Shown here: piece by piece, positions 1 through 64,000 of the stretch
Layout of the letters: each line of letters opens with the position of its first letter
How positions within the stretch are numbered: the stretch's first letter is position 1
Virus record (IMG/VR): IMGVR_UViG_3300033233_000009
Coordinates: 1-64,000 of that record
Direction: 5' to 3' (one strand)
Length of the DNA stretch: 64,000 bases
Source of the DNA: a virus
Notes under the pieces: generated by a model
What the model was told of the DNA's origin: nothing
Seen by the model: only the letters and a program-made list of their open reading frames with translations
The model's database searches: none
Translations under genes and position numbers: made by a program

Positions 1-230
1 TTGAACGTGCGCGTGCATTGCCGCCGAAGGATTCCTTTCTTATCCGCCATCGTCGAGAAGACCGGGAGCGACGGCGACAGGTACGAGTTCCCAGTCTTCT
101 TCGAGATCCGAATGCGCCGCGACACGACCGCAGGGTTCTTGCCGAAGAGGACCATCTTCTCGAAGCCGTTGCCCTCCTGGTGTTCGCTCCTTCCAAAGAC
201 TGCCGTGCAACCGTGCTTCATTTTGACCAC
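1..230 (-). CDS. Partial ORF running off the left edge; possibly a PAPS-reductase-like phage protein
   Basis: Manual translation from GTG at 230: MVKMKHGC...RISKKTGNSYLSPSLPVFSTMADKKGILRRQCTRTF, with no stop before position 1. The GxLRRQCT motif is recalled from phage PAPS-reductase-like proteins. Confidence 0.4.
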   Translation of the reverse strand, partial: MVKMKHGCTAVFGRSEHQEGNGFEKMVLFGKNPAVVSRRIRISKKTGNSYLSPSLPVFSTMADKKGILRRQCTRTF

Positions 231-244
231 CTATCCCTCTGCGC

Positions 245-514
245 TCACCTTGTACGGAAGAAGCCAACGGAGTGGACGCCGTTGTTCGGGTCTTCCCAGC
301 AGTAGTCCTGGGTGTGCCCCAGCTCCGTCACGAAGGCGCGAGCGCGATGCGGGCCCGAATGCCCCTCGTCCCCAAGGCACGTTTCGCCGCTGCGCAGCAC
401 GGCCGTACAGCGCGGCGGACGCGGCGGACGCGGCAACGAACTGATGAACGCCAAGAACAGCGTCGCGCCCACGCCACCCGCGAAGGCCACGATGAGCCAT
501 GCCCAGTGGATCAC
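245..514 (-). CDS. Small membrane protein with a Cys/His motif
   Basis: GTG at 514 overlaps the upstream stop (GTGA). N-terminal TM (WAWLIVAFAGGVGATLFLAFI), then C..C..H..H. Confidence 0.6.
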   Translation of the reverse strand: MIHWAWLIVAFAGGVGATLFLAFISSLPRPPRPPRCTAVLRSGETCLGDEGHSGPHRARAFVTELGHTQDYCWEDPNNGVHSVGFFRTR

Positions 515-717
515 GGGCTCACCTCCCGGGCAGCCGGCTCCGCTCCGATCGCGTCGAGCGCGTGGAGCCAATCCTCGCCCGCGATCAGCCCGGCGAGCGT
601 CACCGCGTCGCGCGGGTTGCGCGCGGCCGCGTACCGTCGCGCCAGCGCGACGATGGCCTCCGCCTTCCAGGGCGGCAGCTCGCGGAGCGCCCGGAGCACC
701 GTGTCGGTGGCCGTCAC
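511..717 (-). CDS. Hypothetical protein
   Basis: Part of a chain of overlapping start/stop codons; MTATDTVLRALRELPPWK... Confidence 0.55.
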   Translation of the reverse strand: MTATDTVLRALRELPPWKAEAIVALARRYAAARNPRDAVTLAGLIAGEDWLHALDAIGAEPAAREVSP

Positions 718-893
718 AGGCGCCTCCCGCACGACGGGCAGTAGTTCTGCCCGTTCTGCCCGTCGCTGGCCATCTTGGCGACCCGGGCACGCTCCGCGGT
801 CACCCCAGCCTCGGCGATGCCCAGGATGGCGATGCGCCCGCAGACCACTGCCAGGGCGCCCGCCAGCACTACCAGTACAGCGCCGCCGATCAT
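714..893 (-). CDS. Small membrane protein with C-terminal CPSCG
   Basis: ATGA overlap with the upstream gene; hydrophobic N-terminus MIGGAVLVVLAGALAVV. Confidence 0.5.
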   Translation of the reverse strand: MIGGAVLVVLAGALAVVCGRIAILGIAEAGVTAERARVAKMASDGQNGQNYCPSCGRRL

Positions 894-1279
894 TTCGTGC
901 TCCTGCCGCGGCGCCCGGCCGCCTTGTCGGTCACGCGCCGCTTCGGTCGCCGCTCCGCCTTCATCGTCCGCTGCACGGCGGCGATCTCCGCGTCCAGGGC
1001 CGCCTGGATCTGCTTCGGCGAGCGCCAGCCTGCGATCCACTCCTCGTCGGCTCGCATGCGCTGCAACGCTTCCAGGGCAGGCTCCAGGGAGGCCCCGCCG
1101 AGGATGTCCGTGCCCTGCGCGAGCAGGCGGATCTGGATGCCGACGCGCGCCATGGCGTAGTGTTTCTCCGCAGCGCTGCTCGTCTTGCTGTCGATGACCT
1201 TGTGGCAAGGCTCCAGCACCTGCACCACGAAGTCCGCCGCGGCGTCGTTCCCGAACGGTCCTTCACCCCATGCGCCCAT
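890..1279 (-). CDS. DUF4259-like protein
   Basis: The N-terminus MGAWGEGPFGNDAAADF matches the characteristic DUF4259 start. Confidence 0.75.
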   Translation of the reverse strand: MGAWGEGPFGNDAAADFVVQVLEPCHKVIDSKTSSAAEKHYAMARVGIQIRLLAQGTDILGGASLEPALEALQRMRADEEWIAGWRSPKQIQAALDAEIAAVQRTMKAERRPKRRVTDKAAGRRGRSTK

Positions 1280-1282
1280 GGC

Positions 1283-1465
1283 TTACACCGGCTCCGTTCT
1301 GTTCCGAGCGACGAGCCGATCGTAACACTCGATGGCCACCGAGAGGGCGCCTAGCTCGTCCTCCAGGTCCCGCAACCGTGCCTGCTCGCGAGGAACCAGC
1401 GCACTCAGCTCCCGCCAGCGCGCCGCGGCTAGCTCTCTCTCGAACCACTCGTACGGCCGACCCAT
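1283..1465 (-). CDS. Small coiled-coil hypothetical protein
   Basis: ATG at 1465 after an AGGAAAG RBS-like stretch; MGRPYEWFERELAAARWREL. Confidence 0.5.
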   Translation of the reverse strand: MGRPYEWFERELAAARWRELSALVPREQARLRDLEDELGALSVAIECYDRLVARNRTEPV

Positions 1466-1467
1466 GA

Positions 1468-1689
1468 CTACTTTCCTTTCGTGGCCCTCTGCGCGAGCCG
1501 TACCGCGATCTGCGTCGCGGCATCTTCCTTTGCCAGATCCCGATCGATCTCCTCGGGGGTGAACCCGTCCATGGCCAGGCCCTTCGCGTACGCCTCGCAC
1601 ACCTCGACGGCTTCGATGAAGGCGGCCCTCCGGCCCCGCTCAAAAGCCTCCGCCACCAGCCGCTCCGTGGCTTCCGTGAGCAGGCTCAT
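1468..1689 (-). CDS. Hypothetical protein
   Basis: ATGA overlap and GGAGG RBS; MSLLTEATERLVAEAFERG. Confidence 0.55.
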   Translation of the reverse strand: MSLLTEATERLVAEAFERGRRAAFIEAVEVCEAYAKGLAMDGFTPEEIDRDLAKEDAATQIAVRLAQRATKGK

Positions 1690-2096
1690 GGACGCCCCTC
1701 CCCGGGCGGGCGCGTCCCTGCGCCCGCGATCACCTGCCACAGCGCGACCTCGGCCGCCGTCGCGCGGCGCTCGTCGTTATCCGCGATCAGCCGCTCCCCG
1801 ATCACCACGAAGCTCAGCCCGTACCGGCGCGCCAGCGCGAACGCCTGGCACCGCAAGCCGAGGGCCTGCACCTCCTCGACCGTGGCGGCCTTGATCGTCT
1901 CCGCGTGCTTCGGGCAGAGGAACATCCGGGTATCGCCGAGGTTGACCCAGCCATGCCCAAGCGCAGCGCGCGACAGGAAGCTCGTCCTGGGGGCAGCGTT
2001 CGCTGCGGTTTCGTCGTCCTCGAACTCGAACACGCCCAGCGCGCCGCAGTGGGCACACGTGAGCCGCTGTCGGACCTTCATCAGGATCTTCGCCAT
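1686..2096 (-). CDS. Zn-finger hypothetical protein
   Basis: CAHC and CPKH motifs; translationally coupled to its neighbours. Confidence 0.6.
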   Translation of the reverse strand: MAKILMKVRQRLTCAHCGALGVFEFEDDETAANAAPRTSFLSRAALGHGWVNLGDTRMFLCPKHAETIKAATVEEVQALGLRCQAFALARRYGLSFVVIGERLIADNDERRATAAEVALWQVIAGAGTRPPGEGRP

Positions 2097-2296
2097 CAGG
2101 CAGGCTCCCCGCCTAGCCATCCAGCCAGGCGCCGCACATCCTCCACCGAGAGCACGATGCACCGGTCCGGGCTCCCGATGGTAGCCCAGACCGAAAGCGT
2201 GCCGTCGGGGTTCTTGCGCGCAACGAACTCGTGCTGCTCCCCAGGCGTGATGTTGACGGAGGTCGCGACGAAGCGTGGCTCGGTCACGACCATCAC
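2096..2296 (-). CDS. Hypothetical protein
   Basis: GTGA overlap with the upstream stop; MVVTEPRFVATSVNITPG. Confidence 0.5.
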   Translation of the reverse strand: MMVVTEPRFVATSVNITPGEQHEFVARKNPDGTLSVWATIGSPDRCIVLSVEDVRRLAGWLGGEPA

Positions 2297-2598
2297 CGTC
2301 CGAGCCACAGGCTCACGAGCCCTACCGTGAGCCCGACGACCGCGCCCCACAGGTAGTTCACGCCTTTCCGAAGCAGGCGCAGCTCCCGGTCGGTCTGCTC
2401 CAGCGCCCGGATGATCGCGTCCTCGCGCGCCTGCTGCTCGATCGCCGTCGTCTGGTAGCTGCCGAGCCCCGCGTCGCGCGCGATGGCCTCCGCGTCCTCG
2501 CCCCAGGCGGCCGGCTCCGTCGGATTCGGCGTCGGAACGCCGCCGCTCGGCGGCGCGAAGTAGCTCTCGTTCTTGGGGTCGCTTGCCATTTCGTTCAC
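2293..2598 (-). CDS. Small protein with coiled coil and C-terminal TM
   Basis: ORF track 101 aa, ending YLWGAVVGLTVGLVSLWLGR. Confidence 0.6.
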   Translation of the reverse strand: MNEMASDPKNESYFAPPSGGVPTPNPTEPAAWGEDAEAIARDAGLGSYQTTAIEQQAREDAIIRALEQTDRELRLLRKGVNYLWGAVVGLTVGLVSLWLGR

Positions 2599-2602
2599 CG
2601 TC

Positions 2603-2965
2603 CTATTCTGAAACCTGGGGATTCGCCACCGCGCCCCGCTTCGCTCTGCCCTCCGCGCGTACGGAGAGCCACATAGCCTGCTTCGGCTCGATGTTCGCCA
2701 GCGCGTCGCGCCCCACGAGCACGGGCAGCGGCAGCGCGAAGGTGCGACCGTCCACCTCGTCCTGGAGCACGAGCGTCTCGTCGAGCAGGAGCACTTCCTT
2801 CACGCGGCACCGGAGCCCGATCACCTCGTGCGTCACCGGCGGTGGCCGCTTCCGCCGCGCCCGGACGACCGGAGCGTGCGCCGCCTGCGGGCGCGCCCCG
2901 GCCTTGCGCCGCGTGGTCGCCCGCCCACGCGGCTTGCGTCGCTTCGCCTTCGCCAGGGCGCTCAC
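2603..2965 (-). CDS. Hypothetical protein with basic N-terminus
   Basis: ORF track 120 aa, in the coupled leftward operon. Confidence 0.55.
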   Translation of the reverse strand: MSALAKAKRRKPRGRATTRRKAGARPQAAHAPVVRARRKRPPPVTHEVIGLRCRVKEVLLLDETLVLQDEVDGRTFALPLPVLVGRDALANIEPKQAMWLSVRAEGRAKRGAVANPQVSE

Positions 2966-3414
2966 GCTGGCCCCGGCCCAGCAAGCGCGGTCACCGCAAC
3001 CTCCGCGCTCAGCTCCGCGAGCCGCTGCTTGCTCGCTTCCACGATGGCGTCACGGACCTTGCTCACGTCGTAGCTGCTCTTGCTGTTCAGCGCCCCCATC
3101 ATGTGCGCGTACAGCGCCTGCACCAGCGCCGCTTCCTGCTCGGGCGTGAGAACGAGCCGCCCATCGGCGACGACGCGGCCCAGCACGTGCCGCACGAGGT
3201 CCCCGACGTTCAGTTGCTGGATGTTCTGGCCGGCCCAGGTCACGATGCGGTCGGCGAGCACTCGCTTGGCGTCGTCGCTCGCCTTGTCCCACGCCTCGCG
3301 CAGCAGGTTCAGGATCCCCGTCGCCGCCAGGTGGTAGTGCAGTTGCGACAGCGCCGCCGTCGGATCGACGTGCGCCGGGTTCTGCGTCTTCGCAAACGCG
3401 TACTCCGTTTCCAT
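2962..3414 (-). CDS. Helical hypothetical protein
   Basis: ATG at 3414 (METEYAFAKTQNP) overlaps the upstream stop. Confidence 0.6.
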   Translation of the reverse strand: METEYAFAKTQNPAHVDPTAALSQLHYHLAATGILNLLREAWDKASDDAKRVLADRIVTWAGQNIQQLNVGDLVRHVLGRVVADGRLVLTPEQEAALVQALYAHMMGALNSKSSYDVSKVRDAIVEASKQRLAELSAEVAVTALAGPGPA

Positions 3415-3602
3415 CACTCGTCTCCGCTCGCGAGCCCCAGCAGGTGGTGCAGCCGCTCGACCTTCTGCACGAGGCGTGTGCTCAGCTCCGGGCCGAGCGC
3501 GATGGCGATCTGCACGAACGCGCGCTCCATCTCCGTGAGCGCCGGGCGCAGCACTCGCCTGGCGATCTTCTTTCGACCACGTCGCTTCACTTGGCTGGCC
3601 AT
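3414..3602 (-). CDS. Small basic hypothetical protein
   Basis: ORF track 62 aa with a GGAG RBS. Confidence 0.55.
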   Translation of the reverse strand: MASQVKRRGRKKIARRVLRPALTEMERAFVQIAIALGPELSTRLVQKVERLHHLLGLASGDE

Positions 3603-3720
3603 CGTGTCGTCTCCCGTTCGGTGAGTGGGGTTTTCGTGCGGCCGAGGCTCGCACCCTGACGCGGCACCCGAGGGGGGACCAGTGCAGCACAGGGTGCGAG
3701 GCTCCGCCGCGCGATTCGGT

Positions 3721-3978
3721 TCAGCGCAGGTGGACTCCCCCGAGCCCCGCGTCGGGCTCCGCTTGCACCATCACGACCGGCGGCCGGCGCTTGCCACGCA
3801 TCTGCGGACCGCGCAGGCGCAGCGCCTCCGCCTGCAACACGGCCGCGGCCTTCCCTCGGCCCGCGTTCGCCTCGCTCGTCGCGCGCTCGTCCAGGCGATC
3901 GGCCTGTCTGCACCGCGCGCAGCTCGCGCCGAACCCTCGGTGGCCGCACTTCGGAAATCTCGCTCGGGTCGCTGGCAT
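3721..3978 (-). CDS. Small Zn-finger protein
   Basis: CGH and CARC motifs; coupled to the upstream stop. Confidence 0.5.
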   Translation of the reverse strand: MPATRARFPKCGHRGFGASCARCRQADRLDERATSEANAGRGKAAAVLQAEALRLRGPQMRGKRRPPVVMVQAEPDAGLGGVHLR

Positions 3979-4331
3979 CAGTCGGTCTCTCCTCCGAACT
4001 CAGCGTCCGGGTCAGCATCGTCGTCCGCATCCGGGTCGCTGTCCATCGCGACCTTGACCCACTCGGTCGTGTGGGCGTCTTCCTCCAGGATTTCCACCGC
4101 GCGCTCCACGTCCGCATCGAACGCTGCGGGGAACTGCGCCAGGAGCACGTCCGCCGCGTCGTAGGGCGCGCTCGCGTCGAGGTACAGGTAGCCGCCCTCC
4201 GCACTCTCGTACGGCGTGTTCTCGGCCGGCGACTCGTAGTGCGCCCGGAACCAGCCGACCATCACCCGCACGGGCTCCTCCTCGGCACTCAGGTCGTGCC
4301 CGTCGAGGTCGGGGTCGGAGGCGTTGCTCAT
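3978..4331 (-). CDS. Acidic protein resembling a HEPN/RES-associated N-terminal domain
   Basis: MVGWFRAHYESPAENTPYESAEGGYLY..PYDAADVL motif and a D/E-rich tail. A TTGACG-16-TAGCGT promoter lies upstream on the minus strand. Confidence 0.55.
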   Translation of the reverse strand: MSNASDPDLDGHDLSAEEEPVRVMVGWFRAHYESPAENTPYESAEGGYLYLDASAPYDAADVLLAQFPAAFDADVERAVEILEEDAHTTEWVKVAMDSDPDADDDADPDAEFGGETD

Positions 4332-4487
4332 CGGTGGCTGCGACGCTACCATCGCTGCCGGAGGCGTCAAGCGGCTTTTCATTGGCGCAGGGCCCGCAGC
4401 CGAATTGCCGCGCCGTCGCGCGCGGTGTGACATATCCGGTCCGCGCTGTCCTTGCTTCGGTGCGCGAGCGGGAGCATACCGACGACC

Positions 4488-5480
4488 ATGCGCAACGCTG
4501 CATACGAGACGCTCGTGTCCGCCGACGCCAGCCGCGAAGCCTGGCTGCAAGCTCGTGCCGGGCTGATCACCGCCTCCGACGTGCCGGTCATCCTCGGCAT
4601 CGTGCCGGGCAAGCCCGCGCTCTGGTACGAGAAGGTCGGGATGCTGGAGCGGAAGCCGCCCGCCGAGCCGGAGGTGCTTCAGATGGGACACGACTCCGAG
4701 CCGTTCAACGCCGAGCAGTACGTCGCCAAGACCGGCCGCAAGGTGAAGCGCTGCCAGGAGCTGCTGCGCAGCAAGCGGTACCCGTGGCTCGGCGCCACGC
4801 TCGACTACTGGACCTGGATCCCGGGTGACAAGCAGCCCGGTCCCCTGGAGCTGAAGGTGACTGGCAACAAGGATCTCTGGCCCGAGGACGGCGCGCCCGC
4901 CATGAAGTTCCAGGCGCAGCTCCAGACGCAGATGCTCGTGACGGGCAGCACGTGGGGCTCCCTCTCCGCCCTCATCGGCAGCCCCTACCTGCACCATCGC
5001 TGGCTCGACTTCGAGCGCGACGACCCGGGGCTGTGCGATCTGATCCTGACCGAGACGCACGCCTTCGCCGAGTCGGTGCAGTCCGGCGTGAACCCGCCGG
5101 TGGACGGCGACGAGAGCACGAGCGACGCGCTTCGCAACCTCGTCGTCGAGGTGCTCGCCGGCACGACGGTCGTGCTCCCCGCCGACGCGGTCGAGTGGGA
5201 TCGGGAGCTGCAAGCCGCGAAGGAAGCGATCAAGACCTGGCAGGAGCGCCAGCGGTTCTACGAGAACTTGCTGATGACCGCGATCGGCGACCACGAGACG
5301 GGGGAGCTTCCGGGCGAGGCGGGGCGCTTCACGTTCAAGCGGCAGACGCGCAAGGCGTACTCCGTCGCCGAGACGAGCTTCCGCAAGCTCCACCGCGTCG
5401 CACCGAAGAAGCCGCGTGCGCCCACGGGCCCGAGTGGCCCGACGTTCGCCGACGCTACCGAAGATCCCCCGTCACCATGA
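4488..5480 (+). CDS. YqaJ-like viral recombinase / lambda-type exonuclease
   Basis: REAWLQARAGLITASDVPVILG, GHDSEP, YPWLGATLD, LELK and Q.Q.QM.VTG motifs; adjacent to recT. Confidence 0.9.
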   Translation: MRNAAYETLVSADASREAWLQARAGLITASDVPVILGIVPGKPALWYEKVGMLERKPPAEPEVLQMGHDSEPFNAEQYVAKTGRKVKRCQELLRSKRYPWLGATLDYWTWIPGDKQPGPLELKVTGNKDLWPEDGAPAMKFQAQLQTQMLVTGSTWGSLSALIGSPYLHHRWLDFERDDPGLCDLILTETHAFAESVQSGVNPPVDGDESTSDALRNLVVEVLAGTTVVLPADAVEWDRELQAAKEAIKTWQERQRFYENLLMTAIGDHETGELPGEAGRFTFKRQTRKAYSVAETSFRKLHRVAPKKPRAPTGPSGPTFADATEDPPSP

Positions 5481-5505
5481 CCCCGAAAGAAAAGGAACCG
5501 TCCCC

Positions 5506-6723
5506 ATGACCACCACTCCGAATCCCGCCGCCGCCCCGAAGGGCCTCACCACGAGCAACCGATCCGTTCAGGCGCGCGATCCCAGCACCGAGTTTCGCGA
5601 CTTGCTGACCAGGATGCGGCCGCAGATCGTCGCTGCGCTCCCCAAGCACCTCGACCCGGACCGCCTGCTCCGCATCGTGCTCACGACGGTGCGGCGCACG
5701 CCCGCGCTGCTCCAGTGCTCGCGGGAGAGCGTGCTCGCCGGCATCATGCAGGCCGCGCAGCTCGGTCTGGAGCCCGACTCGAATCTCGGGCTCGCGTACC
5801 TTCTGCCCTACGGAAACCAGTGCCAGCTCGTCGTCGGCTGGAAGGGGCTCATTGAGCTGGCACGGCGCTCGGGCCTCGTCGCGAACATCACCGCGCACTG
5901 CGTCCACTACGGGGACTTCTTCGAGTACGAGCTGGGCCTCGACACGAAGCTCCGGCACATTCCGGCCGACGTGCTGGACATGCCGCAGTACGCACGCGAG
6001 CAGGCCATCGCCGACGGGATGCGCGCGGAGCAGGTCGTGGGTGTGCTCGCCGACGGCAAGCGCAAGAGCGATCTGGTCGCCGCGTACGCCGTGGTGACCA
6101 TGAAGGACGGCTCGCGCAACTTCCGCGTCGTCACGGCGAAGTTCGTGCAGAAGATCCGCGCCATGAGCAAGGGCGGAAACCATCCGTCGAGCCCGTGGGT
6201 CGCGTGGGAGGAGCAGATGTGGGAGAAGACGGCCGTCAAGCAGGTGCTCCGGTTCGTGCCCCTGTCCCCCGAGGACAAGACGGTCATCGAGCACATGGCG
6301 ACCGACACGGGGCGCACCCTGTCGGGGATCGCCGACGTGCGGACGCGGGAGGCGCTCGCCGAGGAGCCGCTGCCCGCGGACGTCAACGCGGACGGGGAGG
6401 TCACGCCGAGCCCCGCTCCGGGCGACGGAGCGCCGGCCGCGCAGGCGCAGCCCGAGACGCCGCCGCCCGCCGCACGGCGCCCTGGCCGACCGCGCAAGGG
6501 GCCGCCGGAGACGGCCGCACCGGAGGATGCGATCTCAGCGCCACCGCCCCAGGCGCAGGCGCAGGCGCAGGCGCAGGTCCCCCGCCCGCCGTCGCAGCCG
6601 GTCGCGCCGCCGCCTGGTCCGCTGCCGCCGACGACGGCGGCGGACCCCCGACAGGCGGGCCTGTTCGGCGATGCGGAGACGGATGACCCGGGGCCGGGGC
6701 CCGACGAGCTGGACAACGTGTAG
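5506..6723 (+). CDS. recT: RecT-family single-strand annealing protein with a Pro/Ala-rich tail
   Basis: ALPKHLDPDRLLRIVLT, QAAQLGLEP, AYLLPY, GWKGLIELARRSG, SPW...EQMWEKT. Confidence 0.93.
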   Translation: MTTTPNPAAAPKGLTTSNRSVQARDPSTEFRDLLTRMRPQIVAALPKHLDPDRLLRIVLTTVRRTPALLQCSRESVLAGIMQAAQLGLEPDSNLGLAYLLPYGNQCQLVVGWKGLIELARRSGLVANITAHCVHYGDFFEYELGLDTKLRHIPADVLDMPQYAREQAIADGMRAEQVVGVLADGKRKSDLVAAYAVVTMKDGSRNFRVVTAKFVQKIRAMSKGGNHPSSPWVAWEEQMWEKTAVKQVLRFVPLSPEDKTVIEHMATDTGRTLSGIADVRTREALAEEPLPADVNADGEVTPSPAPGDGAPAAQAQPETPPPAARRPGRPRKGPPETAAPEDAISAPPPQAQAQAQAQVPRPPSQPVAPPPGPLPPTTAADPRQAGLFGDAETDDPGPGPDELDNV

Positions 6724-6794
6724 GCCCTGCGGCATGGTTCCGGTCGGCTGATCGTGCCCCGCCCAACACGCGGGACGGCGACCGCTGACGATCC

Positions 6795-6992
6795 ATGAAG
6801 CACCCTCGCACGCTCCGCGAACCGATCCTGCGCGCGTTCCTCTACTACCGCGCGAAGGGTCGGTGCGAGTGTTGCGGGGAGCCACTGGTGCGCTTCCACG
6901 CCGATCACGTGGTCCCGTGGCGCACCGCCAAACGCACCAACGTGTACGAAATGCAGGCGCTCTGCGCGGCCTGCAACCTGAAGAAAGGATGA
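6795..6992 (+). CDS. Small HNH endonuclease
   Basis: CECC...HADHVVPW...N...QALCAACNLKKG. Confidence 0.85.
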   Translation: MKHPRTLREPILRAFLYYRAKGRCECCGEPLVRFHADHVVPWRTAKRTNVYEMQALCAACNLKKG

Positions 6993-6996
6993 ACCG

Positions 6997-8931
6997 ATGG
7001 CCGCCGACTCAGAGAGACTTCGTCCAGGCTCCAAACAGGTCTACCTCACCTTGCAGAGAAGGCTTCTGGCTGGTGACCAGATACACGCCTTCGTGCTGCC
7101 ATGCCGCTACGGCAAGAGTGACCTCCAGCGCTTCTGCGCCATCGCCCTGCACGAGCAGGGCCTCATCGCGACGACGCTCTCCCTGACGCCGTCGAAGTTC
7201 CTGGCGCAGCAGCTTGTCAATCAGGATCACATCGCCGCGGCGCAGCGCCGCTACTCGCTCGGGGCCTTCCGGTTCGCCAACCTCGTGAAGATGCCGGAGT
7301 ACCTGAACCCGAACGGGGAAGTCTTCATGGCGATGACGAATCAGCTTGCGCTTGCGCAGGCAGCCGTCCTCGTGCAGTGGCTAGAAGCGGTACGGCACCA
7401 GACCGGTAAGCCAGTGCTCGTGTTCGTGGACGAGTGCCACACGGTGTCGGAGGAGAAGGCATGGGGTGGACTGATCCAGGCCATACGCGACGCTGGCGCC
7501 ATCATCGTCCTGCTCACCGCGACCGCCCACCGCGCGGACGGACGCAAGATTCCCGGTTTCTCCTACGACGAGGTCGGTCGCTCTGTGACCCAGGAGCGGC
7601 AATGGAAGCCGCACCCCACGGAGCTGGACAAGGCCATCATCGAGCTACGTGAGGTCGAGCGACTACAAGTCGTCCTCCGGGCTGACCACGAGGTCCCGTT
7701 CTCGCAGGCGTGGCATGAGCGCGTCCTGTGCGGCGTGACGCACAGCCGCTTCGACTGCGCGCTGGAGATTATTCGCGGGAAGACACTCGTGAAGCGGCTG
7801 GTGGACCTGACCCCAGAGGAGGCTCGTGAGCACCTCGGGCGGATCGTTCGGCAGCCGGAGACGGTAGAGGCGGGGGTCATCCGAATGTTGCAAGTGCTGG
7901 CTTGGTACAAAAGCATGAACCCGCAGTGCGCCGCGATGGTCTACTGCGGCAACGACTCGGACAGCGACAGCGACATCAACAGGCACGCCAAGGCAATCGA
8001 GAGCGCGATCCGTCAGTTAGCTCCGTTCGCTTGCCGCACACAGATCGTCACCAGCGCGGATGGCACCGACGGTCCCGATCGGCTGCGTGACTTCTGCAAC
8101 GGGGCCAATGACGTGCTCATCGTCAAACAGATGGCGGGGGTGGGGCTCGACGCGCCACGGGTGAAGGTGGTGCTCGACCTGTCTCCCGTTCGGACGTATG
8201 CCTCTTGCGTCCAGCGCTGGCTCCGCGCGTGCACGCCGTTCGAGACCCCTGGCGCCACACCGATCCGGGCTGCGGTGCTGATTACGCCCGAGGACACTCT
8301 CGCGTGCAAGTTCTTCGATGTGCTGACCCGCGGGATGGTCGGCGCGGACACCGTTCGCATCGCGGGCGACACGATCGAGATTACCGTGGTCCCGCGCAAC
8401 GACGAGCCGGTCACGGTGACGCACGTGACCGCCAGTGACTTCAGTGACGGCGCGTTCCACGACCATGCGCTGCGGTCGGAGGAAGCCACCGAGCTTGGCA
8501 TGGTGAAGCAGATCGGGGACGAGTTTCCTGAGATTCTACGGGAGCGTACATGGCCACAGGTCGTGCAAAGCGTACGGCGACTTTCGGCCATCATCACCGG
8601 AACGGCAACCGCTCAGGAGTCCGCCCTGATAGCCCCAGCCGAGGACACGTCCAAGATGGTTTCGGAGAGGAAGCGCCTCATCAACAGCTACATGCGGAGG
8701 GTGCGTCGTCTGCACTTCGGGCGCTACAACCCCGACACTGTGGAGAAGGAAATGCAGCAGGTCTGGCGGCACCTCTACCGGCGGGCTCGTGTGCCTGGGA
8801 AGTTCGAGGAGCTGAACGACCTGACCATGCTGGACAAGCTCATCGAGACAGCCAGGGGGTTCTTGGTGGCTGACACGCACCCGGGTCTGGTGCTCGACGA
8901 CGAAGGCGCGATCGTCACGGACACCCGATGA
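6997..8931 (+). CDS. Superfamily 2 helicase-like protein (ResIII/DEAD-like)
   Basis: Motif I LPCRYGKS, motif II VFVDECH, motif III LTATAHR, motif V GLDAP, degenerate motif VI QRWLR. Confidence 0.8.
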   Translation: MAADSERLRPGSKQVYLTLQRRLLAGDQIHAFVLPCRYGKSDLQRFCAIALHEQGLIATTLSLTPSKFLAQQLVNQDHIAAAQRRYSLGAFRFANLVKMPEYLNPNGEVFMAMTNQLALAQAAVLVQWLEAVRHQTGKPVLVFVDECHTVSEEKAWGGLIQAIRDAGAIIVLLTATAHRADGRKIPGFSYDEVGRSVTQERQWKPHPTELDKAIIELREVERLQVVLRADHEVPFSQAWHERVLCGVTHSRFDCALEIIRGKTLVKRLVDLTPEEAREHLGRIVRQPETVEAGVIRMLQVLAWYKSMNPQCAAMVYCGNDSDSDSDINRHAKAIESAIRQLAPFACRTQIVTSADGTDGPDRLRDFCNGANDVLIVKQMAGVGLDAPRVKVVLDLSPVRTYASCVQRWLRACTPFETPGATPIRAAVLITPEDTLACKFFDVLTRGMVGADTVRIAGDTIEITVVPRNDEPVTVTHVTASDFSDGAFHDHALRSEEATELGMVKQIGDEFPEILRERTWPQVVQSVRRLSAIITGTATAQESALIAPAEDTSKMVSERKRLINSYMRRVRRLHFGRYNPDTVEKEMQQVWRHLYRRARVPGKFEELNDLTMLDKLIETARGFLVADTHPGLVLDDEGAIVTDTR

Positions 8932-9578
8932 CCCCCGAGCAGATCCGCGAGCAGAAGCGCCAGTACGGCGCCACGCGGCCCGACATGGTGCCCGCCGGCA
9001 GTGTCGGGTGGTGCTGGACCAAGCTGAACCTGCTCAGCATCTACTACAAGACGACGGCGTCGAGCTTCAGCGACATCCAGCAGCTCTGGGACGATCTGGT
9101 TGGGCACAAGGCGTGGCTCGTGATTCCCGACGGGGCGCCCTACGGCACCCCCGAGGCGATGCTCCGCGGCGAGTTAGGGATCACGCTGCCGAAGTTCCGT
9201 GAGGAGCTGTCGCGCCGGGAGCGGGTGCTCCAGTTGGCCCGGGACGAGGCGGTTACGGCGCTCGGGCCGGCCGTACCAGCGAAGGGTGGACCATCACGCA
9301 ATCCCAGTGGAAGAAGCAAGGGTAGCAATACTACCCTTGGTAAGGAGCGTGGCGCCGAGTACCTCGTCCGCCGTCTGAAGCGGGACGCCCCCGAGCACGC
9401 CGCCCGGCTCGCTGCCGGCGAGTACCGGAGCGCCAGGGCAGCGGCGCTCGCCGCGGGGATCGTGAGGCAGCGCTCGCGGGTCGAGCAAGCGCTTGCGCTC
9501 GTCGCGAAGATGACGCCCACGGAGTGGGATGATTTCCTGCGGCTCGCGCGTGCTTCGCGCGCGCCGCGACTCAAATGA
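8928..9578 (+). CDS. Hypothetical protein coupled to the helicase
   Basis: ATGA overlap; basic C-terminal region GAEYLVRRLKRDAPE...SARAAALAAGI. Confidence 0.7.
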   Translation: MTPEQIREQKRQYGATRPDMVPAGSVGWCWTKLNLLSIYYKTTASSFSDIQQLWDDLVGHKAWLVIPDGAPYGTPEAMLRGELGITLPKFREELSRRERVLQLARDEAVTALGPAVPAKGGPSRNPSGRSKGSNTTLGKERGAEYLVRRLKRDAPEHAARLAAGEYRSARAAALAAGIVRQRSRVEQALALVAKMTPTEWDDFLRLARASRAPRLK

Positions 9579-9831
9579 GCCCGCTGCACACCTTCCGTGC
9601 AACGCCGTCTCGCGTTTCCTGCACTGTTGAACGCGCTCCCGGATCGCAACCAAAATCGGGCCCACGACCCTCGAAACTTTGTTCGCCCCCAGCAGCGTCC
9701 CGCCCTTCCCGTGTCGCAACGCGGGCTTGCGTGGTGACACCTGCCGTAGCGGGCGAAGCGGGCCGGCAGAATGCCCCTTGACGGTGCTACGTTGCTTTTA
9801 GTACCGGTATAGCCCGCTCGAAAGGGACACC

Positions 9832-10017
9832 GTGCCGACGACGAAGCCCAAACCCAAGCCCAAGCCGTACCACCTCATGGTCATCCTCGACGAGGAGGAC
9901 CGCCGCGCGCTGGAAGACGCCGCGGGCATCGAGAAGCTCTACAAGGCCGACACGGTACGGCGCGCGATCCGCGCCTACGCACGCAAGCTACGAGTACAGA
10001 CCGCCGCCGCCGGCTGA
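9832..10017 (+). CDS. Ribbon-helix-helix (CopG-like) regulator
   Basis: LMVILDEEDRRALEDAA..E...KADTVRRAIRAY pattern; 61 aa. Confidence 0.65.
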   Translation: MPTTKPKPKPKPYHLMVILDEEDRRALEDAAGIEKLYKADTVRRAIRAYARKLRVQTAAAG

Positions 10018-10099
10018 ACCGAAGGGGGCTTCTGTGGTCAACAGCGAAGGTATTGCTGTCGGTGCTGTCGTCTCCGCGTTCCAGCGGAGGGGCACCTGA

Positions 10100-10969
10100 A
10101 TGGCTTGGCTCATCGATCCGCGCATGTGGGACGACCCGTGGTACCGGGGCCTTCCGAGCGACGCGCGCGAGCTGTTCAAGTTCGTCCTGTTCGGGAACGT
10201 CCGAACGTCCATCCCGGGGCTGGCCAAGGGGGTGAGCGTCGTGGCGCTCTCCGACGCGGTGGCGTTCACGGTCGAGCAGACCGAGGCGGCCCTGAACCGG
10301 GCGCTCATGCCCGACCACGAGGGCAAGGCGCACATGCTGTTCGACGCGGTCGCCCGGGTCATCCGGGTCCCGAACGCCCCGAAGTACAACAAGTGCACGA
10401 ACCCGAACCAGCTCGTCGGGTGGTTCCGGGCCTGGCGGGACGTGCCCGACTGCGGGCTCAAGGTCGCCCACCTGGAGACCGTGCCGGCCGGGGTGAACCT
10501 AGCCAACGCCGAGATGCTCCGGGCCTGGAACCGGACCTTCGGCCCGGTCATCGCGGCCAGGCAGAACGGGGTACACCTGCACACCTACGCGGACCTCGAC
10601 TCACCGAGGGGACAGCAGCAGCTTTCGTTGGAAGCCTTGCCAAAGGCTTCCGAAAGCCTTTCCCCCTCTGAATGGGAAATGGGATCGGGATCGGGATCTG
10701 GATCTAAGGCTTTGGCAAGCCTTACCGAAGCCTCTCCGACGATCATAAAATCCTCCCCAGAGGGAAATCTTACAGCTCAGAGAGAAACAGGAGGCGAGCA
10801 TGGAGCGAGTGGGCATGGTGGCGGGTCTGGACGCGGAGGTACTCCTGACGGGTCGGGAAGCCGACCGGGAGGGGCTCCGAACGGCAGCGCGGGCGGCCGG
10901 GGGCCCGGAGTCACTCCTGCGGGAGCGGCACCCCCTGCTCGCCGCCGGCTGCCCCGCGGGCTGGACTGA
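10100..10969 (+). CDS. Phage replication initiator (replisome organiser-like)
   Basis: N-terminal IDPRMWDDPWYRGLPSDARELF typical of phage initiators; internal iteron-like repeats; lies upstream of DnaC/DnaB. Confidence 0.7.
   Translation: MAWLIDPRMWDDPWYRGLPSDARELFKFVLFGNVRTSIPGLAKGVSVVALSDAVAFTVEQTEAALNRALMPDHEGKAHMLFDAVARVIRVPNAPKYNKCTNPNQLVGWFRAWRDVPDCGLKVAHLETVPAGVNLANAEMLRAWNRTFGPVIAARQNGVHLHTYADLDSPRGQQQLSLEALPKASESLSPSEWEMGSGSGSGSKALASLTEASPTIIKSSPEGNLTAQRETGGEHGASGHGGGSGRGGTPDGSGSRPGGAPNGSAGGRGPGVTPAGAAPPARRRLPRGLD
10620..10790. repeat. Iteron-like repeats, candidate replication origin
   Basis: Several AAGCCT/AGGCTT copies, (GGGATC)x3, the inverted pair CTTGCCAAAG / CTTTGGCAAG, and a locally AT-richer tract inside the initiator gene. 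Confidence 0.55.
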
Positions 10970-11699
10970 ACCGGCGCTCGTGGCCGAGACGGCGGGCTGG
11001 TACGCCGACTCCGAGGCGCGGCTCGCCCTGTGCGCCGTCTGCCCCCCGGCAGGGGGCGCCTGCGACCGGGCGACCTCGCTGCTCCGCCCCGGCCAGCTTC
11101 CGGTGTGGCAGGGGGACCGCGTCGTGGCCGGGCGCTGCGAGCGGTACCGCGAGTGGCGGCTCTGCCAGCGGCTCGCGGTGAGCGACGTGCCGGAGCGGTA
11201 CCGCGGCGCGCGGCTGAGCGCGTTTCGGACCGACACCCCGGCGCAGCAGGAAGCGTTCGACGCGATCGGTGGGTTCTTCGAGGCGCTCCAGGGAACCGGC
11301 GAGCCGTGGCTCGTGCTCTCCGGTCCGCACGCGAGCGGCAAGACGCACCTCGCGTGCGGGATGCTGCGCGGCCTGCCGCGGACGATGCCGCGTAAGCGCT
11401 TCTGGTACTCCGACCTGAACGAGCTACGGGTCGCGATGAAGGGCTACAAGTTCGACTCGGACGACGAGGACCCGACCGAGCGCTTGCGCACGACCGACGT
11501 GCTCGTGCTCGACAACCTCGACACCGGCAAGCTCGCGAAAGAGGCGTGGCTGAAGGAGCGCGTCGAGGACGTGCTCTACCAGCGATGGAACCGGCAGCGC
11601 GCGACGTTGATCACGACGCACGGGACGCTTGCGGACCTCGTCGCCGCGTTCACGACGATCACCACCCTGAGCGAGGCGCCGTCATGCAGCCTGGCGTGA
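10800..11699 (+). CDS. DnaC/IstB-like AAA+ helicase loader
   Basis: VPERYRGARL, Walker A GPHASGKTHLA, Walker B VLVLDNL, RWN..RATLITT; GGAGG RBS. Confidence 0.85.
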   Translation: MERVGMVAGLDAEVLLTGREADREGLRTAARAAGGPESLLRERHPLLAAGCPAGWTEPALVAETAGWYADSEARLALCAVCPPAGGACDRATSLLRPGQLPVWQGDRVVAGRCERYREWRLCQRLAVSDVPERYRGARLSAFRTDTPAQQEAFDAIGGFFEALQGTGEPWLVLSGPHASGKTHLACGMLRGLPRTMPRKRFWYSDLNELRVAMKGYKFDSDDEDPTERLRTTDVLVLDNLDTGKLAKEAWLKERVEDVLYQRWNRQRATLITTHGTLADLVAAFTTITTLSEAPSCSLA

Positions 11700-13135
11700 A
11701 AAGCACCGCCGCTCCGGTGCAGCCGCTCCGCCCAACCCCCGGCAGGGTGCCGCCGCACAACACGGACGCGGAGGCGTCGGTGCTGAGCGCGATCCTGATG
11801 AAGCCCGACGAGTACGACGTTGTCGCCGGGGTGATCCAGACGGTGCACTTCTACGCGGACGCGAACCGGTGGATCTTCGAGGCCATGACGGCCCTGCGCG
11901 AGGTGGGTCAGCCGGTGGACGTGGTCACGGTCGCGACGTGGCTCCAGGGGCAGGGGCGGCTCCCGCAGGTCGGTGGCTCGCCGTACATCGCGCAGATCAT
12001 GGACGCGGTGCCGGCCGTCGCGAACGTCGCGGCCTACGCCGAGATCGTGCGCGACGCCTGGTAGAAGCGGCAGCTCATCGCGCAGTGCCAGACGTTCGCC
12101 GCGGAGGCGTACCACACGGCCACGCCCGCTCGGGAGCTGGTCCAGAACGCGGAGGCGTCGCTCGCGGAGCTGGGTTCGAGCGGCGCAATCGTCGCGTTCG
12201 CACGCGTCGGTCCAGTGGTGTCCGCCGAGGTCGAGCGGATGGAGGAAGCGCGTCGGCTCGGTCTGACCGGCGACGGTGTCTCGACCGGCTTCTCGCGCCT
12301 CGATAGCAAGACGGCTGGCCTGCACAAGGGCGACCTCACGATCATCGCGGCGCGCCCCGGCCACGGTAAGAGCAGCCTCGTGATGAATATTGCGGCGCAC
12401 GTCGCGCGGAAGGGCGTGGAGGGCGTCGGGGTCTTCTCGCTCGAAATGCCGAAGGAGCAGATCGCGATGCGCCTCGCGTGCGCGGAGCGCGGGATCGACA
12501 CGGGCGACGTGCGCCGCAACGTGCTGAAGGGCGAGCAGTGGGCGGAGCTGCAACAGGCGGCGCTCGACATCGCGCAGATGCCGCTCTGGATCGACGACAC
12601 CGCGGGCCTGTCGCTCATGGAGCTACGCTCGCGCGCACGGAAGCTCCAGCGGGATCTTGCTGCCGAGCGCATGGGGGTGCCGTGCAGGCACCTCGGCCTA
12701 GTCTGCGTAGACTACTTGCAGTTGATGCGCGGCATGCGGGAGCGCGGCGACTCGCGCGAGCAGGAAATCGGAACCATCACGCGCGGCCTGAAGCAGCTCG
12801 CCAAGGATCTGCAAGTTCCGGTCATCGCGCTCTCGCAGTTGAACCGCGACACCGAGAAGCACGGCAAGGACCACCGCCCCAAGCTTTCGTCGCTCCGCGA
12901 GTCGGGCAACATCGAGCAGGACGCCGACAGCGTGTGGTTCATCTTCCGCCCGGACCTGTACGACAAGGAAGTCGCCTCGGGGCAGGCGGAGCTGATCATC
13001 GCCAAGCAGCGCAACGGCCCGCTCGACACGATCGAGATGCAGTTCCGGGGCTCGACGATGCGGTTCTACGAGCGCGTCGGCGGCGTGGACATGGACCAGT
13101 TCGACGACTTTGACGACGCGGTCCGGTCGGTGTAG
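11684..13135 (+). pseudogene. dnaB: Replicative helicase DnaB with an in-frame TAG at 12062-12064
   Basis: The N-domain (PPHNTDAEASVLSAIL, HFY) and C-domain (STGFSRLD, AARPGHGKS, FSLEM, VDYLQL, LSQLNR, LRESGNIEQDAD, KQRNG) are in the same frame, joined as RDAW*KRQLI. Confidence 0.9.
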
Positions 13136-13258
13136 GCTCGGTCTTGCCATTGCGGACCCTCCCTGGGGTAAAGCCCGTCCCGCACGCTCCGCTGTCCTCC
13201 TTTCCGGCGTCGAGCGTGCGGGCGGGCGGGGCCTGAAGGAAGCCCGCCGACCGGTTTC

Positions 13259-13287
13259 TTGACGGCCCGCAGAGTGCCCCGTACCGT
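13259..13287 (+). promoter_or_regulatory. Sigma70-like promoter, probably leaderless
   Basis: TTGACG-17-TACCGT, then 7 nt to the GTG at 13295. Confidence 0.6.
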
Positions 13288-13294
13288 GTCCGAC

Positions 13295-13741
13295 GTGCTG
13301 CCCCTTCCCCGAATCGTTCCCCTCGCCGTCGTCGCGTTCGCTCTGTCCCAACCGGCATGCGGCGGCGCGACCACCGAGCAGGTCGCACTGAGCAGCGCGG
13401 TGGTTGCTGCCAACACCACTCGGCTCGCGGTGCAGTCCGCGGAGACCGGCGCCCTGGCGCTCTATCGGGCCGAGCAGGTCGCCGTCGTCGAGCGGGTCAA
13501 GGCGCAGAACGGGACGCGAGACATGGCCGTCGCCGCGGTCGAGGCGGTGCGCGCGAAGTGGAAGCCCGTGTGGTCCGTCATCGACGCCGCCGCCGCGGCG
13601 CACACGGCGCTCGTCGCTGCGATCGGTGCCTACGAGACCGGCAAGCGTACGGCCGCCGAGGTGGCCGGGGCGGTCACGGCGCTCGCCGCCGCCGAGCAGG
13701 AAGTGGTCGCCGCTGTTGCCCTGGTCCGAGGAGAACGCTGA
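13295..13741 (+). CDS. Putative lipoprotein
   Basis: Hydrophobic leader IVPLAVVAFALSQPA-C, followed by Ala-rich helices. Confidence 0.6.
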   Translation: MLPLPRIVPLAVVAFALSQPACGGATTEQVALSSAVVAANTTRLAVQSAETGALALYRAEQVAVVERVKAQNGTRDMAVAAVEAVRAKWKPVWSVIDAAAAAHTALVAAIGAYETGKRTAAEVAGAVTALAAAEQEVVAAVALVRGER

Positions 13742-13986
13742 TGCCCGCCGCGCTCGCCTTCGTCGCTTCCCTGCTCCGGTTCGTCGCCGAGGAGGCGCCA
13801 CACCTCGTGAACGAAGTGCGCTCGATCGTCTCCCTGTGGGCGGGTCGCAAGGGGATCCCGCACGCCGAGCTACTCGCCGCCCTCGGGCCGGTGGACGATC
13901 GCGTGAAGGCCGTGGACGCTGCCGTCGATCAGCACATCGCCGACCTCTGGGGCGACCAGACGCCGCCCGACCCGTCGCGGAAGTGA
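13741..13986 (+). CDS. Hypothetical protein
   Basis: TGATG coupling to the upstream gene; MPAALAFVASLLRFVAEE. Confidence 0.6.
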   Translation: MPAALAFVASLLRFVAEEAPHLVNEVRSIVSLWAGRKGIPHAELLAALGPVDDRVKAVDAAVDQHIADLWGDQTPPDPSRK

Positions 13987-13990
13987 AGCC

Positions 13991-14275
13991 ATGCGCGTCA
14001 ACGTCCCCCTCACCGTTGCGCTCGACGTGGGCACCCCAGCGGTCTGCGTGCCCGACCCGCTCGCGACGATCAAGAGCCAGCGCGTGCGGCTTCTCGACGT
14101 GGTGGTCATCGGGCCGCTGATGATCTGGGGCGGCGTGAAGGCGGGCGGCTGGGGTGGGGCCGCCCTCGCGTTCTTCGGCCTCACCACGATGGCCTACAAC
14201 GCGCGGAACTACGCGCGCGTTCGTGACATGGCGGCGCCGCCGCCAGTGGCAGCAAGCCCCCCCGGAGCCCAGTAG
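13991..14275 (+). CDS. Small 2-TM membrane protein
   Basis: KSQRVRLLDVVVIGPLMIWGG...LAFFGLTTMAYN. Confidence 0.65.
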   Translation: MRVNVPLTVALDVGTPAVCVPDPLATIKSQRVRLLDVVVIGPLMIWGGVKAGGWGGAALAFFGLTTMAYNARNYARVRDMAAPPPVAASPPGAQ

Positions 14276-14287
14276 GAGCCTCTCCCC

Positions 14288-14701
14288 ATGGCGGTCACGT
14301 TCAAGGATCTGGTCAACCACCCGTTCAGCTTCGCGATGGGTGTCGGCGTCGCGAACGGGCTGCTCGCGGTGGGACGGAACAAGAAGATCGACATGCCGAC
14401 CGCGCTCACGCTGAGTGCAATCCTCGGGCTTGGTGAGATGGCGCTGGTCATGTACGAGCCGGAGAGCGAGCGGTCCCACAGCTTGCAGGTGATCGGCGTC
14501 TACTCGGTGCTCGGTGTGCTCGCGGGCCTGCTGCCGTTCATCACGACGGTGCCCCAGCACGGCGGCGCGAGCGTGCCGATCGCATCGAAGGAACCGGCGA
14601 TGCCGATTCCGTTGTTCGCCAGCAACGCGCAGCCGGGCGGCGGGCAGGCAGTGAGCGGCTACTCACGCCGGCAGCCGGCGCGGCGGCGTCGGTACGGCTG
14701 A
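14288..14701 (+). CDS. 3-TM membrane protein with a basic tail
   Basis: Three hydrophobic segments; ends RRQPARRRRYG. Confidence 0.65.
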   Translation: MAVTFKDLVNHPFSFAMGVGVANGLLAVGRNKKIDMPTALTLSAILGLGEMALVMYEPESERSHSLQVIGVYSVLGVLAGLLPFITTVPQHGGASVPIASKEPAMPIPLFASNAQPGGGQAVSGYSRRQPARRRRYG

Positions 14702-14715
14702 AGGCGCCGCCCCGC

Positions 14716-15126
14716 ATGGCCTACGCGCTGATGGCGGCGGAGACTCCCGGCACGTCGGTGCCCGCATCGTCGGTCGAGTACTGGCGCGCGATCCACCGGC
14801 TGCGCCTGACCATGCAGGGGGTCGAGAGCTGGAACCTGGCCCAGCTCGACGCGGACGCGCAGCTCTACCTGAAGGCGCTCGCCGCCAATCCGCCGACCGC
14901 GGCGACCCCGGCGGAGGCCGCTGAGAACGCGAAGCTCACGGCCTACGCCCGCCACGTCATCGAGCAGGCGACCCGCGCTCGTTCGGAGGGCCGCTCCCTC
15001 ACCGGGCCGCCGAAGTGGCTGGTGTTCGTGGCGGTGCTCGCGGCCATCCCGCTCGCGTGGCTGGTGCTCAGGAAGGGCACCGGCGAGTGGCGGCACACGA
15101 CCACCGTGCGTCGGGAGTGGCCGTAG
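14716..15126 (+). CDS. Protein with a C-terminal TM
   Basis: WLVFVAVLAAIPLAWLVLRK. Confidence 0.6.
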   Translation: MAYALMAAETPGTSVPASSVEYWRAIHRLRLTMQGVESWNLAQLDADAQLYLKALAANPPTAATPAEAAENAKLTAYARHVIEQATRARSEGRSLTGPPKWLVFVAVLAAIPLAWLVLRKGTGEWRHTTTVRREWP

Positions 15127-15172
15127 GGTTGCGCGACCCCTGTACTTGCGTGTACGCTGCGCGTCTGACCAC

Positions 15173-15670
15173 GTGATAGCGCTCGGAATCGCGCCGGGGC
15201 TTCGTGCCCTCGGATACGCGGTGCTGCACTTCAACGGAGCACCCCGGGCGGAGCTTTTGGACAGCGACGTGCTCCACGCGGGCCGCGGGATCAGCGTCCG
15301 GGACGCGGTGGACGCGGCTCGGCGCATCCACGCGCACCGGCTGATCCTCGACGTGGTGCTGGCCCGGAACCCCCCGGCGGTGATGGTGCTCGGCCCGCAG
15401 GCGGAACCATCCGAGCCCCCCGAGCACGTAGCTGTGGTACGACTCGGCCTGATGGCGCTCGGGCAGGCGTTCAACGTCCGCGTCGTGGACCTGCACGACC
15501 ACGCTGCGCTCTACGCCGCGCTCGGCATCGACGGGGCCAAGGCGCTCGCGCCCTGCCTCCGCGAGTCGGTGTCGGGGCCCGGGGCGGTCGTGCGGGACCG
15601 CCGCATTCTGTTCGCGACAGCGGCAGCAGTGGCAGGGCGGGTTTCACGCAATCCGGCCGGCAGGCCGTGA
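15173..15670 (+). CDS. RuvC-like resolvase fold with degenerate catalytic residues
   Basis: LGIAPGLRALGYAVL, where the canonical motif is LGIDPG..GY; the expected second acidic residue position reads VMVLG. Confidence 0.6.
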   Translation: MIALGIAPGLRALGYAVLHFNGAPRAELLDSDVLHAGRGISVRDAVDAARRIHAHRLILDVVLARNPPAVMVLGPQAEPSEPPEHVAVVRLGLMALGQAFNVRVVDLHDHAALYAALGIDGAKALAPCLRESVSGPGAVVRDRRILFATAAAVAGRVSRNPAGRP

Positions 15671-15689
15671 AACAGTTTCACGACGCACC

Positions 15690-16184
15690 ATGACGCCCCG
15701 GCGCACAAAAAGCGAGATTGCGGCTGGTTTCCAGTTTCCGCTGCCCGACGACAAGTTCTGCGGTGGATGCCGCCGCTGGCTTCCGCTGGACCAGTTCGCG
15801 AAAGCTGCCCGCGCCTCGGACGGACGACAGTCCCGTTGCGCCGAGTGCCACCGGCTGGCCATGCGCGAGTGGAGGGCGCGGAAGCGCGATTCGGAGCGAC
15901 AAACGGAGCGTTACCGTACGGACCCGGAGCAGGCGCGGCGCGTGCGGGCCCGCCAGCGGGTAAACCAGCAAGTGCAGCGTGGCACGTTGCAGCGGCAGTC
16001 GTGCGAGCGATGCGGTGTGCCGAACGCGCAGACACACCATCCCGACTACCAGAAACCCACCGAAATCCGGTGGCTATGCCCGAAGTGCCACGGCGCGGAG
16101 CACTACCCGAAAGCGCAGCCTGAGCACCGGCAAATGATCAGCGACGGCCTCTCCCGACTCGCCGAGAAGTACGCCAACCGCTGA
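15690..16184 (+). CDS. Zn-finger / HNH-like protein
   Basis: CGGC...CAEC and CERC..HHPDY..P..IRWLCPKCH. Confidence 0.75.
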   Translation: MTPRRTKSEIAAGFQFPLPDDKFCGGCRRWLPLDQFAKAARASDGRQSRCAECHRLAMREWRARKRDSERQTERYRTDPEQARRVRARQRVNQQVQRGTLQRQSCERCGVPNAQTHHPDYQKPTEIRWLCPKCHGAEHYPKAQPEHRQMISDGLSRLAEKYANR

Positions 16185-16226
16185 GCCCCCTTGCGCCGGG
16201 CCCCGGGCCGACCGATTCTGGCAGCC

Positions 16227-16742
16227 ATGCTGTCTCACCCGGTCGTGGTCGCCCTCGTGTCGCTCTGCATCGGCGTCGTCCTCGGTGTGCTCGGCCGGCG
16301 CCGCCGCGTGACCCAGCACGGTGCCGCGGCGCTCCGGTCGCTCGACCAGCTCGCCGCCTCGCTTGCGGGGCTGGAGCGAGACCTGGCCACGCAGTGTGCC
16401 GAGACGGAGCGGGCTCGGGCGGAGCGCGACGAGCAAGCCCGGAAGGCGCGCGAGTACTTCGCGAAGATCGACGGGTGCGTAACCGAGGCGACCGAGTCCC
16501 GGCGCCTCCTGGTCCGCACGGGCGCGGAACACGGCAGCGCGCAGTCCATGATGCTGGCCGAAATCGAGAGCCTGGCCCACCAGTACCGGGCGCTCGTGCA
16601 GCAGTATCGCGAGGCCACGGGCAAAGCGCCGCCGCGCGCCGAGCCTCGGCTGAACCCGACCATCCAGATCGTGGCCGACGAGTTCCGGGAGAATCACGTG
16701 GCGCCCTACCAGGCCCCCCCCGTCCCGGGGCCCGTCGCATAG
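16227..16742 (+). CDS. N-terminal TM plus coiled-coil protein
   Basis: TM VVVALVSLCIGVVLGVLG followed by RRRR; promoter TTGCGC-17-GATTCT ends 7 nt upstream of the ATG. Confidence 0.65.
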   Translation: MLSHPVVVALVSLCIGVVLGVLGRRRRVTQHGAAALRSLDQLAASLAGLERDLATQCAETERARAERDEQARKAREYFAKIDGCVTEATESRRLLVRTGAEHGSAQSMMLAEIESLAHQYRALVQQYREATGKAPPRAEPRLNPTIQIVADEFRENHVAPYQAPPVPGPVA

Positions 16743-16797
16743 CAGTTGCCAGCGGGGGGTTGATAGCAGGCGCGGGAGGACTTACCCTCCGCGCCTG

Positions 16798-17475
16798 ATG
16801 ACGACGACCAAAGAGGGGCCGAGCGCGGCCTCTGCGGTGCGCCATGAGGCCGAGGGCCCGCGCATCACCGACGCGCTCTACCAGGCGTTCCCGAACGAGA
16901 TCACCCCGATGGCGGTGGATCCGATGGATGGGCTGCCGCGGCCGCTCCTGTCGCAGGCGTGGAAGGACGCGCAGGCCCCCGACCTGGACCCGGCGCGCTT
17001 CGTGTGCATGAGCGACTGCTCCGCGTTCGTCGAGCGCGACGAGTGGGGCTTCGAGACGGCGCGCTACGCGCCGAGCGCGGTGCAGCGCAGCCCGGACGGA
17101 TCCTGGTTCGTGGAGCGCCGGGTCGGCTTCGCGTTCTGGCGACGGACGGTCCGCATCGAGGTCGAGCCGCTCCGGCCGCAGTGCCACCACTACGCGCGCC
17201 AGCTCGTGCCGTTCCCGGAGGAGCAGGACCACCAGCTCGCGGTGCGCCTCTGCACGGCACGGAGAACCGACGAGGGGGAGTTCCTCGACCTGGGCAACCA
17301 GCAGGTGCTCGCGTGCGAGCTGCGCACCCCCGTGATCGGAAGCGAGCGCGCGCAGATCGACGCGCACGACGACCGCACGATCGCGGCGCAGCAGGCGCGC
17401 AAGGCCAACGAGGTTGCAGACGACTTTGACGTAGACGCGGCGCTCGGCGCCCAGACGACGACGAAAGGAAACTGA
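16798..17475 (+). CDS. Hypothetical protein with conserved-looking Cys residues
   Basis: ORF track 225 aa; GC3-rich codons; operon context. Confidence 0.7.
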   Translation: MTTTKEGPSAASAVRHEAEGPRITDALYQAFPNEITPMAVDPMDGLPRPLLSQAWKDAQAPDLDPARFVCMSDCSAFVERDEWGFETARYAPSAVQRSPDGSWFVERRVGFAFWRRTVRIEVEPLRPQCHHYARQLVPFPEEQDHQLAVRLCTARRTDEGEFLDLGNQQVLACELRTPVIGSERAQIDAHDDRTIAAQQARKANEVADDFDVDAALGAQTTTKGN

Positions 17476-17477
17476 CC

Positions 17478-17999
17478 ATGGCCGACAACCTGGAACGACT
17501 GAACGCGGTGCTCACTGAAATCGAAGCGCACGCCGTCCGCCTGGCGCGGCAGGCGAAGCTGAACAGCGCGACGCCTGCGACGATCATGCAGGAGATCGCC
17601 GAGACGGTCATGCCCCTGCTCAAGGACTTCGCGATCCTGAGCTTCAAGGAGAGCGTCACGGTGCGCGAGTACCTCCACTCGGAAATCGAGCCGCTACTCC
17701 AGGAGGTGGCGGGCCAGGGCGACTCCGCGCTGCAACCGGAGGACGCTGCGATGATCATGCAGCGGCTGCTCGCGTACCGTTCGCTGCTCGACGGTGCGAA
17801 GGAGCGCGTCGTGGGCGACGAGAAGGCGAAGGTCGAGTCGGAGCTGGCCGAGCTGGACAGGGCGCTGGCGCGCGTCGCGGAGATCACCGTGGAAGAAGGG
17901 GAGGACGGCGAGGGGGAGGACGACGACGGGGAAGACGATGGAGGCGACGACGACGAGGAGGGCGGCGAGGACGAGAGCCCCGCCGCCGCCAAGCAGTGA
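17478..17999 (+). CDS. Helical protein with an acidic tail
   Basis: 173 aa; AAGGA RBS; D/E/G-rich C-terminus. Confidence 0.75.
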   Translation: MADNLERLNAVLTEIEAHAVRLARQAKLNSATPATIMQEIAETVMPLLKDFAILSFKESVTVREYLHSEIEPLLQEVAGQGDSALQPEDAAMIMQRLLAYRSLLDGAKERVVGDEKAKVESELAELDRALARVAEITVEEGEDGEGEDDDGEDDGGDDDEEGGEDESPAAAKQ

Positions 18000-20845
18000 G
18001 CGACCCTGAGGCCAGGGACGGCGCGCCGAAGGAACCGAAGCCGAAGCGCCCGATGAACGACGCGCAGCGCGCGGCGCTGGCGAAGGGCCAGGCCGCCCTG
18101 GCCGCCCGGCGTGCGGAGCGCAAGGCGAACGGCCTGGTGCAGACGACCTCGGCGGAGCTGCGAGAGGTGCGCGCCGCACGGGAGGCGCCGCCGACCGTCG
18201 CCGCCGCGCCGGAGCCCGAGCGCGACGATGACGATCCGCCGGAGTCCCGCCGCGGCGCCACGGTCACGCCGATCCGCACCATCGACGACGTGATCCGGCG
18301 CCACGCGGAGGACGAGCCGCCGCCCATCGAGCAGGTCGCGCGCGAGACGCGGCTCTACACGGTCGGGTCCGATCCGCTGCCGCCACCGGAGGACAACCCG
18401 TACCTGAACGACGGCGTGGTGGCATCGAGCGCAGGCGAGGTCGAGGATCTGGCCGGCGTGCAGCCGCCGAAGAACCTTGCGGACCTGATGAACCAGTGCC
18501 CGACGATCGGCGACGGGCAGTACTACATCGAAGTGATCCGGCGCGCGCCGCAGCAGTACGGCGGCGTGATCTGCAAGGGTACGCAGCGCCCGATCCAGCA
18601 GTACATGACCGATCGCGACTTCGTGAGCAGCTACGGAGGCGGCGACTACACGCTCGTTCTCTACGGCCCACCGAAGCGGGGCGGCGTCGTGGATCCGCGC
18701 ACGGGCCGCATGCGGCACAAGGCGCTGTCGCCGCCCGTGAAGATCGAAATCTCTCCCTCGGTGTACCCACCGAACCTCCAGGCGGCCGTGCTGCACGACG
18801 ACGAACAAGGCGAAAGTGAAGGCGACGACATGCGATACATTCAGCCAGGTTTCTCCCCGAGCGTGCCGATGCGACCTACCACGACGGCCGACGCGCGCAT
18901 GCTGGAGGTGCAGCTAGAGCACGAGGAAAAGATGCGGGCCCGCGAGGAGGCGAAGGAACGCGAGCTGCGCGAGCAGCAGGCCGGCGTGAGCGCCTCGCTC
19001 GGGCCGATGCTCGACGTCGTGCACCGCAACAGCATCGAGAGCGTGAAGGCGCTGGAGCGGCAGGCCGAGCACCGTGCACGCCAGGCCGAAGCGCAAGCCG
19101 AACGCGCCGAGGAGGAGAAGCGACGGGCCGAGGCCAGGGCCGAGCTGGCGCAGCGCGAGGCGCGGGAGCGCGAGGAGCGCGAGCGGAACCGCCCGACCGA
19201 CGCGGCCCAGATGGTGTCGAGCTTCGTGCAGATGGCGGAGGTGATGAAGCCGACCGACACCACGTCGGCTCCGTTGCTCGCCGCCGCGCAGGCGGAGGCC
19301 AAGGCGGCGAACCACGCGCTCGACCAGACGCGCCAGGAGATTCAGCGCCTCACGCAGCACCACAGCGCGGAGGTGCAGCGGATCCAGGACAAGGCCGCCG
19401 CGGATCTGAAGCGCGTGCAGGACGACTACCGCGAGGACGCGACCCGGCGCGCCGAGCAGGCGCGGAACGAAGCGGAGCGCCTCGACCGGCAGAACCGCGA
19501 CGAGATGAAGCGGCAGGAGGAGCGGCTGAAGGAGAACATCGAGCGGGCCGAGCGGCGCGCCGAGGATGCGGAGCGGAAGGCCGAGGCGCGCGTGCTGGAG
19601 GCCGAGACGCGCTCGGAGCGGCGCGTGCAGGAGGTGCGCGAGGAGATGCGGCGCGCGCTCGACGACCTGCGCGCGCAGAACCAGACCCGCCTCGACGACG
19701 AGCGCCGGCAGCACGACCGCGACATGAAGTCGCAGGCCGCGACCTACGAGACGCGGCTCGCCGGCCAGAAGGATATGTTCGAGAACCGGATCAGCACGGT
19801 CGGTCAGGAAATCGTCCGTCTCACGGCGGAGACCGAGCGCTGGCGCAAGGAGGCCGAGGACAACAAGGACATCGGCAAGCACATCGAGCGCGCGCAGGAA
19901 GCCGCCTCCGCGCTCGGGTGGGGCCCGTCGAACGGCGCGCCGGAGGGCCCGGAGCCGCCGCGTGACTGGAAGGAAATGATCGGTCGCATCGGGATGGATC
20001 TGGTGCAGAAGCTCCCGGAGATCGTCCAGTCCGCGGGCGAGACGGTCACGAAGATGCGCGGCACGCCGGGCCCGACGCCGGAGCAGGTGCAGGCGATGCA
20101 GTACCAGGCGATGATGGTCGGCGCGCAGAACACGATGGCGCGGCAGATGGCGGGCGTCGCGCCGACGGGACTCCCCCCGCCGCTCCGCGGGCGCGACGGC
20201 AGCGTCTTCCAGCCGACCGCGCTCCGGTTCGGGACGGAGGACGCTTCCGGGCCGCTGGACCCCGGGGCTCCGTCGCCGCGCCCGTCGTTCGATCAGTTCG
20301 GGATGGCTGCGCCGCCGCCCCCGCCGCCCCAGCAGGCGTACGCGCCGCCGGTCTACCAGCCGGGACCGGAGGCGTACGCGCCGCAGCAGACCTACCAACC
20401 GCAGGCTGCGCCGCCGCCGATGGCGCCGCAGCAGACGTACCAGCCACAAGCCGCGCCACCGATGCCGCCGCAGCAGACCTACCAGCCGCAGGCCGCGATG
20501 CCGCAGGCGCCGCAGCTACAGCAGCCGCCGGCTGCTCCGACGATGCAGGCGCCGCCGGGGTCGGTGCCCGCGGTGATCCCGCCGGAGATGATCGTCCAGT
20601 TCGCGCCGGTGCTGGAGCAGGCGCTGGCGTCCGGCGAGCCGGTGGAAAGCATCGCGCGCGAGCTGCTGCCACTCCTCGGTCGCGACAACCTGATCGCGGT
20701 CGTGCGCGGACTGAAGACGGAGCGCGTCGTGGCCGAGTTGCAGAAGGCCGGTATGAGCGCGAGCCCCCTGGTCCGCCGTCAGGGGCAGCAGTTCCTGCGT
20801 GACCTGTGGGCCGCTGCGAACGTGGTGCTCGGGCAGGGCGGATGA
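17996..20845 (+). CDS. Large coiled-coil protein with a Pro/Gln-rich repeat tail
   Basis: 949 aa; long E/R/A heptad region; PQQTYQPQAA repeats at about 20380-20500. Confidence 0.85.
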   Translation: MSDPEARDGAPKEPKPKRPMNDAQRAALAKGQAALAARRAERKANGLVQTTSAELREVRAAREAPPTVAAAPEPERDDDDPPESRRGATVTPIRTIDDVIRRHAEDEPPPIEQVARETRLYTVGSDPLPPPEDNPYLNDGVVASSAGEVEDLAGVQPPKNLADLMNQCPTIGDGQYYIEVIRRAPQQYGGVICKGTQRPIQQYMTDRDFVSSYGGGDYTLVLYGPPKRGGVVDPRTGRMRHKALSPPVKIEISPSVYPPNLQAAVLHDDEQGESEGDDMRYIQPGFSPSVPMRPTTTADARMLEVQLEHEEKMRAREEAKERELREQQAGVSASLGPMLDVVHRNSIESVKALERQAEHRARQAEAQAERAEEEKRRAEARAELAQREAREREERERNRPTDAAQMVSSFVQMAEVMKPTDTTSAPLLAAAQAEAKAANHALDQTRQEIQRLTQHHSAEVQRIQDKAAADLKRVQDDYREDATRRAEQARNEAERLDRQNRDEMKRQEERLKENIERAERRAEDAERKAEARVLEAETRSERRVQEVREEMRRALDDLRAQNQTRLDDERRQHDRDMKSQAATYETRLAGQKDMFENRISTVGQEIVRLTAETERWRKEAEDNKDIGKHIERAQEAASALGWGPSNGAPEGPEPPRDWKEMIGRIGMDLVQKLPEIVQSAGETVTKMRGTPGPTPEQVQAMQYQAMMVGAQNTMARQMAGVAPTGLPPPLRGRDGSVFQPTALRFGTEDASGPLDPGAPSPRPSFDQFGMAAPPPPPPQQAYAPPVYQPGPEAYAPQQTYQPQAAPPPMAPQQTYQPQAAPPMPPQQTYQPQAAMPQAPQLQQPPAAPTMQAPPGSVPAVIPPEMIVQFAPVLEQALASGEPVESIARELLPLLGRDNLIAVVRGLKTERVVAELQKAGMSASPLVRRQGQQFLRDLWAAANVVLGQGG

Positions 20846-21174
20846 GCTTCGCCGACGAGCGCGACCCGGACCCGCCCGCTGGCACCGCGAGCGCGAGCGT
20901 GATCACGGTCGAGCCCGTCGGGCAGGGGGTCTCGGTGAGCTTCACCCGCGGCGGGGTGATGCTGATGCGGGTCTGGATGGCCAGCACCGTCGCGCGTCGC
21001 ATGGAGGGCGACCTCGACGCAGTGACCCCGCTCATGCAGGCCGCGGAGAACGCCGCCGCGTACGCGCGCGTCGTCCATCTGTTTCGCGACGTGGTGCGCA
21101 GCGGCGGCACCGGCGGCGCGGTGGAGTTACCCGACGATCTGCCTGGACAGCTATTCCTCCGCCTACTCCACTGA
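20842..21174 (+). CDS. Hypothetical protein
   Basis: ATGA overlap; MSFADERDPDPP. Confidence 0.55.
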   Translation: MSFADERDPDPPAGTASASVITVEPVGQGVSVSFTRGGVMLMRVWMASTVARRMEGDLDAVTPLMQAAENAAAYARVVHLFRDVVRSGGTGGAVELPDDLPGQLFLRLLH

Positions 21175-21184
21175 GGGACCACCG

Positions 21185-21514
21185 ATGAATCGCAAGGAAC
21201 GACGCGCCGCCAAGGCACAGGACCGGGTGAACGGAAGCGGCGTGCCGCTGGTGCCGCTGGTGATGCTCGACCTGGCGTGCGCCGGCTCGATGTCGGAGCC
21301 CCGGCAGGAGTGCATGCGGCGCCTCACGGTGCCCATGCCGTTCGACCTGGAGGGCCTCCGCATGGAGGGGAACCGGTACGGCTGGTTCGTGACCGTCGTG
21401 ACGCCGCCCGGGACGAGCCCCCTGGCCGTGACCGTGCTCTGCCCGACCTGCGCCGAGGCCCTGATCCCCGAGCTGGCCGCTGTGGCCCGCCGGGTGCGGC
21501 CCGGCAGCGCCTAG
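21185..21514 (+). CDS. Hypothetical Zn-binding protein
   Basis: Start MNRKERRA; C...C and CPTC motifs. Confidence 0.65.
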   Translation: MNRKERRAAKAQDRVNGSGVPLVPLVMLDLACAGSMSEPRQECMRRLTVPMPFDLEGLRMEGNRYGWFVTVVTPPGTSPLAVTVLCPTCAEALIPELAAVARRVRPGSA

Positions 21515-21579
21515 CCCGGGGTTCTGGCCCCGGCGGTGGCAGCCTTGACGCCAGTGGCAGCATGTGCCAGGGTGGGGGC

Positions 21580-22138
21580 ATGACCGACGCCGAAGCGGAA
21601 CGCATGGTCGAGGAACTACGGGAGTCCGTCGAGACGACGCTGCGCGCGTTGCTCGTGCGGGCGCCGCGGACGACTCCGGCCTGCGTGGGGATCGTCGCGC
21701 GCGACGGCGTCGCCGCGCAGGTGAAGGCGACGAGCGCGGCGGGGTACGCCGCGGTCCCGATGCCGGCTGCCGAGGACCCGGGGCGACCGCTCTACGACGC
21801 GGTCGGTGCGGCACTGCGGCGACCGAGGACCGCGGATCAGGAGTGGATCGTGCTCGTGCACCACGACACGGCCGGCGTGCGCGTCGCGGTGCTCACGTTT
21901 GCGTTCGCGACCAAGGTGCGCCGGAGCCTCGCCGAGGTGCTCCCGGAGCCGCGTGCGGAGGACGAACGGCGCGCGGAGGAGCTGGGCAGCGCGCTGTTCA
22001 TGCCGGACCAGCAACTCGGCTCGGTGGGCGAGTGCGTGGAGCAGGTGGACGGCGCCATGCGCGCGTTCGCCGACATGGTCGCCGAGGGGCGCGCCCTGGG
22101 AGTCGCGCTGACGACGTACGGGCGCGGGATGATCAACT
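21580..22138 (+). pseudogene. 5' part of a viral gene interrupted by the IS1595 element
   Basis: MTDAEAERMV...GRGMIN joins in frame to 26114 once the element and one TSD copy are removed; promoter TTGACG-17-CAGGGT upstream. Confidence 0.8.
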
Positions 22139-22204
22139 GGCGATTATGCACTTAACAAATAGGCGACTTTGCAGCCGCGACGGAAATTCCGGCCCCCGCC
22201 AGCC

Positions 22205-22381
22205 CTACTTGCTCCGGTCGCCCTCGGGCTGACTGGCGCTCGCCGAGCGCTTCTTAGGCACCTTCTCACCACCCTTTGGTGGGACCGCCAAAGCCCGCCC
22301 CATCATGGCGTCGAAGTTCGACGAGTCCAAGTGGATGTCAGGCTCTCTCGCCTTCGATGCTGCCTTCGACTTCGGATTCAT
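22205..22381 (-). CDS. 58-aa IS passenger peptide (not in the ORF track)
   Basis: Manual translation MNPKSKAASKAREPDIHLDSSNFDAMMGRALAVPPKGG...; the ATG overlaps the toxin stop (ATGA). Confidence 0.5.
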   Translation of the reverse strand: MNPKSKAASKAREPDIHLDSSNFDAMMGRALAVPPKGGEKVPKKRSASASQPEGDRSK

Positions 22382-22656
22382 TTATACACGTCCTTTCTGT
22401 CGTCTATGTCGAGCACTATCACCTCGGTTGGTTTCTCTCGGACCACGTACAGGATGCGGTAGTCACCCGACCGTTCCCGGTAGATCGGTTCACCGGTCGC
22501 AGCGGTTTCACCGCACAGTTTTTTCGATCCGGGAGGGTGGGGGTCATGTTGCAGCGCCCTTGCCTTTCGTGTGACCTGTCTACGGAGTTTGTGCTGTTGG
22601 ATATTTGTCAGGTATTTCAGCGCCACCCTGGTGAACGCGAATCCGATAAGTGCCAT
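22378..22656 (-). CDS. RelE/ParE-family toxin
   Basis: FTRVALKYL...L..DPHPPGSKKL...YRERSGDYRILY.V....VIVLDIDDRKDVYK. Confidence 0.88.
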   Translation of the reverse strand: MALIGFAFTRVALKYLTNIQQHKLRRQVTRKARALQHDPHPPGSKKLCGETAATGEPIYRERSGDYRILYVVREKPTEVIVLDIDDRKDVYK

Positions 22657-22665
22657 CCGCGTTAC

Positions 22666-25086
22666 CTACAATTCCAACCGATTCAGCTCTTGTTCTAGTT
22701 CCTTTCCTCGCACGAGCTGGTCCTGGTCGCGCCCTATCTCGACGAGGCGCGTTCGCGCAACGCTAACATCATCCGCCTCTTCTGCGTTCGACAAAGCTAG
22801 GCGTTTTATTTGCTCGGCGTTTTCTATCGACAATCGCACCCGGCCCAGTAGTGCAGCGTTGGTTGGAAGTCGGAAGCGAGCGATACGGGAGGGGGTCACC
22901 TTCCGGCCGTAATTGAACCGCCAGCGCTCCATACGAGCTATGGCCGCTGCCACGTAGAGCAACGCCGGATCTGCTCCCTTCTTAGAGACCAGGATGAGCG
23001 CATCGTCGGCCACGCCGCATGGCCATTCTTGAACATGGGCTTCCCCGATGCTCCCGGTGCTGGGGACAGTAACAAACGGGGGCACTAGCAAGGCTTCAAA
23101 GTCGAAGAAGCCGTAACAACCATTGTCCGTACCGCTGGACGAAACGACCGGCACAAGTCCTGGGGCGAGCATACTCTTGTCATGCAGGGCTTTCGTTCCG
23201 TAACCGATATGGAAATAAGCCCCAATAGTGTCCGAAGCGTCGTCAAGCGCGCGGCTCCTCTTGGGGGCTGTTGGGATCAGTTCTTTGCGGGCGACAGCTC
23301 TTTCTAAGCGGCACAACTCGTGGGCATGTAAGGCGGCGAACGCTCCCTGACTCCGAGCTAGCCCTGCAACTTCTTCCTCGATCTGTGCCTCGGTGAAAAT
23401 CTCTGCTGGGATGTATGCGCCCGGTTCCCAGCCATCGTCATGCACAACAGTAGCCCACCCACAGTACCCCGGGATGACATCGTGATTGCGGTACGCTGCG
23501 AGTGTTTGCGTTAGTTGCTCCCCTGTCCTTGGCACACGCATGTTCTTCTTTCGCTTGAGTCCGTCGTTCTCGATTCGCGCGAAAAACACCTTCTTACCTG
23601 CCGGATGCGGCGTACCCTTCGTAAGAACTAGGATCGCCGGATACACCGATGCGTATGGTTGAAATAATTGGTCGGGCAGCTTGATTACGGCGGTGAGCGT
23701 ATGGTGTTTGAGGATGCCCTCGCGCCATGCCTGCTTCTGCTTCTTCACGGCGAGAGACCTAGGCACGATCATCGCGAGCGTGCCGCCGTGTTTGAGGCCC
23801 TCAAGAGCGCGCTCGACGAACCTCTCGGGCGGCGTGTCCGTTTTCTTATGAGGGAATGGCGGGTTCATCAGAACGACGTTGGCCTTGCCGACCGGGTAGT
23901 CCCCGGCCGTGAAGCAGTCGTCCTTGCGAATGCCCGTCGAACCGTCACCGCGCAAGATCATATTCGCGACGCACAGCGCGGCGGTCACCGGCTCTTGGTC
24001 GAACCCGATGAGGTTCTTCTTCACCATCGCGACCATCTGCACGCGCGAGAGTTTGTGCTCACGCACGACGCGATTCATGGAAGCGATGAGGAACCCTCCA
24101 GTGCCGCACGCAGGATCGAGAACTACGTCGTTCAGGCTGATATTCGTCAGGTCGGTCATAAACGCGGCGATGTGACGCGGCGTGAAATACTGACCGATGG
24201 TGTTCCCTCCTGTGTAATGGAAGAACGTCTCGTAGAGCTGGCCGAGGTAGTCGTGCTCGGCGGTGAGCACGGTTACGTTGAGGCGCTCCAAGATCGTCGT
24301 GATCCGACGCGCCTTGACGGCGAGCACGTCGTTCGCCTCGTCTACCCGTAGGCTCGCGGCGAGATCAGGCTTCCTCGCCTTCCAGAACGCCTTGCGGCAC
24401 GCCTCGTTTATGTCGCCGAGGATGTTCTCGGCGTCTCTGCGAATCGCGCCCTTCGACTGCCATAACGCCAACATTGTAGCGCCCACCACAGCGGGCCGCG
24501 CGGCGTCCGTAATCCCGGCTTCGCGAAGCAGACGGTTGATCTCGTCCGCCCGATCCGCGAGCACCTCGACGGGTGGGATCGACGGGCGCATTTCGGCGGT
24601 CGTGTTGGGCGCAAGAAGACGCTCCACGTCTTCGCGGTTTGGCATCCACGTAATCGGATTGCCGTCGTAGGTGACCGGAACCCACTTCTTGCCGTTCCAC
24701 TTGAATGCACGAACGGCGAAGTCGTCCTCAGACGTGCCCGCAACAGCGATGGCAATAGGAGTAGCGCCCGCATCGACCATCGCCATCCCGTAATCGCGGG
24801 TGACTTCCTTCTCGGCCAGCGCGAGACCAGCAAGCGTACCTTTGGCCTCGATCACCACAAGCGGTTGCAACGCGCGGTCAACGAGGATGGCTTCCGGTAG
24901 CCCTGCGCCCCCACCGCCAGACTTGCTCCGACCCTTGAAAATGTCGAGTAGGTGCGTGTGATCCTTGTACTCGTGTTGACGGAGCATCGCGCCGTTCGGC
25001 GGGCGGCGTGTGTCCCAACCTTGCGCTGCGAGTAGCTCCGTCAGGAGTACCTCTGTACGGACTTCAGCGACGCGCATGGGGCTCAT
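22666..25086 (-). CDS. Single-chain restriction-modification enzyme (nuclease-like domain + N6-adenine MTase + TRD; Type IIG/BcgI-like) with an antitoxin-like tail
   Basis: LPE...IEAK nuclease-like motif; GQYFTPRH, VLDPACGTGGFL, MNPPF; TRD-like PVVSSSGTDNG...RFNYGRK. Confidence 0.85.
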   Translation of the reverse strand: MSPMRVAEVRTEVLLTELLAAQGWDTRRPPNGAMLRQHEYKDHTHLLDIFKGRSKSGGGGAGLPEAILVDRALQPLVVIEAKGTLAGLALAEKEVTRDYGMAMVDAGATPIAIAVAGTSEDDFAVRAFKWNGKKWVPVTYDGNPITWMPNREDVERLLAPNTTAEMRPSIPPVEVLADRADEINRLLREAGITDAARPAVVGATMLALWQSKGAIRRDAENILGDINEACRKAFWKARKPDLAASLRVDEANDVLAVKARRITTILERLNVTVLTAEHDYLGQLYETFFHYTGGNTIGQYFTPRHIAAFMTDLTNISLNDVVLDPACGTGGFLIASMNRVVREHKLSRVQMVAMVKKNLIGFDQEPVTAALCVANMILRGDGSTGIRKDDCFTAGDYPVGKANVVLMNPPFPHKKTDTPPERFVERALEGLKHGGTLAMIVPRSLAVKKQKQAWREGILKHHTLTAVIKLPDQLFQPYASVYPAILVLTKGTPHPAGKKVFFARIENDGLKRKKNMRVPRTGEQLTQTLAAYRNHDVIPGYCGWATVVHDDGWEPGAYIPAEIFTEAQIEEEVAGLARSQGAFAALHAHELCRLERAVARKELIPTAPKRSRALDDASDTIGAYFHIGYGTKALHDKSMLAPGLVPVVSSSGTDNGCYGFFDFEALLVPPFVTVPSTGSIGEAHVQEWPCGVADDALILVSKKGADPALLYVAAAIARMERWRFNYGRKVTPSRIARFRLPTNAALLGRVRLSIENAEQIKRLALSNAEEADDVSVARTRLVEIGRDQDQLVRGKELEQELNRLEL

Positions 25087-26057
25087 TCCCCGCCCGCCTT
25101 CGGCGGCTTGAGCATGAGCCGCTTGCCTTCGATGAGTCGGATCGCTTCCACCGACCGTTCCCCGTCCGTGACCTTGCGGGTGTTGTACTTGAAGTCCAAC
25201 TCCGCGAAGTAGAGATCCGTGTGCTCGCGGCTGATGTTGTGGTGAGTCCCGTCGATGCTCCGCTTCGAGTTTCCGAAGAAGCCCTCCACTGTGTTCGTCG
25301 TCGCCTTGCGTCCTGTAGCCGCATCGTCCCGAGCGTACTCTTCCCGGCTGTGGTTCACCGTGTCATGGGACGCGAAGTCCTGGCCTACAGCCTTGTAGAC
25401 CGATGACTCGTCCGTGTTGAGGCGCGCGGTGCGAGCGATCTGCCTTCGGAGGAGCTTGCCCATCTCGTCTCCGTTGACCATCGTGGCGACCTGGGATCGG
25501 ACTCGGCCGCCGCGCTCGACGAGAGACACCACCGGAGTCTTGTTGCCGACGTAGCCGCGTCCCTTGCGCCGCACCTTGCCGCCCATGTACGTCTCGTCAG
25601 CTTCTACGGTCCCGTCGAGTTGGTCGTCTGGAAACGAATCCTTGAGGGCGTACCGGATGCGGTGACACATGAACAGAGCAGAGCGGTAGGAGCCAAGCTC
25701 AAGCTGGCGCTGAAGTTGGAGCGCTGACACCTGGGTCTTGGAGGCGCACATCATGTAGAAGGCGATCAGCCACTTGTTGAGCGGAATGTGAGAATCCTCA
25801 CAGACAGTGCCAACCGTGACCGTGAATTGCTGGGCGCAGGCGGCGCAGCGATACAGCCCTGCTCGAATCTTGGCTTTGGGGTTCGCGGTGATCTTGCTGA
25901 TGCACGCCTGATCGATGTTGCCGCAGTGGGGGCAGGACGGACCGTTCGGCCACCGGACCGACTCCATGTAGGCGCGAGCTGCCGCCTCAGTGGAAAACCG
26001 CTGACAGACGGAAATCAGTGTCAGGTCGCGGCCTTCCGGGTCCCAGTTCGTCGTCAT
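25083..26057 (-). CDS. IS1595-family (ISXO2-like) transposase
   Basis: Zn ribbon RWPNGPSCPHCG...CAAC; VEADETYMGG, LNTDE, TVNHS..EY, TNTVEGFF, Y.AE.DFKYN. Confidence 0.95.
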   Translation of the reverse strand: MTTNWDPEGRDLTLISVCQRFSTEAAARAYMESVRWPNGPSCPHCGNIDQACISKITANPKAKIRAGLYRCAACAQQFTVTVGTVCEDSHIPLNKWLIAFYMMCASKTQVSALQLQRQLELGSYRSALFMCHRIRYALKDSFPDDQLDGTVEADETYMGGKVRRKGRGYVGNKTPVVSLVERGGRVRSQVATMVNGDEMGKLLRRQIARTARLNTDESSVYKAVGQDFASHDTVNHSREEYARDDAATGRKATTNTVEGFFGNSKRSIDGTHHNISREHTDLYFAELDFKYNTRKVTDGERSVEAIRLIEGKRLMLKPPKAGGE

Positions 26058-26063
26058 CCGTCA

Positions 26064-26092
26064 AGAATAGGGGGCGGCGGGGTGTTTGTCAA
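26064..26092 (-). promoter_or_regulatory. Transposase promoter with its -35 inside the TIR; leaderless
   Basis: TTGACA-17-TATTCT, 6 nt before the ATG at 26057. Confidence 0.7.
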
Positions 26093-26113
26093 GTGCATAA
26101 TCGCCGATCAACT

Positions 26114-27144
26114 GGGTCGTGCAACGTGGTCCCCGTGCGCGCTGCGCGACACGCCAGTCGCTCATGCTGCGCACGCTGCTCGCATGGGGGTTCGAGGAGG
26201 AGGCGCGTTGGCTCCAGCACGTGGCGGCGGTCGCCGCGGATCTGGTGCTTCCGCCGCCGACCTCCGCGCAGAACACCGAGGTGCTCGGCATGAGCGCGGC
26301 GGTGCTGTTCGGGACGTTCGACCCGGACCTGCCGACCGAGGAGGCGTACGAGCAGGCGAGCCTCGCGGAGCACCTCTGCGACGCGGCGTTCCCGCACTTC
26401 CTGCGGGCCGGTCTGCTGGAGGTCGAGCTGGACGACCGGGGCCTGCGCGTGGTGCTGCCCGGCATCCAGAAGTTCCTGGGGGCGTGGCGCGAGGGCGCCT
26501 TCCCTCGCCTGGAGGTCTCCCACAAACTCGCCGCAGCGCTCTGCCTCACCGAGATACCGGACGCGGACACGCTGCACTCGCCCTGGCGGGCATGGTCGCT
26601 GCTCGTACCGAACGGGCTACTCGGGGACGCCCAGCCGCAGCGCGTGTGGTGCGTCGGCGCGGAGCCACGCTACCTCGTGAGCAAGACCGGCGCGGTCACG
26701 GGCTGGTCGGAGGAGCACGCGGGCGGCGCGGTCGCGGCGGACATGCTGCGCTCGCTCGTGCGCGGCGCGTGCGTCGTGCTGAGTGACCCCGAGCGGAAGC
26801 GTACGGAGGGCCGCTGGGGTACGCCTGCGGCGGCGCCGCACACGCGAGCGAAGCGCCCGACCGGCACGGCGCCCGAGGGCGCGCGCTACGTTCTCGCGCA
26901 GCCCGTCACGATCGACCTGCGCGACACCGTGACCGAGGCGATCACCGGCAAGCGACGCGGTGGAAGTCCCAAGGTGCAGTTCCTGGTGCGCGGGCACCTC
27001 ACCCATCAGGCGCACGGCCCGCGGCATTCGCTCCGCCGGGTGCAGTGGATCGAACCCTTCTGGAAGGGCGATCCCGCAGCCCGGGTGCTGCTCCGCGGCC
27101 ACCGCGTGCAGGACGCCGCGACGCCGGAAAAGCCCGGCACCTGA
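26114..27144 (+). pseudogene. 3' part of the IS-interrupted gene
   Basis: Continues (W)VVQRGPRARC...; the C-terminal motif VRGHLTHQAHGPRHSLRRVQWIEPFWKG is recalled from uncharacterised phage proteins. Confidence 0.8.
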
Positions 27145-27234
27145 GCGCGGTCGCACGTTTCTTGCGGGGCTCGCCGGGTAGCGAGTAAGCTCCGGGCTGG
27201 TTCGGATTTTCGGGTCGGACTGCCAGGCACCGCC

Positions 27235-27990
27235 ATGCCCTACGCCTCTCCCAAAGACCCCCGCCGCGTCGTCTCTCAGCATCGCTACAACACGAGCGAG
27301 AAGGGGCGCAAGGCCATGCTCGCGTGGCGCAACGCCCACCGCGGGCGACTTGCTCAGTATTACAGCACCGACAAAGCGAAGGAGTGGATGCGGACCTCGC
27401 GTCAACGGATGCAGGCGGACCCGGAGCGGAAGCGCAAGAACGCCGAGGCGCAGCGTCGGTACAACCAGAGCGAGAAGGGTCGTCTCGCTTTCAAGCGAAG
27501 GGAGGCGAGCAACCGAGTGAAGTTGGGGCTCGGGCCGCCACGGCAGAAGCTCAGTCCAGAGGAGAAGAAGCAACGCCGTAAGGAATCACTGTTACGCTAC
27601 CGCGAATCCGGCAAAGCCAAGGTGTGTCAGGATCGTTTCTACGCAACCGAGTACGGTAAGCAGGCCAGCCTGGTTCGCGTCGAGCGGCGCCGATGCCTGC
27701 TGATGAGCGTTGGCGGTACGTTCACGTCCGACGAGTGGCGCGCGATGCTCCGGGCCTTCGGTTATCGCTGCACCTACTGCGGATGCGGAGGCAAGATGAC
27801 GATCGACCACGTTGTTCCGATCAGCAGCAACGGGCGTCACGAGCGTGCGAACATCGTGCCCTCCTGCCTGCGCTGCAACATCAAGAAACACAAGCACGAC
27901 CTGGCAGTAGCCTGCGCCAGACTGACGATCGATCTGCCTGCCTTTAACCAGCGGCGCGCCGCTGGCCTCGCGCGACTGGATGCCGCATGA
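27235..27990 (+). CDS. HNH (homing-type) endonuclease
   Basis: Basic helical repeats, then CTYCG...TIDHVVP.....H...NIVPSCLRCNIKK. Confidence 0.88.
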   Translation: MPYASPKDPRRVVSQHRYNTSEKGRKAMLAWRNAHRGRLAQYYSTDKAKEWMRTSRQRMQADPERKRKNAEAQRRYNQSEKGRLAFKRREASNRVKLGLGPPRQKLSPEEKKQRRKESLLRYRESGKAKVCQDRFYATEYGKQASLVRVERRRCLLMSVGGTFTSDEWRAMLRAFGYRCTYCGCGGKMTIDHVVPISSNGRHERANIVPSCLRCNIKKHKHDLAVACARLTIDLPAFNQRRAAGLARLDAA

Positions 27991-28532
27991 GCGCAACGCT
28001 ACCATTCCCTTCAGCCGCGCCGCCGCCGTTCACCGTCGGCCGGTTCTTCGGTCCACAAACCACGATCGACAAGATGCGGGAGCTGTGTCTCGGCGCGCGG
28101 GGTGAGCGGTCGATCGTGCTCTACCAGCTCACCGAGCACGTGGTGCGCTGGCTGCAACCCAAGGACTACCTCTCCGAGATTCTCGCGGTCCGCAACTTCG
28201 TCGCCGAGAAGGTCCGCTACAAGAACGACCCGCTCGCGATGGAGACGATCTCCGACCCGCAGCGGCTCGCGGAGCAGATTCTCCAGTACGGCCAGGCGAC
28301 AGCCGACTGTGACGACATCGCGCTTTTGGTCGCCACGATGGCGCGGCAGCTCGGGCGCGAAGCGGAGTTCGTCACCGTAGGCTTCGGCGCGCCCAACAAC
28401 TTCAGCCACGTGTTCGCGCGCGTGAAGGAGCCGAAGTCCGCCCGCTGGCTAGTGACCGACAGCGTTGCGGGGACAAGAGAAGCCGCGATGCTCGCGCGTG
28501 TCACGACCTGGAAGTCTTGGAAAATCGACTGA
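27987..28532 (+). CDS. Transglutaminase-like cysteine protease (candidate virion maturation enzyme)
   Basis: Cys-His-Asp triad: ADCDDIALL, FSHVFARV, WLVTD; also VRYKNDP...E. Confidence 0.8.
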   Translation: MSATLPFPSAAPPPFTVGRFFGPQTTIDKMRELCLGARGERSIVLYQLTEHVVRWLQPKDYLSEILAVRNFVAEKVRYKNDPLAMETISDPQRLAEQILQYGQATADCDDIALLVATMARQLGREAEFVTVGFGAPNNFSHVFARVKEPKSARWLVTDSVAGTREAAMLARVTTWKSWKID

Positions 28533-28560
28533 GACCGCAACCGCGAGGAACCCCATCACC

Positions 28561-29310
28561 ATGAGCTACGTCGCTTCCCTCGGACAGGATTACGATCGCC
28601 GCCCCCCGAGCGATCCGAAGCAGTACTCCGCCTGCGCGACCAAGGCGCAGCACGACGCGGCGCACGCGGCCTGCAAGCCGTACGAGCTGCGCGGGCTCGG
28701 GCTGCTCGACCTCGCCACGGCGAATCCGTGCTGGGTCGAGACGCTTCCGATCTGTCCGCCGCCCGTGCTGCACGCCGCGCCGATGCCCACGCGCCCCACC
28801 GTGGACTGGGCGGCGCTCGCCAAGTACGCCGCCGCGGTGAAGGCCGCGAACGACAAGCGGGCTTCCGACCTGCTCGCGTACGCGCAGGCGGTGCGCGACG
28901 TGAAGGCCCGTGCCGACCTCCTCGCCTACGTGGCCGCGGTGAAGGCCGCGAACGACAAGCGCGCCGCGGATCTGCGCGCGTACGCGGCGGCCGTCCAGGC
29001 GCGAGCCGCCCTGCCGCCCGCGGTGAAGGCCAAGACGCCTCCGCCCCCGCCGCCGCCCAAGACCCCGCCCCCGCCCGCGAAGCCCCCGGCGCTGACCAAG
29101 CCCCCGCCGGGTGCGCCCCCGCCCCCGAAGCAGACGCCGCCGCCCGCGCCGCCCCCGGGAGCACCCCCGGAAGTGGTCGCGCCTTCCGAGGAGGACGAGC
29201 CGGCGCCCGTCGCCCAGGCGGGCTTCGGCACGGGCGGGCTGCTTGCCGCCGCGGCGGTGCTCGCCGTCGGTGGGTGGCTGATCTTCGGCCGAAAGAAGAA
29301 GGCCGCGTGA
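28561..29310 (+). CDS. Tail-anchored membrane protein with Ala-rich repeats and a Pro-rich stalk
   Basis: GLG; PPVLHAA..DWAALAKYAAAVKAANDKR repeats; TM followed by RKKKAA. Confidence 0.8.
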   Translation: MSYVASLGQDYDRRPPSDPKQYSACATKAQHDAAHAACKPYELRGLGLLDLATANPCWVETLPICPPPVLHAAPMPTRPTVDWAALAKYAAAVKAANDKRASDLLAYAQAVRDVKARADLLAYVAAVKAANDKRAADLRAYAAAVQARAALPPAVKAKTPPPPPPPKTPPPPAKPPALTKPPPGAPPPPKQTPPPAPPPGAPPEVVAPSEEDEPAPVAQAGFGTGGLLAAAAVLAVGGWLIFGRKKKAA

Positions 29311-29362
29311 GGCTCCCTGCACGAAAGTCGCAGCGTTCCGCGAAGCAAGGTAGGTTCCAGCC

Positions 29363-30130
29363 ATGAGCAGGTATCCCACGTACCCCAGCCAGCCGTTTAC
29401 TGGGGCGCCGCCGTCGATGTGGTCGGACGTGAACCGGGCGAGCGACACGCGCTACTCGTCCAGCACGGCGCCCTACTACCAGGCGCTCATCGACAAGGCG
29501 CATGGCCGCCACCTGGCTGGCACCGACGACGAGGTGCAGGACGAGAAGCAGGAGTCGGGCTACGCGCTCAACGAGCTGCGGCTCATGGCCGAGATGGACG
29601 ACGTGCAGAACAACGGGGTGTTCGACAACCCCGAGGCGACGCCGCCGAACATCCACAGCGACGCGGGCGTGTTCTCGGTGCGCTTCAGCCTGCCGGGCTA
29701 CCTCGCCCGGGAGCGCATGTTCCACCCGAGCGAGGTGCGCGACGTGACCACGGGGCGCCCCATCGTGGTCGTGCCGAACAGCCCGATCGCGTACGACACG
29801 AGCGCGCAGGTCGCATTCATCGAGCGCGGGCTGAACCAGCCGTTCGGCCCGGTGGTGCAGCAGACCTCGCGCGGCGACATGCCGTACCAGTCGATCGTGA
29901 ACGTCATCCAGAACCCCGAGCCGATCAAGACGGGGCCCCCGGCGTCGGGCTTCGGGCTCGACCTCACCTCGGTGCTGCCGATGGTGACGGACGGGAAGAA
30001 GGCGGCGCTGCTCGCAGGTGGCGCGGCGGTGGTCGCCGGTGCGCTCTGGTACTTCCTGAAGGGACCGGGTAGCCGCAAGACGATGGTGAGCAACCGCAGT
30101 CACCGCGGGACGTCGCGGAGGAAGCGCTGA
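29363..30130 (+). CDS. Tail-anchored putative virion protein
   Basis: GFG, C-terminal TM, then the basic tail MVSNRSHRGTSRRKR; TAGGTT 6 nt before the ATG. Confidence 0.8.
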   Translation: MSRYPTYPSQPFTGAPPSMWSDVNRASDTRYSSSTAPYYQALIDKAHGRHLAGTDDEVQDEKQESGYALNELRLMAEMDDVQNNGVFDNPEATPPNIHSDAGVFSVRFSLPGYLARERMFHPSEVRDVTTGRPIVVVPNSPIAYDTSAQVAFIERGLNQPFGPVVQQTSRGDMPYQSIVNVIQNPEPIKTGPPASGFGLDLTSVLPMVTDGKKAALLAGGAAVVAGALWYFLKGPGSRKTMVSNRSHRGTSRRKR

Positions 30131-30132
30131 AC

Positions 30133-30669
30133 ATGACGAACGGACTCGGCGAATACTTCGGACCGCAGATGCAGCAGGCCGCTGCTGGCTCGCCCGCGCT
30201 CGACCCGTATCCGACGCGCACTTCCGTCCGGCAGCGGCCCGAGGCGCTGCCACCGACGAACGGGACCGGCGAGTACTTCGCGCAGAACGGCATGGGCGCG
30301 TTCGGCCCCGGCGTGATGGGAGGCATGGGCGCCTACAACATGGGCCCTGTCGGGCCGCGGCCGCGTGGCGCGTTCCGCAAGGTCGCGAGCAAGGTGTCGC
30401 CGCTCGCGGGCGCGCTCGGGGACGCTTCCGACGTGATCAGCGACGCGAAGGCGGGCGTCGTGACCGGCGTGGCCGCTGCCACGACGCTGACGGCGCTGCT
30501 GCTCGGGATGGGACTCCGGTTCGGTGCGGGCTGGATCGTCGGCAAGGCGCTCGCGCCGAGCCGTGCCGAGGAGCGCGCCTACACCTGGGGCGGCGCCATC
30601 GCGAGCGTGGTCTTCGGAAGCGTGGGGCTCGGCGTCGAGGCACTCGTCGCCCAGAACATGAAGAAGTGA
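30133..30669 (+). CDS. Membrane protein with GEYF/GLG motifs
   Basis: MTNGLGEYF, NGTGEYFAQNGMGA; C-terminal hydrophobic segments. Confidence 0.8.
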   Translation: MTNGLGEYFGPQMQQAAAGSPALDPYPTRTSVRQRPEALPPTNGTGEYFAQNGMGAFGPGVMGGMGAYNMGPVGPRPRGAFRKVASKVSPLAGALGDASDVISDAKAGVVTGVAAATTLTALLLGMGLRFGAGWIVGKALAPSRAEERAYTWGGAIASVVFGSVGLGVEALVAQNMKK

Positions 30670-30675
30670 CTACCC

Positions 30676-33600
30676 ATGCGTCTCGGTCCGCTCTCCTACC
30701 AGTCGGCGTTCGATCTGCTCAGGGCGAAGGGCTACCAGCCCGTGCCCGGTAGCTCGCGCTTCGAGGACGCCGCGGGGCGCACCGGCCGCATCGTCGAGGC
30801 CGAGGGCCGTGGCGACACGTGGTACGCCGAGGCGGAGGAGGGCGACGCGGACCTGGCGCGCGTGGGCCAGCCCTGCCCGGAGTGCGGCACGGCGATGATC
30901 GACTACGGCGCGCACGGGACGACGTGCCCCCGGTGCGCGGAGGCGGAGGAGCGCGTGCTCGCGGGCGAGTTCGACCCGGCGGTCGTGCCGGGGTACGAGG
31001 AGAACGCCGGAGGGACGTTCGCCGAGGGCTTCGCAGCGGGCCGGCGGGACCGCGAAGCGAGTCACGTCCGGCAGCTTTGCACGACGGGCACGGGCGAGCG
31101 GCCGCCCGTCGTGAAGCGCCAGGGCCGCGACTACTACCACGGGTACAAGGCAGCGGCCGAGGGCGCCACGAGCGAGCCGTCGGCCTACCTCGCGTACCGC
31201 GCGAAGCACAGAGGGATGAGCGGCATGGCGGCGAACGGACAGCCGGGCGACGAGTACGAGTCGAACGCGCGGCGCGGCGCCCAGGCCAGTAAACCTGGGC
31301 GTCACGGCACGCTGTATCTCTGGAGAGTCACCTATCGCGACACCATTGACCCCGGCTTCGGCGAAAGCTCGGTTCTCAAATGGGCGTACGACAAGCAGCA
31401 CGTGTGGGACGTGTTCAACGAACAGGTCAACGCAGAAGGCGAGTCGTGGGAGATCGTCAAGATCGATCCTGCCGCTGCGAAGGAGTACGAGGCGAACGCC
31501 TCGCGCCGCGATCCGGTCGAGACTCTGACCGACCCGGAAGCCGTGAAGGCTGTCCTGCGGAGCCTGCGCGTCAAAAGCGGCCTGACAAGCACCAGTGCGT
31601 CGCTCGGCGGAAAGTGGTCTATCCGGTTCGGGTACAACCGGGACCACTCGCAGTTCACGACGACGCTGACGCACTTCGGAGCAAGCAAGTCCATGACCGT
31701 CGGGCTGCTGCCGGAGGACGTGGAGACGCGCAGCAAAGGCCAGTGGATGACGAGCAATACCTACAGGTTGACGGAGCCGGCGATCGAACGGCTGGCCGAG
31801 CAACTGGTCCCCGCGATGCGGAACTTCGACGCGAAGTACGCGGCGGGCATGGCGGCGAACCCGGAGCGCGGGACGACCATCACAGCGGCAGAGGTCAGCG
31901 CTCTGCCGGTCGGATCGATCCTGTGGGCGGACCATCGAGGCTGGGTCGTGGTGCCCGGCGGAATCGCACCGATCAGCCTCCTCACTGAACGGGCAGGTGG
32001 GCGGGTGCCGGACGGTGAACCGGCTGGAACCATCAGCCCGAACTTCGAGGTGGTGCGCGAGGGCAACGGTAAGGTGCCGACCTACGGCACGGCGCAGCGG
32101 CACGTGATCGCCTGGTACCAGGGCCGGCGTGCGACCCCGAACCCCGTGCACCTCGCGCTCGATGGCAACTTCTCGTTCGGAATCGGAACGAAGGACGACA
32201 CGCACATGAAGAAGAACGCGGCAGCCAAGGGCGAAGTGATCTGGGAGGACAACCTGCTGACGTGGACCTCCGCCGGAGTGGACAAGCTCGGCAATCCGCG
32301 CGGTCTCAACATGACCGCGACCCCCGAGGGCCGCGTGCTCGCGCAGGACATGCTGGCGGAGCGCCAGACCGGACGCCGCCGCGGTATCCTCGCCGAGCAG
32401 GCGGACTTCTTCGACGTCGCCATGGGCAACGGCTGGCAGTACGTCCCGCCGGAGGGCATCGGTGCGCTGACCGACGCGACCATCGTCAGCATGGACGGCT
32501 TCATCGGCGACGACGGCAAGTGGTACCCGCATCCCGACGTGGAGGAGCCCGTCGTGTACGCCCACATGAACTACGAGGTCGAGGACCCGATCGAGTCGTG
32601 GGCGGAGGGCAAGCCGGTGTTCTGGCAGGCCGAGACGATCGAAATGACACCGGAGGGCCGGGCCGCTGCCCTGGAGGAGCTGGCGAGCGCCACGGGGGAG
32701 GCGTACGAGCCGAACGCGCGCAAGAACGTGACCGCGGTGATCAACGCCTTCATGGAAGGGCGCCGCCTCGGCGGGACGACCGTCAGCACGGACGGGCAGC
32801 AGATTTTCTCCTACGCGATGCCGATCGCGGGCTGGGGTGCGGGCGGCGTGGTCGTGCTGGACGCGAAGGCCGCGCCGAGCCGAACGACCGCGAGCCACAT
32901 TCGCGCGGTCCAGTCAGCGATGCCGGAGGCGCGCGTCGTGGCGGCGCTCGATCCGCCCGCCGAAGGGCATTCTGCCGGGCGAAGGCCCCTCGGCTGGGAG
33001 CCGATGCGGGCGAACGCTGCAATCGACGCTGACAAGATCAAGGCCGCGCTCAGGATGGTGCACCACGCCGAGCGTACGTCCACCAACCCTGGCGGAAAGG
33101 ACCGGGCCGTCGCCTATCGGCAGGCCGTGCGGGACTACGGGCTGAACGACGCGGAGGCCGACATCCTTGGGAACGCGCTGCATGTGTCCGCGCACGAGCG
33201 GAACGCGCGTGGCAGCAAGCCGTGGTTCGGACAGGACCAAGGCAACGTCGGGCACTGGGCCTACGCGATCAAGATCGACGGCATCGAGAACGACTTTCCG
33301 CTCAAGCCCCTGGGGCGCCAGGAGGAGTGGCCAGCGGTACGAGCCTTCCAGGCGTCCGCGCGTACCACGTGGATCAATGCCAAGCACGACCGCTCCGGCG
33401 GGATGAACAGCGTCAAGCGATTCGTCAAGTCGGAGCCACGTCCAGACCAGTTCTACGCGAAGTGGTCACCGGGCGATGACAGCTTCCAGATTTGGTACAC
33501 CGTCGGTGAGGCCGCAGAGAGTCACACCCCCAACTGGGGCCTGATGCTCGATCTGGGCGGTGTGGAACGCCGCCTCGGCGCCGACCATGTGGCCGCGGTG

Positions 33601-33759
33601 CTCGGGAGCGTCACGCCGCACGCGGTCGCGCTCGGTCTGGCGAACGACGCCCTGGACGCGAACGACGTGAAGCGGCACGAGGCGTACACGTCGCTCGCGC
33701 GCATGATCGACGACGGTGACCTCGACGACCTGATCGCGTCGGCGCGAGGGCGGGCCTGA
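30676..33759 (+). CDS. 1027-aa multidomain polyprotein-like protein punctuated by [YHM]xxN motifs
   Basis: About 11 recurrences (YEENA, MAANG, YESNA, YEANA, MAANP, ATPNP, MKKNA, YEPNA, MRANA, HERNA, HTPNW) separating dissimilar segments. Confidence 0.85.
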   Translation: MRLGPLSYQSAFDLLRAKGYQPVPGSSRFEDAAGRTGRIVEAEGRGDTWYAEAEEGDADLARVGQPCPECGTAMIDYGAHGTTCPRCAEAEERVLAGEFDPAVVPGYEENAGGTFAEGFAAGRRDREASHVRQLCTTGTGERPPVVKRQGRDYYHGYKAAAEGATSEPSAYLAYRAKHRGMSGMAANGQPGDEYESNARRGAQASKPGRHGTLYLWRVTYRDTIDPGFGESSVLKWAYDKQHVWDVFNEQVNAEGESWEIVKIDPAAAKEYEANASRRDPVETLTDPEAVKAVLRSLRVKSGLTSTSASLGGKWSIRFGYNRDHSQFTTTLTHFGASKSMTVGLLPEDVETRSKGQWMTSNTYRLTEPAIERLAEQLVPAMRNFDAKYAAGMAANPERGTTITAAEVSALPVGSILWADHRGWVVVPGGIAPISLLTERAGGRVPDGEPAGTISPNFEVVREGNGKVPTYGTAQRHVIAWYQGRRATPNPVHLALDGNFSFGIGTKDDTHMKKNAAAKGEVIWEDNLLTWTSAGVDKLGNPRGLNMTATPEGRVLAQDMLAERQTGRRRGILAEQADFFDVAMGNGWQYVPPEGIGALTDATIVSMDGFIGDDGKWYPHPDVEEPVVYAHMNYEVEDPIESWAEGKPVFWQAETIEMTPEGRAAALEELASATGEAYEPNARKNVTAVINAFMEGRRLGGTTVSTDGQQIFSYAMPIAGWGAGGVVVLDAKAAPSRTTASHIRAVQSAMPEARVVAALDPPAEGHSAGRRPLGWEPMRANAAIDADKIKAALRMVHHAERTSTNPGGKDRAVAYRQAVRDYGLNDAEADILGNALHVSAHERNARGSKPWFGQDQGNVGHWAYAIKIDGIENDFPLKPLGRQEEWPAVRAFQASARTTWINAKHDRSGGMNSVKRFVKSEPRPDQFYAKWSPGDDSFQIWYTVGEAAESHTPNWGLMLDLGGVERRLGADHVAAVLGSVTPHAVALGLANDALDANDVKRHEAYTSLARMIDDGDLDDLIASARGRA

Positions 33760-35405
33760 TGGCGCGCAGGAAGGCTGCTACTCCGCGTCGTGCGGCCCAC
33801 TCCGGCACGACGGTGTCCGGCGTGCTGTACCGCGGGCTCGAACCCGTGCTCGTTCCGATCGCCGTAACGGTCGATCCGGGGCCGCCCGGCTTGCGCGTCG
33901 CCGGCCTCACCGAGTCGCACGCGCGGGAGGCGCGGGTGCGCGTGCTGAGCGCGCTCACCGGGGTGGGCTTTGCGCCCGAGGCGCAGATCACGGTGCAGGT
34001 GCCCCAGGAAGCCGCGACCGCCGCCCGCGCGGCGGGCTACCCCGGACTCGACCTTCCGATCGCACTCGGTGTCCTGGCCAGTCACGGGCTGATCCCGGCG
34101 GAGTCGCTGACGGGCACGCTGGCGGTCGGCGAGCTGGGCCTCGACGGCGGTCTGCGCGCCGTGCGCGGTGCGGCCGTGGCCGCAGTCGGCGCCGACGAGC
34201 ACGGCGCGGAGGTGCTTCTCGTCCCCGCCTGGAACGAACCGGAGGCAACCTTTTCCGGGCACGTGCCGGTTCAGCCGCTCCGCGACCTCGCGGAAGCCGT
34301 GGCCTACATGCAGGAGCGACCCGTCCCGCGCATGCGTGTGCATCGCGAGTTCGCGCCGTGCGGCGGGCAGCCAGTGGCCAGCGATCCGGGTCTGCCTCCC
34401 GAAGCGCTGGTGGCGGTCGAGGAAGGCCGCAACATTCTGCTCGTCGGGCCACCCGGTTCGGGGAAGACAATGGCCGCGCGGTACATCCTCGGGCTGCTAC
34501 CGCCGCTGTCCGCGGACGAGGCGACGGACCTGACGCTGATCTACAGCGTCGCCGGGCTGCTTCAAGGTAACTACGCCTGCGCGCGGCCGTTCCGTGCGCC
34601 GCACCACTCGGTAAGCGAGGCGGGGCTGGTCGGTGGCGGCAACCCGCCGCGGCCCGGCGAGGTGACGCTGGCGCACCGCGGGGTGCTGCTGCTGGACGAG
34701 CTGTCGGAGTTCAGCCGAACCAGCATCGAATCGCTCGCGGGCGCGCTGCGCCACGAGCAGGTGACGCGGGTGAAGTACCCGGCGGCCCCCCTGGTGGTCG
34801 TGGGCGCGGCCAACCCGTGCCCGTGCGGGTACCTCGGCAGCACGCGGGCGTGCCGGTGCAGCGACCGGGCTCGGGCGCTGCACGACGAACGGCTCAACGC
34901 GCTGGCCGAAGCCCTGGGCATGGAGCGGTTCGACATTGGGGCGCTCACCGTCAAGGGAATGCTGGGCGTGCACGCGCCGAACGCGCGGCCCGAGTCAGCC
35001 ATTGCGAAGCGGTGGATGCGGGACAGCCTTGCGAACGACATCCACCACGAGTTCGTGGACGGCATCACCGGCGAGGTCAACCTGACCAAGCTGGCGGAGG
35101 AGTGCGCCATCGCGCTCGGGCACACCGAGTGGCTCGACGACGAGACGCATCCGGTGTGGGACTGGGCCATCGAGGTGACGGACGCGGGCGGCTACGCGCG
35201 CAACGCGAGCGCGCGCTTCGTGAACTGGGACCTCTCGCGGACGCCATCCGGTCTGCTCGAAATCTCCTTGGCCAACGGCGCCGTGCTCTACTACGAGGTG
35301 GGGCCGGCGGACTGGCGCAACACGGGCGGCAGCCGAGTGAGCCCCGCGGAGGAGACGACGATCGACCGCTTCCTGGCGTACGCGCTGGCGCAGGGGGCGG
35401 GCTGA
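33759..35405 (+). CDS. YifB/ComM-like (Mg-chelatase-related) AAA+ ATPase, C-terminally replaced
   Basis: DLPIALGVL, GELGLDG.LR.VRG, GPPGSGKTM, RPFRAPHHS, PGEVTLAHRGVLLLDE, ANPCPCGY; then HAPNA- and YARNA-delimited extra domains. Confidence 0.88.
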   Translation: MARRKAATPRRAAHSGTTVSGVLYRGLEPVLVPIAVTVDPGPPGLRVAGLTESHAREARVRVLSALTGVGFAPEAQITVQVPQEAATAARAAGYPGLDLPIALGVLASHGLIPAESLTGTLAVGELGLDGGLRAVRGAAVAAVGADEHGAEVLLVPAWNEPEATFSGHVPVQPLRDLAEAVAYMQERPVPRMRVHREFAPCGGQPVASDPGLPPEALVAVEEGRNILLVGPPGSGKTMAARYILGLLPPLSADEATDLTLIYSVAGLLQGNYACARPFRAPHHSVSEAGLVGGGNPPRPGEVTLAHRGVLLLDELSEFSRTSIESLAGALRHEQVTRVKYPAAPLVVVGAANPCPCGYLGSTRACRCSDRARALHDERLNALAEALGMERFDIGALTVKGMLGVHAPNARPESAIAKRWMRDSLANDIHHEFVDGITGEVNLTKLAEECAIALGHTEWLDDETHPVWDWAIEVTDAGGYARNASARFVNWDLSRTPSGLLEISLANGAVLYYEVGPADWRNTGGSRVSPAEETTIDRFLAYALAQGAG

Positions 35406-35407
35406 AG

Positions 35408-36295
35408 ATGCCGCGCGTTCGCGTCAATCTGGCGGGGCAACGGTTCGGCAAATGGACCGTCCAGACGTATACCGGCGGCGGCCGGTGGACCTGTCTATGC
35501 GACTGCGGGCAGACGAGAGCCCTCGCGAGTACAACACTCAGCCAAGGGCGCTCCAAGTCCTGTGGCTGCCGCAGGGGCGAGCTGACGAGGCTGCGGAACC
35601 TGACGGCGAACCCAGCGCGGCGTACTCCGCTGGAGAGCCTCGTGGGACGGAGTTTCGCGCGACTCACCGTTATTGGATACGTGAAGGGGGCGAAGTGGCG
35701 GTGCGTCTGCAAATGCGGACGCGAGAGCGTCGTACGCGGTGTTCATTTGAAGAACGGTGCGGTGCGAAGCTGCGGTTGTTACATGATGGAGGTTGCCCTC
35801 GCGAGGGGCGAGCGGCTGCGTGTACCGGAGACGATCAGGAAGCAGCGTGATAAAACGCGCGGAGAGAGGTACCGCGCCACGCAGAGGTTTGCCAAGACTC
35901 GGGCCGAGTACGAGGCGTCGGAGCAAGGAAAGGCCAACCGCAGGAGAGGGTATCTGTCGCCGAAGGCAAAAGAAGCGGCGCGCCGTCGCCGCGCTTTGCT
36001 GGCGGGTTCCGACTCTTGCCTGACAGAGGCGCAGTGGCAGGCCATCGTTGGTCTGTGGGGCTGCTGTGCCTACTGCCTGGAACAAACGAAAGTGACCCAG
36101 GATCACATCGTACCGATCAGCAAACAAGGCTCCGGTGACGCTTGGAATGTGGTCCCCGCGTGCCCCCGCTGCAACAGCGCGAAGCACGTATCGGACGTGG
36201 AAGTGTTCCTGAGACGCAAAGGGCGTGACTCTGTGCAGTTCTGGGACCGCGTCCGAGAAGTTGCTCACGCTATCGAAATGATGGAGGCTGCGTAG
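35408..36295 (+). CDS. HNH homing endonuclease with two Cys-rich N-terminal repeats
   Basis: Two copies of (L.G..F..(W/L)TV...C.C.CG...SCGC); CAYC..TQDHIVP...NVVPACPRCN; lower GC. Confidence 0.88.
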   Translation: MPRVRVNLAGQRFGKWTVQTYTGGGRWTCLCDCGQTRALASTTLSQGRSKSCGCRRGELTRLRNLTANPARRTPLESLVGRSFARLTVIGYVKGAKWRCVCKCGRESVVRGVHLKNGAVRSCGCYMMEVALARGERLRVPETIRKQRDKTRGERYRATQRFAKTRAEYEASEQGKANRRRGYLSPKAKEAARRRRALLAGSDSCLTEAQWQAIVGLWGCCAYCLEQTKVTQDHIVPISKQGSGDAWNVVPACPRCNSAKHVSDVEVFLRRKGRDSVQFWDRVREVAHAIEMMEAA

Positions 36296-36298
36296 CTC

Positions 36299-37339
36299 AT
36301 GTCCTACGGAATCCCGAATCCATACGTCGCGACAACGCACCCGTACCCCTCTCCCGCCACAGGCGGAAAGGGTGGTAGCTGGATCCGCCCCGTACACACG
36401 TTTCCTTACATGCGGTCCGTCCAGAGCGTATTCCTCCCCAGTCATTTCAACGACGGCAACCCGGCGCTCCGCGGGCTCGGTGACGTGAACGCCGCGAACG
36501 GCGTGTTCGGCACGTCGCAGGGTGGCGGCGGCGTGTTCGGGCCGTCGCTGTACGGGCTCGGGGACACAGGCGAGGACATCGACGCCATCGCGGCGTTCAT
36601 CCTGAACAGTCGCACCACCTCGCCGGCTGCCTTCGACGTCCAGACCCACTTCCGCGCCTGGTACAACGGGCTGTACTTCTGGCAGAAGGACGACGACGCG
36701 AAGGCGAAAGCAGAGAACTACAGGAGACAGTTCATCGACGCGAACGCGGTCGTCAGCAAGGCTACGGCGCCGACCAGCACCGCCCCGGCGCCGTCGTTCA
36801 TGCCGATGATCAACGACCCCAACGCGCCGGTCGCGACGAAGGGCCCGACTGCGCCTGCGCTCACGGGCCAGGCCAGTGGCCAGAGTGGCGACCCGCGCGT
36901 GAGCGAGCTTCAGGGCTACCTGAACCGTGTGCTCAAGACGGCGGGGCTGACCGCGCTTGACCAGGATGGCAAGCTCGGCGCGAAGGGCTGCGGCGCCATC
37001 GCGTGGTACCGCGGGCCGGGACGCTCCCTGGCAAGCGCGAGCACCGCGGCGGCGATCGACGCGAACCTCGGTGCGATGGGCGCGATCTACGCCTCGGTCT
37101 GCGCGGTCAAGGGCTCGACCGCGCCGGGCGGCGGGGGCGCCACGACGGTGAAGGCGCCTTCCGTGTACGTGGCGACGCCTCCGGTGGCGACGCCTCCGGT
37201 GGCGACGCCGCCCGTGGCACCTCCGCCGGAGGAGCCCGCGAAGGCGAGCGCCATGGGCGCGGGCACGTGGGCGATGATCGGTGGCGGATTGCTTGCCGTC
37301 GGGCTCGCGGTCGTGGGAAAGAAGAAGGGCTGGTTCTGA
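36299..37339 (+). CDS. Tail-anchored protein with a peptidoglycan-binding-like domain
   Basis: GLGD x2; VSELQGYLN...DGKLGAKGCGA; VATPP repeats; TM followed by KKKGWF. Confidence 0.8.
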   Translation: MSYGIPNPYVATTHPYPSPATGGKGGSWIRPVHTFPYMRSVQSVFLPSHFNDGNPALRGLGDVNAANGVFGTSQGGGGVFGPSLYGLGDTGEDIDAIAAFILNSRTTSPAAFDVQTHFRAWYNGLYFWQKDDDAKAKAENYRRQFIDANAVVSKATAPTSTAPAPSFMPMINDPNAPVATKGPTAPALTGQASGQSGDPRVSELQGYLNRVLKTAGLTALDQDGKLGAKGCGAIAWYRGPGRSLASASTAAAIDANLGAMGAIYASVCAVKGSTAPGGGGATTVKAPSVYVATPPVATPPVATPPVAPPPEEPAKASAMGAGTWAMIGGGLLAVGLAVVGKKKGWF

Positions 37340-37343
37340 TCCC

Positions 37344-39047
37344 ATGTCCCTCGGTTCACTCGGCAGCAGCAGGCGGCGGTCCAGCACGAACGGCGTGCTG
37401 GGCGGTCACCTCGGTGCCGTGCCGAGCCAGTGGACCGCGGATTCGCGCGTCAAGGCGCTGCAAGCCGCGCTGAACACGCAGATGGCGGCGGCGGGCTGCA
37501 CCACCGCGCTGACGGCCGACGGGCTGATCGGGCCCGGGACGTGCGGCGCCCTCGCCTGGTCGAAGGCGACCGGCGCGCCCCCGAGCGCGTACCAGACCTA
37601 CGCGGCGGACTTCGACGGGGGCTGCAAGGCGTTCACGCCCAAGGCGCCGGCCTGCCCGGCGGTCACTGCCACGGCGCCTGCCACCACCACCACCACCACC
37701 ACGGCGACGGCACCGGCGGGCACGTACGGCCTGCCCTTCGCGCTCGGAGTGAAGGACCCGACGGTGCTGAAGTGGCAGTACATGCTGAACACCGAGCTGG
37801 ACGCGCGCGGGATCCCGACCGTGCCGGAGGACGGGGTGTTCAGTCTGGCGACGTGCGCGGGCTTCGGGGCGTTCGGGCGCTCTTACAACGAGGCGCCGAA
37901 CGAGCCGACGCCGGACGATACCTTCGCGGGCATCGTGGCGCAGTACCAGAAGGGCATCGTCGCCGCCTGCGCAGCCCTGGCGCAGCCCGCGACGACGACC
38001 GCGCCGCCGGCCACCACGACCACGACCACGACCGCGCCGCCTCCCGCTACCACGCCGTCGGCGAGCGCGAGCGACCTGATGCGCCAGCAGCAGACGATGC
38101 TCAACGCCTGGCTCGCGAGCGTCGGGTATCTACCGATCCCGGTGAGCGGCGTGTGGGACGGGCGGACCTGCGGCGCGGGGCAGCTACTCGCCAAGACCCT
38201 GCCCGACACCGACCCGACGAAGATCGCGCTGGCCGGCGTGCTGGCGAAGATCAAGCCGCTGCTCGGGATGCCGTGCGGCGTGACCGTGCAGCCGATCGCG
38301 CCCTCGCGACCGGCGGTCGCTCCGCCGTCGAGCGCGCAGATCCTCCAGATGCAGAAGCTGCTCAACGCCGAGGTGCTCCGGCCCGGCAGCTACCGGCTGC
38401 TCGCGGAGGACGGGAAGCTCTCGGCGGCGACATGCGGCGCGGCGAGCGACACCGCGGCGGCGGCGAGCATCGGCCGGATCCGCGTGTCGGCGACGCTCCA
38501 GGCCCTGCTCGACCACACGGGGCTGCTCCCGGGCTGCCTGCCGCTGAAGCCCTGGCAGTTCCCGCAGACGGCGACGCCGATCGTGGCGAGCCGTTCCGCG
38601 TCGCTGCCGCCGCTGAACCGCGACGGCGAGTGCGTGATCAACTTCGGGCAGAAGTACGCCGAGATCGGCCTGCTGCAACAGCAGATGAACGCCACGCTCG
38701 CGAGCAACGGCTACAAGCCGATCCCCGTCACGAGCGCGTGGGACGCGGCGACCTGCGGCGCGCTGTTCGAGCTGGGAGGGAAGTTCTCGCCGCGCTCGTC
38801 GAGCGGGTGCCCGCACGCCTACTCGGTGCCGCTCACGTGCCCGACGGTGGCGCGACCGGCCAAGGTGGTGGTGGCGCCGCCGCCCACGAAGCTGCCGGTG
38901 CCGCCTCCCCCTCCGCTCGCTCCGGTGAAGCGGGCCAGCATGGCGCTCCCGCTCGGCATCGCCGCCCTGGTCGGCATCGGAGCGCTCGTCTACGCGAAGA
39001 AGAAGGGCCTCATCATGGCTGCGAAGAAGGCAACGGTGAAAGCATGA
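37344..39047 (+). CDS. Tail-anchored protein with five Cys-containing PG-binding-like repeats
   Basis: Five Q..(L/M)N...TC(G/A) units with Thr-rich linkers; C-terminal TM followed by KKK. Confidence 0.8.
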   Translation: MSLGSLGSSRRRSSTNGVLGGHLGAVPSQWTADSRVKALQAALNTQMAAAGCTTALTADGLIGPGTCGALAWSKATGAPPSAYQTYAADFDGGCKAFTPKAPACPAVTATAPATTTTTTTATAPAGTYGLPFALGVKDPTVLKWQYMLNTELDARGIPTVPEDGVFSLATCAGFGAFGRSYNEAPNEPTPDDTFAGIVAQYQKGIVAACAALAQPATTTAPPATTTTTTTAPPPATTPSASASDLMRQQQTMLNAWLASVGYLPIPVSGVWDGRTCGAGQLLAKTLPDTDPTKIALAGVLAKIKPLLGMPCGVTVQPIAPSRPAVAPPSSAQILQMQKLLNAEVLRPGSYRLLAEDGKLSAATCGAASDTAAAASIGRIRVSATLQALLDHTGLLPGCLPLKPWQFPQTATPIVASRSASLPPLNRDGECVINFGQKYAEIGLLQQQMNATLASNGYKPIPVTSAWDAATCGALFELGGKFSPRSSSGCPHAYSVPLTCPTVARPAKVVVAPPPTKLPVPPPPPLAPVKRASMALPLGIAALVGIGALVYAKKKGLIMAAKKATVKA

Positions 39048-40003
39048 ACGGCATCCTCGGTAGCCCTACGGGGCTCGGCGTGTTCGCGGGCAGGCAGGGG
39101 CTCGGTGCGACCTACCCGTTCGGCAAGTACTCGGACGACACCAAGGCGTTGCAGCGCCAGGTGAACGCCTGGCTTGCGGCCACCGGCCTGGCCGTGGTCG
39201 CGGAGGACGGGCTGCTCGGGCAGCGCACGTGCGGCGCGCTTCGCAAGGCGAAGATGGAGGTCCCGAGCACGTGCAGTGGCTTCGTGGAGCCGACCCCGGG
39301 CTACTACCCCTGGAACAACTACAGCGCGGACACCAAGGCGTTGCAGGCCGTGCTCGCCGCCCGGTTCCCGAGCGTGAAGGTGGACGGTATCCTCGGGCCG
39401 CTGACGTGCGGCGCCGGCAAGGCTGCGGGGCGGTACCCCGCGACCTGCGAGAGCTTCACCCTCCCGGAGGGCGCGGTCGTCTCGGCCGGGCCGTCGGTGG
39501 CCCCCGCTCCCGCGGCGGCGCCCGGGAAGGCCGTGGACTGGGTGGCGCTGGCGGCGTACGCGGCGGCGGTCAAGGCGCAGAACGACAAGCGCGCGGCCGA
39601 CCTGCTCGCGTACGCGGCGGCGGTGAAGGCGGACAAGGACCGGCAGAACCTGCTCGCGTACGCGGCGGCGGTGAAGGCCGCGAACGACAAGAAGGCTGCC
39701 GACCTGCTCGCGTACGTGGCCGCGGTGAAGGCCGCGCAGGCTGCCAAGAAGCCCGCGCCGCGCCCGCCCGCTGCACGCGCGGTGACGGTGGCCAAGCCGA
39801 AGGTCAGCGCGGCCACGCCTGTCCCGCCGCCGCCGGCTCCTCCGCCGCCCGCGCCGGATCCGGCGCTGGAGCCCGCGCACGCCTCCGCGGAGATCGCGGA
39901 GGCCGGCATGAGCATGACCACCAAGCTCGCCCTCGGCGTAGGCGTCGTCGCGGTGGTAGGCTACATGGTGTTCTTCAGGAAGCCGTCGCCGAAGGCCGCG
40001 TGA
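39044..40003 (+). CDS. Tail-anchored protein with two PG-binding-like repeats and Ala-rich repeats
   Basis: GLG x2; YS.DTKALQ...DG.LG..TCGA x2; DWVALAAYAAAVKA repeats; TM. Confidence 0.8.
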   Translation: MNGILGSPTGLGVFAGRQGLGATYPFGKYSDDTKALQRQVNAWLAATGLAVVAEDGLLGQRTCGALRKAKMEVPSTCSGFVEPTPGYYPWNNYSADTKALQAVLAARFPSVKVDGILGPLTCGAGKAAGRYPATCESFTLPEGAVVSAGPSVAPAPAAAPGKAVDWVALAAYAAAVKAQNDKRAADLLAYAAAVKADKDRQNLLAYAAAVKAANDKKAADLLAYVAAVKAAQAAKKPAPRPPAARAVTVAKPKVSAATPVPPPPAPPPPAPDPALEPAHASAEIAEAGMSMTTKLALGVGVVAVVGYMVFFRKPSPKAA

Positions 40004-40023
40004 TGCCGCGATAGGATCCCAAG

Positions 40024-40341
40024 ATGCGTAGAATTTATACCTCGACAGCGCACTTCCGCGCTCCGTACGACACCGCGAACATCAGCTTCGCCGGACTCGG
40101 CGTGCTCGGTTCGGATCACCGCGCGTACGACGCGAACCGATGGCCCGCGCGGCGGAGCTACTTCGACGTCTCGCAGTACCGCGCTCCGCTGCGTGCCGGC
40201 TACTACCAGTCGGGCGCGCTCCGCGGCGCCGAGGCACCGGAGGCGCAGGCAAGCATGACTGGCGCGCAGAAGTGGACGATCGTGGCGGTCATCCTCGGCT
40301 CCATCGCGCTCGGCGTCCTGGGCGACAAGCTGAAGGCGTGA
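40024..40341 (+). CDS. Small tail-anchored protein
   Basis: FAGLGVLG; C-terminal TM; TAGGAT 6 nt before the ATG. Confidence 0.7.
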   Translation: MRRIYTSTAHFRAPYDTANISFAGLGVLGSDHRAYDANRWPARRSYFDVSQYRAPLRAGYYQSGALRGAEAPEAQASMTGAQKWTIVAVILGSIALGVLGDKLKA

Positions 40342-40345
40342 GCCG

Positions 40346-40567
40346 GTGACGGCGCAGCTACCGAGCACCGCGGTCGTGGCGCCGGCCGACAGCGCCATGC
40401 CGCCTGCCGTACGGCGCTACGCCCTGACCGGGGTGGTGCCGAGCGCGTTCCGGCGGGATCTGGTCACGGCGACCAACCAGATCCCCCGCTGGGGCTACGT
40501 GGCGCTCGCGCTCGTGTCGGCGTGGCTCGCAGCGCGGGCCTACGGCGAGGACCGACCGAAAACTTGA
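40346..40567 (+). CDS. Small membrane protein
   Basis: C-terminal TM WGYVALALVSAWLAA. Confidence 0.6.
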   Translation: MTAQLPSTAVVAPADSAMPPAVRRYALTGVVPSAFRRDLVTATNQIPRWGYVALALVSAWLAARAYGEDRPKT

Positions 40568-40593
40568 CCCTCGGGGGCTCGCAGCGGGAAGCT
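40556..40593 (+). promoter_or_regulatory. Recurrent viral promoter CCGAAAAC-TTGACC-18-GAAGCT
   Basis: Similar architecture at about 44579, 45746, 53901, 54407 and 57283; ATG 6 nt downstream. Confidence 0.65.
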
Positions 40594-40599
40594 AACCCG

Positions 40600-41145
40600 A
40601 TGCGAAGGCAAACAAGCGGGCTCGGTGTGCTGGGCGGGCCTGACGTGCTCGGTGGCGCGCTGGGCGACCAGGCGGAGGACATCGACACCATCGCGAAGTA
40701 TATGTCCGGTACGCCGTACCGGACGGAAGCCGCGCGGAAGATTCAGGACGAGTGGAAGGTCTGGCTCGACGGCGTGAGCTGGTGGGACAAGAACTACGAC
40801 CGGCCGACATACGACCACGCTCGGAACCTCCGCAACTCCTTCAACAAGGCCAACGCGACGACCGCAGCGGAGGCGGCGGCGGCGGAGCACGTCATCAAGA
40901 CCGGCATGACCACCGAGACGATGACGGGCGGCGCCTCGCGGATCACGTCGGGGGGCACCTTCTCGGAAAAGGACGGCGGCACCGTGGCGCTGCCGCTGTG
41001 GGCGAAGTTCGGCATCGGCGTGGCGATTGCCGGGCTCGGGATCTATGCGCTGCGCGAGCTGCGCCTGTTCGCCACGCTGTTCAAGAAGGCGCCGAAGACC
41101 GGGCACACGCCGAACCGCCGGTCACGCCGGAGGGCTCGCGCGTGA
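40600..41145 (+). CDS. Tail-anchored protein sharing a domain with 36299-37339
   Basis: LGD..EDID.IA...W..G..W.K segment shared with 36299; TM; tail HTPNRRSRRRARA. Confidence 0.8.
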   Translation: MRRQTSGLGVLGGPDVLGGALGDQAEDIDTIAKYMSGTPYRTEAARKIQDEWKVWLDGVSWWDKNYDRPTYDHARNLRNSFNKANATTAAEAAAAEHVIKTGMTTETMTGGASRITSGGTFSEKDGGTVALPLWAKFGIGVAIAGLGIYALRELRLFATLFKKAPKTGHTPNRRSRRRARA

Positions 41146-41585
41146 TCTACTCCCGCTGGCGCCCGGACACGGGCGGCTACGACTACTTCCAGTCCGCGGA
41201 ACGCCGTGGGCTCGGCGACGATCTGCCCGTGCCGAAGCTCTACGGGGGCACGGCCATCGGCGTGGCCAGCACCGACATCGGGCGCCCTGCGCCGGGTGCG
41301 CTGCGCCCCGCCGGCAGCGGGCCGGTGGCGAAGGGGTCAATTCTGCCGCTGTCGCGGCAGGGGCTGAGCAGCATCGACTGGATGGGGAGCGGCGGCGTGG
41401 TCGCGGGCGTGCTGTTCTTCGGGGCGCTGGCGGCGTTCGTCGCGGTGCCGGGTGCGGTCGGTGGGTACCTGACGGCCGCGGCGCTCAAGAAGGACAAGAA
41501 GAAGTGGGCGATCTACGGCGCGGTCGGCGCGCCCGTGGCGCTGTTCGGCTGGAACGCGGTCGAGAAGCTGCGGTTGCGGAAATGA
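41142..41585 (+). CDS. Membrane protein
   Basis: GTGA overlap; MIYSRW..GGYDYF, GLGDD; two hydrophobic segments. Confidence 0.75.
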   Translation: MIYSRWRPDTGGYDYFQSAERRGLGDDLPVPKLYGGTAIGVASTDIGRPAPGALRPAGSGPVAKGSILPLSRQGLSSIDWMGSGGVVAGVLFFGALAAFVAVPGAVGGYLTAAALKKDKKKWAIYGAVGAPVALFGWNAVEKLRLRK

Positions 41586-42163
41586 GACGCTACGAGCGCA
41601 ACTTCGACGCGCGCCGCGCGGCCACGTCGCTTCGGGAGAAGTTCATCGACGCGCCTGCCACGAAGGAGCAGGTGATGCGGTGGGAGTGGCCGAAGGAAAT
41701 GCAGGAGGTCGGGCGCTGGGATGCGGGCGAGGGTGCGGTGATGTACGCATCCTCAAAGTGGCAGAAAAACCCCAGCAAGGTGATCGACTACAAGCACCTC
41801 GCCGAGGGCCCGCAGCGCCTGCTCGTACTGCCGGGTTTCCTGCGTGACTACCACCGGCCGGGGTCGAAGATCCCGGTCACGGGACCGATGGTCGAGCTGG
41901 ACGGGCCGCTGCCCGAAGCGTTCGCGGTGCTCGCGCCCATCCTCGGGATCCAGGCACGCCTGTACGACGGCGGCACCGAGGGGGAACCGGAGCTGTCGGA
42001 TGACAGCCTGTACCAGATCAACATCGCGAACGCGACGCTCGCCGCGGCGAAGCATCCGCGTACCGGGCAGACGTTCCTGTTCGTCTACACCGAGAAGGAA
42101 GGGCCGCTCTGCGTCATCACGGGCGACATCCTCGACGTGGAGAAGGACGGGATCGTAGGGTAG
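41582..42163 (+). CDS. Soluble hypothetical protein of the virion module
   Basis: ATGA overlap; starts MRRYERNF and ends LDVEKDGIVG. Confidence 0.75.
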   Translation: MRRYERNFDARRAATSLREKFIDAPATKEQVMRWEWPKEMQEVGRWDAGEGAVMYASSKWQKNPSKVIDYKHLAEGPQRLLVLPGFLRDYHRPGSKIPVTGPMVELDGPLPEAFAVLAPILGIQARLYDGGTEGEPELSDDSLYQINIANATLAAAKHPRTGQTFLFVYTEKEGPLCVITGDILDVEKDGIVG

Positions 42164-42166
42164 GTC

Positions 42167-44590
42167 ATGGCGTACGCGAGCACGCGCGGGTTCGGCCTGG
42201 GCGCCGAGGCATCGGCCGGCGCGTCGCTGGCGACGCCCGGATTGCCCACGGTCGCGTGGGCGCCGCCGCAGGTGCGGTTCAACGCGGCCGACTACCAGCC
42301 CCAGACATTCGCGCAGGCGCAGTTTGCGAAGTGGTCGCACTCGTCGATGCAGGCGGACATCGAGAAGGGCCGCGCGCAGCTTTCCGCCAAGCTCGGTGTG
42401 ACGCTCCCGAAGCTGCCGGCGATGGGGCAATCGGAGGTCACGAGCTGGACGGCGGCGTACGCGCTGGCGCACGGCGTCCCCACGAACTTCGAGGACGGGG
42501 CGAAGATGGTGACCGCGTTCGCGCACGCGCAGGCTGCGAAGCTGGGCGTGCCGCCGGAGTGGATCGCGGCGGCCGACGTGCTGATGCACCCGCCGACGAC
42601 GACGGCAGAAGCCACCGCGCTCGTCGCGGACGTCGGCAAGGCGTATTTCGCGAAGTACGGCATCGCGCTCCTCCAGAACGAGCTGATGAGCGTCAGCACG
42701 AACCTCGCGATGGTGACGCAGGCGATCCCGGTGGAGTTCGCGGTCGCCGGGTTCGACGCGCTGAAGGACGGCAAGCTGACGGGCGAGGAAATCGCCGGCA
42801 TCGCCGTGCAGGCGGCGGCGTACGCCTGCGGCATGCTCCTCCAGGGGATCGGGATCCCGGCGCCGCTCGGGGCGCTCATTGGAGGGGTGATTGCGGGGCA
42901 GCTCTCGGCGGTCGCGGACAACGTGATTCACGCGGACGACGCGGATACGCGCGCGCGCAAGGCCGCGTACGCCGCGCTCGACAAGCAGCGCGAGGCGCTG
43001 ATGACGGAATGCGCGAGCGCCGCCCAGGAGACGTGGAACAAGACGCAGGAGTACTGGGATCAGGTGCTCGGGCGCATCCAGGCGCTCCTCGACGTGCCGG
43101 CCATTGCCGCGCGGATCCGCGCGGCGGGAGGGATCCGGTACTACGGCCGCAACGTGGTCCAGCTCCCGGCCGGGGTCGTGCTGCCCGAGACCAGCAGCGT
43201 CGTGGCCAAGCGGTTTCGGGAGCCGGGCGACTGGGAGGCGTGGGCAAAGCAGGCCGAGGCGGACGCGAAGGCCGCAGAAGCAATCGCAAAGAAGCACTAC
43301 GGATCCAGAGACGCCGGCCCCTACATCGCCAAGGCGGGAGCGGCACGCAAGCGCGCAACCGATCTGGCCAAGAAGGCCGCGGAGCAGCCCAGGCTGCCGC
43401 TGTACGAGTACGGCTTCGACTGCCTGTGGTGGGAGGGACAGCTCGACCACCGGCAGGGCCAGCCGGTGCTGCCGCGGAACGCGCGCCCGTTTCCCGACGG
43501 CTGCCTCTACTACGGGCGCGTCCGACCCACCGGCGTGTGGGTGGGGAGTGAGCAGAAGCTCGACCCGGCGCAGTGGATGCAGGGCCCCTACTGGGTGGAT
43601 CCGAGCCGAGTCTGGGAGCGCTGCGCTGCGCGATCCTCCATGCGGTGGTACCCGTCGTTCCGGGCAGGGGACACCGACGAGTCGTGCAGCGCGGCGATGA
43701 AGGTCGCGGCCGAGTTCCGCTTCGACTTCACGCCCGATTATGAGACGCGCAAGATGAACGTGCGGCTCACTCCGTACACCGACCACCAGAGTGCGGTACG
43801 GACGAAGATCGTCACGATCACGCGGGGCGCGCTCGTGGACGGCGCGCCGAACGCACAGGCCGCGCTCCAGTTCTGGGGCGCGAAGCGGCCGACCTCGCCG
43901 GTGCTCTACTCGGACGGCTCCGATGCGTCGCAGTGGAAGCAGTTTGCCTACATCGACCCGGGCGCGATGGAGGTGCACAAGGTCGCCGGGAGCCTCACGG
44001 CGAAGCTGAACCTGCCGTTCGACTACTGCGACGTGAACCAGTGGATGGCGGCGGTGCAGACCGCGGCGGCGGCGTCGGCGCTCGTGGAGCAGGACATCGT
44101 CCGCACGGTGGCGTGGCAGGCCGGCGCGGAGGAGGCCCGGAGGGTCGCAGCCGACTGGCAGAAGCTCGCGGCGCTGACACCCGACCAGCAGCAGCAGCTC
44201 GTCGCCTACGCGAAGGCGGCGCAGACGGAGAAGGAGAACTGGGCGAAGCTCGCGGCGCTGACGCCGGAGCAGCAACGCCAGCTCGTCGCGTACGCTGCGC
44301 AGCAGGCCGAGCAGCGGCGCCAGCTCCTCGCCTACGCGGCGGCGCTGAAGGCCAAGCAGCAGTCGGACATGATCGCCGCGCGGGCCAACCGGGCCCTGCT
44401 CCAGGCGAAGGCGCTCGGGGCGGCGCGGGCGGCGTCGGGCGCGTACGCCGTGGCGCTGAAGGCCCGGCTCGGCTACCAGGCGGCGCAGATGAGCCAGCGG
44501 ACGACGCTACTCCTGGGCGGCCTGGCGATCGGGGCCTTCCTGCTGTGGAAGGTCGCTACGGGCAGCAAGCGGGCCCGACCGAAAACTTGA
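42167..44590 (+). CDS. 807-aa tail-anchored putative virion protein
   Basis: N-terminal GFGLG; internal Gly-rich hydrophobic segment; W.KLAALTP.QQ.QLVAYA repeats; C-terminal TM. Confidence 0.85.
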   Translation: MAYASTRGFGLGAEASAGASLATPGLPTVAWAPPQVRFNAADYQPQTFAQAQFAKWSHSSMQADIEKGRAQLSAKLGVTLPKLPAMGQSEVTSWTAAYALAHGVPTNFEDGAKMVTAFAHAQAAKLGVPPEWIAAADVLMHPPTTTAEATALVADVGKAYFAKYGIALLQNELMSVSTNLAMVTQAIPVEFAVAGFDALKDGKLTGEEIAGIAVQAAAYACGMLLQGIGIPAPLGALIGGVIAGQLSAVADNVIHADDADTRARKAAYAALDKQREALMTECASAAQETWNKTQEYWDQVLGRIQALLDVPAIAARIRAAGGIRYYGRNVVQLPAGVVLPETSSVVAKRFREPGDWEAWAKQAEADAKAAEAIAKKHYGSRDAGPYIAKAGAARKRATDLAKKAAEQPRLPLYEYGFDCLWWEGQLDHRQGQPVLPRNARPFPDGCLYYGRVRPTGVWVGSEQKLDPAQWMQGPYWVDPSRVWERCAARSSMRWYPSFRAGDTDESCSAAMKVAAEFRFDFTPDYETRKMNVRLTPYTDHQSAVRTKIVTITRGALVDGAPNAQAALQFWGAKRPTSPVLYSDGSDASQWKQFAYIDPGAMEVHKVAGSLTAKLNLPFDYCDVNQWMAAVQTAAAASALVEQDIVRTVAWQAGAEEARRVAADWQKLAALTPDQQQQLVAYAKAAQTEKENWAKLAALTPEQQRQLVAYAAQQAEQRRQLLAYAAALKAKQQSDMIAARANRALLQAKALGAARAASGAYAVALKARLGYQAAQMSQRTTLLLGGLAIGAFLLWKVATGSKRARPKT

Positions 44591-44616
44591 CGGTGGCGTG
44601 GGCGGCGCGGGAAGCT
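44579..44616 (+). promoter_or_regulatory. Recurrent viral promoter
   Basis: CCGAAAAC-TTGACG-18-GAAGCT; ATG 7 nt downstream. Confidence 0.65.
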
Positions 44617-44623
44617 ATCGACC

Positions 44624-45217
44624 ATGAGCTACCACGTGAACCCGATCGCCCGGAGCCTGCCTCGCCTCGGCGCTCGGTCCGTCGGAGGGCTCGGTACGGT
44701 GGCCCCGCCTCCGGTGCTCCACGCGGCGCCGCGCCCGCTCACCGCCGCGGACTGGGCGAACATCGCGGCCTACGCGAAGGCGGTCAAGGCGGCCGAGGCA
44801 GCGAAGGTGACCGCGCCGCCCCCGCCCACGACCGTGCCGGTGGTGTCGCTCGCGACGCTGGTCAGCAAGCTCCAAGCGAAGGGCGCGACCCCCGACGAGG
44901 TCGGCTACTTCCAGGCGTGCATGACCGACAAGCTCGGCGACAAGCCGCCCACGGCGTGCGAAACGGAGGCTCGGAGCCTGGCAAAGCTCTCGGCGGAGGG
45001 GCTCGCGTTCTACAAGTCGTGCGCGAGCCAGCGCGCCGCGGACATGCCGGTCCGCACGCAGCACTCCGCGTGCTACGGCGAGGCGCTCAAGATCGCGAGC
45101 GGCGGCGCGGCGCCGGATGGCGGTGGCGCGACGACGACCGCCGGCATGGGCACCACGAAGTGGCTGCTGATCGGCGGCGTCGCGGTGGCGCTCTACTTCC
45201 TCGTGATCCGCAGGTAG
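44624..45217 (+). CDS. Tail-anchored protein
   Basis: GGLG; PPVLHAA..DWANIAAYAKAVK; four Cys; AGMG followed by TM. Confidence 0.8.
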   Translation: MSYHVNPIARSLPRLGARSVGGLGTVAPPPVLHAAPRPLTAADWANIAAYAKAVKAAEAAKVTAPPPPTTVPVVSLATLVSKLQAKGATPDEVGYFQACMTDKLGDKPPTACETEARSLAKLSAEGLAFYKSCASQRAADMPVRTQHSACYGEALKIASGGAAPDGGGATTTAGMGTTKWLLIGGVAVALYFLVIRR

Positions 45218-45227
45218 GAGGCTTCCG

Positions 45228-45452
45228 ATGGCCTTTGCGACCAGCGCCGACGCCGTGCAGAGCGGCGTGTTCCGTGCTCGGACCCGAGCGGTCGCGCCGG
45301 CACCCGTGCCGCAGCCGGTGGCCCTGGTGCTGGCCCCCGCTCCCGCAACGCCGCCGCCCGCCCCCGCCGCGGGGGGCTTCCGCTCCTGGTGGTGGCTCGC
45401 CCTGCTTGCAGCAGGTGGCTACCTCGTCTGGCGCCAGCGAACGAAGCGGTAA
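45228..45452 (+). CDS. Small tail-anchored protein
   Basis: GGAGG RBS; Pro-rich; WWWLALLAAGGYLVWRQR. Confidence 0.65.
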   Translation: MAFATSADAVQSGVFRARTRAVAPAPVPQPVALVLAPAPATPPPAPAAGGFRSWWWLALLAAGGYLVWRQRTKR

Positions 45453-45708
45453 CCGTTCAGGCCGCCGGCCCCGGCCGGGAGCGTCTGCGCAGCAACCCAG
45501 GTGAGCGCGAACACCTCGATGAGACCCGCCGCGACGAGCGCCTGCAACGCGACGTTCCGTCGGCCGCCCGCGAGATAAATGCCGGTGGCGACGAGGGATG
45601 CGCGGAGGAGGGCGGTCCCCATGACGCCCCAGAAGGCCCCGGGGACGCCGTCCACGAACTGGATGGCGGCACGGGAGGACGGAAGCTCACGCGGGTCCGG
45701 TCCGGCAT
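45419..45708 (-). pseudogene. Antisense 2-TM membrane protein, possibly frameshifted by a 5-bp duplication
   Basis: ORF 45419-45655 extends upstream as ELPSSRAAIQF; the ATG at 45708 comes into frame if one CCGGA copy (45696-45705) is removed. Confidence 0.4.
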
Positions 45709-45745
45709 TGGCCCCCCAAGATTAGCCGGCCACCATTTTTCGGTG

Positions 45746-45782
45746 CAGAAAAGTTGACGGGCTGTTTTCTCCTGGGTAGCTT
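45746..45782 (+). promoter_or_regulatory. Promoter of the core/capsid operon
   Basis: CAGAAAAG-TTGACG-17-TAGCTT. Confidence 0.6.
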
Positions 45783-45860
45783 CACCATCGACCCGTAGGA
45801 GCCAGCCGTACTTTCGAGGCCGCTGGGCACACCGCGCTAAGCGCGGAGGTATGCCCGAAG

Positions 45861-47891
45861 ATGGCCAGAACAATCGGCAAGGCGTTCAAGATCGGCAAGA
45901 AGGACGTGAAGTCCTACGGCTACGCCACGCCGAACCGCCGCGCGGGTGGCCGCATGACGGCGAACGCCGGGGTGACGGCCATCGCGGCCATCAACGGCCC
46001 CGGGGCACACGCTCGGCACCACCGGGGCGTGAGCGCGCGGGCGGCCATGAACGGTCTGTCGCGCGAGGAGCGCCTCGCGCGGGCTCGCAAGATCACCGGC
46101 GCTGACCGGGCGGCGTTCGCGCGCCGCATGGGTGCCGCCACGAAAACCAGAGGAACAACCATGCGAACGAACGCCAGTCCAGCGCAGATCGCGGCCGCAC
46201 GCCGCAACATCAAGAAGGCCATCGCTGCCCGTCGGGCAGGCGGTCATCGCCCGAACCTGCGTCCGATGCGGTTCGGTCGCCCGCTGGGCCGGCCCGGGCT
46301 GCGTCCGAACACCTGGCCCGGCGAGGTCCGTCGGCACGAGCACGCCGCGGCGCGCGGCTGGGCTCTGCGTACCGGGTCCCGTCCGCCGTTCGCCTCGACG
46401 CTGGGCACGGCGGCCAGGCGACGGAAGAAGAAGAAGCACACGGCCAACAGCCGGAGGAAGAAGACCATGAGAACCCATCGCCGGAACTTCAGCGCGAAGC
46501 AGCGGGCTGCCGCGCTCCGCAACCTCCGCAAGGCACGTGCCGCGCGGAAGCACCGCCCGAACGCCCGGAAGACGCGGAGCCGCCGGAAGGCGCACCGCCG
46601 CAACGGGCTGGTGTCGAACAAGCGGCGCGTCGCGCGGCGCAGGAGCCACCGCAAGAACTTCAGCGCGAAGCAGCGGGCCGCCGCGCTCCGCAACCTGCGC
46701 AAGGCGCGCGCGGCGCGGAAGCACCGCCCGAACGCCAAGCGGCGTACGGCTCGCCGGAGCCACCGTCGCAACGGCCTGGTCTCGAACAAGCGGCGCACGC
46801 ACCGCCGGAACTTCAGCGCGAAGCAGCGGGCTGCCGCGCTCCGCAACCTCCGCAAGGCACGTGCCGCGCGGAAGCACCGCCCGAACCGGAAGCACCGCCG
46901 GAACACGCACCGCAAGGCGCACCGCCGGAGCCACCGCCGCAACGGCCTGGTCTCGAACGGAGCATTCCGTCGCAACCAGTTCCTCGCGACGGCCAAGGCG
47001 GTCCTCAAGATCGGCGCGATCACCACGGCGGGCTTCGTGGCGCACAAGGCCGTCACCAAGGTCTTCACCGACCAGATCCTCGACCGCATCCTCGGGTCGA
47101 GCGGCGCGGCCTCCCCGGCCAAGCCGGCGGCGGCGAGCGGGCTCGAAGCGCTCCAGCCCTACCGGAGCATCATCGGCGGCGCCGCAGTCGCGGCGGCCGG
47201 CGTGTTCCTGGCCAACAAGGTGGTCAAGGACACGCAGACCAAGATGTTCCTCACGGCCGGCATCGCGACCTCGCTCGTTCACTCGATCGCGGTCGTCGCG
47301 CTGGCGAAGCTCGCTCCGTCGTACTCCGGCTACCTGTCCGGCGACGGAACGGCAGCCAACATCTCGGCCATGTACGGCTTCGGTGCGGGCGCGAGCATCA
47401 TGCCCGAGTACCACCCGATCAACGGCCTGGGCGAGTACTTCGCGCAGAACGGCCTGGGCGAGTACTTCGCGCAGAACGGCCTGGGCGAGTACTTCGCGCA
47501 GAACGGCCTGGGCGCGTACACGAGCAACCCCGACCTGATGCAGGCGGCGGCGGGCTACGGCGTGGTCGAGAACCAGAACAGCAACATCGTGGACCCCGGT
47601 GGTGACCTCGACGCGCAGCTTTCGATCGCGGAAGCGGCGGCGGGCGTCGGCGCGGTGCCCTACGAGGCGGCAGCCGGCTTCGGCCGGGTGCAGCCGTTCG
47701 AGGCGAGCGCGGGCTACGGCGGCTTCGGTGCGGTGAGCACCGTGCCGCCCACGGCCGACACCTGGATCCCCGGCTCGTCGCACGGCCAGCTCTGGGCAGG
47801 CACCCGCGACATCACCGCGGGCCAGTCGGCCCACGAGATGGTGAGCGCCGGGATCATGGAGACCGGCGGCAACCAGGGGGTCTTCGGCTGA
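45861..47891 (+). CDS. Arg/Lys-rich membrane-anchored putative genome-condensing (core) protein
   Basis: Extremely basic N-terminal half with long repeats, three hydrophobic helices, and an acidic/Gly-rich C-terminus with NGLGEYFAQ repeats; directly upstream of the candidate MCP. Confidence 0.85.
   Translation: MARTIGKAFKIGKKDVKSYGYATPNRRAGGRMTANAGVTAIAAINGPGAHARHHRGVSARAAMNGLSREERLARARKITGADRAAFARRMGAATKTRGTTMRTNASPAQIAAARRNIKKAIAARRAGGHRPNLRPMRFGRPLGRPGLRPNTWPGEVRRHEHAAARGWALRTGSRPPFASTLGTAARRRKKKKHTANSRRKKTMRTHRRNFSAKQRAAALRNLRKARAARKHRPNARKTRSRRKAHRRNGLVSNKRRVARRRSHRKNFSAKQRAAALRNLRKARAARKHRPNAKRRTARRSHRRNGLVSNKRRTHRRNFSAKQRAAALRNLRKARAARKHRPNRKHRRNTHRKAHRRSHRRNGLVSNGAFRRNQFLATAKAVLKIGAITTAGFVAHKAVTKVFTDQILDRILGSSGAASPAKPAAASGLEALQPYRSIIGGAAVAAAGVFLANKVVKDTQTKMFLTAGIATSLVHSIAVVALAKLAPSYSGYLSGDGTAANISAMYGFGAGASIMPEYHPINGLGEYFAQNGLGEYFAQNGLGEYFAQNGLGAYTSNPDLMQAAAGYGVVENQNSNIVDPGGDLDAQLSIAEAAAGVGAVPYEAAAGFGRVQPFEASAGYGGFGAVSTVPPTADTWIPGSSHGQLWAGTRDITAGQSAHEMVSAGIMETGGNQGVFG
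46476..46960 (+). repeat. Three imperfect coding repeats (periods 171 and 153 bp)
   Basis: HR(R/K)NFSAKQRAAALRNLRKARAARKHRPN...HRRNGLVSN starting at 46476, 46647 and 46800. Confidence 0.9.
47421..47514 (+). repeat. Perfect 27-bp coding tandem repeat, about 3.5 copies
   Basis: AACGGCCTGGGCGAGTACTTCGCGCAG (NGLGEYFAQ). Confidence 0.95.
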
Positions 47892-47899
47892 GCTAGCCG

Positions 47900-48095
47900 A
47901 TTCCCTCGCGCTCCAGGCGCGGTGTCCTCCGGCAACGGAGGCCCGCGCCTTGGGCGCGTAGAGAGCACCCGTTCCCTTCCCCAGCTCCGCCCAGGAGGTT
48001 CCGCAACAGCGGTTCCCTGGGCTTCGGCCGTTGAGAGCCCAAGAGGGAATTTCCCCTCGAACGAGGAACGTAGCCTCGCAAAAAACGGTAAGGCT
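47900..48095 (+). ncRNA. Candidate structured RNA in the leader of the capsid gene
   Basis: Long hairpin 47907-47958 capped by CTCCG-GCAA-CGGAG; further stems TTCCCT/GGGCT...AGCCC/AGGGAA, CCTCG-AA-CGAGG and CGTTCC...GGAACG. Confidence 0.4.
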
Positions 48096-48109
48096 CATAC
48101 GGAGTTACC

Positions 48110-48868
48110 ATGGCAAAGGTCGTTTCCATTCGCGAGCGAGTGCACCAGCCCTTCTGGGACAGTCTCGTTCGCACTGCCGGCTTGACCGCCGGTGCCCTCA
48201 ACGACACCACGTCGCTGTTCACCTCGAACGGCGCGCGGTCCGAGGCCACCACCAACCTGATCAACGGCAGCACGCTGCCGTCCGACCAGTCGCACGTGGT
48301 GCTCGCGCTCCGCGTGTTCACGTGGTTCCGCAACCCGATCCTCCGGGTCCCGGGCGGCGCGCCCGGCTCGGGCGAAGTCTCCGAGAACGGCGACTACGGC
48401 ACGCTCACCCCGTGGCTCGTCGGCGGTCCCGGCTTCGGCCAGGCTCCGGCGAACATCGAGGACATCTACCGCCTGCACTGGCAGACGGAGGAGCAGCTCC
48501 ACTGGAGCTTCGGAACGGGCCTCAAGAACAGCATCGACAATGTTCCGACGTGGTACTTCCCGACGGGAGGGGGCATCTCGGGCGACATGGGCGCCGCAAC
48601 CGACCTCATTCACTGGCAGAACAGTGGATGGGACGGGCACAGCGGGATCCTGCGGCTCGCCCGCGCGATCCTGATTCCGCCCCGCCAGAACATCCTCTGC
48701 CAGGCCAAGATTTTCGCCCTCCCCGACGCGGGGCAGGCGCAGACCTTCCTGACGTCGCAGGGGTCGCGGAACATGCTGTCCCTCAAGGACAACCTGAACG
48801 CGGTGGACGCGGCGCAGAAGTGCATCACGTTCGTGTTCGACGGTCTGTTCTCCCGAGACGTTCAGTAG
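48110..48868 (+). CDS. Candidate major capsid protein (single jelly-roll type)
   Basis: Soluble, beta-rich, 252 aa; QPFWDS..LF..TNL..G.TLP...VLALRV and LARAILIPPRQN patterns; GGAG RBS; flanked by hairpins. Confidence 0.55.
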   Translation: MAKVVSIRERVHQPFWDSLVRTAGLTAGALNDTTSLFTSNGARSEATTNLINGSTLPSDQSHVVLALRVFTWFRNPILRVPGGAPGSGEVSENGDYGTLTPWLVGGPGFGQAPANIEDIYRLHWQTEEQLHWSFGTGLKNSIDNVPTWYFPTGGGISGDMGAATDLIHWQNSGWDGHSGILRLARAILIPPRQNILCQAKIFALPDAGQAQTFLTSQGSRNMLSLKDNLNAVDAAQKCITFVFDGLFSRDVQ

Positions 48869-48901
48869 CCAAGTACTGCGCGGCACGGAAGGGACACGGG
48901 A

Positions 48902-48938
48902 AGTGGTCGCGGGGCCTTCGACGGGCCTCGCGACCACT
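48902..48938 (+). terminator. Strong hairpin after the candidate MCP (attenuator or mRNA stabiliser; no U-tract)
   Basis: AGTGGTCGCGGGGCC...GGCCTCGCGACCACT. Confidence 0.5.
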
Positions 48939-49009
48939 CGCTCCCGAGCGGGGGCAGGTCTGATGCGTACGGCGCGCTCCGCCGGTACTCCCTTGTGGAG
49001 GTAGCTACG

Positions 49010-49972
49010 ATGAATCCCATGCTTCAGCAGTTGATGGACAGCGCGGGCCTCGCGATCAAGCAGTCGCGTGACGCGCTGGCGGCCTCGCAGCAGATCGGCA
49101 ATCAGGTCAGCGGGGTGCGCCAGGAAATGGCGCGGCTCGCGCAGAACGCAGCCGATCTCCAGTCGGCGATCGGTCGCTTGCAGGTACAGCGGGCGAACGG
49201 CGACCCGGGCATCCAGCGGGTCGAGAACATCCCCGGGCGGCGGGTGCCGTTCGACCTGTTCGTGGACATCCCCATCGGGGACAACGTGACGAGCGTCCAG
49301 CAGGGCACGATCACGATCAGCCAGGAGGGGCCGTTCGTGGCCGTCTCCCGGATGGCGGTCTTCCTCTCGACCTACCAGTTCCAGGTGGTCACGGACCCGA
49401 ACCAGCCGAACAGCAAGGCGACGTTCGCCGGGCGGAGCTTCGGAAGGCAGCGGCCGATCCACAGCGTGTGGGACCTGAACGACGGGCTGCCGCGCACGCA
49501 GGTCGTGATGGCCGTCGCGATGCCGGGCACGGGCGCCCCGCAGGTGATCAGCCCGTCGAACGCGAGCCCGTTCCGCACGATGGAGGCGGACTACCGGATC
49601 CGGTTCGAGAACGCGGGGTCGAGCTTCCCGCGGTCGAACATCGAAATCCCGAGCGCGTTCTGGACGCGGGGGATGAACGATCCGTTCGAGCTGGCGGCGC
49701 TCGACGTGTTCGAGCGGGGCGAGGTGATGACCTTCCAGGTGCTCCCGCTCCACCCGAACAACCCGCCCTTCGGCAACGTCGCCGGCTTCGGCGCTCCGAA
49801 CCCGGCCTACCCGTTCGTGCAGAGCGGCTGGGATGCGGTGGAAGGCGTCGTGGACGCGAACAACCCCGCTGCCGGCACCACCGATCCGGTGACGCGCGTG
49901 GCGAGCGGCATCCTCACGATCGGCTTCCACGGCTACCGGATCGTCCAGCCTGCGGGCGCGGGCCCGTACTGA
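49010..49972 (+). CDS. Candidate second capsid protein (N-terminal coiled coil plus beta-rich domain)
   Basis: GGAGG RBS; GTITISQEGPFVAV, LDVFERGEVMTFQV, LTIGFHGYRI strands. Confidence 0.55.
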   Translation: MNPMLQQLMDSAGLAIKQSRDALAASQQIGNQVSGVRQEMARLAQNAADLQSAIGRLQVQRANGDPGIQRVENIPGRRVPFDLFVDIPIGDNVTSVQQGTITISQEGPFVAVSRMAVFLSTYQFQVVTDPNQPNSKATFAGRSFGRQRPIHSVWDLNDGLPRTQVVMAVAMPGTGAPQVISPSNASPFRTMEADYRIRFENAGSSFPRSNIEIPSAFWTRGMNDPFELAALDVFERGEVMTFQVLPLHPNNPPFGNVAGFGAPNPAYPFVQSGWDAVEGVVDANNPAAGTTDPVTRVASGILTIGFHGYRIVQPAGAGPY

Positions 49973-49986
49973 GAAAGGGCCCCACG

Positions 49987-50625
49987 ATGTCGTACCGCGC
50001 AACGGGTGCTGTTCCTCCGGTTCTCCACGCGGCGCAGCGGCCGCTCACCGCCCAGGACTGGGCGAACATTTCGCTGTACGCCAAGGCCGTGAAGGACGCG
50101 CAGCGGCAGCGCCGCATGGGCGGCGAGCGGGCGATGCACGGCATGGGCGACCTGGGGCTTGGGCTCCTCCCCGCCCCCGCGCCCGTTCCGATGCCGATGC
50201 CGACGCCGACGCCGGTGGCCACCTCCGTGGCCGACTGCGTGCGGCACAACACGCAGAAACTGGCCACGCTTCCGACCCTCCGGCTGGGAGCGCGCGGCGA
50301 GGCGGTGGGCGGCTGGCAGGAGGAGCTGCGACACCTCGGGGCCGCCATCCGGGTGGACAGCGTGTTCGGTCCGGCCACCCGGGCGGTGACGGTGGCCTGG
50401 CAGCGCAAGCACGGTCTGGTACCGGACGGCGTGGTCGGCCCGCGGAGCTGGGCCACGATGATCCAGGTGCACTGCGCCCGGCGGGCACAGATGGATGCCA
50501 TGCGGGCGACGCACGGCATGGGCGCCGAGGCGGAGCTGTCCAAGCCTTCCGTCGTGCTGCCCGCCTTCGTCTACGGGGCCGCGGTGGGTCTCGGGCTGGG
50601 GTACGTCTTCTTCGCGTCGAGGTAG
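49987..50625 (+). CDS. Peptidoglycan-binding domain protein, tail-anchored
   Basis: PTLRLGARGEAV..WQ..L...VDSVFGPAT..V.AWQRKHGL.PDGVVGPRSW; HGMG motifs; TM. Confidence 0.88.
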   Translation: MSYRATGAVPPVLHAAQRPLTAQDWANISLYAKAVKDAQRQRRMGGERAMHGMGDLGLGLLPAPAPVPMPMPTPTPVATSVADCVRHNTQKLATLPTLRLGARGEAVGGWQEELRHLGAAIRVDSVFGPATRAVTVAWQRKHGLVPDGVVGPRSWATMIQVHCARRAQMDAMRATHGMGAEAELSKPSVVLPAFVYGAAVGLGLGYVFFASR

Positions 50626-50637
50626 GAGCACACCGAG

Positions 50638-51381
50638 ATGGACGCGCAGAAATTCGTCGAGCAGTGCGTCGCCAAGGTGCAGCGGCAGCCGGCGATCCGG
50701 CTCGGTGCCCGAGGCGACGCGGTGCGCGTGTGGCAGACCCTGCTGAACCGGGAAATCGGCCAGGCGCTTCGGGTCGATGGGGTGTTCGGTCCGAACACCC
50801 ACCACGGGACGGTGGCATTTCAGCGCAAGGCCGGCCTGCGCCCGGACGGCGTGGTCGGATCGAAAACGTGGGCGGCCGCATCGGTGGCTCCCTGCTACGC
50901 CCAGGCGGTCGTGCAGCAGCGCGGCGCGGCGGCAGGCAAGGGCGGGGGCCAGGCGGCGCGTCAGGCCGCGCAGGGCCTCGGCCGCGGCGGCGGTGGGCAT
51001 CACGGCGGTGGCGGTCACCACGGCGGCGGCGGTCATGGCGGTGGGGGACACCACGGCGGCGGCGGTCGCTTCTGGGGTGGGGGCGGCGGCGGCGCGTACT
51101 TCGCCCCGGGCGGCGGCTACCCGTACATCGTCGAGGACTACGGGCCGACGCTGCTCGTGGTGGGCGACGACTGCGCGAACCGCGTGCGGAACTCCTGCTA
51201 CCAGCAGTTCAGCCAGAACCCCGCTCAGCAGGCGGGCTGCACGCAGGCCGGTCTGGCCCGGTGCGGCACGGCGGGCCTCGGGGCGATGGACTTCACCTTC
51301 TCGGTGCTCGACCCGAAAAGCATGGTTCTCGGGGCCGTGCTCGGCCTCACGGTCGGGGCCGTGCTTTTCGGGCGGAAGTGA
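50638..51381 (+). CDS. Peptidoglycan-binding domain protein with a Gly/His-rich segment, tail-anchored
   Basis: IRLGARGDAVRVWQ...DGVFGPNT...FQ..AGL.PDGVVGSKTW; GGGGHH repeats; GLGA followed by TM. Confidence 0.88.
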   Translation: MDAQKFVEQCVAKVQRQPAIRLGARGDAVRVWQTLLNREIGQALRVDGVFGPNTHHGTVAFQRKAGLRPDGVVGSKTWAAASVAPCYAQAVVQQRGAAAGKGGGQAARQAAQGLGRGGGGHHGGGGHHGGGGHGGGGHHGGGGRFWGGGGGGAYFAPGGGYPYIVEDYGPTLLVVGDDCANRVRNSCYQQFSQNPAQQAGCTQAGLARCGTAGLGAMDFTFSVLDPKSMVLGAVLGLTVGAVLFGRK

Positions 51382-51396
51382 GCGAAGATCAGGCGC

Positions 51397-52275
51397 ATGC
51401 AGCCCAGCTTCCGCGAACAGATGCTCGCCTCGTTCCAGGCGGTGAATCCCCACATGGCGCTGGGCGCTGCGCCGCCGCAGCCGGAGCCGGCCGCGAGCTT
51501 CAAGGAGACGAGCATCAACAAGGTGGTCCAGGCGGGCGGCGAGGTTGCGGCGCGCTTCATGCACCCGACGTTCCTGCCGTTCGAGAAGCTGTACCGGAAG
51601 TTCCCGCAGCAGGGCGTGTTCACGGCGACGCCACAAAACAACTTCGTGCTGGAGCTGGGGTCGTTCCGGGTGCCGCAGCAGATGGCGTTCGCCCTGGTGG
51701 ACTACCGCTTCGACCTGTACCGGCTGTCAGGGGCGGCAGCGGGCGACTGGGTGCCGCTGGAGGAGCGGCGCCTGTCGGGCCAGATCGGCTACGACGTGCT
51801 GATCGCTGACTACCGCAAGGCAAACCTGTCGTACGAGCTGGACCCGACGGAAATCCAGGCGGCGAAGGAGGCGAGCGAGCAGCCGCCGAGCCCCGGCATC
51901 ATCGCGGCGGGCGCGGAGTTCAACAACAATTTCCCGCCGCAGATCGGCAACCCGCTGTTCCCGCCGAGCGCGGCGCCGTTCGGCGCGAGCCTCACCGACT
52001 TCGCGAACGCGCGCGCGGCCGCTGCGTCGTCGCCGGGTGGCCCCGGGCTGTCGCTCATGCCGCAGCGCCACGAGCGGCTCGGGCCGCTGCCGCTGCCCTT
52101 CACGCTGATGGTGCGCGAGAACCAGCGCGTGACGTTCAAGGCCGTCGTGTTCCGGCCGGTGCCGATCCCGCTGGCGTTCTTCGAGGTGGACGTGACCGGC
52201 GTGCTCATGCCGGCGAACGTCGCCGATTCGCTGCTCGCCGCGATGGCGCCCTACGTGCCGCAGGGGAGGCACTGA
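51397..52275 (+). CDS. Candidate third capsid/penton-like beta-rich protein
   Basis: LELGSFRVPQQMAFALVDYRF and FTLMVRENQRVTFKAVV strands. Confidence 0.5.
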   Translation: MQPSFREQMLASFQAVNPHMALGAAPPQPEPAASFKETSINKVVQAGGEVAARFMHPTFLPFEKLYRKFPQQGVFTATPQNNFVLELGSFRVPQQMAFALVDYRFDLYRLSGAAAGDWVPLEERRLSGQIGYDVLIADYRKANLSYELDPTEIQAAKEASEQPPSPGIIAAGAEFNNNFPPQIGNPLFPPSAAPFGASLTDFANARAAAASSPGGPGLSLMPQRHERLGPLPLPFTLMVRENQRVTFKAVVFRPVPIPLAFFEVDVTGVLMPANVADSLLAAMAPYVPQGRH

Positions 52276-52447
52276 TGCCGAGCGGGCTCCAGTCTACGGG
52301 CGGCGACGCTCTCGGGTGCTTTCTTCTTCGTCGTCGGCAGCACCGTGACGCCTCGTGCGCTCCCGCAACTCAAAAAGTGGGAGTCAGCGAGATCGTCCTC
52401 GAAACGAGGGTGTCGCCTCCCGTTCTATTCCGGCGGGAGGTGCGACC

Positions 52448-53215
52448 GTGAACGGCAGCCCCGCGTACTACCGTCCGCAGGCGGCACTGGCGCTGGCAAC
52501 CGACAGCGGCGACGCCGCGCTCGGCAAGGGGCAGAGCCTCGCGGTCGAGACGATGCTGCGCACCGTGCGATCGAGCCATGCGTTCGATCCGCTCGGCGTC
52601 TACGTGCCGTGGGCACGGCAGAAGGGCGGTGTCACCTGGGAGACGATCGCGGAGCCGGACCACGACCTCGTGCTCTACCCGATCAGCGCCGCGACGGTCG
52701 ATCGGGTGAACGCGGCGTCCTACGGCCACGAGCTGCCGTGGGTCGGCGTGGTCGCCGAGGCACCGACGAACAGCCGGACGGCTGACGAGGTGTGGGACGC
52801 GACGCGGTACGATCTGTTCGCGGTCGAGGGGCTGTACGACGTGAACGATGCGCGGCCGGCGCCGCGGATCTGTTTCCTCTACTGGGCAAAGCTCCACGAT
52901 GACGTGGGCGGCGGGCGAGCGTCGCTCGATGCGGTCGCGCAGCGGCTTGGAGGGCGACTCGTGTTCCCGATGCACGTGCCGGTCACCGATCCGCGCCGGC
53001 CGCCGTCGCTACCCTTCCAGATGGTGCTGAACGCGCAGCTTGCCGGCCCGGAGGCGTTGCCCGAGCTGGCAGGCTTCGGCGCGGAGGCGAGCGCAGCAGC
53101 GGCAGCCGCGGCACCGCCCGCGACCCGGAGCGCGCTGCCGTGGCTGGCGCTCGCCGCCGCGGCAGGCGGCGCCGTGTGGCTCGCGCTGCGCGGCGGGAAG
53201 CGAAGGAAGCGGTGA
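52448..53215 (+). CDS. Tail-anchored protein
   Basis: GTG after GGAGG; LAGFGA followed by TM and KRRKR. Confidence 0.75.
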   Translation: MNGSPAYYRPQAALALATDSGDAALGKGQSLAVETMLRTVRSSHAFDPLGVYVPWARQKGGVTWETIAEPDHDLVLYPISAATVDRVNAASYGHELPWVGVVAEAPTNSRTADEVWDATRYDLFAVEGLYDVNDARPAPRICFLYWAKLHDDVGGGRASLDAVAQRLGGRLVFPMHVPVTDPRRPPSLPFQMVLNAQLAGPEALPELAGFGAEASAAAAAAAPPATRSALPWLALAAAAGGAVWLALRGGKRRKR

Positions 53216-53218
53216 GCG

Positions 53219-53449
53219 ATGCCGACCTTCATGGCGACGCCGACCGACGTGCTGAAGCTGGTGCACACCGCACGGAAGCTCGACGCGAATCCGTTTTCGC
53301 TCGCGGGCAAGCTCGTGGGGCTCGGCGCGGACGAGCAGCGGGCGGGCATCCCGGCGTGGGCCTGGGTGCTCGCGGGAGTGGGGGTCGGGGTGGCACTCGG
53401 CTGGAAGCTCGCGCCGACCGCGCGGGCGCGACTCAAGGCGTTCTCCTGA
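53219..53449 (+). CDS. Small membrane protein
   Basis: VGLGA; TM WAWVLAGVGVGVALGW. Confidence 0.7.
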   Translation: MPTFMATPTDVLKLVHTARKLDANPFSLAGKLVGLGADEQRAGIPAWAWVLAGVGVGVALGWKLAPTARARLKAFS

Positions 53450-53467
53450 ACCAAAGGACAAGTAACC

Positions 53468-53878
53468 ATGGCATTTGCACTCGCAGTCGGTGACCTCGTG
53501 TCCCCCCTCGCCGTCGCGGCCTTCGCGTCCAGCACCGAGCCGCCGCTCCTCGGCGTCGTCACGAAGATCAGCCCCACGACCGTGGTGTGGCAGGATGGGC
53601 GCGAGGTGACCTACACGCCCTCGACGGGCGCCTCGGTGGACGAGGGGCTGTCGAAATTCGAGCCGACCCTCGGCACACCCTTCCAGAACGCGAAGGTGCG
53701 GCCGAACGGGACGATTCCGTTCCCGAACCCTGCCGGTCGCGCGGAGGGCTTCGTGGTGCTCGTCGGCAACGTCACCAACGCCCTCGTGACGGCACTACCG
53801 ACGGCGATCATCCGCTTCGGCAACGGCCTCTACACGGCGGTGCCCGTCTCCGGCATCGAGGTGATCCCGGGCGCCTGA
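53468..53878 (+). CDS. Beta-rich hypothetical protein
   Basis: AAGGA RBS; 136 aa. Confidence 0.7.
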   Translation: MAFALAVGDLVSPLAVAAFASSTEPPLLGVVTKISPTTVVWQDGREVTYTPSTGASVDEGLSKFEPTLGTPFQNAKVRPNGTIPFPNPAGRAEGFVVLVGNVTNALVTALPTAIIRFGNGLYTAVPVSGIEVIPGA

Positions 53879-53900
53879 GAGGCCCGCCGCTCTCCCGATA

Positions 53901-53938
53901 CCGAAAACTTGACGGCGAGCCGGGCAGCCGGCGAGCAT
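53901..53938 (+). promoter_or_regulatory. Recurrent viral promoter
   Basis: CCGAAAAC-TTGACG-18-GAGCAT. Confidence 0.6.
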
Positions 53939-53955
53939 GAAGGAACAGGCAAACC

Positions 53956-54360
53956 ATGTCGCTCAATCAGATGGCGTACCAGTCCGGCGTGCTCGGGGCC
54001 CTGCCCCCGGCTCCCGCCTTCCGCTCGGGCTCGCTCGGCGTGCTCGGCTTCGTGCCGCCGGTGTCCGGTGCGGTGCGCTCGGGCTCGCTCGGCATCCTGG
54101 GGGCGCCCCCACCGAGCGGCGCCGTGAAGTCCGGCGTGCTCGGCACGCTCGGTGGCGGCCCGCCTCCCTCCGGTGCGGTGCGCTCCGGCTCGCTCGGTGT
54201 ACTCGGCGAGTACTTCGCGCAGAACGGCCTCGGTGCCGATGCGGTCGTGATGCCCACCGCGGTGGGGCCGAAGCCCGCCATGGCGACCCTCACCATGGCC
54301 ATCGCTGGCCTGGGCGCGGTCGCCGCGATCTGGTGGGCCATGACCCGCCGGCACGCCTGA
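53956..54360 (+). CDS. Tail-anchored repeat protein
   Basis: Repeated SG(S/V)LG.LG..PP.SGAV; GEYFAQNGLGA; TM. Confidence 0.75.
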   Translation: MSLNQMAYQSGVLGALPPAPAFRSGSLGVLGFVPPVSGAVRSGSLGILGAPPPSGAVKSGVLGTLGGGPPPSGAVRSGSLGVLGEYFAQNGLGADAVVMPTAVGPKPAMATLTMAIAGLGAVAAIWWAMTRRHA

Positions 54361-54456
54361 GCCCGGCATCGGAGGGCTGCCCGGGAGAGCCCTTCGGAGC
54401 GGACGCCCGAAAACTGGCGTGAGGGTTGGACCCAGGTGTAGCCTGCGAGGCACAGC

Positions 54457-55077
54457 ATGGCGGACCTGCTCGAAACCCTCGGCCGCGTCGTCCTGACCTT
54501 CCAGTCCGCTCCGCAGGGCGTGCCGGGCAGGATCTGGGACGAGCTGCGTCCGTGGTTCGGGCGGCTCGTGGTGAGCGCGGCGCCGAAGTGGCTACCGCGC
54601 CTGTCGTTCGGCTTCGCGTGCTCGGTGCCGCATCCGAACGGCGCGGCCTGTCCGCGGCCCGCCATCGCGGCCTGCGATGTGTGCGGCCAGCCCTGCTGCC
54701 TCGACCACGCGCGCATCGACCAGTACGGCGACGCGATCTGCTACCTCTGCTGCATCGAGGCGATCCGGCGGAAGCAGGCCGAGCGCGCCGGGGAGCCAGC
54801 GCCGGGGCACGGTCACGCCCAGGGGGGCCATGCCGGGCACGGGCATGGGCCGCAGCCGACCCCTGAAAAGGAGCTGGCCTGGGCCCGCAAGACGCTCGGC
54901 GTGAAGAAGGGCGCGGACTGGGAAGAAGTGCGCGCGGCGCACCGTAGACTCTCCGCGAAGTGGCACCCCGATCGCCATCAGGGCGCGGGCTACCAGGCAG
55001 CCGAGGACCGGTTCAAGCAGGTACAGAGAGCGTTCGACTTGCTCACGAAGGAACGTGAGCGAAAGGAAGCGGCGTGA
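54457..55077 (+). CDS. J-domain (DnaJ-like) protein with a Cys-rich Zn module
   Basis: LGV....WEEVRAAHRRLSAKWHPDR...FKQVQRAFDLL; CDVCGQPCCLDH...CYLC. Confidence 0.85.
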   Translation: MADLLETLGRVVLTFQSAPQGVPGRIWDELRPWFGRLVVSAAPKWLPRLSFGFACSVPHPNGAACPRPAIAACDVCGQPCCLDHARIDQYGDAICYLCCIEAIRRKQAERAGEPAPGHGHAQGGHAGHGHGPQPTPEKELAWARKTLGVKKGADWEEVRAAHRRLSAKWHPDRHQGAGYQAAEDRFKQVQRAFDLLTKERERKEAA

Positions 55078-55798
55078 TGGCGAAGCGAGCAACCAAGGCG
55101 AAGCGGGCCCCCGCTGACTTCGACGACGAGGACGCGGTGCTCAAGGAAGTTGCGAAAGACCTCGGCGAGGACGCCGACGATCTGAAGATCAAGGAGGACG
55201 GTGGCCTCGGGAGTTTCGGCGAGGGCACGGTCTACCGGATCAGCACGCCACGCGGCGGCCGCGAGTGGTGCGTCGTGCAGGACCACGACACCGCCTACAA
55301 GCTGGCCGTCGCAGTGGTCACTCAGGATCTGGAGAGCGAGCCGGAAATCTTCAACAAGGACTTTCTCGAATCGCACATCGACAAGATGAAGCTCGCTCGC
55401 GAGCTGGAATCGGACCTGCGCAGCATGGCCGAAGACGACGTGCGCGAATGGACGCGGACGACTTCTGGCGCGAGGCGGGGCGCGAGGGCATGGAGGTGCC
55501 GGAAGCCGAGGTGGACGAGGACGGCAACGAGGAGGATCTGCGCGACCCGACCGAGAACGAGCTGAGCGAGCTGGCCGAGAAGCGCGTCGAGGACCAGCTA
55601 CGCGATCCGATGCAGTACCTCTCCGACATTTACGGCGACAAGGAAGCGGTCGAGCAGGCGATCAAGATCGCGGGCATCGACGTGGACGCTGCCGCCGAGG
55701 ACGCCGTGGACACCGACGGCTGGGAGCACTTCCTGTCGCGCTACGACGGGCACAGCCACGAGACGGCGAGCGGGTTCGTCTACTGGCGGGAGAACTGA
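55077..55798 (+). pseudogene. Acidic hypothetical protein with an apparent 1-nt deletion at about 55447
   Basis: The frame ending ...AEDDVRE joins the frame starting MDADDFW if one A is inserted (GAATG to GAAATG); C-terminus DGWEHFLSRYDG. Confidence 0.65.
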
Positions 55799-55801
55799 GC
55801 C

Positions 55802-56581
55802 ATGGCCGCCCAGAAGTGGACGCTGAAGTTCCGTGAGCTTGCCGAGGGTGCATCGCTCGTCGAGGCGAAGCCACCCAAGAGCCGCCGAACGCTGAAGGGC
55901 GGCGAGAGTCCGCGCTACGTCCAGGCGTACGTCCAGGCCACCGGGATGCAGGAGCGCGCCCAGAAGCTGATGAGCTACAGCGGCGACGACGTGCAGTACA
56001 TGGAGGCCGTGATCGAGGAGGAGCACATGGCGAACGCTAAAAGCAAGACGAGCGACAAGCTCAACACGGACCAGATCGCCAAGCTGTTCGACCTCGACAC
56101 GTACGAGGATCTGAACGAGCGGAACATCGACTACATCGCCGAGCAGGGCCACTACGCCTACAAGGCCGCGATCGAGGACGGCGCCTCGGAGGAGGAAGCC
56201 GACGAAGCGAACATGAAGGGCCAGGAGGAGGCCGACGGCGAGCTGTTCCGTCAGTGGCACGACGGCGTGATGGCGGCCGCCGAGGATCTGTTCGGGAAGC
56301 ACGGGCTCACGCTGGTGCCGGTGGGCAAGCAGGGCAGCGCCGCCTACCCCTACGAGTACAAGGTCGTGCCCGAGGAGTCGTGGGACAAGGCCGTCGTCGC
56401 GATCATCGAGACGATCAACGGCGTTGGCGACTACCACTTCAGCAGCGTCCGTGAGTTTCTGGACTCCGGGCCGTACACGGCACGCTCGGGCGTGCTGGAG
56501 CACCTGGGCTACATCGCGAGCTACCCCGAGGTCTACGGGGACACGAGCGCGCGGCGCATCTACGAAGGTCACTTCCGCTGA
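55802..56581 (+). CDS. Acidic hypothetical protein
   Basis: 259 aa with strong GC3 codon bias. Confidence 0.75.
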   Translation: MAAQKWTLKFRELAEGASLVEAKPPKSRRTLKGGESPRYVQAYVQATGMQERAQKLMSYSGDDVQYMEAVIEEEHMANAKSKTSDKLNTDQIAKLFDLDTYEDLNERNIDYIAEQGHYAYKAAIEDGASEEEADEANMKGQEEADGELFRQWHDGVMAAAEDLFGKHGLTLVPVGKQGSAAYPYEYKVVPEESWDKAVVAIIETINGVGDYHFSSVREFLDSGPYTARSGVLEHLGYIASYPEVYGDTSARRIYEGHFR

Positions 56582-56604
56582 GAGGCGGGAAGGCAAGCAA
56601 CCCC

Positions 56605-57276
56605 ATGTCATACGATCGCGTGAACCCGACCTACTACCAGACGTTCCAGCAGGACACGCCCTTCCACGCCGGATCGGAGGGCTGGACGAGGTCGCCCTGG
56701 CCGACCTGGGGCGACAACCCGAACCTCGCGGGTCGGCGCACGCTCGCGACCGACGGGCTCGGTGGCTGCGGGTGCGCGGGAGCGTCCGGGCTCGGCACCG
56801 TCCTGGCAATCTCGGGGCTCGGCACCGTCGCGGTGACCAAGCCGGCGCCGTACTCCGCGCCCGCTCGGGCGACCATGGGCAACCCGGCGTCGGAGAACTG
56901 CGTCGCGAAGGGCGGCACGGTCCAGGTCGTCGAGACGCCAGCGGGGCAGAGCGGGATCTGCGTGTTGCCGAACGGCACCCGGTGCGAGGAGTGGGCGCTG
57001 TTCCGCGGCCAGTGCGGCCCGGCGGCGGCGAGCATGTTCCCTCCCATCCCCGAGCAGCCTGCCTGGAAGAAGGCGCTCAGCATGGCGGCGGGGGCCGCCT
57101 GCGCCTACCACGGCTTCAAGCGGAACGAGTCGGCAGGCTGGGCGGTCGCGTGGGCCGCGTTCGGCAGCACGATCCCCCTTCTGGCGCTCCCCATTGCGCT
57201 CGCGCAGGGCTTCGGGAAGCCGGCGCGGAAGCCCGCGATGGCAGCGAACAGGCGGCGCGGTCGCGCCCGGCGCTGA
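56605..57276 (+). CDS. DUF333-like domain membrane protein
   Basis: MGNPASENCVAKGG...GICVLPNGTRCEEWALFRG; GLG x3; tail MAANRRRGRARR. Confidence 0.8.
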   Translation: MSYDRVNPTYYQTFQQDTPFHAGSEGWTRSPWPTWGDNPNLAGRRTLATDGLGGCGCAGASGLGTVLAISGLGTVAVTKPAPYSAPARATMGNPASENCVAKGGTVQVVETPAGQSGICVLPNGTRCEEWALFRGQCGPAAASMFPPIPEQPAWKKALSMAAGAACAYHGFKRNESAGWAVAWAAFGSTIPLLALPIALAQGFGKPARKPAMAANRRRGRARR

Positions 57277-57282
57277 GCCCGA

Positions 57283-57320
57283 CCGGAAACTTGCCGGCCC
57301 CCGACCGGGGGGCGTAGCCT
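57283..57320 (+). promoter_or_regulatory. Recurrent viral promoter, leaderless
   Basis: CCGGAAAC-TTGCCG-18-TAGCCT, 6 nt to the ATG at 57327. Confidence 0.6.
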
Positions 57321-57326
57321 CGGGGC

Positions 57327-58490
57327 ATGGACTACTACCGCGTCGGCTACGCACAGTCCCCGCTCGTTCCCATGGGGATGGGCTCCTCGCCCGACGGCCT
57401 CGGCGCGTACTTCCAGACGACGTACCAGCAGCCGATCCGCGCGGTGCACGGCGGCACGAGCACGGTGGCGGCCTACCAGCCGATCGATGGGCTCGGCGCG
57501 TACTTCGCGACGACGTACCAGCAGCCGATCCGTCCGGCGCAAGGCGGCGCGAGCATCATCGCGGACTACAAGCCGATCGACGGGCTCGGGGAGCTGACGC
57601 CCGCCCAGCGCAGCGCAGTCGCCTGGGCCTCGCTCCTCGGCTTCGTCGGGTGGGGCAGCGGGCTCCTGGCGCGGGGCCCCGTCTACGCCCGCAAGCGCGG
57701 CCCGTGGGTACCGCTGGCCGGCGCGGCGGCCGGCGTGGCGGTGGGCTACGCGATCGGCACGCGGCGGGCTACCGCCCCGCCTGCGCCCACGGCTGGCCTT
57801 GGCGCGTGCCTCCCGTGCATGGCAGCGGCCGCGGGCCTCGGTGCGGATGCGGTGCCGGCGGCGACGCCCTCCGCACTCAGCAAGCCATGGGTCAAGGTCG
57901 CGCTCGGTGTCGGCGCCGTCACGCTCGCCTGGTACACCGTGCCGGCGTTCCGCAAGCTGTGGGGTCCCGGTGGCGCGCTCGCGAAGAACAAGCGGCACCG
58001 GCGGAACGCGCACACGGGCGGACCCGACGATCACGTTTACGCGCCAAGCGGGATGCGTGGCTGGGATGCCTGCGCGAGGTGCGGTTACGCCCGCGGACAG
58101 CACCTCACTGCTGCCGAGCTAAAGCGACTCCGCTCGCTCACGCCGAACCGCCGCCGCAGGCACCGGAAGAACGCGAAGTGGTCGGGCAAGGCGAAGCGGA
58201 GCCTGCCGGACACCAGCTTCCTCTACGTTGCGCCCGGCGGCCACGCGCGCATCGAGGGCGGCAAGAAGGTCACCATCCCGCGGAGCCTGCGGAAGTTCCC
58301 GTACCGCACGGCGGCGGGCAACATCGACCTGCCGCACCTGCGGAACGCCATCGCGCGCATCCCGCAGTCGAACCTGCCGGAGAGCCAGCGCACGCTGCTC
58401 CAGGCGAAGGCCCGCGCCATCCTCGCCGAGCACGGCGGGTACAAGCGCGCGCGCAAGGCGGCGGGCGGCGTGCTCCGACAGGCGGCGTGA
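57327..58490 (+). CDS. 3-TM protein with DGLGAYF repeats and a basic C-terminal domain
   Basis: DGLG x3; TMs; HRRN/HRKN motifs; the segment LPDTSF...RKFPY...IDLPHLRNAIARI is recalled from phage head-associated small domains. Confidence 0.8.
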   Translation: MDYYRVGYAQSPLVPMGMGSSPDGLGAYFQTTYQQPIRAVHGGTSTVAAYQPIDGLGAYFATTYQQPIRPAQGGASIIADYKPIDGLGELTPAQRSAVAWASLLGFVGWGSGLLARGPVYARKRGPWVPLAGAAAGVAVGYAIGTRRATAPPAPTAGLGACLPCMAAAAGLGADAVPAATPSALSKPWVKVALGVGAVTLAWYTVPAFRKLWGPGGALAKNKRHRRNAHTGGPDDHVYAPSGMRGWDACARCGYARGQHLTAAELKRLRSLTPNRRRRHRKNAKWSGKAKRSLPDTSFLYVAPGGHARIEGGKKVTIPRSLRKFPYRTAAGNIDLPHLRNAIARIPQSNLPESQRTLLQAKARAILAEHGGYKRARKAAGGVLRQAA

Positions 58491-58552
58491 TGGCCAGGAG
58501 ACGCCCGAAGCCCGAGAGGCCCGACTCGGATCAAACGCTGGCCAAGGCGTAA

Positions 58553-59359
58553 GTGTCCTACGCCGCCGCCCTGCCGCTCGCCCGCTCCCAGCGCCGCCCG
58601 CTCGGGGCTGGCGCAGGCGTAGGCGAGTTCTACCTCCGGCAGTGGCCGATCATGGTGGCGCCGCGGGTGCGGGCGTACCGGCTCGCGCGCGCGATGGCCG
58701 GCTCGCTCGGAGCGACGGTACTGGGCGGCACACGGATCCCCGACAAGCTGACGCCGCTGACGCCGGAGCAGGCCGCGCAGGCGCTGGCGACGGCGTACCA
58801 GCGCGTGACGGGCAAGGTGGCCGACCAGCGGGTGCTCGGGCTCCTGATCGGGCAGACCGCGCTCGAAACCGGCAACTGGAAGTCGCTGCACAACTACGGG
58901 TTCGGAAACGTCAAGGCCACGGCGAGCGACCCGTACTACGCCGGCTTCCGGTGCTGGGAAGTGGTGAACGGCGAGAAGGTCTGGTACGAAGCCGACCACC
59001 CGGCGTGTCAGTTCGCGGCGCACCTCACCGCGGCCGACGGCGCGGAGCACTATGTACGAATCCTTCAGCGCCGTCCCCACTGGTGGGCGGGCCTGGAGTC
59101 GCGCACGGTACCAGGGTTCGTCGCGGGGCTCACGACGCGCCCCGCCTACTTCACGGCCGACCCGGGCACGTACGAGCGGGTGCTCTCCGAGCGGATGGGG
59201 CAGTACGCCGACCAGGCCGTGAAGTACGCCGGGCAGGCGGTGGAGTTCGCGGGCAAGCACAAGGTCGCGGTGGGAGGCACGGTCGTGGGCGTGTTCGCCC
59301 TCACGTTCGGATCCTGGTATCTCTACAACGCGATGACCAGCAAGCGGAAGGCGGCCTGA
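58553..59359 (+). CDS. Glucosaminidase/FlgJ-like muramidase with a C-terminal TM
   Basis: GQTALETGNW..LHNYGFGNVK, F..H.T..DGA..Y, YFTADP.TY. Confidence 0.75.
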   Translation: MSYAAALPLARSQRRPLGAGAGVGEFYLRQWPIMVAPRVRAYRLARAMAGSLGATVLGGTRIPDKLTPLTPEQAAQALATAYQRVTGKVADQRVLGLLIGQTALETGNWKSLHNYGFGNVKATASDPYYAGFRCWEVVNGEKVWYEADHPACQFAAHLTAADGAEHYVRILQRRPHWWAGLESRTVPGFVAGLTTRPAYFTADPGTYERVLSERMGQYADQAVKYAGQAVEFAGKHKVAVGGTVVGVFALTFGSWYLYNAMTSKRKAA

Positions 59360-59484
59360 CCATGGCCAAGGCATTGAGTAAGGCGGCACGCGAGGTCGCG
59401 GCCGAGACACTCTGGACGAGGCAATCAAAATGCTGGCGCGTGCGCGAGGCGCTATGATGCACGCTCGCAGGAGACTGCGCTGAC

Positions 59485-60078
59485 GTGAAGCTCGACCCGA
59501 CCATCATCCTGCTCGGTGTCGGTGGCGCGCTCGTCGGCTACGGCGTCTACCACGCACTCGCGAAGCGCGGCACCGTGCCGGCGCCGCCGTGGGTCCAGCC
59601 GGATGGGAAGCCGGAAGTGACCGGGCCACCGCCGCCTGGCCTGCTGAAGTCCGAGCCGCTGATCCAGCAACTGCTCCCGAGCCTCCAGCCGATGGCGCGC
59701 GAGACGCTCCAGCGCGCGTTCAACATCGGCATCCCGCTCGTGGTGACGCAGGGCTACCGCAGCCCGGCGACGCAGGCGGCGCTCTACGCGCAGGGACGCA
59801 CCGCGCCGGGCGCGGTCGTGACCAACGCGCCGCCGGGGTGGTCGTGGCACGAGTACCGGCGCGCGTTCGACGTGGCCGTGCTGGACGCCCGCGGGAACCC
59901 GACCTGGCCAAACGACGTGGCGCTGTGGAGCCGCATCGGGCAGTGCGGGAAGGAGGCCGGCCTGGAGTGGGGAGGGGACTGGACGGGCATCATCGACCGG
60001 CCGCACTTCCAGCACACGGGCGGGATGACCATGGCGCAGGCCCGCGCGGGGCAGAGCCCCGCGTCGCTGGTGGCGTGA
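59485..60078 (+). CDS. M15-family L-Ala-D-Glu peptidase (CwlK-like endolysin) with an N-terminal TM
   Basis: QGYRS..Q..LYAQGRT.PG.VVTNA..G.SWH.Y..AFD, EWGGDW, DRPHFQ. Confidence 0.9.
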   Translation: MKLDPTIILLGVGGALVGYGVYHALAKRGTVPAPPWVQPDGKPEVTGPPPPGLLKSEPLIQQLLPSLQPMARETLQRAFNIGIPLVVTQGYRSPATQAALYAQGRTAPGAVVTNAPPGWSWHEYRRAFDVAVLDARGNPTWPNDVALWSRIGQCGKEAGLEWGGDWTGIIDRPHFQHTGGMTMAQARAGQSPASLVA

Positions 60079-60155
60079 GCGCTGGACGGCGGCTGCCGCG
60101 GAGGGGCCAGAGGCCCCTTGACCGGGGCGTGGCGGCGGTGCTACCACTGGCGCCA

Positions 60156-60755
60156 ATGGCAGACGACGACGTGCCGGCCAAGCCGGCGGCTTCCGAGCGC
60201 ATCCAGGCCCCCATGATCTTCGTGAAGGGCGGGACCACGACCGCCGCGCACGACGCCATGATGGCGAAGCAGCGCGCCGACACGGACCAGCGCCGCGCGA
60301 TTCAGGATGCGAAGTACGCTGCCACGCAGCGCGACCCCCTCGGGGCACGGATGCACAGCATGAAGCTCGGCGGGCAGGACGACCCGAAGATCGTGCTCGC
60401 GGTCAAGCACCCGAAGGACACGCTGTTCCTTGACTGGATCGTGTGCGAGATCATCCAGCACGGGCCCGACGAGCTGGTGCTCAACATGGCGTGTCCGAAG
60501 TGCCACGCGAAGAACCCTGGCCACGAACCGGACTTCAAGATCCATCAGAGCAACCGGAAGTGGTGGCTCGACCCGAACCCCCCGAAGTGGATGCGGGAGG
60601 TGGGGGCGGATCGGATCTGGCTGAACCCGCGGGACCAGAGCACGGTCGTGGTGGCGGGCAGCGTCACTACCGAGGACTGGATCCGGTGCCCCGGGCTCGG
60701 CTGCACATGGGTGTTCAAGATCGACGACTCGGTGGTTCACACCCGGGGGCCCTGA
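60156..60755 (+). CDS. Zn-binding hypothetical protein
   Basis: CPKC and CPGLGC motifs; TTGACC -35-like element upstream. Confidence 0.7.
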   Translation: MADDDVPAKPAASERIQAPMIFVKGGTTTAAHDAMMAKQRADTDQRRAIQDAKYAATQRDPLGARMHSMKLGGQDDPKIVLAVKHPKDTLFLDWIVCEIIQHGPDELVLNMACPKCHAKNPGHEPDFKIHQSNRKWWLDPNPPKWMREVGADRIWLNPRDQSTVVVAGSVTTEDWIRCPGLGCTWVFKIDDSVVHTRGP

Positions 60756-61135
60756 TGGCGGGCATCTTCGACCACGAGACCGAGCAGGCCACCGACGCGG
60801 CCGCGCAGGAAGCTGACAGCCAATCGGCGGACCTGATCCAGCAGGCGGTGCAGACGATGCAGGCCGTGCAGGCGAGCCTGCCGCGCGATCAGGGCATGGG
60901 CGTGTTCGCGTACGGCGCCCCGAGTGCGCCGGGCTGGCCGGCTGCGCCCCAGCCGTTCGTGCCGGCCACCCCCGTGCAGCCGATCCCAGTCCCATCGCTC
61001 TGGATGGACCCGCCGCCGCCGCACGCCGATGCGGAGTTCGCGGCGCTGGGCAAGATCCTGGACGCCCTGGCTGGCCTTCCGCCCGAGGCGCAGAAGCGGC
61101 TCGTGCGCTACCTCGCGTCGAGGTACGAGCCGTGA
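60755..61135 (+). CDS. Hypothetical protein
   Basis: TGATG coupling; MAGIFDHETEQ. Confidence 0.6.
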   Translation: MAGIFDHETEQATDAAAQEADSQSADLIQQAVQTMQAVQASLPRDQGMGVFAYGAPSAPGWPAAPQPFVPATPVQPIPVPSLWMDPPPPHADAEFAALGKILDALAGLPPEAQKRLVRYLASRYEP

Positions 61136-61259
61136 CGGCTTGTGCTACCTTGCTCTGCAAGGCGTGGCGGCTCAATGGGTCCCCCCCCTCCTGTTGCCTG
61201 TCGCGCCCAGCCTGTCCGTCGGGGAACCCCTGGCGGGCAGGCGCTTTGGGGGGAAGACG

Positions 61260-61502
61260 GTGAGCGCGCGGGAGCCGCCTGCGTGGCTGGAGGCGCTGGA
61301 CACCGTGTTCTTCGGCATCGACTGGGCGGTGCTACTCGCGACGGTGGCCTTCGTGGTGCACGCGCTCGGCTGGAAGTCGCTGCCGGTCGTGTTCCTGCCG
61401 CTGTTCTGCGCGTACTCGGTGGGCAAGCGGCTTGCGACCGACAAGTGGATGCGGGCGATGGACGCGAAGGTCGCCGAGCTGAAGAAGCGGGAGGAGCGGT
61501 GA
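61260..61502 (+). CDS. Small 2-TM membrane protein
   Basis: Two hydrophobic segments and a charged tail. Confidence 0.55.
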   Translation: MSAREPPAWLEALDTVFFGIDWAVLLATVAFVVHALGWKSLPVVFLPLFCAYSVGKRLATDKWMRAMDAKVAELKKREER

Positions 61503-61738
61503 TTGCGCGCAAGCGCAAGAAGGCGCCGCGAGCGCGCCTCGTGGTGAAGACGCCGGTGCGGTTCCGGGTGCACGCGATCATCAGCGAGAAGGTCGAGCAG
61601 GGTGTGCGCTACGGGTACAGCCGCGCGCACAAGCACACGAACACGCCGAACGCGGAGGCGTTCACCGAAGCCATCGAGCAGGCCGTCATGGACGCGCTGT
61701 CGGAGGTGATCGACTTCGAGCCGGAGTTCGACGAGTGA
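61499..61738 (+). CDS. Hypothetical protein
   Basis: GTGA overlap; VEQGVRYGYSRAHKHT. Confidence 0.65.
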   Translation: MIARKRKKAPRARLVVKTPVRFRVHAIISEKVEQGVRYGYSRAHKHTNTPNAEAFTEAIEQAVMDALSEVIDFEPEFDE

Positions 61739-61797
61739 AGACATCCGCGCGGCAGGCCCTTGCGTGCCCACCGAGCAGGTGTTATAGCGTCTGTACG

Positions 61798-62004
61798 ATG
61801 AAACAACGGTGGACGGCCGCGCGCGTACAGGCGGCCCGGAAGCGCCTGGCGCTGACGCAGGAGCAGTTTGCAGGGCTGCTCGGGGTCACGTTCGCGACGG
61901 TCAATCGCTGGGAAGCCGGCCACTCCTCGCCGAGGGGGCTGTCCGTGCGGGCGCTGGATGCGCTGGCGATGCCGGGCGACGCCGGCAGCGGGAAGGGGCG
62001 GTAG
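61798..62004 (+). CDS. Cro/CI (XRE) HTH regulator
   Basis: RKRLALTQEQFAGLLGVTFATVNRWEAG..P. Confidence 0.9.
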   Translation: MKQRWTAARVQAARKRLALTQEQFAGLLGVTFATVNRWEAGHSSPRGLSVRALDALAMPGDAGSGKGR

Positions 62005-62055
62005 GGGCAGTGCGGGCGACCCACGAGGCCGTGCAAGGGGCGCCGCCGAACTGAC

Positions 62056-62442
62056 ATGACGGACTTCGGAGGCATGGGCGGCGTGCAGGGCGGCCGACCG
62101 CGGAACCCGGACGACCCGTTCGAGGCGGCGGTGGAGCGGGCGCTCGGCGAGCGGCTGCGCAAGGAACATGTCGGAGTGCCGCGCCTCGGCTGGTACGAGG
62201 GCAGGGCCATCGGCAATCGCCTGTGGGGCTCGCTCGCGAACGTGGACTGGACGCACGAGAACGGCGACACGGCGAGCTACTCGTTGCGGGCGGCCGGCGA
62301 CCTGATCGCGGCCATCGTCGGCGAGGGCGACTACATGACCTACTACTGCTCCGCGGAGCACGGCGTCATCGACGAGGAGATCGCCGATGCGATGGCGCGC
62401 GAGGGCTGGACGGCGAGCGTGATGGAGGCGGAGGGAACATGA
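62056..62442 (+). CDS. Hypothetical protein
   Basis: LWGSLANVDW...SYSLRAAGDLIA...GDYMTYYCS. Confidence 0.7.
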   Translation: MTDFGGMGGVQGGRPRNPDDPFEAAVERALGERLRKEHVGVPRLGWYEGRAIGNRLWGSLANVDWTHENGDTASYSLRAAGDLIAAIVGEGDYMTYYCSAEHGVIDEEIADAMAREGWTASVMEAEGT

Positions 62443-62720
62443 GCGTCACGACGATCACTGGGCTGTTGCTCGCTGCCGCGTGGGGTTGGTTGGGCTACCG
62501 CCACGGGCGACGGAGCGGCATCCGGGCCGAGCGGCTGCGCGTGCTCTACGGCATGGACGTCGCCTTGAACCTCCTGTCGAGCCCGGCGCTCCACTACCTG
62601 AACGGCTGGATTCGCGGGGACATCGACGAGGACTATCTCCGCGCCGGGGTCCGCGACTACGCGAAGCGGAAGCAGGAGAAGCACGAGGCGGAGCGCAAGC
62701 AGTGGAGGGGGCCACTATGA
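62439..62720 (+). CDS. Small protein with an N-terminal TM
   Basis: ATGA coupling; MSVTTITGLLLAAAWGWLGY. Confidence 0.6.
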   Translation: MSVTTITGLLLAAAWGWLGYRHGRRSGIRAERLRVLYGMDVALNLLSSPALHYLNGWIRGDIDEDYLRAGVRDYAKRKQEKHEAERKQWRGPL

Positions 62721-63112
62721 GCCCGACTGCTGCCGCTGAGGCCGCGGAGCTACGCGCCGCCGAGCTAGCGCTCGGGAACCTGCCCGAGCGAGCGCTCACG
62801 CTGCTGTACCGCTCGCTCGTGCAGAACCGCCACCTGAGCCCGCTGGAGCACCCGGCCCGGCCGATGACCGAGTGGGAGCTGGACGCCTTCCGTCAGGTCG
62901 AGGCGGAGTTCTTCACGCCGGACGGCACGCGCACGCTGCGCGTTGCCCCGGCCTTCGTGGACGCGGTGAACGCCGGGAACGTCCCTGTGCGACTGACGGG
63001 CACGCCTCGGGATGTCTACTACTGCGGAAATTACAACGGCTGGGTCCAGCTACGGAAGCTGATCCCCGGCGAAGCGGTGTACGTGGACACGGAAAGAAAG
63101 GATCGAACATGA
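62717..63112 (+). CDS. Hypothetical protein
   Basis: ATGA coupling at both ends. Confidence 0.6.
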   Translation: MSPTAAAEAAELRAAELALGNLPERALTLLYRSLVQNRHLSPLEHPARPMTEWELDAFRQVEAEFFTPDGTRTLRVAPAFVDAVNAGNVPVRLTGTPRDVYYCGNYNGWVQLRKLIPGEAVYVDTERKDRT

Positions 63113-64000
63113 AACGTCGAACGTCCCAAGCATTGGTCGGTATCTGGACTGGATTCGCACGGCCGCCCGTGGAGGGGGCCGCTCTGGTGCGGCGAGAGCT
63201 GGAGAAGGCGCACGACTACTACAACCAGATCGTGCAGTTGGAGCTGGACAGGCGGACCCTGTACCGCGCTGCGCGCGGGACGGTCGGGGAGACCCTCACC
63301 GCCCTCCAGGCGGAGATGGACGCGCTGAACGAGAAGATCACGGCGGAGGTCGGCGGCCTGCGCGCAGTGCGCCAGGCGGCGCGGACGCGCGTCGAGGATC
63401 CCGCGGCGAGTGCCAGGATCAAGGCGGTGAAGGAGGAGCGGCGGGCGCTCGCCGAGCGGCTCAAGGCGGCGCGCGCGGAGGCCGAGAAGGTCTACGGGCC
63501 GGGCAACGAGGAGCTGAGCCAGCGGAGCGCCCGTCTGGCGGAGGGGAACACGGCGTCGCGCATCCGGGAGAAGACGAACCGCGCGGCGCTGGAGGAAATG
63601 CTCACGGAGCCGGAGTGGGCTGACGAGTGGAAGATGGTCGCGCGGATCAATCACGACGCGAACGAGGTGAAGAAGCAGATCCGGGCCGCCTGTGGCCTCA
63701 CCCCCGGCACGTACCTGCTGGTCGAGAAAGCGGTCGAGGCTGCGTTCGCGCCGCCGCCGAAGGGGCGGCCGCCGCGGCCCGACCCGCGCCCGAAGGAGCG
63801 GTTCATCGGCGAGGGGCGCCTCGGTGTGCAGGTGCACCGGCTGCCGGTGGCAGACCTGCTGGCGGGTCGCAACGGGCAGATCGCCCTGCGCATGAGCGAC
63901 CGGCTCCCGAACGGAGCGAAGGCGGCGCAGCGGTACGGCACGCTGCGCATGCGGGTCACCACCGACGGTCAGTACGCCGAGTTCCCGGTGAAGCTCCACC
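63109..64000 (+). CDS. Partial Cas12m-like / TnpB-derived RNA-guided effector (N-terminal 297 aa)
   Basis: Manual translation, open to the window end: PPVEGAALVRRELEKAHDYYNQIVQLE, a long coiled coil, RAACGLTPGTYLLVE, RFIGEGRLGVQ, GTLRMRVTTDGQYAEFPVKLH; AAGGA RBS and ATGA overlap. Confidence 0.7.
   Translation, partial: MKRRTSQALVGIWTGFARPPVEGAALVRRELEKAHDYYNQIVQLELDRRTLYRAARGTVGETLTALQAEMDALNEKITAEVGGLRAVRQAARTRVEDPAASARIKAVKEERRALAERLKAARAEAEKVYGPGNEELSQRSARLAEGNTASRIREKTNRAALEEMLTEPEWADEWKMVARINHDANEVKKQIRAACGLTPGTYLLVEKAVEAAFAPPPKGRPPRPDPRPKERFIGEGRLGVQVHRLPVADLLAGRNGQIALRMSDRLPNGAKAAQRYGTLRMRVTTDGQYAEFPVKLH

Follow-up and report, generated by a model that had tools for sequence, protein, structure and literature searches.

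RelBE-type toxin-antitoxin pairs (E. coli RelBE, M. tuberculosis Rv2865/Rv2866, archaeal aRelBE) combine a RelE-family toxin with an antidote that is encoded upstream in the same operon. The locus described here shares this layout. Its tail profile resembles the toxin-binding modules of free-standing antitoxins, and a binding helix with an added strand is likewise predicted. However, the putative antitoxin itself contains no DNA-binding domain and would be the last ~5% of an enzyme or, elsewhere, of an HsdS subunit. The PrrC/EcoprrI type Ic system, as a portion of PMC3506569 presents it, couples a translation-poisoning RNase to a restriction-modification (RM) enzyme that would silence it. The toxin here has a RelE fold and is not an ABC-ATPase-linked anticodon nuclease, the coupling would run through an antitoxin-type tail, and the element is a transposon. 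Passages of the same paper (Makarova, Anantharaman, Aravind, Koonin 2012, PMC3506569) set out the more general hypothesis that immunity and suicide are coupled; in the present case, an immunity-type protein carries, physically fused to it, what appears to be a neutralisation module typical of antitoxins.

Toxin-antitoxin pairs can also be integral to Tn3-family transposons, where, according to part of Lima-Mendez et al. 2020 (PMC7157771), they are proposed to stabilise invasion. In contrast to these, our element is of the IS1595 type with an 8-bp duplication, and its antitoxin would be fused to the main passenger enzyme instead of being a separate small gene. That a neutralising segment can work on an unrelated carrier is described in a section of Ernits et al. 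2023 (PMC10440598), where the Phd-C linear neutralisation motif neutralises its toxin when attached to SUMO. That fusion was engineered, whereas the carrier fusion proposed here is natural, widespread and placed on an enzyme. The enzyme itself appears to share its domain order with the single-chain type IIG/IIB enzymes BsaXI, BpuSI, DrdV and MmeI, and the folds match; unlike them, it has one HsdS-like recognition domain, a predicted antitoxin tail and a transposase alongside. IS1595-family insertion sequences with passenger genes are known (ISfinder), and the IS1595-type transposase, the short terminal inverted repeats and the 8-bp duplication are features that they share with the element here.

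We consider it likely that this is a toxin-antitoxin pair of type II, with the C-terminal tail of the enzyme as the antitoxin, predicted to bind and neutralise the toxin. In the literature searched, no published description was found of an antitoxin tail on an RM protein or of this set of IS1595 passengers.

A transposon inserted in a phage gene

The window, i.e. the whole stretch of 64,000 nucleotides of viral DNA that was analysed, contains the following features.

22131..22138, no strand: target-site duplication GATCAACT, 8-bp, copy 1
22139..26105, minus strand: whole mobile element, an IS1595-family transposon of 3,967 bp with four co-oriented genes
22139..22159, no strand: terminal inverted repeat at the peptide-gene end, GGCGATTATGCACTTAACAAA (repeat pair of 21 nt, 95% complementary)
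22205..22381, minus strand: conserved 58-aa peptide (FDxxMxxAL..PP core, Lys-rich end)
22378..22656, minus strand: RelE-family toxin, 92 aa
22666..25086, minus strand: enzyme, 806 aa, a nuclease-like/N6-methyltransferase/specificity fusion; the ORF ends ...AEEADDVSVARTRLVEIGRDQDQLVRGKELEQELNRLEL
22669..22782, minus strand: enzyme residues 769-806, antitoxin-like tail EEADDVSVARTRLVEIGRDQDQLVRGKELEQELNRLEL, predicted toxin-binding module
22783..23391, minus strand: enzyme residues 566-768, single HsdS-like target-recognition domain with long helices on either side (from the model)
23392..24588, minus strand: enzyme residues 167-565, HsdM-like N6-adenine methyltransferase (DPACGTGGF and NPPF motifs)
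24592..25086, minus strand: enzyme residues 1-165, N-terminal nuclease-like domain (from invariant columns and whole-chain structure alignments)
25083..26057, minus strand: IS1595-family transposase, 324 aa (zinc ribbon and DDE domain)
26085..26105, no strand: terminal inverted repeat at the transposase end
26106..26113, no strand: target-site duplication GATCAACT, 8-bp, copy 2
21277..22138, plus strand: split phage ORF, 5' part
26114..27144, plus strand: split phage ORF, 3' part

The cassette of transposase, enzyme, toxin and 58-aa peptide is an intact IS1595-family transposon, which the first-pass annotation had missed. Its transposase matches DDE_Tnp_IS1595 (PF12762, 1.7e-34) and Zn_ribbon_IS1595 (PF12760, 2.1e-13) of Pfam as well as transpos_IS1595 of NCBIfam (NF033547, 4.4e-53). 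The inverted repeats are complementary at 20 of 21 nt, the duplication lies outside both ends, and the GC content of the element is 60%, compared with 71% in the 5-kb flanks. When the element and one copy of the duplication are removed, the two halves of the phage ORF rejoin in frame to give 630 codons with no internal stop; the C-terminal part of this ORF matches phrog_15934 (unknown function). The transposon has been inserted into the phage gene recently. Homologous elements with the same terminal repeats are present in other genomes, and an identical, locus-specific 8-bp duplication was found at 16 of the 23 loci that have both repeats and both flanks, showing copies at unrelated sites. Neither PLSDB plasmids nor GenBank phages gave a blastn match to the whole element; tblastn of the enzyme against plasmids returned only distant methyltransferases, with at least 80% query coverage in none of 15 records.

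The four genes are tightly packed. The stop codon of the transposase overlaps the start of the enzyme (ATGA), and the 58-aa ORF in turn starts within the stop of the toxin by the same ATGA overlap. Enzyme and toxin are joined by TAG, a 9-nt spacer and ATG, with no further ORF in between. The ORFs and this junction thus bear out the initial description of an 806-aa RM-type gene that ends 9 nt before a RelE toxin, with no separate antitoxin gene.

The enzyme, its tail and the toxin

Judging from its sequence, the 806-aa protein is probably a restriction-modification-type enzyme with presumed restriction activity. Residues 277-546 match N6_Mtase of Pfam (PF02384, E 7.4e-36), and the DPACGTGGF and NPPF motifs seen in the enzyme are conserved across the family. 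In a structure comparison of the model, the methyltransferase part aligned with 2okc_A (Z 31.9, rmsd 4.1, 367 aligned), and the enzyme with 8w2p_A over residues 2..535 (Z 28.9) and with 7lvv_A over residues 1..554 (Z 21.0). The alignments to BsaXI and DrdV are whole-chain alignments that begin at model residues 1-2; the fused M-S enzyme 7eew_A aligns over residues 176..788. Within the nuclease-like N-terminal domain, the residues E65, E80 and K82 show no variation among 34 family members, and a Pfam search with residues 1-169 gave no match. Pfam also found no Methylase_S in the enzyme of the window, a domain that is present in its split relatives. The monomer model places helices at 566-599 and from 744 onward on both sides of the recognition domain, and the REase_MTase_IIG models of PADLOC match the enzyme (3.2e-42).

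The tail of about 38 residues (769-806, ~5% of the enzyme) is an add-on: tail-less relatives stop at ...ASLxPYQ, near residue 768, where the tail starts. It was found in 115 of the 120 best homologues listed (tail HMM, E <= 1e-3) and therefore is not a chance extension. From the letters alone, it had been likened to the toxin-neutralising C-termini of antitoxins, and profile comparison backs this likeness. Against the C-termini of 10 free-standing antitoxins of the Phd/YefM and ribbon-helix-helix types, all located upstream of distant toxin homologues, hhalign gave a probability of 90.9% (E 1.1e-6, 44 columns), while 30 column shuffles reached at most 0.82% and a reversed control 0.21%. Searches of Pfam and NCBIfam with the tail alone, the last 64 and the last 244 residues assigned no family, and with the same two collections neither the 806-aa protein nor its C-terminal 39, 64 or 244 residues revealed a DNA-binding antitoxin domain (ribbon-helix-helix, Phd/YefM, HTH), the kind of small domain by which type II antitoxins autoregulate their operon; the carrier here is instead an enzyme that acts on DNA. 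The tail profile had no significant match among the sequences of solved structures (best E 0.96, no solved antitoxin). Across the 124.6-kb virus record, it matches only the enzyme's own tail; the profile of free-standing antitoxins found nothing in this record, a search of low power that missed the tail itself too.

The toxin matches ParE_toxin of Pfam (PF05016, E 6.6e-6) and 'RelE-like toxin' of PHROG (1.3e-9), and its family profile matches the solved RelE-family toxins Rv2866 (3g5o_B, 1.8e-8) and E. coli RelE (4fxe_D, 1.9e-5). Neither the toxin nor the peptide has a model in PADLOC. Residues R60, R62, R67, R87, K88 and Y91 are invariant in 23 members of the toxin family. By analogy with RelE, we take these arginines, lysine and tyrosine to be catalytic.

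Tail, toxin and peptide among relatives

We examined the loci of the best 80 of 114 relatives from genomes, together with 15 viral loci. Where genome loci carry a type A tail, the toxin starts -4 to +8 nt from the enzyme stop in 23 of 25; in one of the other two (L011), an IS256-type transposase ORF has displaced it, while the second (L019) is without toxin. A different tail, type B, is accompanied by a distinct 87-aa RelE-type toxin in all four genome loci that have it. Eleven viral loci have a tail, and of these, eight have an intact toxin, one a truncated toxin (L084) and two no toxin; reading by eye, we recognized an N-terminal toxin remnant in L089 and perhaps in L086. The tail is absent from 50 of the 80 genome loci and from 4 of the 15 viral loci. 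No toxin profile match (E <= 1) was obtained in any of the 42 assessable tail-less genome loci, nor was there a toxin in the four viral ones (0/46 in total). The converse test started from metagenome loci with the toxin subfamily, of which there are at least 496. Of the best 80, 73 have at least 150 nt upstream; in 73/73 of these assessable loci, a tail (E <= 1e-3) ends just before the toxin. Accordingly, the proposal that tail presence co-varies with the toxin among homologues held in both directions, and an intact toxin without a tail was encountered at no locus of the genome, viral and metagenome sets.

On a tree of the enzyme core, there are 8 changes of tail state and 7 of toxin state, and among independent pairs the toxin followed the tail in 6, went against it in 0 and stayed unchanged in 1 (p 0.031). 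When the tail columns are left out, the sign test yields 5, 0 and 1 (p 0.0625), with loss of nominal significance. Part of the co-occurrence is linkage, since tail and toxin share one mobile element.

Homologues that keep the tail without the toxin had been named as a finding that would speak against the link. A few such homologues exist, and by our account they retain a remnant, truncated or displaced toxin; as this applies to each of them, we dropped these loci as a refutation. In each of the five exceptions, the tail-bearing gene has stayed open, and what is absent, truncated or displaced is the toxin. One-sided decay of this kind, with the toxin lost and the tail kept, is what one would predict for a protein that does harm when free. 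It also bears on the idea that the RelE-fold protein is no longer a toxin and has been domesticated as a subunit that docks on the tail (e.g. for regulation or nucleic-acid binding), so that the pair would be an assembly interface. Strict co-inheritance and translational linkage are indeed what subunits of one complex would display. However, the RelE-type basic and Tyr residues are invariant in all 23 sequences, the toxin is what decays, and the interchangeable partners of such tails include a MazF-family toxin; we therefore regard domestication as very improbable.

The tail could alternatively be a structural part of the enzyme only, such as a coiled-coil extension of the HsdS type that serves dimerisation, with the toxin being neutralised otherwise, e.g. 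by the 58-aa peptide or a host factor. The monomer model gives some reason to think so, as residues 769-786 extend the long C-terminal helix with good confidence (pLDDT about 80-90). The peptide had itself been named as a candidate for the real neutraliser. Its gene, the conserved third gene, accompanies almost all type A toxins, either in translational coupling, as with the separate ORF found here, or, in other loci, joined to the C-terminus of the toxin. However, more than half of the genome relatives do without the tail, which occurs only alongside a toxin or toxin remnant, and a different tail comes with a different toxin. Type B elements have no peptide gene, and similar peptide-like ORFs are found in the RelE-free relatives L059, L064 and L002. 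In a sample of 401 genomes, a search with the peptide gave one clear match (the element itself) and two marginal ones (E 2.6e-4 and 8.4e-4). The peptide is conserved, but its absence from the second tail/toxin type and the presence of similar small ORFs in relatives free of toxin argue against the role of neutraliser. One type B element (L031) ends 4 nt past its toxin, leaving the enzyme tail as the only candidate antidote inside it. All in all, a purely structural tail seems very improbable to us, slightly more so than domestication. By eye, we had the impression of a peptide-like motif inside some enzyme C-termini, where the peptide profile has weak matches only (E 0.011-0.25). AlphaFold2 modelling of a natural toxin-peptide fusion (mean pLDDT 50.5) was uninformative as to whether the peptide folds back onto the toxin.

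Other C-terminal add-ons were noticed among the relatives and form independent parallels. In L039, where the enzyme bears another C-terminal extension, its stop is overlapped by a PemK/MazF toxin (E 8.6e-30). Enzymes that have a third C-terminal domain are followed by DUF7689 genes or fused to them. The tail of our enzyme is also found on some free-standing HsdS-like subunits. At least two RelE types are partners of such tails here, and probably MazF and DUF7689 as well. There is a little less than an even chance, in our estimation, that the ends of HsdS-type C-termini, fused or free-standing, are a general docking platform for interchangeable toxin-neutralising tails. RM genes would then be their own antitoxins, could be neither lost nor truncated, would spread as locked IS1595 cassettes into chromosomes and phages, and might fire as an abortive-infection back-up.

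Proposed holding and release of the toxin

Modelling of the tail together with the toxin, a check proposed in the first-pass annotation, produced a complex that passes its controls (ipSAE 0.67 versus 0.01 for the best of three controls). This mark is reached by 58 of 80 solved complexes and by 2 of 110 mismatched pairs, a calibration that is only rough because custom alignments were used. At least 91% of contacts recur between the runs, the partner has a pLDDT of 79 or more, and the interface consists of tail residues 769-806. The score may stem from solved RelBE complexes that the model has memorised. According to this model, the toxin would be held 1:1 on the tail by a helix that lies on the toxin surface, followed by the strand QLVRG, which is predicted to pair with the N-terminal strand of the toxin, and then by the last helix.

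The claim that the enzyme itself is the antitoxin by way of its tail is well supported, given the two-way co-occurrence, the second cognate pair, the profile similarity to antitoxins and the complex model. We picture a linear neutralisation module of about 38 residues that has been appended to the C-terminal helix of a single-chain RM-type enzyme; the toxin gene follows 9 nt further on and is translated as part of the same operon. If the element were lost, or if a nonsense or frameshift mutation arose before the tail anywhere in the 806 codons, the antidote would be gone and an mRNA-cleaving toxin set free. This would make the passenger enzyme and the transposon addictive and protect them against truncation. 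A cell in which the enzyme gene is lost or truncated would probably be poisoned.

Among the triggers named in the original proposal was inhibition by an anti-restriction protein. Here, the enzyme-toxin complex would be an abortive-infection sensor: phage anti-restriction proteins, or phage-induced degradation of the enzyme, would free the toxin, which would stop translation. This builds on the tail being the antitoxin and differs in the trigger only. The toxin would, in the model, be tethered at the DNA-recognition end of the RM-type enzyme, there are solved structures of homologous methyltransferase cores in complex with Ocr and ArdA (7eew, 2y7c, 7bto), and the concept has been proposed for immunity systems generally, with PrrC-EcoprrI as a precedent, in part of PMC3506569. 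However, we have no link between the tail and a sensing of anti-restriction. That the cassette is a transposon present at many unrelated sites is in keeping with selfish maintenance; the copy studied here sits inside a phage genome and interrupts a phage gene, and PADLOC lacks a model for the toxin and peptide. We judge release during infection as the main trigger to be unlikely, at perhaps one chance in a few. Proteolysis of the tail or an attack on the enzyme during infection might also release the toxin, a reading that goes one inference further. Since the cassette is a mobile IS1595-family element, a lock that secures addiction and gene integrity is at least as likely as a phage guard.

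If the tail is indeed the antitoxin, the locus would be a concrete, sequence-defined case of the long-standing idea that immunity proteins silence associated suicide toxins. It would also mean that selfish elements have a new way to keep a large passenger gene from being lost or cut short by any truncating mutation, as translation reaches the antidote last, and that a family of defence-type cassettes moves by transposition, phage genomes included. For annotation, the lesson is that the hundreds of 'orphan' RelE toxins located beside 'HsdM family methyltransferases' are probably not orphans.

Gene layout and transposon context

The enzyme and toxin genes of the window belong to a run of four consecutive ORFs on the minus strand:

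25083–26057, minus strand: IS1595-family transposase, 324 aa (Pfam DDE_Tnp_IS1595, 1.7e-34, and zinc ribbon; NCBIfam, 4.4e-53)
22666–25086, minus strand: putative restriction-modification-type enzyme, 806 aa; start codon and transposase stop overlap as ATGA
22378–22656, minus strand: RelE-family toxin, 92 aa, nine nucleotides 3' of the enzyme stop
22205–22381, minus strand: peptide, 58 aa, overlapping the toxin stop (ATGA)

No ORF separates the enzyme gene from the toxin gene in the window, which bears out the remark of the first-pass annotation that the toxin has no separate upstream antitoxin gene. Its coordinates, its quotation of the antitoxin-like tail of the enzyme (residues 769–806) and its 9-nt gap between enzyme and toxin also proved correct upon inspection of the ORFs. 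Absent from it was the transposon context, that is, the inverted repeats, the duplication and the split phage ORF.

The four genes sit in a 3,967-bp island of 60% GC (flanks, 71%) that ends in 21-nt inverted repeats (20/21 complementary) and is bordered by an 8-bp direct duplication, GATCAACT. Removal of the island and one copy of the duplication yields an uninterrupted phage ORF of 630 codons, the C-terminal part of which matches phrog_15934 (unknown function):

21277–22138 and 26114–27144, plus strand: the two parts of the split phage ORF, in frame without the transposon

The perfect duplication suggests that the insertion is recent. The window is part of a 124.6-kb virus record, and the phage may be defective. 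Just past the split ORF, GC drops again (to about 63%) in a patch that holds a gene for a 251-aa HNH endonuclease (27235–27990, plus strand; phrog_2118, 6.9e-17). In a 949-aa ORF (17996–20845, plus strand), the long central part is charged and looks like a coiled coil, and there is a repeat region rich in Pro and Gln (PQQTYQPQAAPP...); a PHROG search with this ORF gave no match.

In most related loci, including those without a tail, the enzyme gene is immediately preceded by the same transposase. The same terminal repeats recur as well, and an identical, locus-specific 8-bp duplication is found in 16 of the 23 loci for which both ends and both flanks are available. The element is therefore a transposon of the IS1595 family that is active or was so until recently. 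Its constant passenger is the enzyme, to which some transposon lineages have added toxin and tail. Two near-identical elements in metagenome-assembled genomes of a Pontixanthobacter sp. and an Erythrobacter sp. (L007, L008) have different 8-bp duplications, TTTTTAAG vs AAACTTTC, which points to recent movement.

Enzyme, toxin and tail

The enzyme core is an HsdM-type N6-adenine methyltransferase (PF02384, 7.4e-36) with DPACGTGGF and NPPF motifs, and the protein is also hit by PADLOC models for type I methyltransferases and for type IIG enzymes. Its AlphaFold2 model (mean pLDDT 85.5, pTM 0.77) aligns with HsdM subunits (2okc_A, Z 31.9, rmsd 4.1, 367 aligned) and, starting at residues 1–2, with BsaXI (Z 28.9) and DrdV (Z 21.0), both of which are single-chain enzymes; residues 176–788 align to a fused M-S enzyme. 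E65, E80 and K82 are invariant in the N-terminal domain of the family and would fit a candidate PD-(D/E)xK-type site. Given these features, "restriction-modification-type enzyme" seems a reasonable label, with restriction itself putative.

For the 92-aa protein, Pfam gives ParE_toxin (6.6e-6), and PHROG gives a family annotated as RelE-like toxin. A profile built from 23 members of its family matched the solved RelE-family toxins Rv2866 (1.8e-8), E. coli RelE (1.9e-5) and archaeal PHS013. R60, R62, R67, R87, K88 and Y91, which by analogy with RelE we take to be catalytic positions, are invariant in these members.

The tail is present in 115 of the 120 best homologues. It is absent in 50 of 80 genome loci (the best 80 of 114 relatives), and many of these tail-less relatives stop at ...ASLxPYQ, the very point at which the tail begins; it is an add-on to the enzyme. 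For comparison, we took free-standing Phd/YefM- and ribbon-helix-helix-type antitoxins encoded upstream of distant toxin homologues in a sample of 401 genomes, excluding a locus from one unpublished genome, and built an alignment from the C-terminal 50 residues of ten such antitoxins. Against this profile, the tail profile scored an hhalign probability of 90.9% (E 1.1e-6, 44 columns), with at most 0.82% for 30 column shuffles and 0.21% for a reversed control. At the profile level, the tail resembles the C-termini of free-standing antitoxins. Direct sequence searches with the tail in Pfam and among solved structures gave no match.

As the first-pass annotation had proposed, we modelled the toxin together with the C-terminal end of the enzyme (last 61 residues, a separate alignment for each partner). 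The ipSAE was 0.67 in all three runs (best of three controls, 0.01) and passed a mark that 58 of 80 solved complexes attain, as do 2 of 110 mismatched pairs; applied to self-made alignments, such a score denotes likeness, not binding, and it may echo solved RelBE complexes known to the model. The runs had no less than 91% of contacts in common, with a partner pLDDT of at least 79, and tail residues 769–806 are predicted to touch toxin residues 5–13, 25–33, 45–60, 67–71 and 80–87.

Co-variation of tail and toxin

Among the best 80 of 114 genome relatives, 25 loci carry the tail type of the window (type A), and in 23 of these the toxin starts between -4 and +8 nt from the enzyme stop. In one exception (L011), an IS256-type transposase ORF parts the tail-bearing gene from the toxin; this ORF (L011:7503-8675) is inserted 99 nt past the enzyme stop, and the toxin ORF beyond it is shortened. 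A second tail type (type B, EDAEDLADALIAIDDP...) occurs in four loci of this set, and the toxin behind it is in every case a distinct RelE-type protein of 87 aa. One locus with a toxin and a disrupted enzyme frame (L068) was put aside. By record title, cultured strains among the carriers in this set are Erythrobacter cryptus DSM 12079, Variovorax paradoxus DS1452 and Thalassovita litoralis DSM 29506. Eight of the 50 tail-less loci were not assessable because of contig ends, and none of the remaining 42 has a toxin-profile match at E <= 1 anywhere in the locus. In the viral collection, 11 of 15 loci carry the tail, eight of them with an intact toxin and one (L084) with a truncated one; none of the four tail-less viral loci has the toxin. 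Conversely, we examined the best 80 of at least 496 metagenome stretches that encode the toxin subfamily, and the tail ends just before the toxin in all 73 with at least 150 nt upstream. Co-occurrence of tail and toxin, which the first-pass annotation had suggested checking, is evident in both directions. It had also named toxin-less homologues with the tail as evidence against its claim. These do exist, one in a genome (L019, the other exception among the 25 type A loci) and two in viruses (L086, L089), and an apparent N-terminal remnant of the toxin persists in L019 and, by eye, in L089 and perhaps in L086.

On a tree of enzyme cores (rows L015, L040, L068 and L075 dropped; five toxin-unassessable rows uncounted), we counted eight state changes for the tail and seven for the toxin. 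Among independent pairs, taken on supported branches, toxin and tail change together in six; the toxin does the opposite in none and is unchanged in one (p 0.031). With the tail columns removed, by which L016 is also lost, the result is 5, 0 and 1 (p 0.0625). All exceptions run in one direction, with the tail persisting beyond the toxin and never the toxin beyond the tail, a pattern that an antidote should show. That the RelE-fold protein is domesticated and harmless fits poorly with this one-sided decay and with its conserved residues, and we consider it very improbable. It is also highly unlikely that the tail is a purely structural part of the enzyme, which agrees poorly with the tail-less relatives and with the paired types of tail and toxin.

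Other carriers and proposed mechanism

Forty metagenome loci extend 2,500 nt or more upstream, and in 31 of them the tail-bearing protein is a single-chain enzyme of full length. In the remaining nine, the tail sits on shorter proteins (Methylase_S matches up to 3.3e-19), including free-standing HsdS-like subunits behind a separate methyltransferase. In L168, L169, L176, L193, L198, L208 and L209, free-standing HsdS-like subunits (300–523 aa) carry the tail and are followed by the same toxin subfamily, with a methyltransferase-like stretch upstream wherever upstream sequence was checked. The pairing of tail and toxin therefore extends beyond the single-chain enzyme and presumably beyond the transposon.

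Related enzymes may have other partners. In L039, the stop of a related enzyme on a transposon, with a C-terminal extension that differs from the tail, is overlapped by a PemK/MazF-family toxin gene (7484-7861; Pfam, 8.6e-30); extension and toxin may have paired independently, as a third such case. A third C-terminal domain (about 100 aa; ...HPAYRRIMGMG...WLxWG...) is followed within 7 nt by DUF7689 genes (E 4e-31 to 3e-36). L064 encodes enzyme and DUF7689 as one fused protein. Domain and DUF7689 may be another partner pair. The separate genes are:

L002:7623-8087: DUF7689 gene
L032:7627-8076: DUF7689 gene
L063:7623-8024: DUF7689 gene

The 58-aa peptide (core FDxxMxxAL..PP, Lys-rich end) is conserved with nearly all type A toxins, either with an overlapping ORF of its own or joined to the toxin C-terminus, for example in frame (137–148 aa) in sphingomonad-type loci (L004, L013, L018 and others). 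Type B elements do not have it, their right-hand repeat lying 4 nt past the toxin, and small ORFs like it stand at the end of toxin-free relatives. In the sample of 401 genomes, its one clear match was the element itself, next to two marginal ones. An AlphaFold2 model of a protein in which toxin and peptide are naturally fused gave no usable information. We regard the peptide as part of the element and consider it an unlikely antitoxin. Peptide-like stretches, with weak matches (E 0.011–0.25), may also lie inside some enzyme C-termini (L031, L061, L092).

In the literature, we found no account of an antitoxin-tailed restriction-modification enzyme with a RelE toxin; ISfinder, REBASE and paper supplements were outside this search. 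The nearest idea is a 2012 hypothesis of immunity/suicide coupling, which notes that typical antitoxins are absent from immunity loci (PMC3506569), whereas here an antitoxin-like tail is part of the enzyme. As for the principle, the nearest precedent is a linear neutralisation motif that functions on an unrelated carrier (PMC10440598). The nearest transposon parallel is in Tn3-family elements, which also carry toxin-antitoxin pairs (PMC7157771); the element here belongs to the IS1595 family.

We think it probable that the locus encodes a RelBE-like pair in which a restriction-modification-type protein bears the neutralisation module at its specificity end. The original proposal that the enzyme is itself the antitoxin is in line with the co-variation, the antitoxin-like profile and the passing model, while neutralisation stands as a prediction. 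A guard function, in which anti-restriction factors acting on the enzyme would free the toxin, is compatible with such a RelBE-like pair and seems rather unlikely. For the RelBE-like pair, translation order and coupling would ensure that the antidote is made before the toxin. Because the antidote would be the last segment of the enzyme to be translated, any truncating enzyme mutation, like loss of the element, would free the toxin. The outcome would be addiction and an integrity lock for the transposon passenger.

Follow-up and report, generated by a model that had tools for sequence, protein, structure and literature searches.

A conserved gene block that may encode the virion of tailless, membrane-containing bacterial viruses

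We propose that a conserved block of genes, found in large uncultivated genomes, serves as the virion module in a new lineage of bacterial viruses that are tailless and contain a membrane. It would work more like Sulfolobus polyhedral virus 1 (SPV1) than PRD1 or P23-77. We put the chances of this reading at about even. The window analysed is 64,000 nucleotides long (positions 1 to 64,000 of IMG/VR virus record IMGVR_UViG_3300033233_000009). The whole record, G000, is 124.6 kb and 69% complete; family searches identified YqaJ, RecT, DnaB, ThyX, DUF3310, an integrase and a Dam methylase. Gene content, conservation, synteny, the absence of tailed-phage hallmarks and the fold class of two models are direct observations. 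A preliminary description had suggested a lineage of lipid-containing jelly-roll viruses. The virus-type record, absent hallmarks, synteny and jelly-roll-like models agree with this; the fold evidence is moderate, and the membrane and particles are read from the genes.

Extent and conservation of the block

Plus-strand genes are densely packed from 27,987 to past 62.7 kb (GC3 frame plot and ORF calls). A synteny search of IMG/VR, suggested earlier as a check, found the block, with its gene order kept, in 16 large relatives (contigs of 63-179 kb). Eight of these 16 are at least 90% complete, and six of the 16 loci have terminal repeats. The repeats, of 33-132 bp, indicate circular assembly, and complete genomes of the lineage assemble as circles of 111-179 kb. 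MAG bins supplied 10 more contigs with relatives. The block genes matched nothing in 50,697 phage records or 72,556 plasmid records. Among the phage, plasmid, IMG/VR and MAG data searched, only uncultivated sequences carry them. Note that defence and accessory cargo is plentiful in G000 and its relatives (RM enzymes, a Cas12-like gene, MoxR-VWA pairs and glycosyltransferases).

The boundaries first given, 27,987 and 60,078, were too narrow, since the conserved syntenic block extends at both ends. Its upstream end is at 16,837-20,845, separated from the rest by an insertion in G000. Downstream, it includes 60,156-60,755 and two glycosyltransferases past the window end. The conserved genes at the two ends are:

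16837-17475, plus strand: 212-aa conserved protein, function not assigned
17996-20845, plus strand: 949-aa conserved protein
60156-60755, plus strand: 199-aa conserved Cys-cluster protein, just past 60,078

All three belong to the core, defined by BLAST clustering as 23 clusters common to four complete genomes. The core also includes two glycosyltransferases and an FkbM methyltransferase; its sole P-loop protein is DnaB. The 212-aa and 199-aa proteins have no Pfam family. The gene for the former marks the upstream start of the block, and adjoins it in relatives G007 and G012. In the 949-aa protein (21 homologues, all unnamed; no family in Pfam or PHROGs), an N-terminal domain is accompanied by a long charged coiled coil and by a region rich in P/Q. 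A role as scaffold or tape-measure-like protein is possible.

Membrane, peptidoglycan-binding and lytic proteins

Tail-anchored proteins were screened for by requiring a single hydrophobic 19-mer, at a distance of over 30 residues from the N-terminus and at most 45 from the C-terminus, followed by a net-positive tail. This strict screen selected 14 of the 35 called genes in 27,987-60,078, compared with 3 of 142 in the rest of the 124.6-kb record (Fisher p = 5e-9). One of the 14, a 78-aa minus-strand ORF at 45419-45655, is doubtful. Three more proteins (42167, of 807 aa, 56605 and 58553) fit by eye and fail the strict screen. Hence, the total is about 13-17. More than 15 proteins with a single C-terminal transmembrane segment, a basic tail and no signal peptide had been reported; the class is real and the number roughly right. 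The same ending, a helix and K/R tail, is present in orthologues from G001, G007, G009 and G012. The membrane and wall-associated proteins are:

28561-30669, plus strand: three membrane proteins (28561, 29417, 30133)
36410-40003, plus strand: three tail-anchored proteins
40024-41585, plus strand: four small membrane proteins (40024, 40346, 40627, 41142)
42167-45217, plus strand: 807-aa helical coiled-coil protein, then 197-aa tail-anchored protein
49987-51381, plus strand: two tail-anchored proteins with one PG_binding_1 domain each
52448-54360, plus strand: four small proteins (52448, 53219, 53498, 53956), three being tail-anchored membrane proteins
56605-58490, plus strand: DUF333-domain membrane protein with an Arg-rich tail, and 387-aa multi-helix protein
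58553-59359, plus strand: 268-aa protein with a hydrophobic C-terminus and KRK tail
59485-60078, plus strand: M15/VanY-type peptidoglycan peptidase

Two products of the first group are tail-anchored, with basic tails; the other has two helices and a GLGEYF motif. The 29417, 37344 and 52448 products are core proteins. Helix prediction and the screen identified the 36410-40003 and 40024-41585 groups. N-terminal parts of the former contain repeated peptidoglycan-binding-like modules and Pro/Thr-rich linkers. Homologues of the 41142 product occur in 12 of 15 flanking loci, and of the 53219 product in 13 of 15. The 53498 product has a helix above the prediction threshold, yet fails the screen. The 807-aa protein ends in a membrane helix and basic tail. 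No Pfam or PHROGs family and no phage-collection match was obtained, and BLAST clustering gave no core cluster. Using tblastn, weak partial homologues were found in G007, G009 and G012 (24-31% identity), with 58% identity in G001. The DUF333 match is strong (PF03891, E 1.8e-22), and the 387-aa protein has GLGAYF motifs and a basic C-terminal part.

Several peptidoglycan-binding proteins had been described, and we find four. PF01471 matches the 49987-50625 and 50638-51381 products (E 1.6e-10 and 8e-11), both with C-terminal helices, and PF09374 matches the 39044-40003 product (25.5 bits, above cut-off). The fourth, encoded by 37344-39047, scores 20.4 bits with PF01471, below the cut-off of 23 bits. 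It is hard to see what such domains would do on the cytoplasmic side, where tail-anchored proteins would place them, unless their action is confined to the following infection. Two membrane-anchored murein hydrolases had also been claimed, of which one stands. The 59485-60078 product matches M15 peptidases (PF13539, E 7e-12; PF02557, E 1.6e-6) and has an N-terminal signal-anchor helix (residues 7-25). Its sequence would suit a lytic enzyme that is endolysin-like or one associated with the virion. Conversely, for the 58553-59359 product, searches of Pfam, PHROGs and PDB sequences gave no hydrolase family. Relative G001 has an endolysin-type gene (Amidase_2 and PG_binding_1).

Candidate shell and DNA-condensing proteins

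The centre of the block encodes its most conserved proteins. These, and the remaining genes of the block, are:

45861-47891, plus strand: basic domain protein, core
48110-48868, plus strand: 252-aa protein, the lineage's most conserved
48995-49972, plus strand: 325-aa protein, second shell candidate
51397-52275, plus strand: 292-aa conserved soluble protein, core
27987-28532, plus strand: transglutaminase-core (papain-like Cys) protein, core
30676-35405, plus strand: 1027-aa multi-segment soluble protein, and ComM/Mg-chelatase-type AAA+ protein
41582-42163, plus strand: 193-aa conserved soluble protein, function not assigned, core
54457-55077, plus strand: Cys-rich protein with a C-terminal DnaJ (J) domain, core
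55074-56581, plus strand: acidic soluble proteins

The 48110 product has 655 homologues, all unnamed, and is found in 15 of 15 loci and G001 at 50-93% identity. Compared with G001, G007, G009 and G012, its identity is 93, 72, 56 and 55%, the highest of any protein in the genome; values for DnaB are 76, 44, 50 and 35%. The 48995 product has 569 homologues (77 representatives at 50% identity). Identity of the shell candidates among the four complete genomes is 42-72%. The basic protein is always directly upstream, and the order 45861, 48110, 48995 is kept in all four complete relatives, most of the 15 flanking loci and two MAG contigs, one of 37% GC. The 48110 and 48995 genes are side by side even at 25-33% identity.

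AF2 models of both proteins are jelly-roll-like beta-sandwiches. For 48110 (pLDDT 63.1, pTM 0.65), the best structural neighbours are TasA (Z 6.6), the Omono River virus protrusion (6.4), SPV1 (6.1) and the FLiP capsid (6.0-6.1); SPV1 is also ranked first by Foldseek (E 0.025). The 48995 model (pLDDT 64.8) has two N-terminal helices, then the sandwich (residues 80-325). Its VIA neighbours are capsid proteins of PBCV-1 (Z 8.4), EhV-201 (7.9), SGIV (7.8) and SPV1 (7.7) then, lower, HCIV-1 (7.5), PRD1 P3 (7.1), SH1 (6.6) and P23-77 VP17 (5.9). By our count, virion proteins fill 22 and 21 of the top 50 VIA rows for the two models, and include SPV1, HCIV-1, SH1, P23-77, PRD1 P3, FLiP, STIV and PBCV-1. 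The best neighbours are mostly capsid proteins from membrane-containing icosahedral viruses, all at Z of 8.4 or below. Note that the structure tool gives 7-8 as the typical best Z for unrelated models, and that both models have long loops at pLDDT below 50. The fold evidence is therefore moderate. Similar scores are obtained for non-viral jelly-rolls (TasA, 6.6; peptidylglycine monooxygenase, 6.5; TNF-family ligands, 5.5-5.7), and carbohydrate-binding modules align at Z about 5.2. Foldseek against the PDB gave no match at E of 0.001 or below for either model, and sequence searches of the two proteins against solved capsid proteins detected no relation. PM2 P2_N and PRD1 P3_N profiles each matched 0 of 17 records. 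Comparison of structures had been proposed as the check on the jelly-roll claim; the outcome favours that fold class, at pLDDT 63-65.

The 48110 product is our candidate major shell protein. The 51397 product (31-45% identity in 15 of 15 loci, 72% in G001) is a candidate vertex or minor shell protein. It has no detectable sequence relation to the 48110 or 48995 products, and Atlas gave weak leads only (0.75-0.76). In Atlas, the nearest named clusters for both 48110 and 51397 contain the P2_N/P2_C families, with P3 as well in the case of 48110 (scores of only 0.75-0.77, to be read as leads). All three ORFs previously called beta-rich and soluble are present; beta-sandwich models cover 48110 and 48995.

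The description of 45861-47891 as encoding a basic core-like protein was accurate. A protamine-like domain of about 370 aa is followed by two or three membrane helices and a Gly-rich tail with three GLGEYF copies. The N-terminal half is 32% K+R and 2% D+E; in 13 homologues it is 36-46% K+R, and the basic domain is kept in 14 of 14 members. We consider this a candidate membrane-tethered DNA-condensing protein.

Among the other genes, 27987-28532 (PF01841, E 1.3e-7; 54-69% identity across four relatives) may encode a maturation protease. The J-domain protein (PF00226, E 8e-14; 15 of 15 loci) may recruit host Hsp70 for assembly. The 193-aa protein is in 13 of 15 loci and has no family in Pfam or PHROGs. 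The 30676-35405 pair (PF01078, E 8e-50, and PF13541) has homologues in G001 and none in G007, G009 or G012, and so is sublineage-specific and outside the core. Conservation of the acidic proteins ends at G001.

Might these proteins build something other than a shell? If the virion were pleomorphic and enveloped, or were an infectious membrane vesicle (a 'plasmid-vesicle'), and had no icosahedral shell, the basic protein would coat DNA, host-derived membrane would be studded with tail-anchored proteins, and the jelly-roll-like proteins would be spikes, matrix or fusion parts. The very large membrane proteome, the conserved membrane-tethered basic protein, the lack of packaging ATPase, portal and terminase, and the likeness of the 48110 model to TNF-like and PRD1 P5 spike heads (Z 5.5-5.7) all fit. 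However, among virion proteins the receptor-binding spikes usually vary most, whereas 48110 and 48995 are the lineage's most conserved genes. Furthermore, the closest neighbours of 48995 come from the shells of icosahedral viruses that contain a membrane, and known pleomorphic prokaryotic viruses have genomes far smaller than 111-179 kb. We consider this alternative fairly unlikely.

Packaging genes, known systems and proposed working

No tailed-phage hallmarks were found in the window, the whole record or relatives. HK97 capsid, terminase, portal and FtsK ATPase profiles gave nothing above cut-off in 17 records. Specifically, PF05065, PF03354 and PF04860 each matched 0 of 17 records, with positive controls working, and PF03237 matched 0 of 2. 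PHROGs gave no structural family for the 20 proteins searched, and neither 48110 nor 48995, the two most conserved proteins, models as an HK97 fold. The preliminary description, which had reported no hallmark genes, named HK97 or tailed-phage genes as evidence against itself; none surfaced in 17 records. Nor was an FtsK-HerA packaging ATPase found in the 17 records, and none is conserved in the four complete genomes. We detected no known type of packaging ATPase, which would be unusual if this large dsDNA virus is icosahedral. Of all Walker-A ORFs listed for G000, those assigned to families are DnaB, a DnaC-like protein and a ComM-like protein; the others are 121795-122946 (no Pfam family) and two in doubtful frames.

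These absences, with the circular assembly (terminal overlaps of 33-132 bp), might indicate a non-viral megaplasmid or integrative element. The block would then encode a cell-envelope structure of host or element, and no particle would form. Examples would be a surface layer, a complex for adhesion or wall remodelling, and a transfer apparatus of a new kind. The many peptidoglycan-binding domains, whose known substrate is outside the cytoplasm, and the abundant defence and accessory cargo are consistent with this, and the IMG/VR virus label was assigned automatically. We consider it unlikely. No VirB4, VirD4, FtsK-type or relaxase-like P-loop protein is among the Walker-A ORFs, and plasmid records gave no match. 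The block proteins have no signal peptides, so could not reach the wall by the usual route, and an envelope role for the conserved protamine-like domain (32-46% K+R) is not obvious. Phage-type recombination, nucleotide-metabolism and lysis genes are also present.

Finally, large phages often have divergent structural genes and most proteins here are dark (including three large non-core proteins of G000, of about 300-400 aa without a Pfam family, and several more in G001), but a large tailed phage with head and tail genes past profile detection, and the block as an envelope, lysis or superinfection module, is very unlikely: among phage genes, that for the terminase large subunit is normally conserved best, yet DnaB is the only P-loop protein common to the four complete genomes, in which shell candidates are still 42-72% identical; four hallmark profiles are empty (three in 17 records, one in 2); neither most conserved protein models as HK97; and where G001 has sequence that G000 lacks, the genes are those for glycosyltransferases, an SNF2 helicase, an amidase and a Cas12-like protein, with no head-tail module.

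For a tailless, membrane-containing virus, the obvious comparisons are PRD1 and P23-77, most relatives of which have an FtsK-HerA packaging ATPase. Since none was found in 17 records, and SPV1 has none assigned, the comparison made earlier with PRD1- and P23-77-like viruses is weakened and SPV1 fits better. PRD1 and PM2 types (Tectiviridae, Corticoviridae) are tailless, with an internal membrane, virion wall-degrading enzymes and a jelly-roll shell, as the genes here suggest, and PRD1 P3 aligns with 48995 (Z 7.1) and 48110 (5.3). Unlike them, proteins here are sized for single rather than double jelly-rolls and lack P3_N and P2_N matches (0 of 17). Their genomes are about ten times smaller. 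Genomes of Helvetiavirae (P23-77, SH1, HCIV-1, Simuloviridae) are likewise several times smaller than here, and sequence similarity is absent. Two papers (PMC12642351, PMC8328091) describe Helvetiavirae-type viruses as having two adjacent single-jelly-roll capsid genes and an internal membrane, and the Simuloviridae abstract gives genomes of 16-19 kb. The 48110/48995 pair resembles this arrangement (Z of 7.5 for HCIV-1, 6.6 for SH1 and 5.9 for P23-77 VP17).

SPV1 (Portogloboviridae) has shell proteins VP4 and VP10, each a single jelly-roll, and an array of subcapsomer and membrane proteins that covers an internal lipid layer. Its nucleoprotein core is made with VP1, and a basic nucleocapsid protein condenses the genome (PMC8459092). 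Nine ORFs have assigned functions (seven DNA-binding, one glycosyltransferase, one methyltransferase), a packaging ATPase is not among them, and mini-CRISPR arrays are carried (PMC8459092). The parallels here, read from genes and models, are a putative jelly-roll shell, a putative membrane and a candidate basic nucleoprotein, with two glycosyltransferases and the FkbM methyltransferase in the core. SPV1 chains are among the best structural neighbours of both models (Z 7.7 over 137 residues for 48995; 6.1 over 134 for 48110). There are differences. Sequence similarity is absent, and the SPV1 genome is about 20 kb, compared with 111-179 kb. Here, the basic protein has 600-840 aa and a membrane anchor, and the membrane proteome is much larger. 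Lytic enzymes are present here, whereas SPV1 is reported to be non-lytic. Peptidoglycan implies a bacterial host, while that of SPV1 is a hyperthermophilic archaeon.

From the genes, we infer a shell, membrane and particles, and the topology, condensation and cleavage that go with them. The 48110 and 48995 proteins would build the outer shell, with possible contributions from the 51397 product and a fourth conserved protein, present only in complete relatives and beta-rich by eye. A lipid membrane beneath would hold about 15 tail-anchored proteins. Their large N-terminal parts would remain cytoplasmic, the future shell side, with short K/R tails toward the DNA. With no conserved packaging ATPase to pump DNA, the genome would be condensed by the protamine-like, membrane-tethered 45861 protein. 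The transglutaminase-fold Cys enzyme and J-domain protein may help maturation and assembly, and the peptidoglycan-binding proteins and M15 peptidase may breach the wall at entry or exit. If this reading, to which we give even chances, is correct, the lineage would comprise uncultivated, widespread large dsDNA viruses of peptidoglycan-bearing bacteria.

Composition of the candidate virion module

The preliminary description credited a block at 27,987-60,078 with more than 15 proteins ending in a single transmembrane helix and a basic tail. A protein passed our screen for such tail anchors if its one hydrophobic 19-mer lay >30 residues from the N-terminus and <=45 from the C-terminus and the tail carried a net positive charge. 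The block contained 14 among 35 genes, compared with 3 among 142 genes outside (Fisher p = 5e-9). Among the 14 is one minus-strand ORF that is doubtful as a gene, and three further proteins fit by eye, giving a count of 13-17. The enrichment stands, with a range replacing the original figure. Orthologues in four other genomes keep the helix and the K/R tail (for example, tails ending KKKK, VKK or KRKR). Because the same ending recurs there, the tail anchor is, as judged from sequence, a conserved trait rather than chance. From these 13-17 proteins, we infer that the particle would contain an internal lipid membrane.

Other assignments in the block fared variably. Where several peptidoglycan-binding proteins had been described, two are solid (PF01471), a third is over the cut-off and a fourth is under it. 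One of two supposed membrane-anchored murein hydrolases is an M15 peptidase with an N-terminal helix; the other, 58553, had no match. The basic, core-like protein is borne out, since the N-terminal half of 45861 is 32% K+R. For most other block proteins, neither Pfam nor PHROGs gave a family. The conserved block also extends wider than 27,987-60,078. In two related genomes (G007 and G012) the homologue of 17996 adjoins a transglutaminase gene; in the window, small genes and an insertion lie between the two.

In the block proteins we counted 54 copies of the tripeptide G[LMF]G, a fourfold enrichment over 300 shuffles (mean 13.7, maximum 24). Outside the block, 24 copies were observed versus 22.1 expected. 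A longer form, GLGEYF or GLGAYF, is present in three block proteins and in homologues from G001, G007 and G009.

Genome setting, shared core and relatives

The 64-kb window has a GC content of ~70%. In a GC3 frame plot, coding from 4.4 kb onward is nearly all on the plus strand, except in a low-GC island at 22.3-26.1 kb. The full record, G000, of which the window is the first 64 kb, is a single linear contig of 124,597 bp, catalogued in IMG/VR as a virus, with a CheckV completeness of 69% and 177 genes placed by a GC3-based caller. A search of sequencing runs gave one DNA run, from a sediment metagenome and possibly the source, and no RNA run. Profile scans identified YqaJ, RecT, a helicase, a DnaC-like loader and DnaB 5' of the block. 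Located 3' of the window are ThyX, a DUF3310 protein, glycosyltransferases, methyltransferases, an integrase, a Dam methylase, a Cas12-like protein and a MoxR/VWA-type pair with an intein. A tRNA scan of the window and four loci found no genes, and promoters and terminators at 44-62 kb were no more numerous than in shuffles. Individual features are as follows.

Features of G000
11717-12064 and 12215-13135: DnaB gene, split by an in-frame TAG at 12062-12064; a single ORF of 495-539 aa in relatives
22300-26100, minus strand: low-GC island (59-62% versus ~70%) that breaks up the conserved block, carrying an 806-aa N6-methylase-type RM protein and an IS1595-family transposase
30676-35405: 1027-aa multi-segment protein and a ComM/Mg-chelatase-like ATPase, in G000 and G001 only, both non-core
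48902-48938: perfect 16-bp G+C-rich hairpin, with no T-run, directly 3' of the stop codon of the most conserved gene, 48110-48868; the 136-nt spacer has a folding energy of -67.2 kcal/mol, with a z-score of just -2.0
63169-65226: 685-aa Cas12-like protein with a weak Cas12f1-like_TNB match, below the cut-off (E 1e-4); G001 homologue at ~146.4-148.5 kb, 27% identity
118508-121033, minus strand: DUF2201 metallopeptidase/VWA-like protein with an intein that has a LAGLIDADG domain inside; the G001 homologue (529 aa) is without the intein

A nonsense mutation, an error of sequencing or readthrough could explain the TAG in the DnaB gene; TAG is the stop of just 27 of the 177 called genes. The segment at 30676-35405 is a recent insertion into the block, outside the conserved core.

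To define that core we compared four complete genomes (G001, G007, G009 and G012), which share 23 clusters.

Core of the four complete genomes
DnaB; products of 16837 and 17996; transglutaminase-fold protein
Products of 29417, 37344, 41582, 45861, 48110, 48995, 51397 and 52448
J-domain protein; product of 60156
Two glycosyltransferases; FkbM methyltransferase; phosphatase; SGNH-like protein; one small cluster
Four genes located in the part missing from G000

Of these core proteins, the transglutaminase-fold Cys enzyme shows 54-69% identity in the four relatives. The 807-aa protein 42167 falls in no core cluster; weak, partial homologues occur in each of the four genomes. Against G001, G007, G009 and G012, respectively, 48110 is 93, 72, 56 and 55% identical; the values for DnaB are 76, 44, 50 and 35%. 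Three adjacent core genes, at 137.1-139.7 kb of G001, are outside the G000 contig. They encode a metalloprotease-like protein with an HEFGH motif, a Cys-cluster protein and a ~300-aa protein that is beta-rich by eye and could be a fourth shell component.

The IMG/VR search proposed earlier did recover relatives, at 16 loci on contigs of 63-179 kb. Eight IMG/VR records are at least 90% complete and six have terminal repeats, of 33-132 bp, the pattern produced by circular assembly. Of the relatives, G001 (179,401 bp) lies closest and is colinear with G000. The ~31 kb of G001 absent from G000 encodes glycosyltransferases, an SNF2 helicase, an amidase and a Cas12-like protein, and has no head-tail module. 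Within G001, the region at 120-135 kb is glycosyltransferase-rich (GT2 with TPR, and galactosyl- and glucosyl-transferase PHROGs) and its GC3 bias is below that of the rest of the genome. The ends of the G000 contig coincide with both borders of this region.

Among 5.8 billion proteins, clustered at 90% identity, 48995 has 569 homologues (E <=0.001), all unnamed except for one hypothetical protein from a Gemmatimonadales MAG; a library clustered at 50% identity holds 77 representatives. For 48110 there are 655 homologues (clusters at 90% identity). The N-domain of the 949-aa protein 17996 has 21, none of them named. Ten more contigs with relatives, of 37% to 70% GC, are in MAG bins labelled Pirellulales (2), Planctomycetota, Phycisphaeraceae, Gemmatimonadota, Pseudomonadota, Pseudomonadales, Deltaproteobacteria, Acidobacteriota and Methanomicrobiales archaeon. 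The labels span at least eight phyla, one archaeal (Methanomicrobiales), and the contig of 37% GC keeps the order basic protein, 48110, 48995, 51397. This spread reflects either a very broad host range or wrong binning. Since bin labels of whole-element contigs are unreliable, we name no host. No description of the lineage was found in a literature represented mostly by abstracts; contig lists in supplements could hold relatives.

Shell candidates and hallmark genes

The two most conserved proteins, 48110 and 48995, are the shell candidates. AlphaFold2 models, made with family alignments, predict a beta-sandwich with two N-terminal helices for 48995 (pLDDT 64.8, pTM 0.51) and a beta-sandwich for 48110 (pLDDT 63.1, pTM 0.65). 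Neither model has the HK97 fold. Foldseek found nothing in the PDB at E <=0.001 for either; the weak top rows are nearly all jelly-roll capsid proteins (TYMV, HPV L1, IBDV VP2, poliovirus, SPV1 and PBCV-1). Nine BFVD matches at E <=0.001, most of them unnamed and with TM <=0.32, are uninformative. Note that the VIA-align Z scores, none above 8.4, all fall within the stated background of the method, where non-viral jelly-rolls score alike: for 48995, PBCV-1 8.4, EhV-201 7.9, SGIV 7.8, SPV1 7.7, HCIV-1 7.5, PRD1 P3 7.1, VACV D13 7.1, STIV 6.9, SH1 6.6 and P23-77 VP17 5.9; for 48110, TasA 6.6, Omono River virus 6.4, SPV1 6.1, FLiP 6.0-6.1, PRD1 P5 5.6 and PRD1 P3 5.3. The 7.7 and 6.1 obtained against the SPV1 shell proteins VP4/VP10 are likewise inside this range. 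The ESM Atlas gave weak leads to PM2 P2 and PRD1 P3 clusters (0.75-0.77), and profile searches of PDB sequences returned no capsid protein. In profile-profile comparison, the three beta-rich families (48110, 48995 and 51397) are unrelated to each other (probability <=0.25%). A predicted complex of 48995 with 48110 (score 0.00, mark 0.32) is evidence neither way.

The models, at pLDDT 63-65, support a jelly-roll-like beta-sandwich as the fold class, in line with the preliminary description. The capsid role that it also assigned is, with Z at most 8.4 against Varidnaviria capsid proteins, a step further: we infer it because 48110 is extremely conserved, the pair is always adjacent and the context fits. 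A pleomorphic or vesicle-type particle, for which the tail-anchored proteins would be retained and the two beta-sandwich proteins would form no shell, is unlikely, and is the strongest of the alternatives. A non-viral envelope module on a megaplasmid is somewhat less probable still. In the plasmid collection PLSDB, tblastn with 48110 found no match. Equally, tblastn with 48110, 48995 and 42167 found none among GenBank phages. A conjugative element was rejected, with no transfer ATPase in the Walker-A listing of G000 or in family scans of its large proteins, where neither a VirB4/VirD4-type ATPase nor a relaxase was seen. The Walker-A ORFs of G000 with a family are DnaB, DnaC-like and ComM-like; one further ORF has no Pfam family.

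Six profiles were run on 17 records (G000 and its 16 relatives), with control genomes responding. HK97 major capsid (PF05065, Phage_capsid), terminase (PF03354, TerL_ATPase), portal (PF04860, Phage_portal), PM2 P2_N and PRD1 P3_N each exceeded the cut-off in 0 of 17. The packaging ATPase profile (PF01580, FtsK_SpoIIIE) also gave 0 of 17, with two weak P-loop matches, one of them inside DnaB. PF03237 (Terminase_6N) was found in 0 of 2 records. Pfam and PHROGs identified no structural family among 120 protein queries from G000, G001, G007, G009 and G012, a few of them scanned twice or in both. DnaB is the only P-loop protein common to the four complete genomes; across Walker-A listings of five genomes it is again alone in common, and DnaC-like, ComM, MoxR, AAA and AAA_28 proteins differ by genome. 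Within these profiles and scans, the reported lack of tailed-phage hallmark genes is confirmed. A divergent tailed phage is very improbable, because a recognizable terminase should still be common at such divergence and none was found. An excerpt of PMC8328091 describes an FtsK-HerA superfamily packaging ATPase as common to most PRD1- and P23-77-like Varidnaviria, whereas PF01580 had no match over the cut-off here.

A proposed particle and its significance

We propose a particle that would comprise a shell, a membrane and a nucleoprotein core, because the combination of genes matches the SPV1 design. On genes alone, the likeness extends to at least two jelly-roll shell candidates, many tail-anchored proteins and no packaging motor. 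In addition, the conserved, membrane-tethered, protamine-like protein 45861 is encoded directly 5' of the shell-candidate genes. In SPV1, VP4 and VP10 are the shell proteins, subcapsomer and membrane proteins are present too, and VP1 provides the nucleoprotein core; the virus also encodes one glycosyltransferase and one methyltransferase and carries CRISPR arrays (PMC8459092). Portogloboviridae have circular genomes of ~20 kb and infect hyperthermophilic archaea, whereas the present genomes are 111-179 kb and carry bacterial peptidoglycan-binding and M15 domains.

Since the block membrane proteins are without signal peptides, their N-terminal parts would stay on the cytoplasmic face. In PRD1, the membrane pinches inward. 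If that happens here, the cytoplasmic face would end up toward the shell and the short K/R tails toward the DNA. G[LMF]G may be a processing or docking signal, given that the transglutaminase-fold Cys enzyme is core and the tripeptide is enriched fourfold. What sits least comfortably with the proposed particle is that proteins lacking export signals carry peptidoglycan-binding domains.

A bolder reading, which we rate as less likely than not, is that these elements form a bacterial virus lineage that is new, of high rank and perhaps not part of any established realm. These would be the first tailless, membrane-containing viruses of bacteria with large genomes (111-179 kb), with two or more single-jelly-roll shell proteins unrelated in sequence to known capsids. 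The genome would condense on a membrane-tethered, protamine-like protein, with no motor. The lineage would occupy many habitats and possibly many host phyla, at GC contents of 37% to 70%. The proteins, genome size and bacterial host of the lineage are new; its architecture, if real, would follow a kind already known.

The large bacterial viruses known to us are nearly all tailed. Those bacterial and archaeal viruses that we can name as tailless and membrane-containing all have small genomes, to our knowledge of ~44 kb at most; the papers drawn on here give ~16-20 kb. Were a widespread lineage of 111-179 kb elements to have none of the known families of capsid, portal, terminase or packaging ATPase, tailless viruses of prokaryotes would span a size range several-fold larger. 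The plan of shell, membrane and nucleoprotein core, shown to date by one archaeal family, would gain an equivalent in bacteria, and the classification of viruses by marker genes would prove to have a blind spot. Both 48995 (569 clusters at 90% identity) and 48110 (655) can serve at once as markers in the search for hosts and for samples suited to isolation.

Follow-up and report, generated by a model that had tools for sequence, protein, structure and literature searches.

The window analysed here is a stretch of 64,000 nt (positions 1 to 64,000 of IMGVR_UViG_3300033233_000009; one strand, 5' to 3') from a virus record of at least 124.6 kb, which encodes 177 proteins and is rated 69% complete; its relatives span 61–182 kb. 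The source is a large uncultured bacterial virus, probably tailless and membrane-containing, whose virion module the window carries. Genes were called with our own codon log-odds scheme and transmembrane (TM) segments with our own Kyte-Doolittle (KD) windows, which placed TM segments in 23 of the 34 module proteins. Comparisons used the window and 20 relatives, with 186 tail-anchored proteins in total. The following features, named below by their start positions, carry the argument; two short motifs, G[LMF]G and [YHMLF]xxN (hereafter xxN), recur among them.

27987..28532, + strand: transglutaminase-fold Cys-His-Asp enzyme, first gene of the virion module
29363..30130, + strand: tail-anchored protein; GFG at aa 196 (nt 29948-29956), TM 214-232 (nt 30002-30058)
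30133..30669, + strand: two-TM protein; N-terminal 107 aa with three GLG/GMG plus FAQN in one stretch
30676..33759, + strand: polyprotein-like ORF of 1027 aa, with xxN sites at module junctions
33759..35405, + strand: ComM/Mg-chelatase-like ATPase with two appended modules (Pfam Mg_chelatase, 7.9e-50)
40597..41145, + strand: tail-anchored protein; GLG at aa 8 (nt 40618-40626), TM 131-149 (nt 40987-41043)
45861..46976, + strand: Arg/Lys-rich N-terminal region (aa 1-372) of the basic membrane-tethered protein 45861, with 19 xxN sites
46977..47315, + strand: H1-H3 of 45861, three conserved, moderately hydrophobic segments (family alignment)
47316..47888, + strand: acidic Gly-rich C-terminal domain of 45861, with seven G[LF]G at aa 506-621
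48110..52275, + strand: three capsid-like proteins (48110, 49010 and 51397) with two tail-anchored peptidoglycan-binding-like proteins between them
53956..54360, + strand: tail-anchored protein; LG-rich repeats whose last unit is EYF-AQN-GLG; the two motifs share one stretch
56605..57276, + strand: tail-anchored DUF333 protein; three GLG in the N-domain, TM 181-199
57327..58490, + strand: membrane protein; four N-terminal GMG/GLG, two of them as GLG-AYF units, and a basic C-terminal half

The three capsid-like proteins are present at the loci of all 20 distinct relatives, and 49010 homologues share 41–88% identity with the window's protein among the 15 analysed carriers of the 45861 family. 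An AF2 model of 49010 (pLDDT 78.8) gave weak Foldseek matches, the best to SH1 6qt9_C (E 5.3e-3, prob 0.21) and others to HHIV-2 and SPV1, all of them jelly-roll capsid proteins. In a VIA comparison it aligned with a PBCV-1 capsid chain (Z 6.4, rmsd 4.0, 125 aligned residues), a match listed beside many coiled-coil matches to its N-terminal helix.

G[LMF]G occurs 53 times in 32 module proteins against 13.3 expected from within-protein shuffling (200 shuffles, composition kept; z 11), whereas 142 other proteins show no excess (26 vs 23.5 expected) and the control G[IVA]G is flat (24 vs 25.4). It lies outside TM segments in 20 of the 23 TM-bearing module proteins and is enriched in 19 of the 20 related viruses. 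The N-domains of the 186 tail-anchored proteins hold 149 copies (42.8 expected) distributed over 101 proteins, mostly close to the N-terminus, with 49 copies in the first 20 residues and 80 in the first 40. These counts bear out the initial annotation, which assigned GLG, GMG or GFG to most tail-anchored proteins. Ala is about twofold enriched at each of positions -3 to -1, Tyr 5.0-fold at +4 and Phe 3.9-fold at +5, and M, I or L precedes the motif at -2 in 134 of 498 copies (27%, background 14%). Predicted TM helices contain 77 of 500 copies, which may be packing motifs. The overall distribution supports G[LMF]G as a mark of the non-basic N-domains of membrane-anchored proteins.

Some copies sit next to the membrane: 28 of the 149 fall 0–20 aa ahead of the C-terminal TM and are followed by a basic tail. 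Proteins 28561, 44624, 50638 and 52355 are examples of this layout. G[LMF]G, TM and basic cluster could together form a sortase-, exosortase- or rhombosortase-type signal read by a host or viral transpeptidase, and in 159 of the 186 proteins the tail does carry more positive charge than the flank ahead of the TM. Exported sorting-signal proteins require a signal peptide, however, and by a crude hydropathy test a signal-peptide-like (hydrophobic) N-terminus was found in only 1 of 186; the majority of copies are, moreover, N-terminal rather than juxtamembrane. The one possible sorting enzyme searched for, a C39 peptidase, had no match. We regard such a signal as very unlikely.

The motif xxN occurs 85 times in module proteins against 45.1 expected (z 6.4; shuffles), with flat register controls (xN and xxxN, 45 vs 45) and a weakly raised [YHMLF]xxQ control (77 vs 62.5). 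The enrichment holds for the module as a whole, but it is concentrated in four proteins (45861, 30676, 33813 and 57327), and with these removed the remainder is not significant (37 vs 30.2). Across the whole 177-protein genome, only 30676, 45861, 57327, 60156 and, weakly, 107407 are individually enriched. Non-module genes also show more sites than expected (103 vs 81.8), an excess that is unspecific because xN and xxxN rise there to the same degree. In basic regions, the residue at -3 of Asn is enriched 8.8-fold for H, 6.3-fold for M, 5.2-fold each for Y and F and 3.9-fold for L, with P 3.8-fold at -1, G 2.6-fold at +1 and Lys/Arg surrounding the sites. An xxN-enriched protein of 439–875 aa is found at 18 of the 20 relatives' loci, ending immediately ahead of the capsid-like genes at 16 of these loci and lying further upstream in L007 and L010. 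Besides the basic membrane-tethered protein family, xxN marks a small number of poly-Arg tails, the polyprotein-like ORF and the C-terminal portion of 57327.

Protein 45861 joins both motifs in one chain. Its first 436 residues carry a net charge of +119, and its xxN sites precede its G[LF]G copies, the reversed order described in the initial annotation. Within the C-terminal domain, four GLG are spaced 9 aa apart (aa 522-549) and three of them are followed by EYFAQN, so that FAQN sits within the same GLG repeats; the extreme C-terminus is conserved. Of the 268 Asn in 15 family members, 179 are preceded at -3 by Y, H, M, L or F (32.6 expected), and this rule is seen in all 15 although the basic sequence cannot be aligned. 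The number of membrane-spanning segments in 45861 is uncertain from hydropathy: among 19 members, a cut-off of KD≥1.55 predicts zero, one, two or three hydrophobic segments in 2, 6, 10 and 1 proteins, respectively, and KD≥1.3 predicts two to four.

Repeats and paralogy are evident in the module. Protein 45861 has long internal repeats, and several tail-anchored proteins share a PPPVLHAAP... stretch and AYA..VKA repeats, which makes some of them paralogues. Both motifs might on that account be functionless by-products of composition, low-complexity repeats or such shared modules, as the mild xxN excess in other genes might also suggest. The shuffles preserve composition, however, the register controls are flat in the module and the excess elsewhere lacks register specificity. 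The -3 rule outlasts recognizable alignment in the 45861 family, and individual G[LMF]G sites are gained and lost between orthologues at a steady copy number, which is the behaviour of selected short linear motifs. We therefore disfavour by-products as quite unlikely; G[LMF]G and xxN are real, virion-module-specific, clade-conserved short motifs.

The placement of xxN in the polyprotein-like ORF bears on its function. Fifteen of the 35 Asn in 30676 lie in the motif (5.5 expected, z 4.6). In the closest relative (L031), a single 1091-aa ORF fuses the 30676 modules with a ComM-like module, which is inserted exactly between HVSN|A and MRRN|A sites; at the corresponding junction the window has MKKN|A, and HAPN|A after the separate ComM gene. 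In that ATPase (33759), a site leads into each of the appended modules, HAPN at aa 405 and YARN at aa 479. Twelve free-standing proteins of 121–236 aa (about 155) are homologous to the 30676 module at aa 515-680, which N514|A and N680|A bound, and most of their ends fall within a few residues of these two sites. The polyprotein itself is restricted to the window and its closest relative, with no clear match in five further records. Because xxN lies at the junctions of shuffled or free-standing modules, we read it as a processing site; the evidence supports processing-signal behaviour of the motif both on cargo proteins and on basic proteins that are probably DNA-associated.

The gene at the head of the module encodes a candidate reader of one or both motifs. 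Protein 27987 matches Pfam Transglut_core (PF01841; 32.3 bits, above the curated cut-off of 23, with E 1.3e-7), has homologues at 41–65% identity in all five relatives searched and keeps the triad C108, H141 and D158 invariant in 6 of 6 aligned sequences; its only PDB match is a weak one to PNGase (E 0.73). It may be no protease, or may not read these motifs, because cross-linkers, deamidases and PNGase have the transglutaminase fold as well; passages of PMC10318531 likewise place transglutaminases, deamidases and proteases together in the papain-like clan. Searches of the virus record, itself 69% complete, gave no adenain match (PF00770, E≤0.1), no Ulp1-like gene (PF02902) and no match to the Asn/Asp-specific clan CD families legumain C13 (PF01650) and caspase-like C14 (PF00656), although a host enzyme of that clan may act instead; nor was the C39 peptidase of double-glycine leaders (PF03412) matched in the record.

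The Asn could instead be a side-chain substrate, for Lys cross-linking or deamidation, stitching core proteins together or to the membrane. Transglut_core is the only recognizable Cys-enzyme fold in the module, PNGase, its weak best structural match, acts on Asn side chains, Lys and Arg lie around the sites and the clan includes enzymes of both kinds. Yet sites that coincide with module junctions and free-homologue ends are predicted by a delimiter and not by a cross-link site, and transglutaminases normally act on Gln, not Asn, with the Gln version of the motif only weakly raised. Side-chain chemistry is unlikely in our judgement.

The initial annotation had gone further and read the two motifs as addresses on opposite sides of the membrane, separated by an odd number of TM segments in 29363, 40600 (our ORF 40597-41145), 57327 and 45861. 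Both motifs are present in all four. A single TM clearly parts them in two: 29363 has MVSN at aa 241 (nt 30083-30094) in its basic tail, and 40597 has HTPN at aa 170 (nt 41104-41115). Even here the G[LMF]G side has its own xxN sites (YALN at aa 67 of 29363, HARN at aa 74 of 40597), and a second GLG of 40597 lies within its TM. In 45861 and 57327 the number of segments is ambiguous. Six G[LM]G of 57327 lie at aa 17-170, two of them between weak hydrophobic segments, and LAKN, HRRN, LTPN, HRKN and HLRN at aa 218-337; of its 3–4 weak segments, 0 pass a strict cut and 4 a lax one, and the L001 homologue has a single TM.

Read strictly, such a code would have xxN face the DNA and G[LMF]G the capsid, with each motif sorting or processing proteins on its own face. 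Single-TM tail-anchored proteins agree with it in that xxN exceeds chance in their tails alone (13 vs 2.7 expected, against 129 vs 126.7 in the GLG-side N-domains) while G[LMF]G abounds in the N-domains; the hydrophobic segments of the 45861 family also part an xxN-rich basic half from a GLG-rich domain, and the proteins that otherwise carry xxN are soluble and cargo-like. The motif is present in only 13 of 186 tails, however, so its association with basic tails is real but sparse, and those of 29363, 40597 and 56605 are conserved only as far as the closest relative. The tail motif and basic run of 29363 are kept there and absent from four more distant homologues; the L001 homologue of 40597 retains [H]xxN and a poly-Arg tail; the 56605 tail layout is kept in L001, and its xxN tail is missing from six more distant homologues.

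Both motifs also occur on one side. The tail of 56605 and that of its L001 homologue hold the two together (in 56605, GFG at aa 202 and MAAN at aa 212), 12 xxN in the window are no more than 12 aa away from a G[LMF]G, FAQN recurs inside GLG-EYF-AQN-GLG repeats of 45861, 30133 and 53956, and units such as GLG-AYY-KN in relatives place [YF]xxN straight after GLG. Overall, 71 of 890 sites lie this close to a G[LMF]G against 84.8 ± 8.3 at random, a short-range avoidance that is not significant (285 of 300 random placements equalled or exceeded the observed co-occurrence). The commonest segment count in the 45861 family, two, would leave both ends on the same side, and the count in 57327 depends on the threshold. 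Absolute orientation is paradoxical, because tails exceed the pre-TM flank in positive charge in 159 of 186 proteins yet a signal-peptide-like N-terminus appears in only one. The apparent opposite-sides pattern arises because basic segments carry xxN and Gly-rich N-domains carry G[LMF]G; as a topological code it is not demonstrated, and we hold the strict reading improbable. What survives of the two-address proposal is a pair of conserved motifs, one of them processing-like, and not the topological rule.

We propose a role for each of these two independent clade-conserved motifs, a reading to which we give about an even chance. Phi-x-x-Asn (Phi = H, M, L, Y or F) would most likely be a proteolytic site or module delimiter, cut after Asn: in the Arg-rich half of the membrane-tethered basic protein it would release small protamine-like peptides, in the cargo ORF it would divide the modules of the polyprotein, and in a few membrane-protein tails it would stand ahead of poly-Arg ends. 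G[LMF]G, often followed by x-Tyr-Phe or preceded by Ala-Ala, would tag membrane-anchored proteins in their non-basic parts, where most copies fall in the first 40 residues or form tandem repeats, and would serve as a docking or incorporation peptide or as a second kind of cut site. Tandem GLG units 9 aa apart would yield odd products if cut. The transglutaminase-fold enzyme would read one or both motifs. A combined arrangement, with an Asn-directed transglutaminase-fold protease on the DNA side and GLG docking to the capsid on the other, has a small probability in our view; if true, these viruses would be a new family of large membrane-containing bacterial viruses, and carving of protamine-like peptides and cargo on one face and docking on the other would make a genuine two-faced addressing system.

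Cleavage at Asn would imply an Asn-specific viral protease in a prokaryotic virus, of which a full-text literature search found no report. The G[LMF]G tag would offer a way into the recruitment of dozens of unrelated proteins to a virion membrane, which is an open question for PRD1-type phages too. Being short, countable and conserved, the two motifs give direct predictions for virion proteomics.

One of the nearest known systems is that of adenoviruses, in which, according to passages of PMC4246237, the protease AVP (adenain) cuts pVII, pre-mu, pVI, pVIII, pIIIa and pTP at (M/I/L)XGG-X or (M/I/L)XGX-G. On that description, the systems share a four-residue site whose P4 position, three before the residue at the cut, is hydrophobic. 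Both have many such sites, found in the basic precursors of DNA-condensing core proteins as well as in particle proteins unrelated to them, and both encode a cysteine enzyme beside structural genes; G[LMF]G with M, I or L at -2 may resemble the XGX-G form. They differ in that Asn stands at the putative cut here and Gly in adenovirus, so that the Asn motif misfits the AVP consensus as given there, and in that our candidate has a transglutaminase fold in a record lacking an adenain- or Ulp1-like gene, from a virus with a bacterial host. Cleavage in the present virus is suggested by sequence statistics.

African swine fever virus (ASFV), whose pp220 and pp62 polyproteins are cut at Gly-Gly-X by a viral cysteine protease, is likewise a large internal-membrane virus that makes core components as polyproteins with a short repeated cut site; its motif, enzyme family and eukaryotic host are different, and the polyprotein here is limited to the window's lineage. 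Tailed phages use capsid-targeting or cargo-loading peptides; in T4, for example, the prohead protease removes the targeting sequence of internal proteins. G[LMF]G similarly forms a short N-terminal tag on unrelated particle proteins, but its carriers are membrane-anchored and the tag also occurs in tandem repeats and beside TM helices. Tripartite C-terminal sorting signals (LPXTG, PEP-CTERM and GlyGly-CTERM) combine a motif, a TM helix and a basic cluster, as do the C-termini of many proteins here, although signal peptides are nearly absent and most motif copies lie far from the TM. The three small conserved capsid-like proteins and the abundance of TM proteins recall the SH1, HHIV-2 and P23-77 group of internal-membrane viruses with single-jelly-roll capsid proteins, and the weak matches of the modelled 49010 include SH1 and HHIV-2, but the genome, at least 124.6 kb, is several times larger than those of that group. 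If the Asn motif is cut, maturation would resemble that of adenovirus or ASFV in its polyprotein cargo, its processed basic core peptides and its particle-borne cysteine enzyme, but would have arisen with a different enzyme fold and site.

The virus record (G000) is a single 124,597-base record of ~70% G+C with a completeness rating of 69%, and the window forms its first 64 kb. We called 177 genes from codon log-odds and transmembrane (TM) segments from our own hydropathy windows, using a strict cut for TM counts because a lax cut put evident false segments in soluble proteins; ambiguity is stated where it arises. From ~28 to 60 kb every gene lies on the plus strand, in a block of mainly orphan proteins (the virion module), 23 of 34 of which carry TM-like hydrophobic segments, usually one, C-terminal and followed by a short basic tail. 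Pfam and PHROGs searches left nearly all motif-bearing proteins as orphans. Comparative material consisted of 21 loci of 13–21 kb (20 distinct, as L003 equals L004) around homologues of ORF 49010 (ORFs are named by start coordinate), located in viral contigs of 38–182 kb with identities from 89% down to 34%.

Features in and around the virion module, and one outside the window
22000–26000: G+C dip to 0.59–0.62 versus about 0.70 elsewhere, with genes on the minus strand; probably a recent insertion
25083–26057, minus strand: ISXO2-like, transposase-looking ORF within the low-G+C region
27235–27990: HNH-endonuclease-like ORF (Cys clusters and a DH..N motif in the translation) bordering the module
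about 35452–36295: second HNH-like ORF with the same elements, absent from the codon log-odds gene calls, breaking into the module between the ATPase gene and 36299
54457–55077, plus strand: Cys-rich protein within the module that ends in a DnaJ (J) domain (Pfam 7.9e-14), kept in 18 of the 20 distinct relatives' loci
G000 118508–121033, minus strand (L025 14508–17033), outside the window: putative metallopeptidase (DUF2201_N) and VWA-like domains in an 841-aa protein split by a LAGLIDADG-domain intein; a 383-aa gene without a Pfam match adjoins

The initial annotation had proposed that two short motifs, [YHMLF]xxN (xxN) and G[LMF]G, form a two-address sorting or processing code on opposite faces of a virion membrane. 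That the virus contains a membrane and is tailless is plausible, not proven, given the conserved capsid-like proteins, the fold matches of 49010 and the TM-rich block. The soluble proteins 48110, 49010 and 51397 are conserved across all relatives found, and public data contain at least 569 homologues of 49010. An AF2 model of 49010 from a 76-sequence alignment (pLDDT 78.8), replacing an unusable one from 15 sequences (pLDDT 39.8), comprises a 60-residue helix and a beta sandwich. Its best Foldseek matches, which are weak (E 5.3e-3), include capsid proteins with a jelly-roll fold from SH1 and HHIV-2, two viruses with an internal membrane, and VIA gave Z 6.4 against a PBCV-1 capsid chain. Complex predictions pairing each of two capsid-like proteins with the last 200 aa of 45861-family proteins scored 0.01 and 0.00 and count neither way.

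Within-protein shuffles put G[LMF]G in the module at four times expectation (53 against 13.3, z 11), and still at 46 against 11.9 without the repetitive 45861; the remaining genes show no excess (26 against 23.5), and the G[IVA]G control is flat. The excess recurs in 19 of 20 relatives' loci (overall 445 against 159). Of 186 tail-anchored proteins with a single TM segment (window 15, relatives 171), 101 carry the motif in the domain preceding the TM segment (149 copies against 42.8), where 49 of the 149 copies fall in the first 20 residues, 80 in the first 40, and a smaller group of 28 within 20 residues of the TM segment. Ala is found at -3 to -1 and Tyr/Phe at +4/+5; M/I/L occupies -2 in 27% of copies versus a 14% background, and predicted TM helices contain 77 of 500 copies. 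Tandem units with aromatics are frequent, for example GLG-AYF...PI-x-GLG in several families. Being short, mainly N-terminal and positionally labile between orthologues with copy number kept, G[LMF]G behaves as a tag; it would fit either a docking or incorporation peptide or another kind of cut site.

Beside the two motifs, a third module, in which repeated Ala-rich AYA..VKA heptad-like units come after a Pro-rich PPPVLHAAP-like stretch, is shared by these tail-anchored proteins:
28561–29310, plus strand: tail-anchored protein
39044–40003, plus strand: tail-anchored protein
42167–44590, plus strand: tail-anchored protein
44624–45217, plus strand: tail-anchored protein
49987–50625, plus strand: tail-anchored protein

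The Asn motif is concentrated in fewer proteins. In the module proteins of the window it occurs 85 times against 45.1 expected, with flat register controls, but the excess disappears once 45861, 30676, 33813 and 57327 are removed (37 against 30.2). Only 30676, 45861, 57327, 60156 and, weakly, 107407 are individually enriched among the 177 proteins. An enriched protein, large and basic (439–875 aa), is present in 18 of 20 relatives' loci, and in 16 of these its gene stops a short way upstream of the capsid-like ones. In the basic region of 15 members of this 45861 family, Y/H/M/L/F stands at -3 of 179 of 268 Asn residues against 32.6 expected, led by His (8.8-fold) and Met (6.3-fold); there is a preference for Pro at -1 and for Gly at +1, and the Arg/Lys-rich flanking sequence is not alignable. 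These patterns indicate that xxN is a selected short linear motif. Helix capping was rejected as its cause, given the specificity of the -3 register and carrier segments that are basic, cannot be aligned and are probably disordered; a DNA-level cause was rejected because, by inspection, the codons of Y, H, M, L and F have no common pattern.

Module junctions suggest what the motif marks. In the closest relative, a single 1091-aa ORF (L031 3278–6553) fuses the modules of 30676 with a ComM/Mg-chelatase-like ATPase module, a separate gene in the window (33759–35405, plus strand). The fused ATPase module lies exactly between HVSN/A and MRRN/A sites; the corresponding window junction has one site, MKKN/A, and HAPN/A directly follows the window's own ATPase domain. 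Here an entire enzyme module moves in the manner of a cassette. The 30676 module between N514/A and N680/A has 12 free-standing homologues (121–236 aa), most of which start and stop no more than a few residues from N514 and N680; five further relatives yielded no clear homologue of the 30676 polyprotein, with one 18.8-bit match. From the shuffled ATPase module and the free-standing homologues ending at sites, we infer that xxN delimits independently folding units. In nearly all family members the last xxN of the basic protein lies a few residues ahead of the first hydrophobic segment, and in tails xxN precedes the poly-Arg end. A single processing site cut after Asn would explain all three settings: module junctions, basic protein and tails.

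The candidate enzyme is 27987, a transglutaminase-fold protein encoded by the first gene of the virion module, with an invariant Cys-His-Asp triad and a homologue in five of five relatives searched. Its fold also permits cross-linking or amidase chemistry at the Asn motif, a rival to cleavage. No C5, C13, C14, C39 or C48 protease was matched in G000, whose 69% completeness means that absence from the virus is not shown.

Both motifs are present in the ORFs for which they had been described, '40600' being ORF 40597–41145, and in single-TM proteins the enriched xxN and enriched G[LMF]G populations lie on either side of the TM segment. The strict opposite-sides arrangement is nevertheless contradicted: xxN before the TM segment is at chance (129 against 126.7), only 13 of 186 tails bear it, and both motifs share a stretch in 71 cases (12 in the window), not significantly fewer than under random placement (84.8 ± 8.3; 285 of 300 placements gave at least 71). 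G[LMF]G occurs in tails 3 times against 1.0, and tails are too short for testing its absence. Shared stretches include:
GLG-EYF-AQN-GLG repeats
56605 tail, plus strand: both motifs, conserved in the closest relative
GLG-AYY-KN units in relatives

Segment counts vary with threshold. 45861 has three conserved but weak hydrophobic segments, and 10 of 19 family members have two at either threshold, a number that would leave both ends on the same side; 57327 has zero or four, and its closest homologue one. In the 45861-family alignment (47316–47888 and relatives), the extreme C-terminus ...AGIL..GG.GVFG and a TWIPG...LWAG block are kept to the most distant relatives and exceed the GLG repeats in conservation. 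The C-terminal part of 57327 (58200–58490) is a folded-looking domain with a IDLPHLRNAIARIPQ-like block after a basic stretch, which we take to resemble a motif widespread among phage proteins.

In 159 of 186 proteins the tail is more positively charged than the flank preceding the TM segment, and a signal-peptide-like start is present in only one of 186, so the positive-inside rule points to one orientation and the near absence of export signals to the other. Peptidoglycan-binding-like repeats (DG.(F/L)G..T motifs) in five tail-anchored proteins (36299–40003 and 49987–51381), again without signal peptides, deepen this puzzle. Overall, the initial annotation is partly confirmed: the processing half of its code gains support for xxN from junctions, basic protein and tails, whereas the half concerning two membrane faces is unproven.

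No account of these motifs or of this virus clade turned up in full-text literature searches, and the system does not fit the enzyme families of adenovirus or ASFV maturation or of phage capsid targeting. In its working, the proposed system comes closest to adenovirus or ASFV maturation and to phage capsid-targeting tags, and the geometry of xxN recalls adenovirus protease sites, with their hydrophobic residue at -3.
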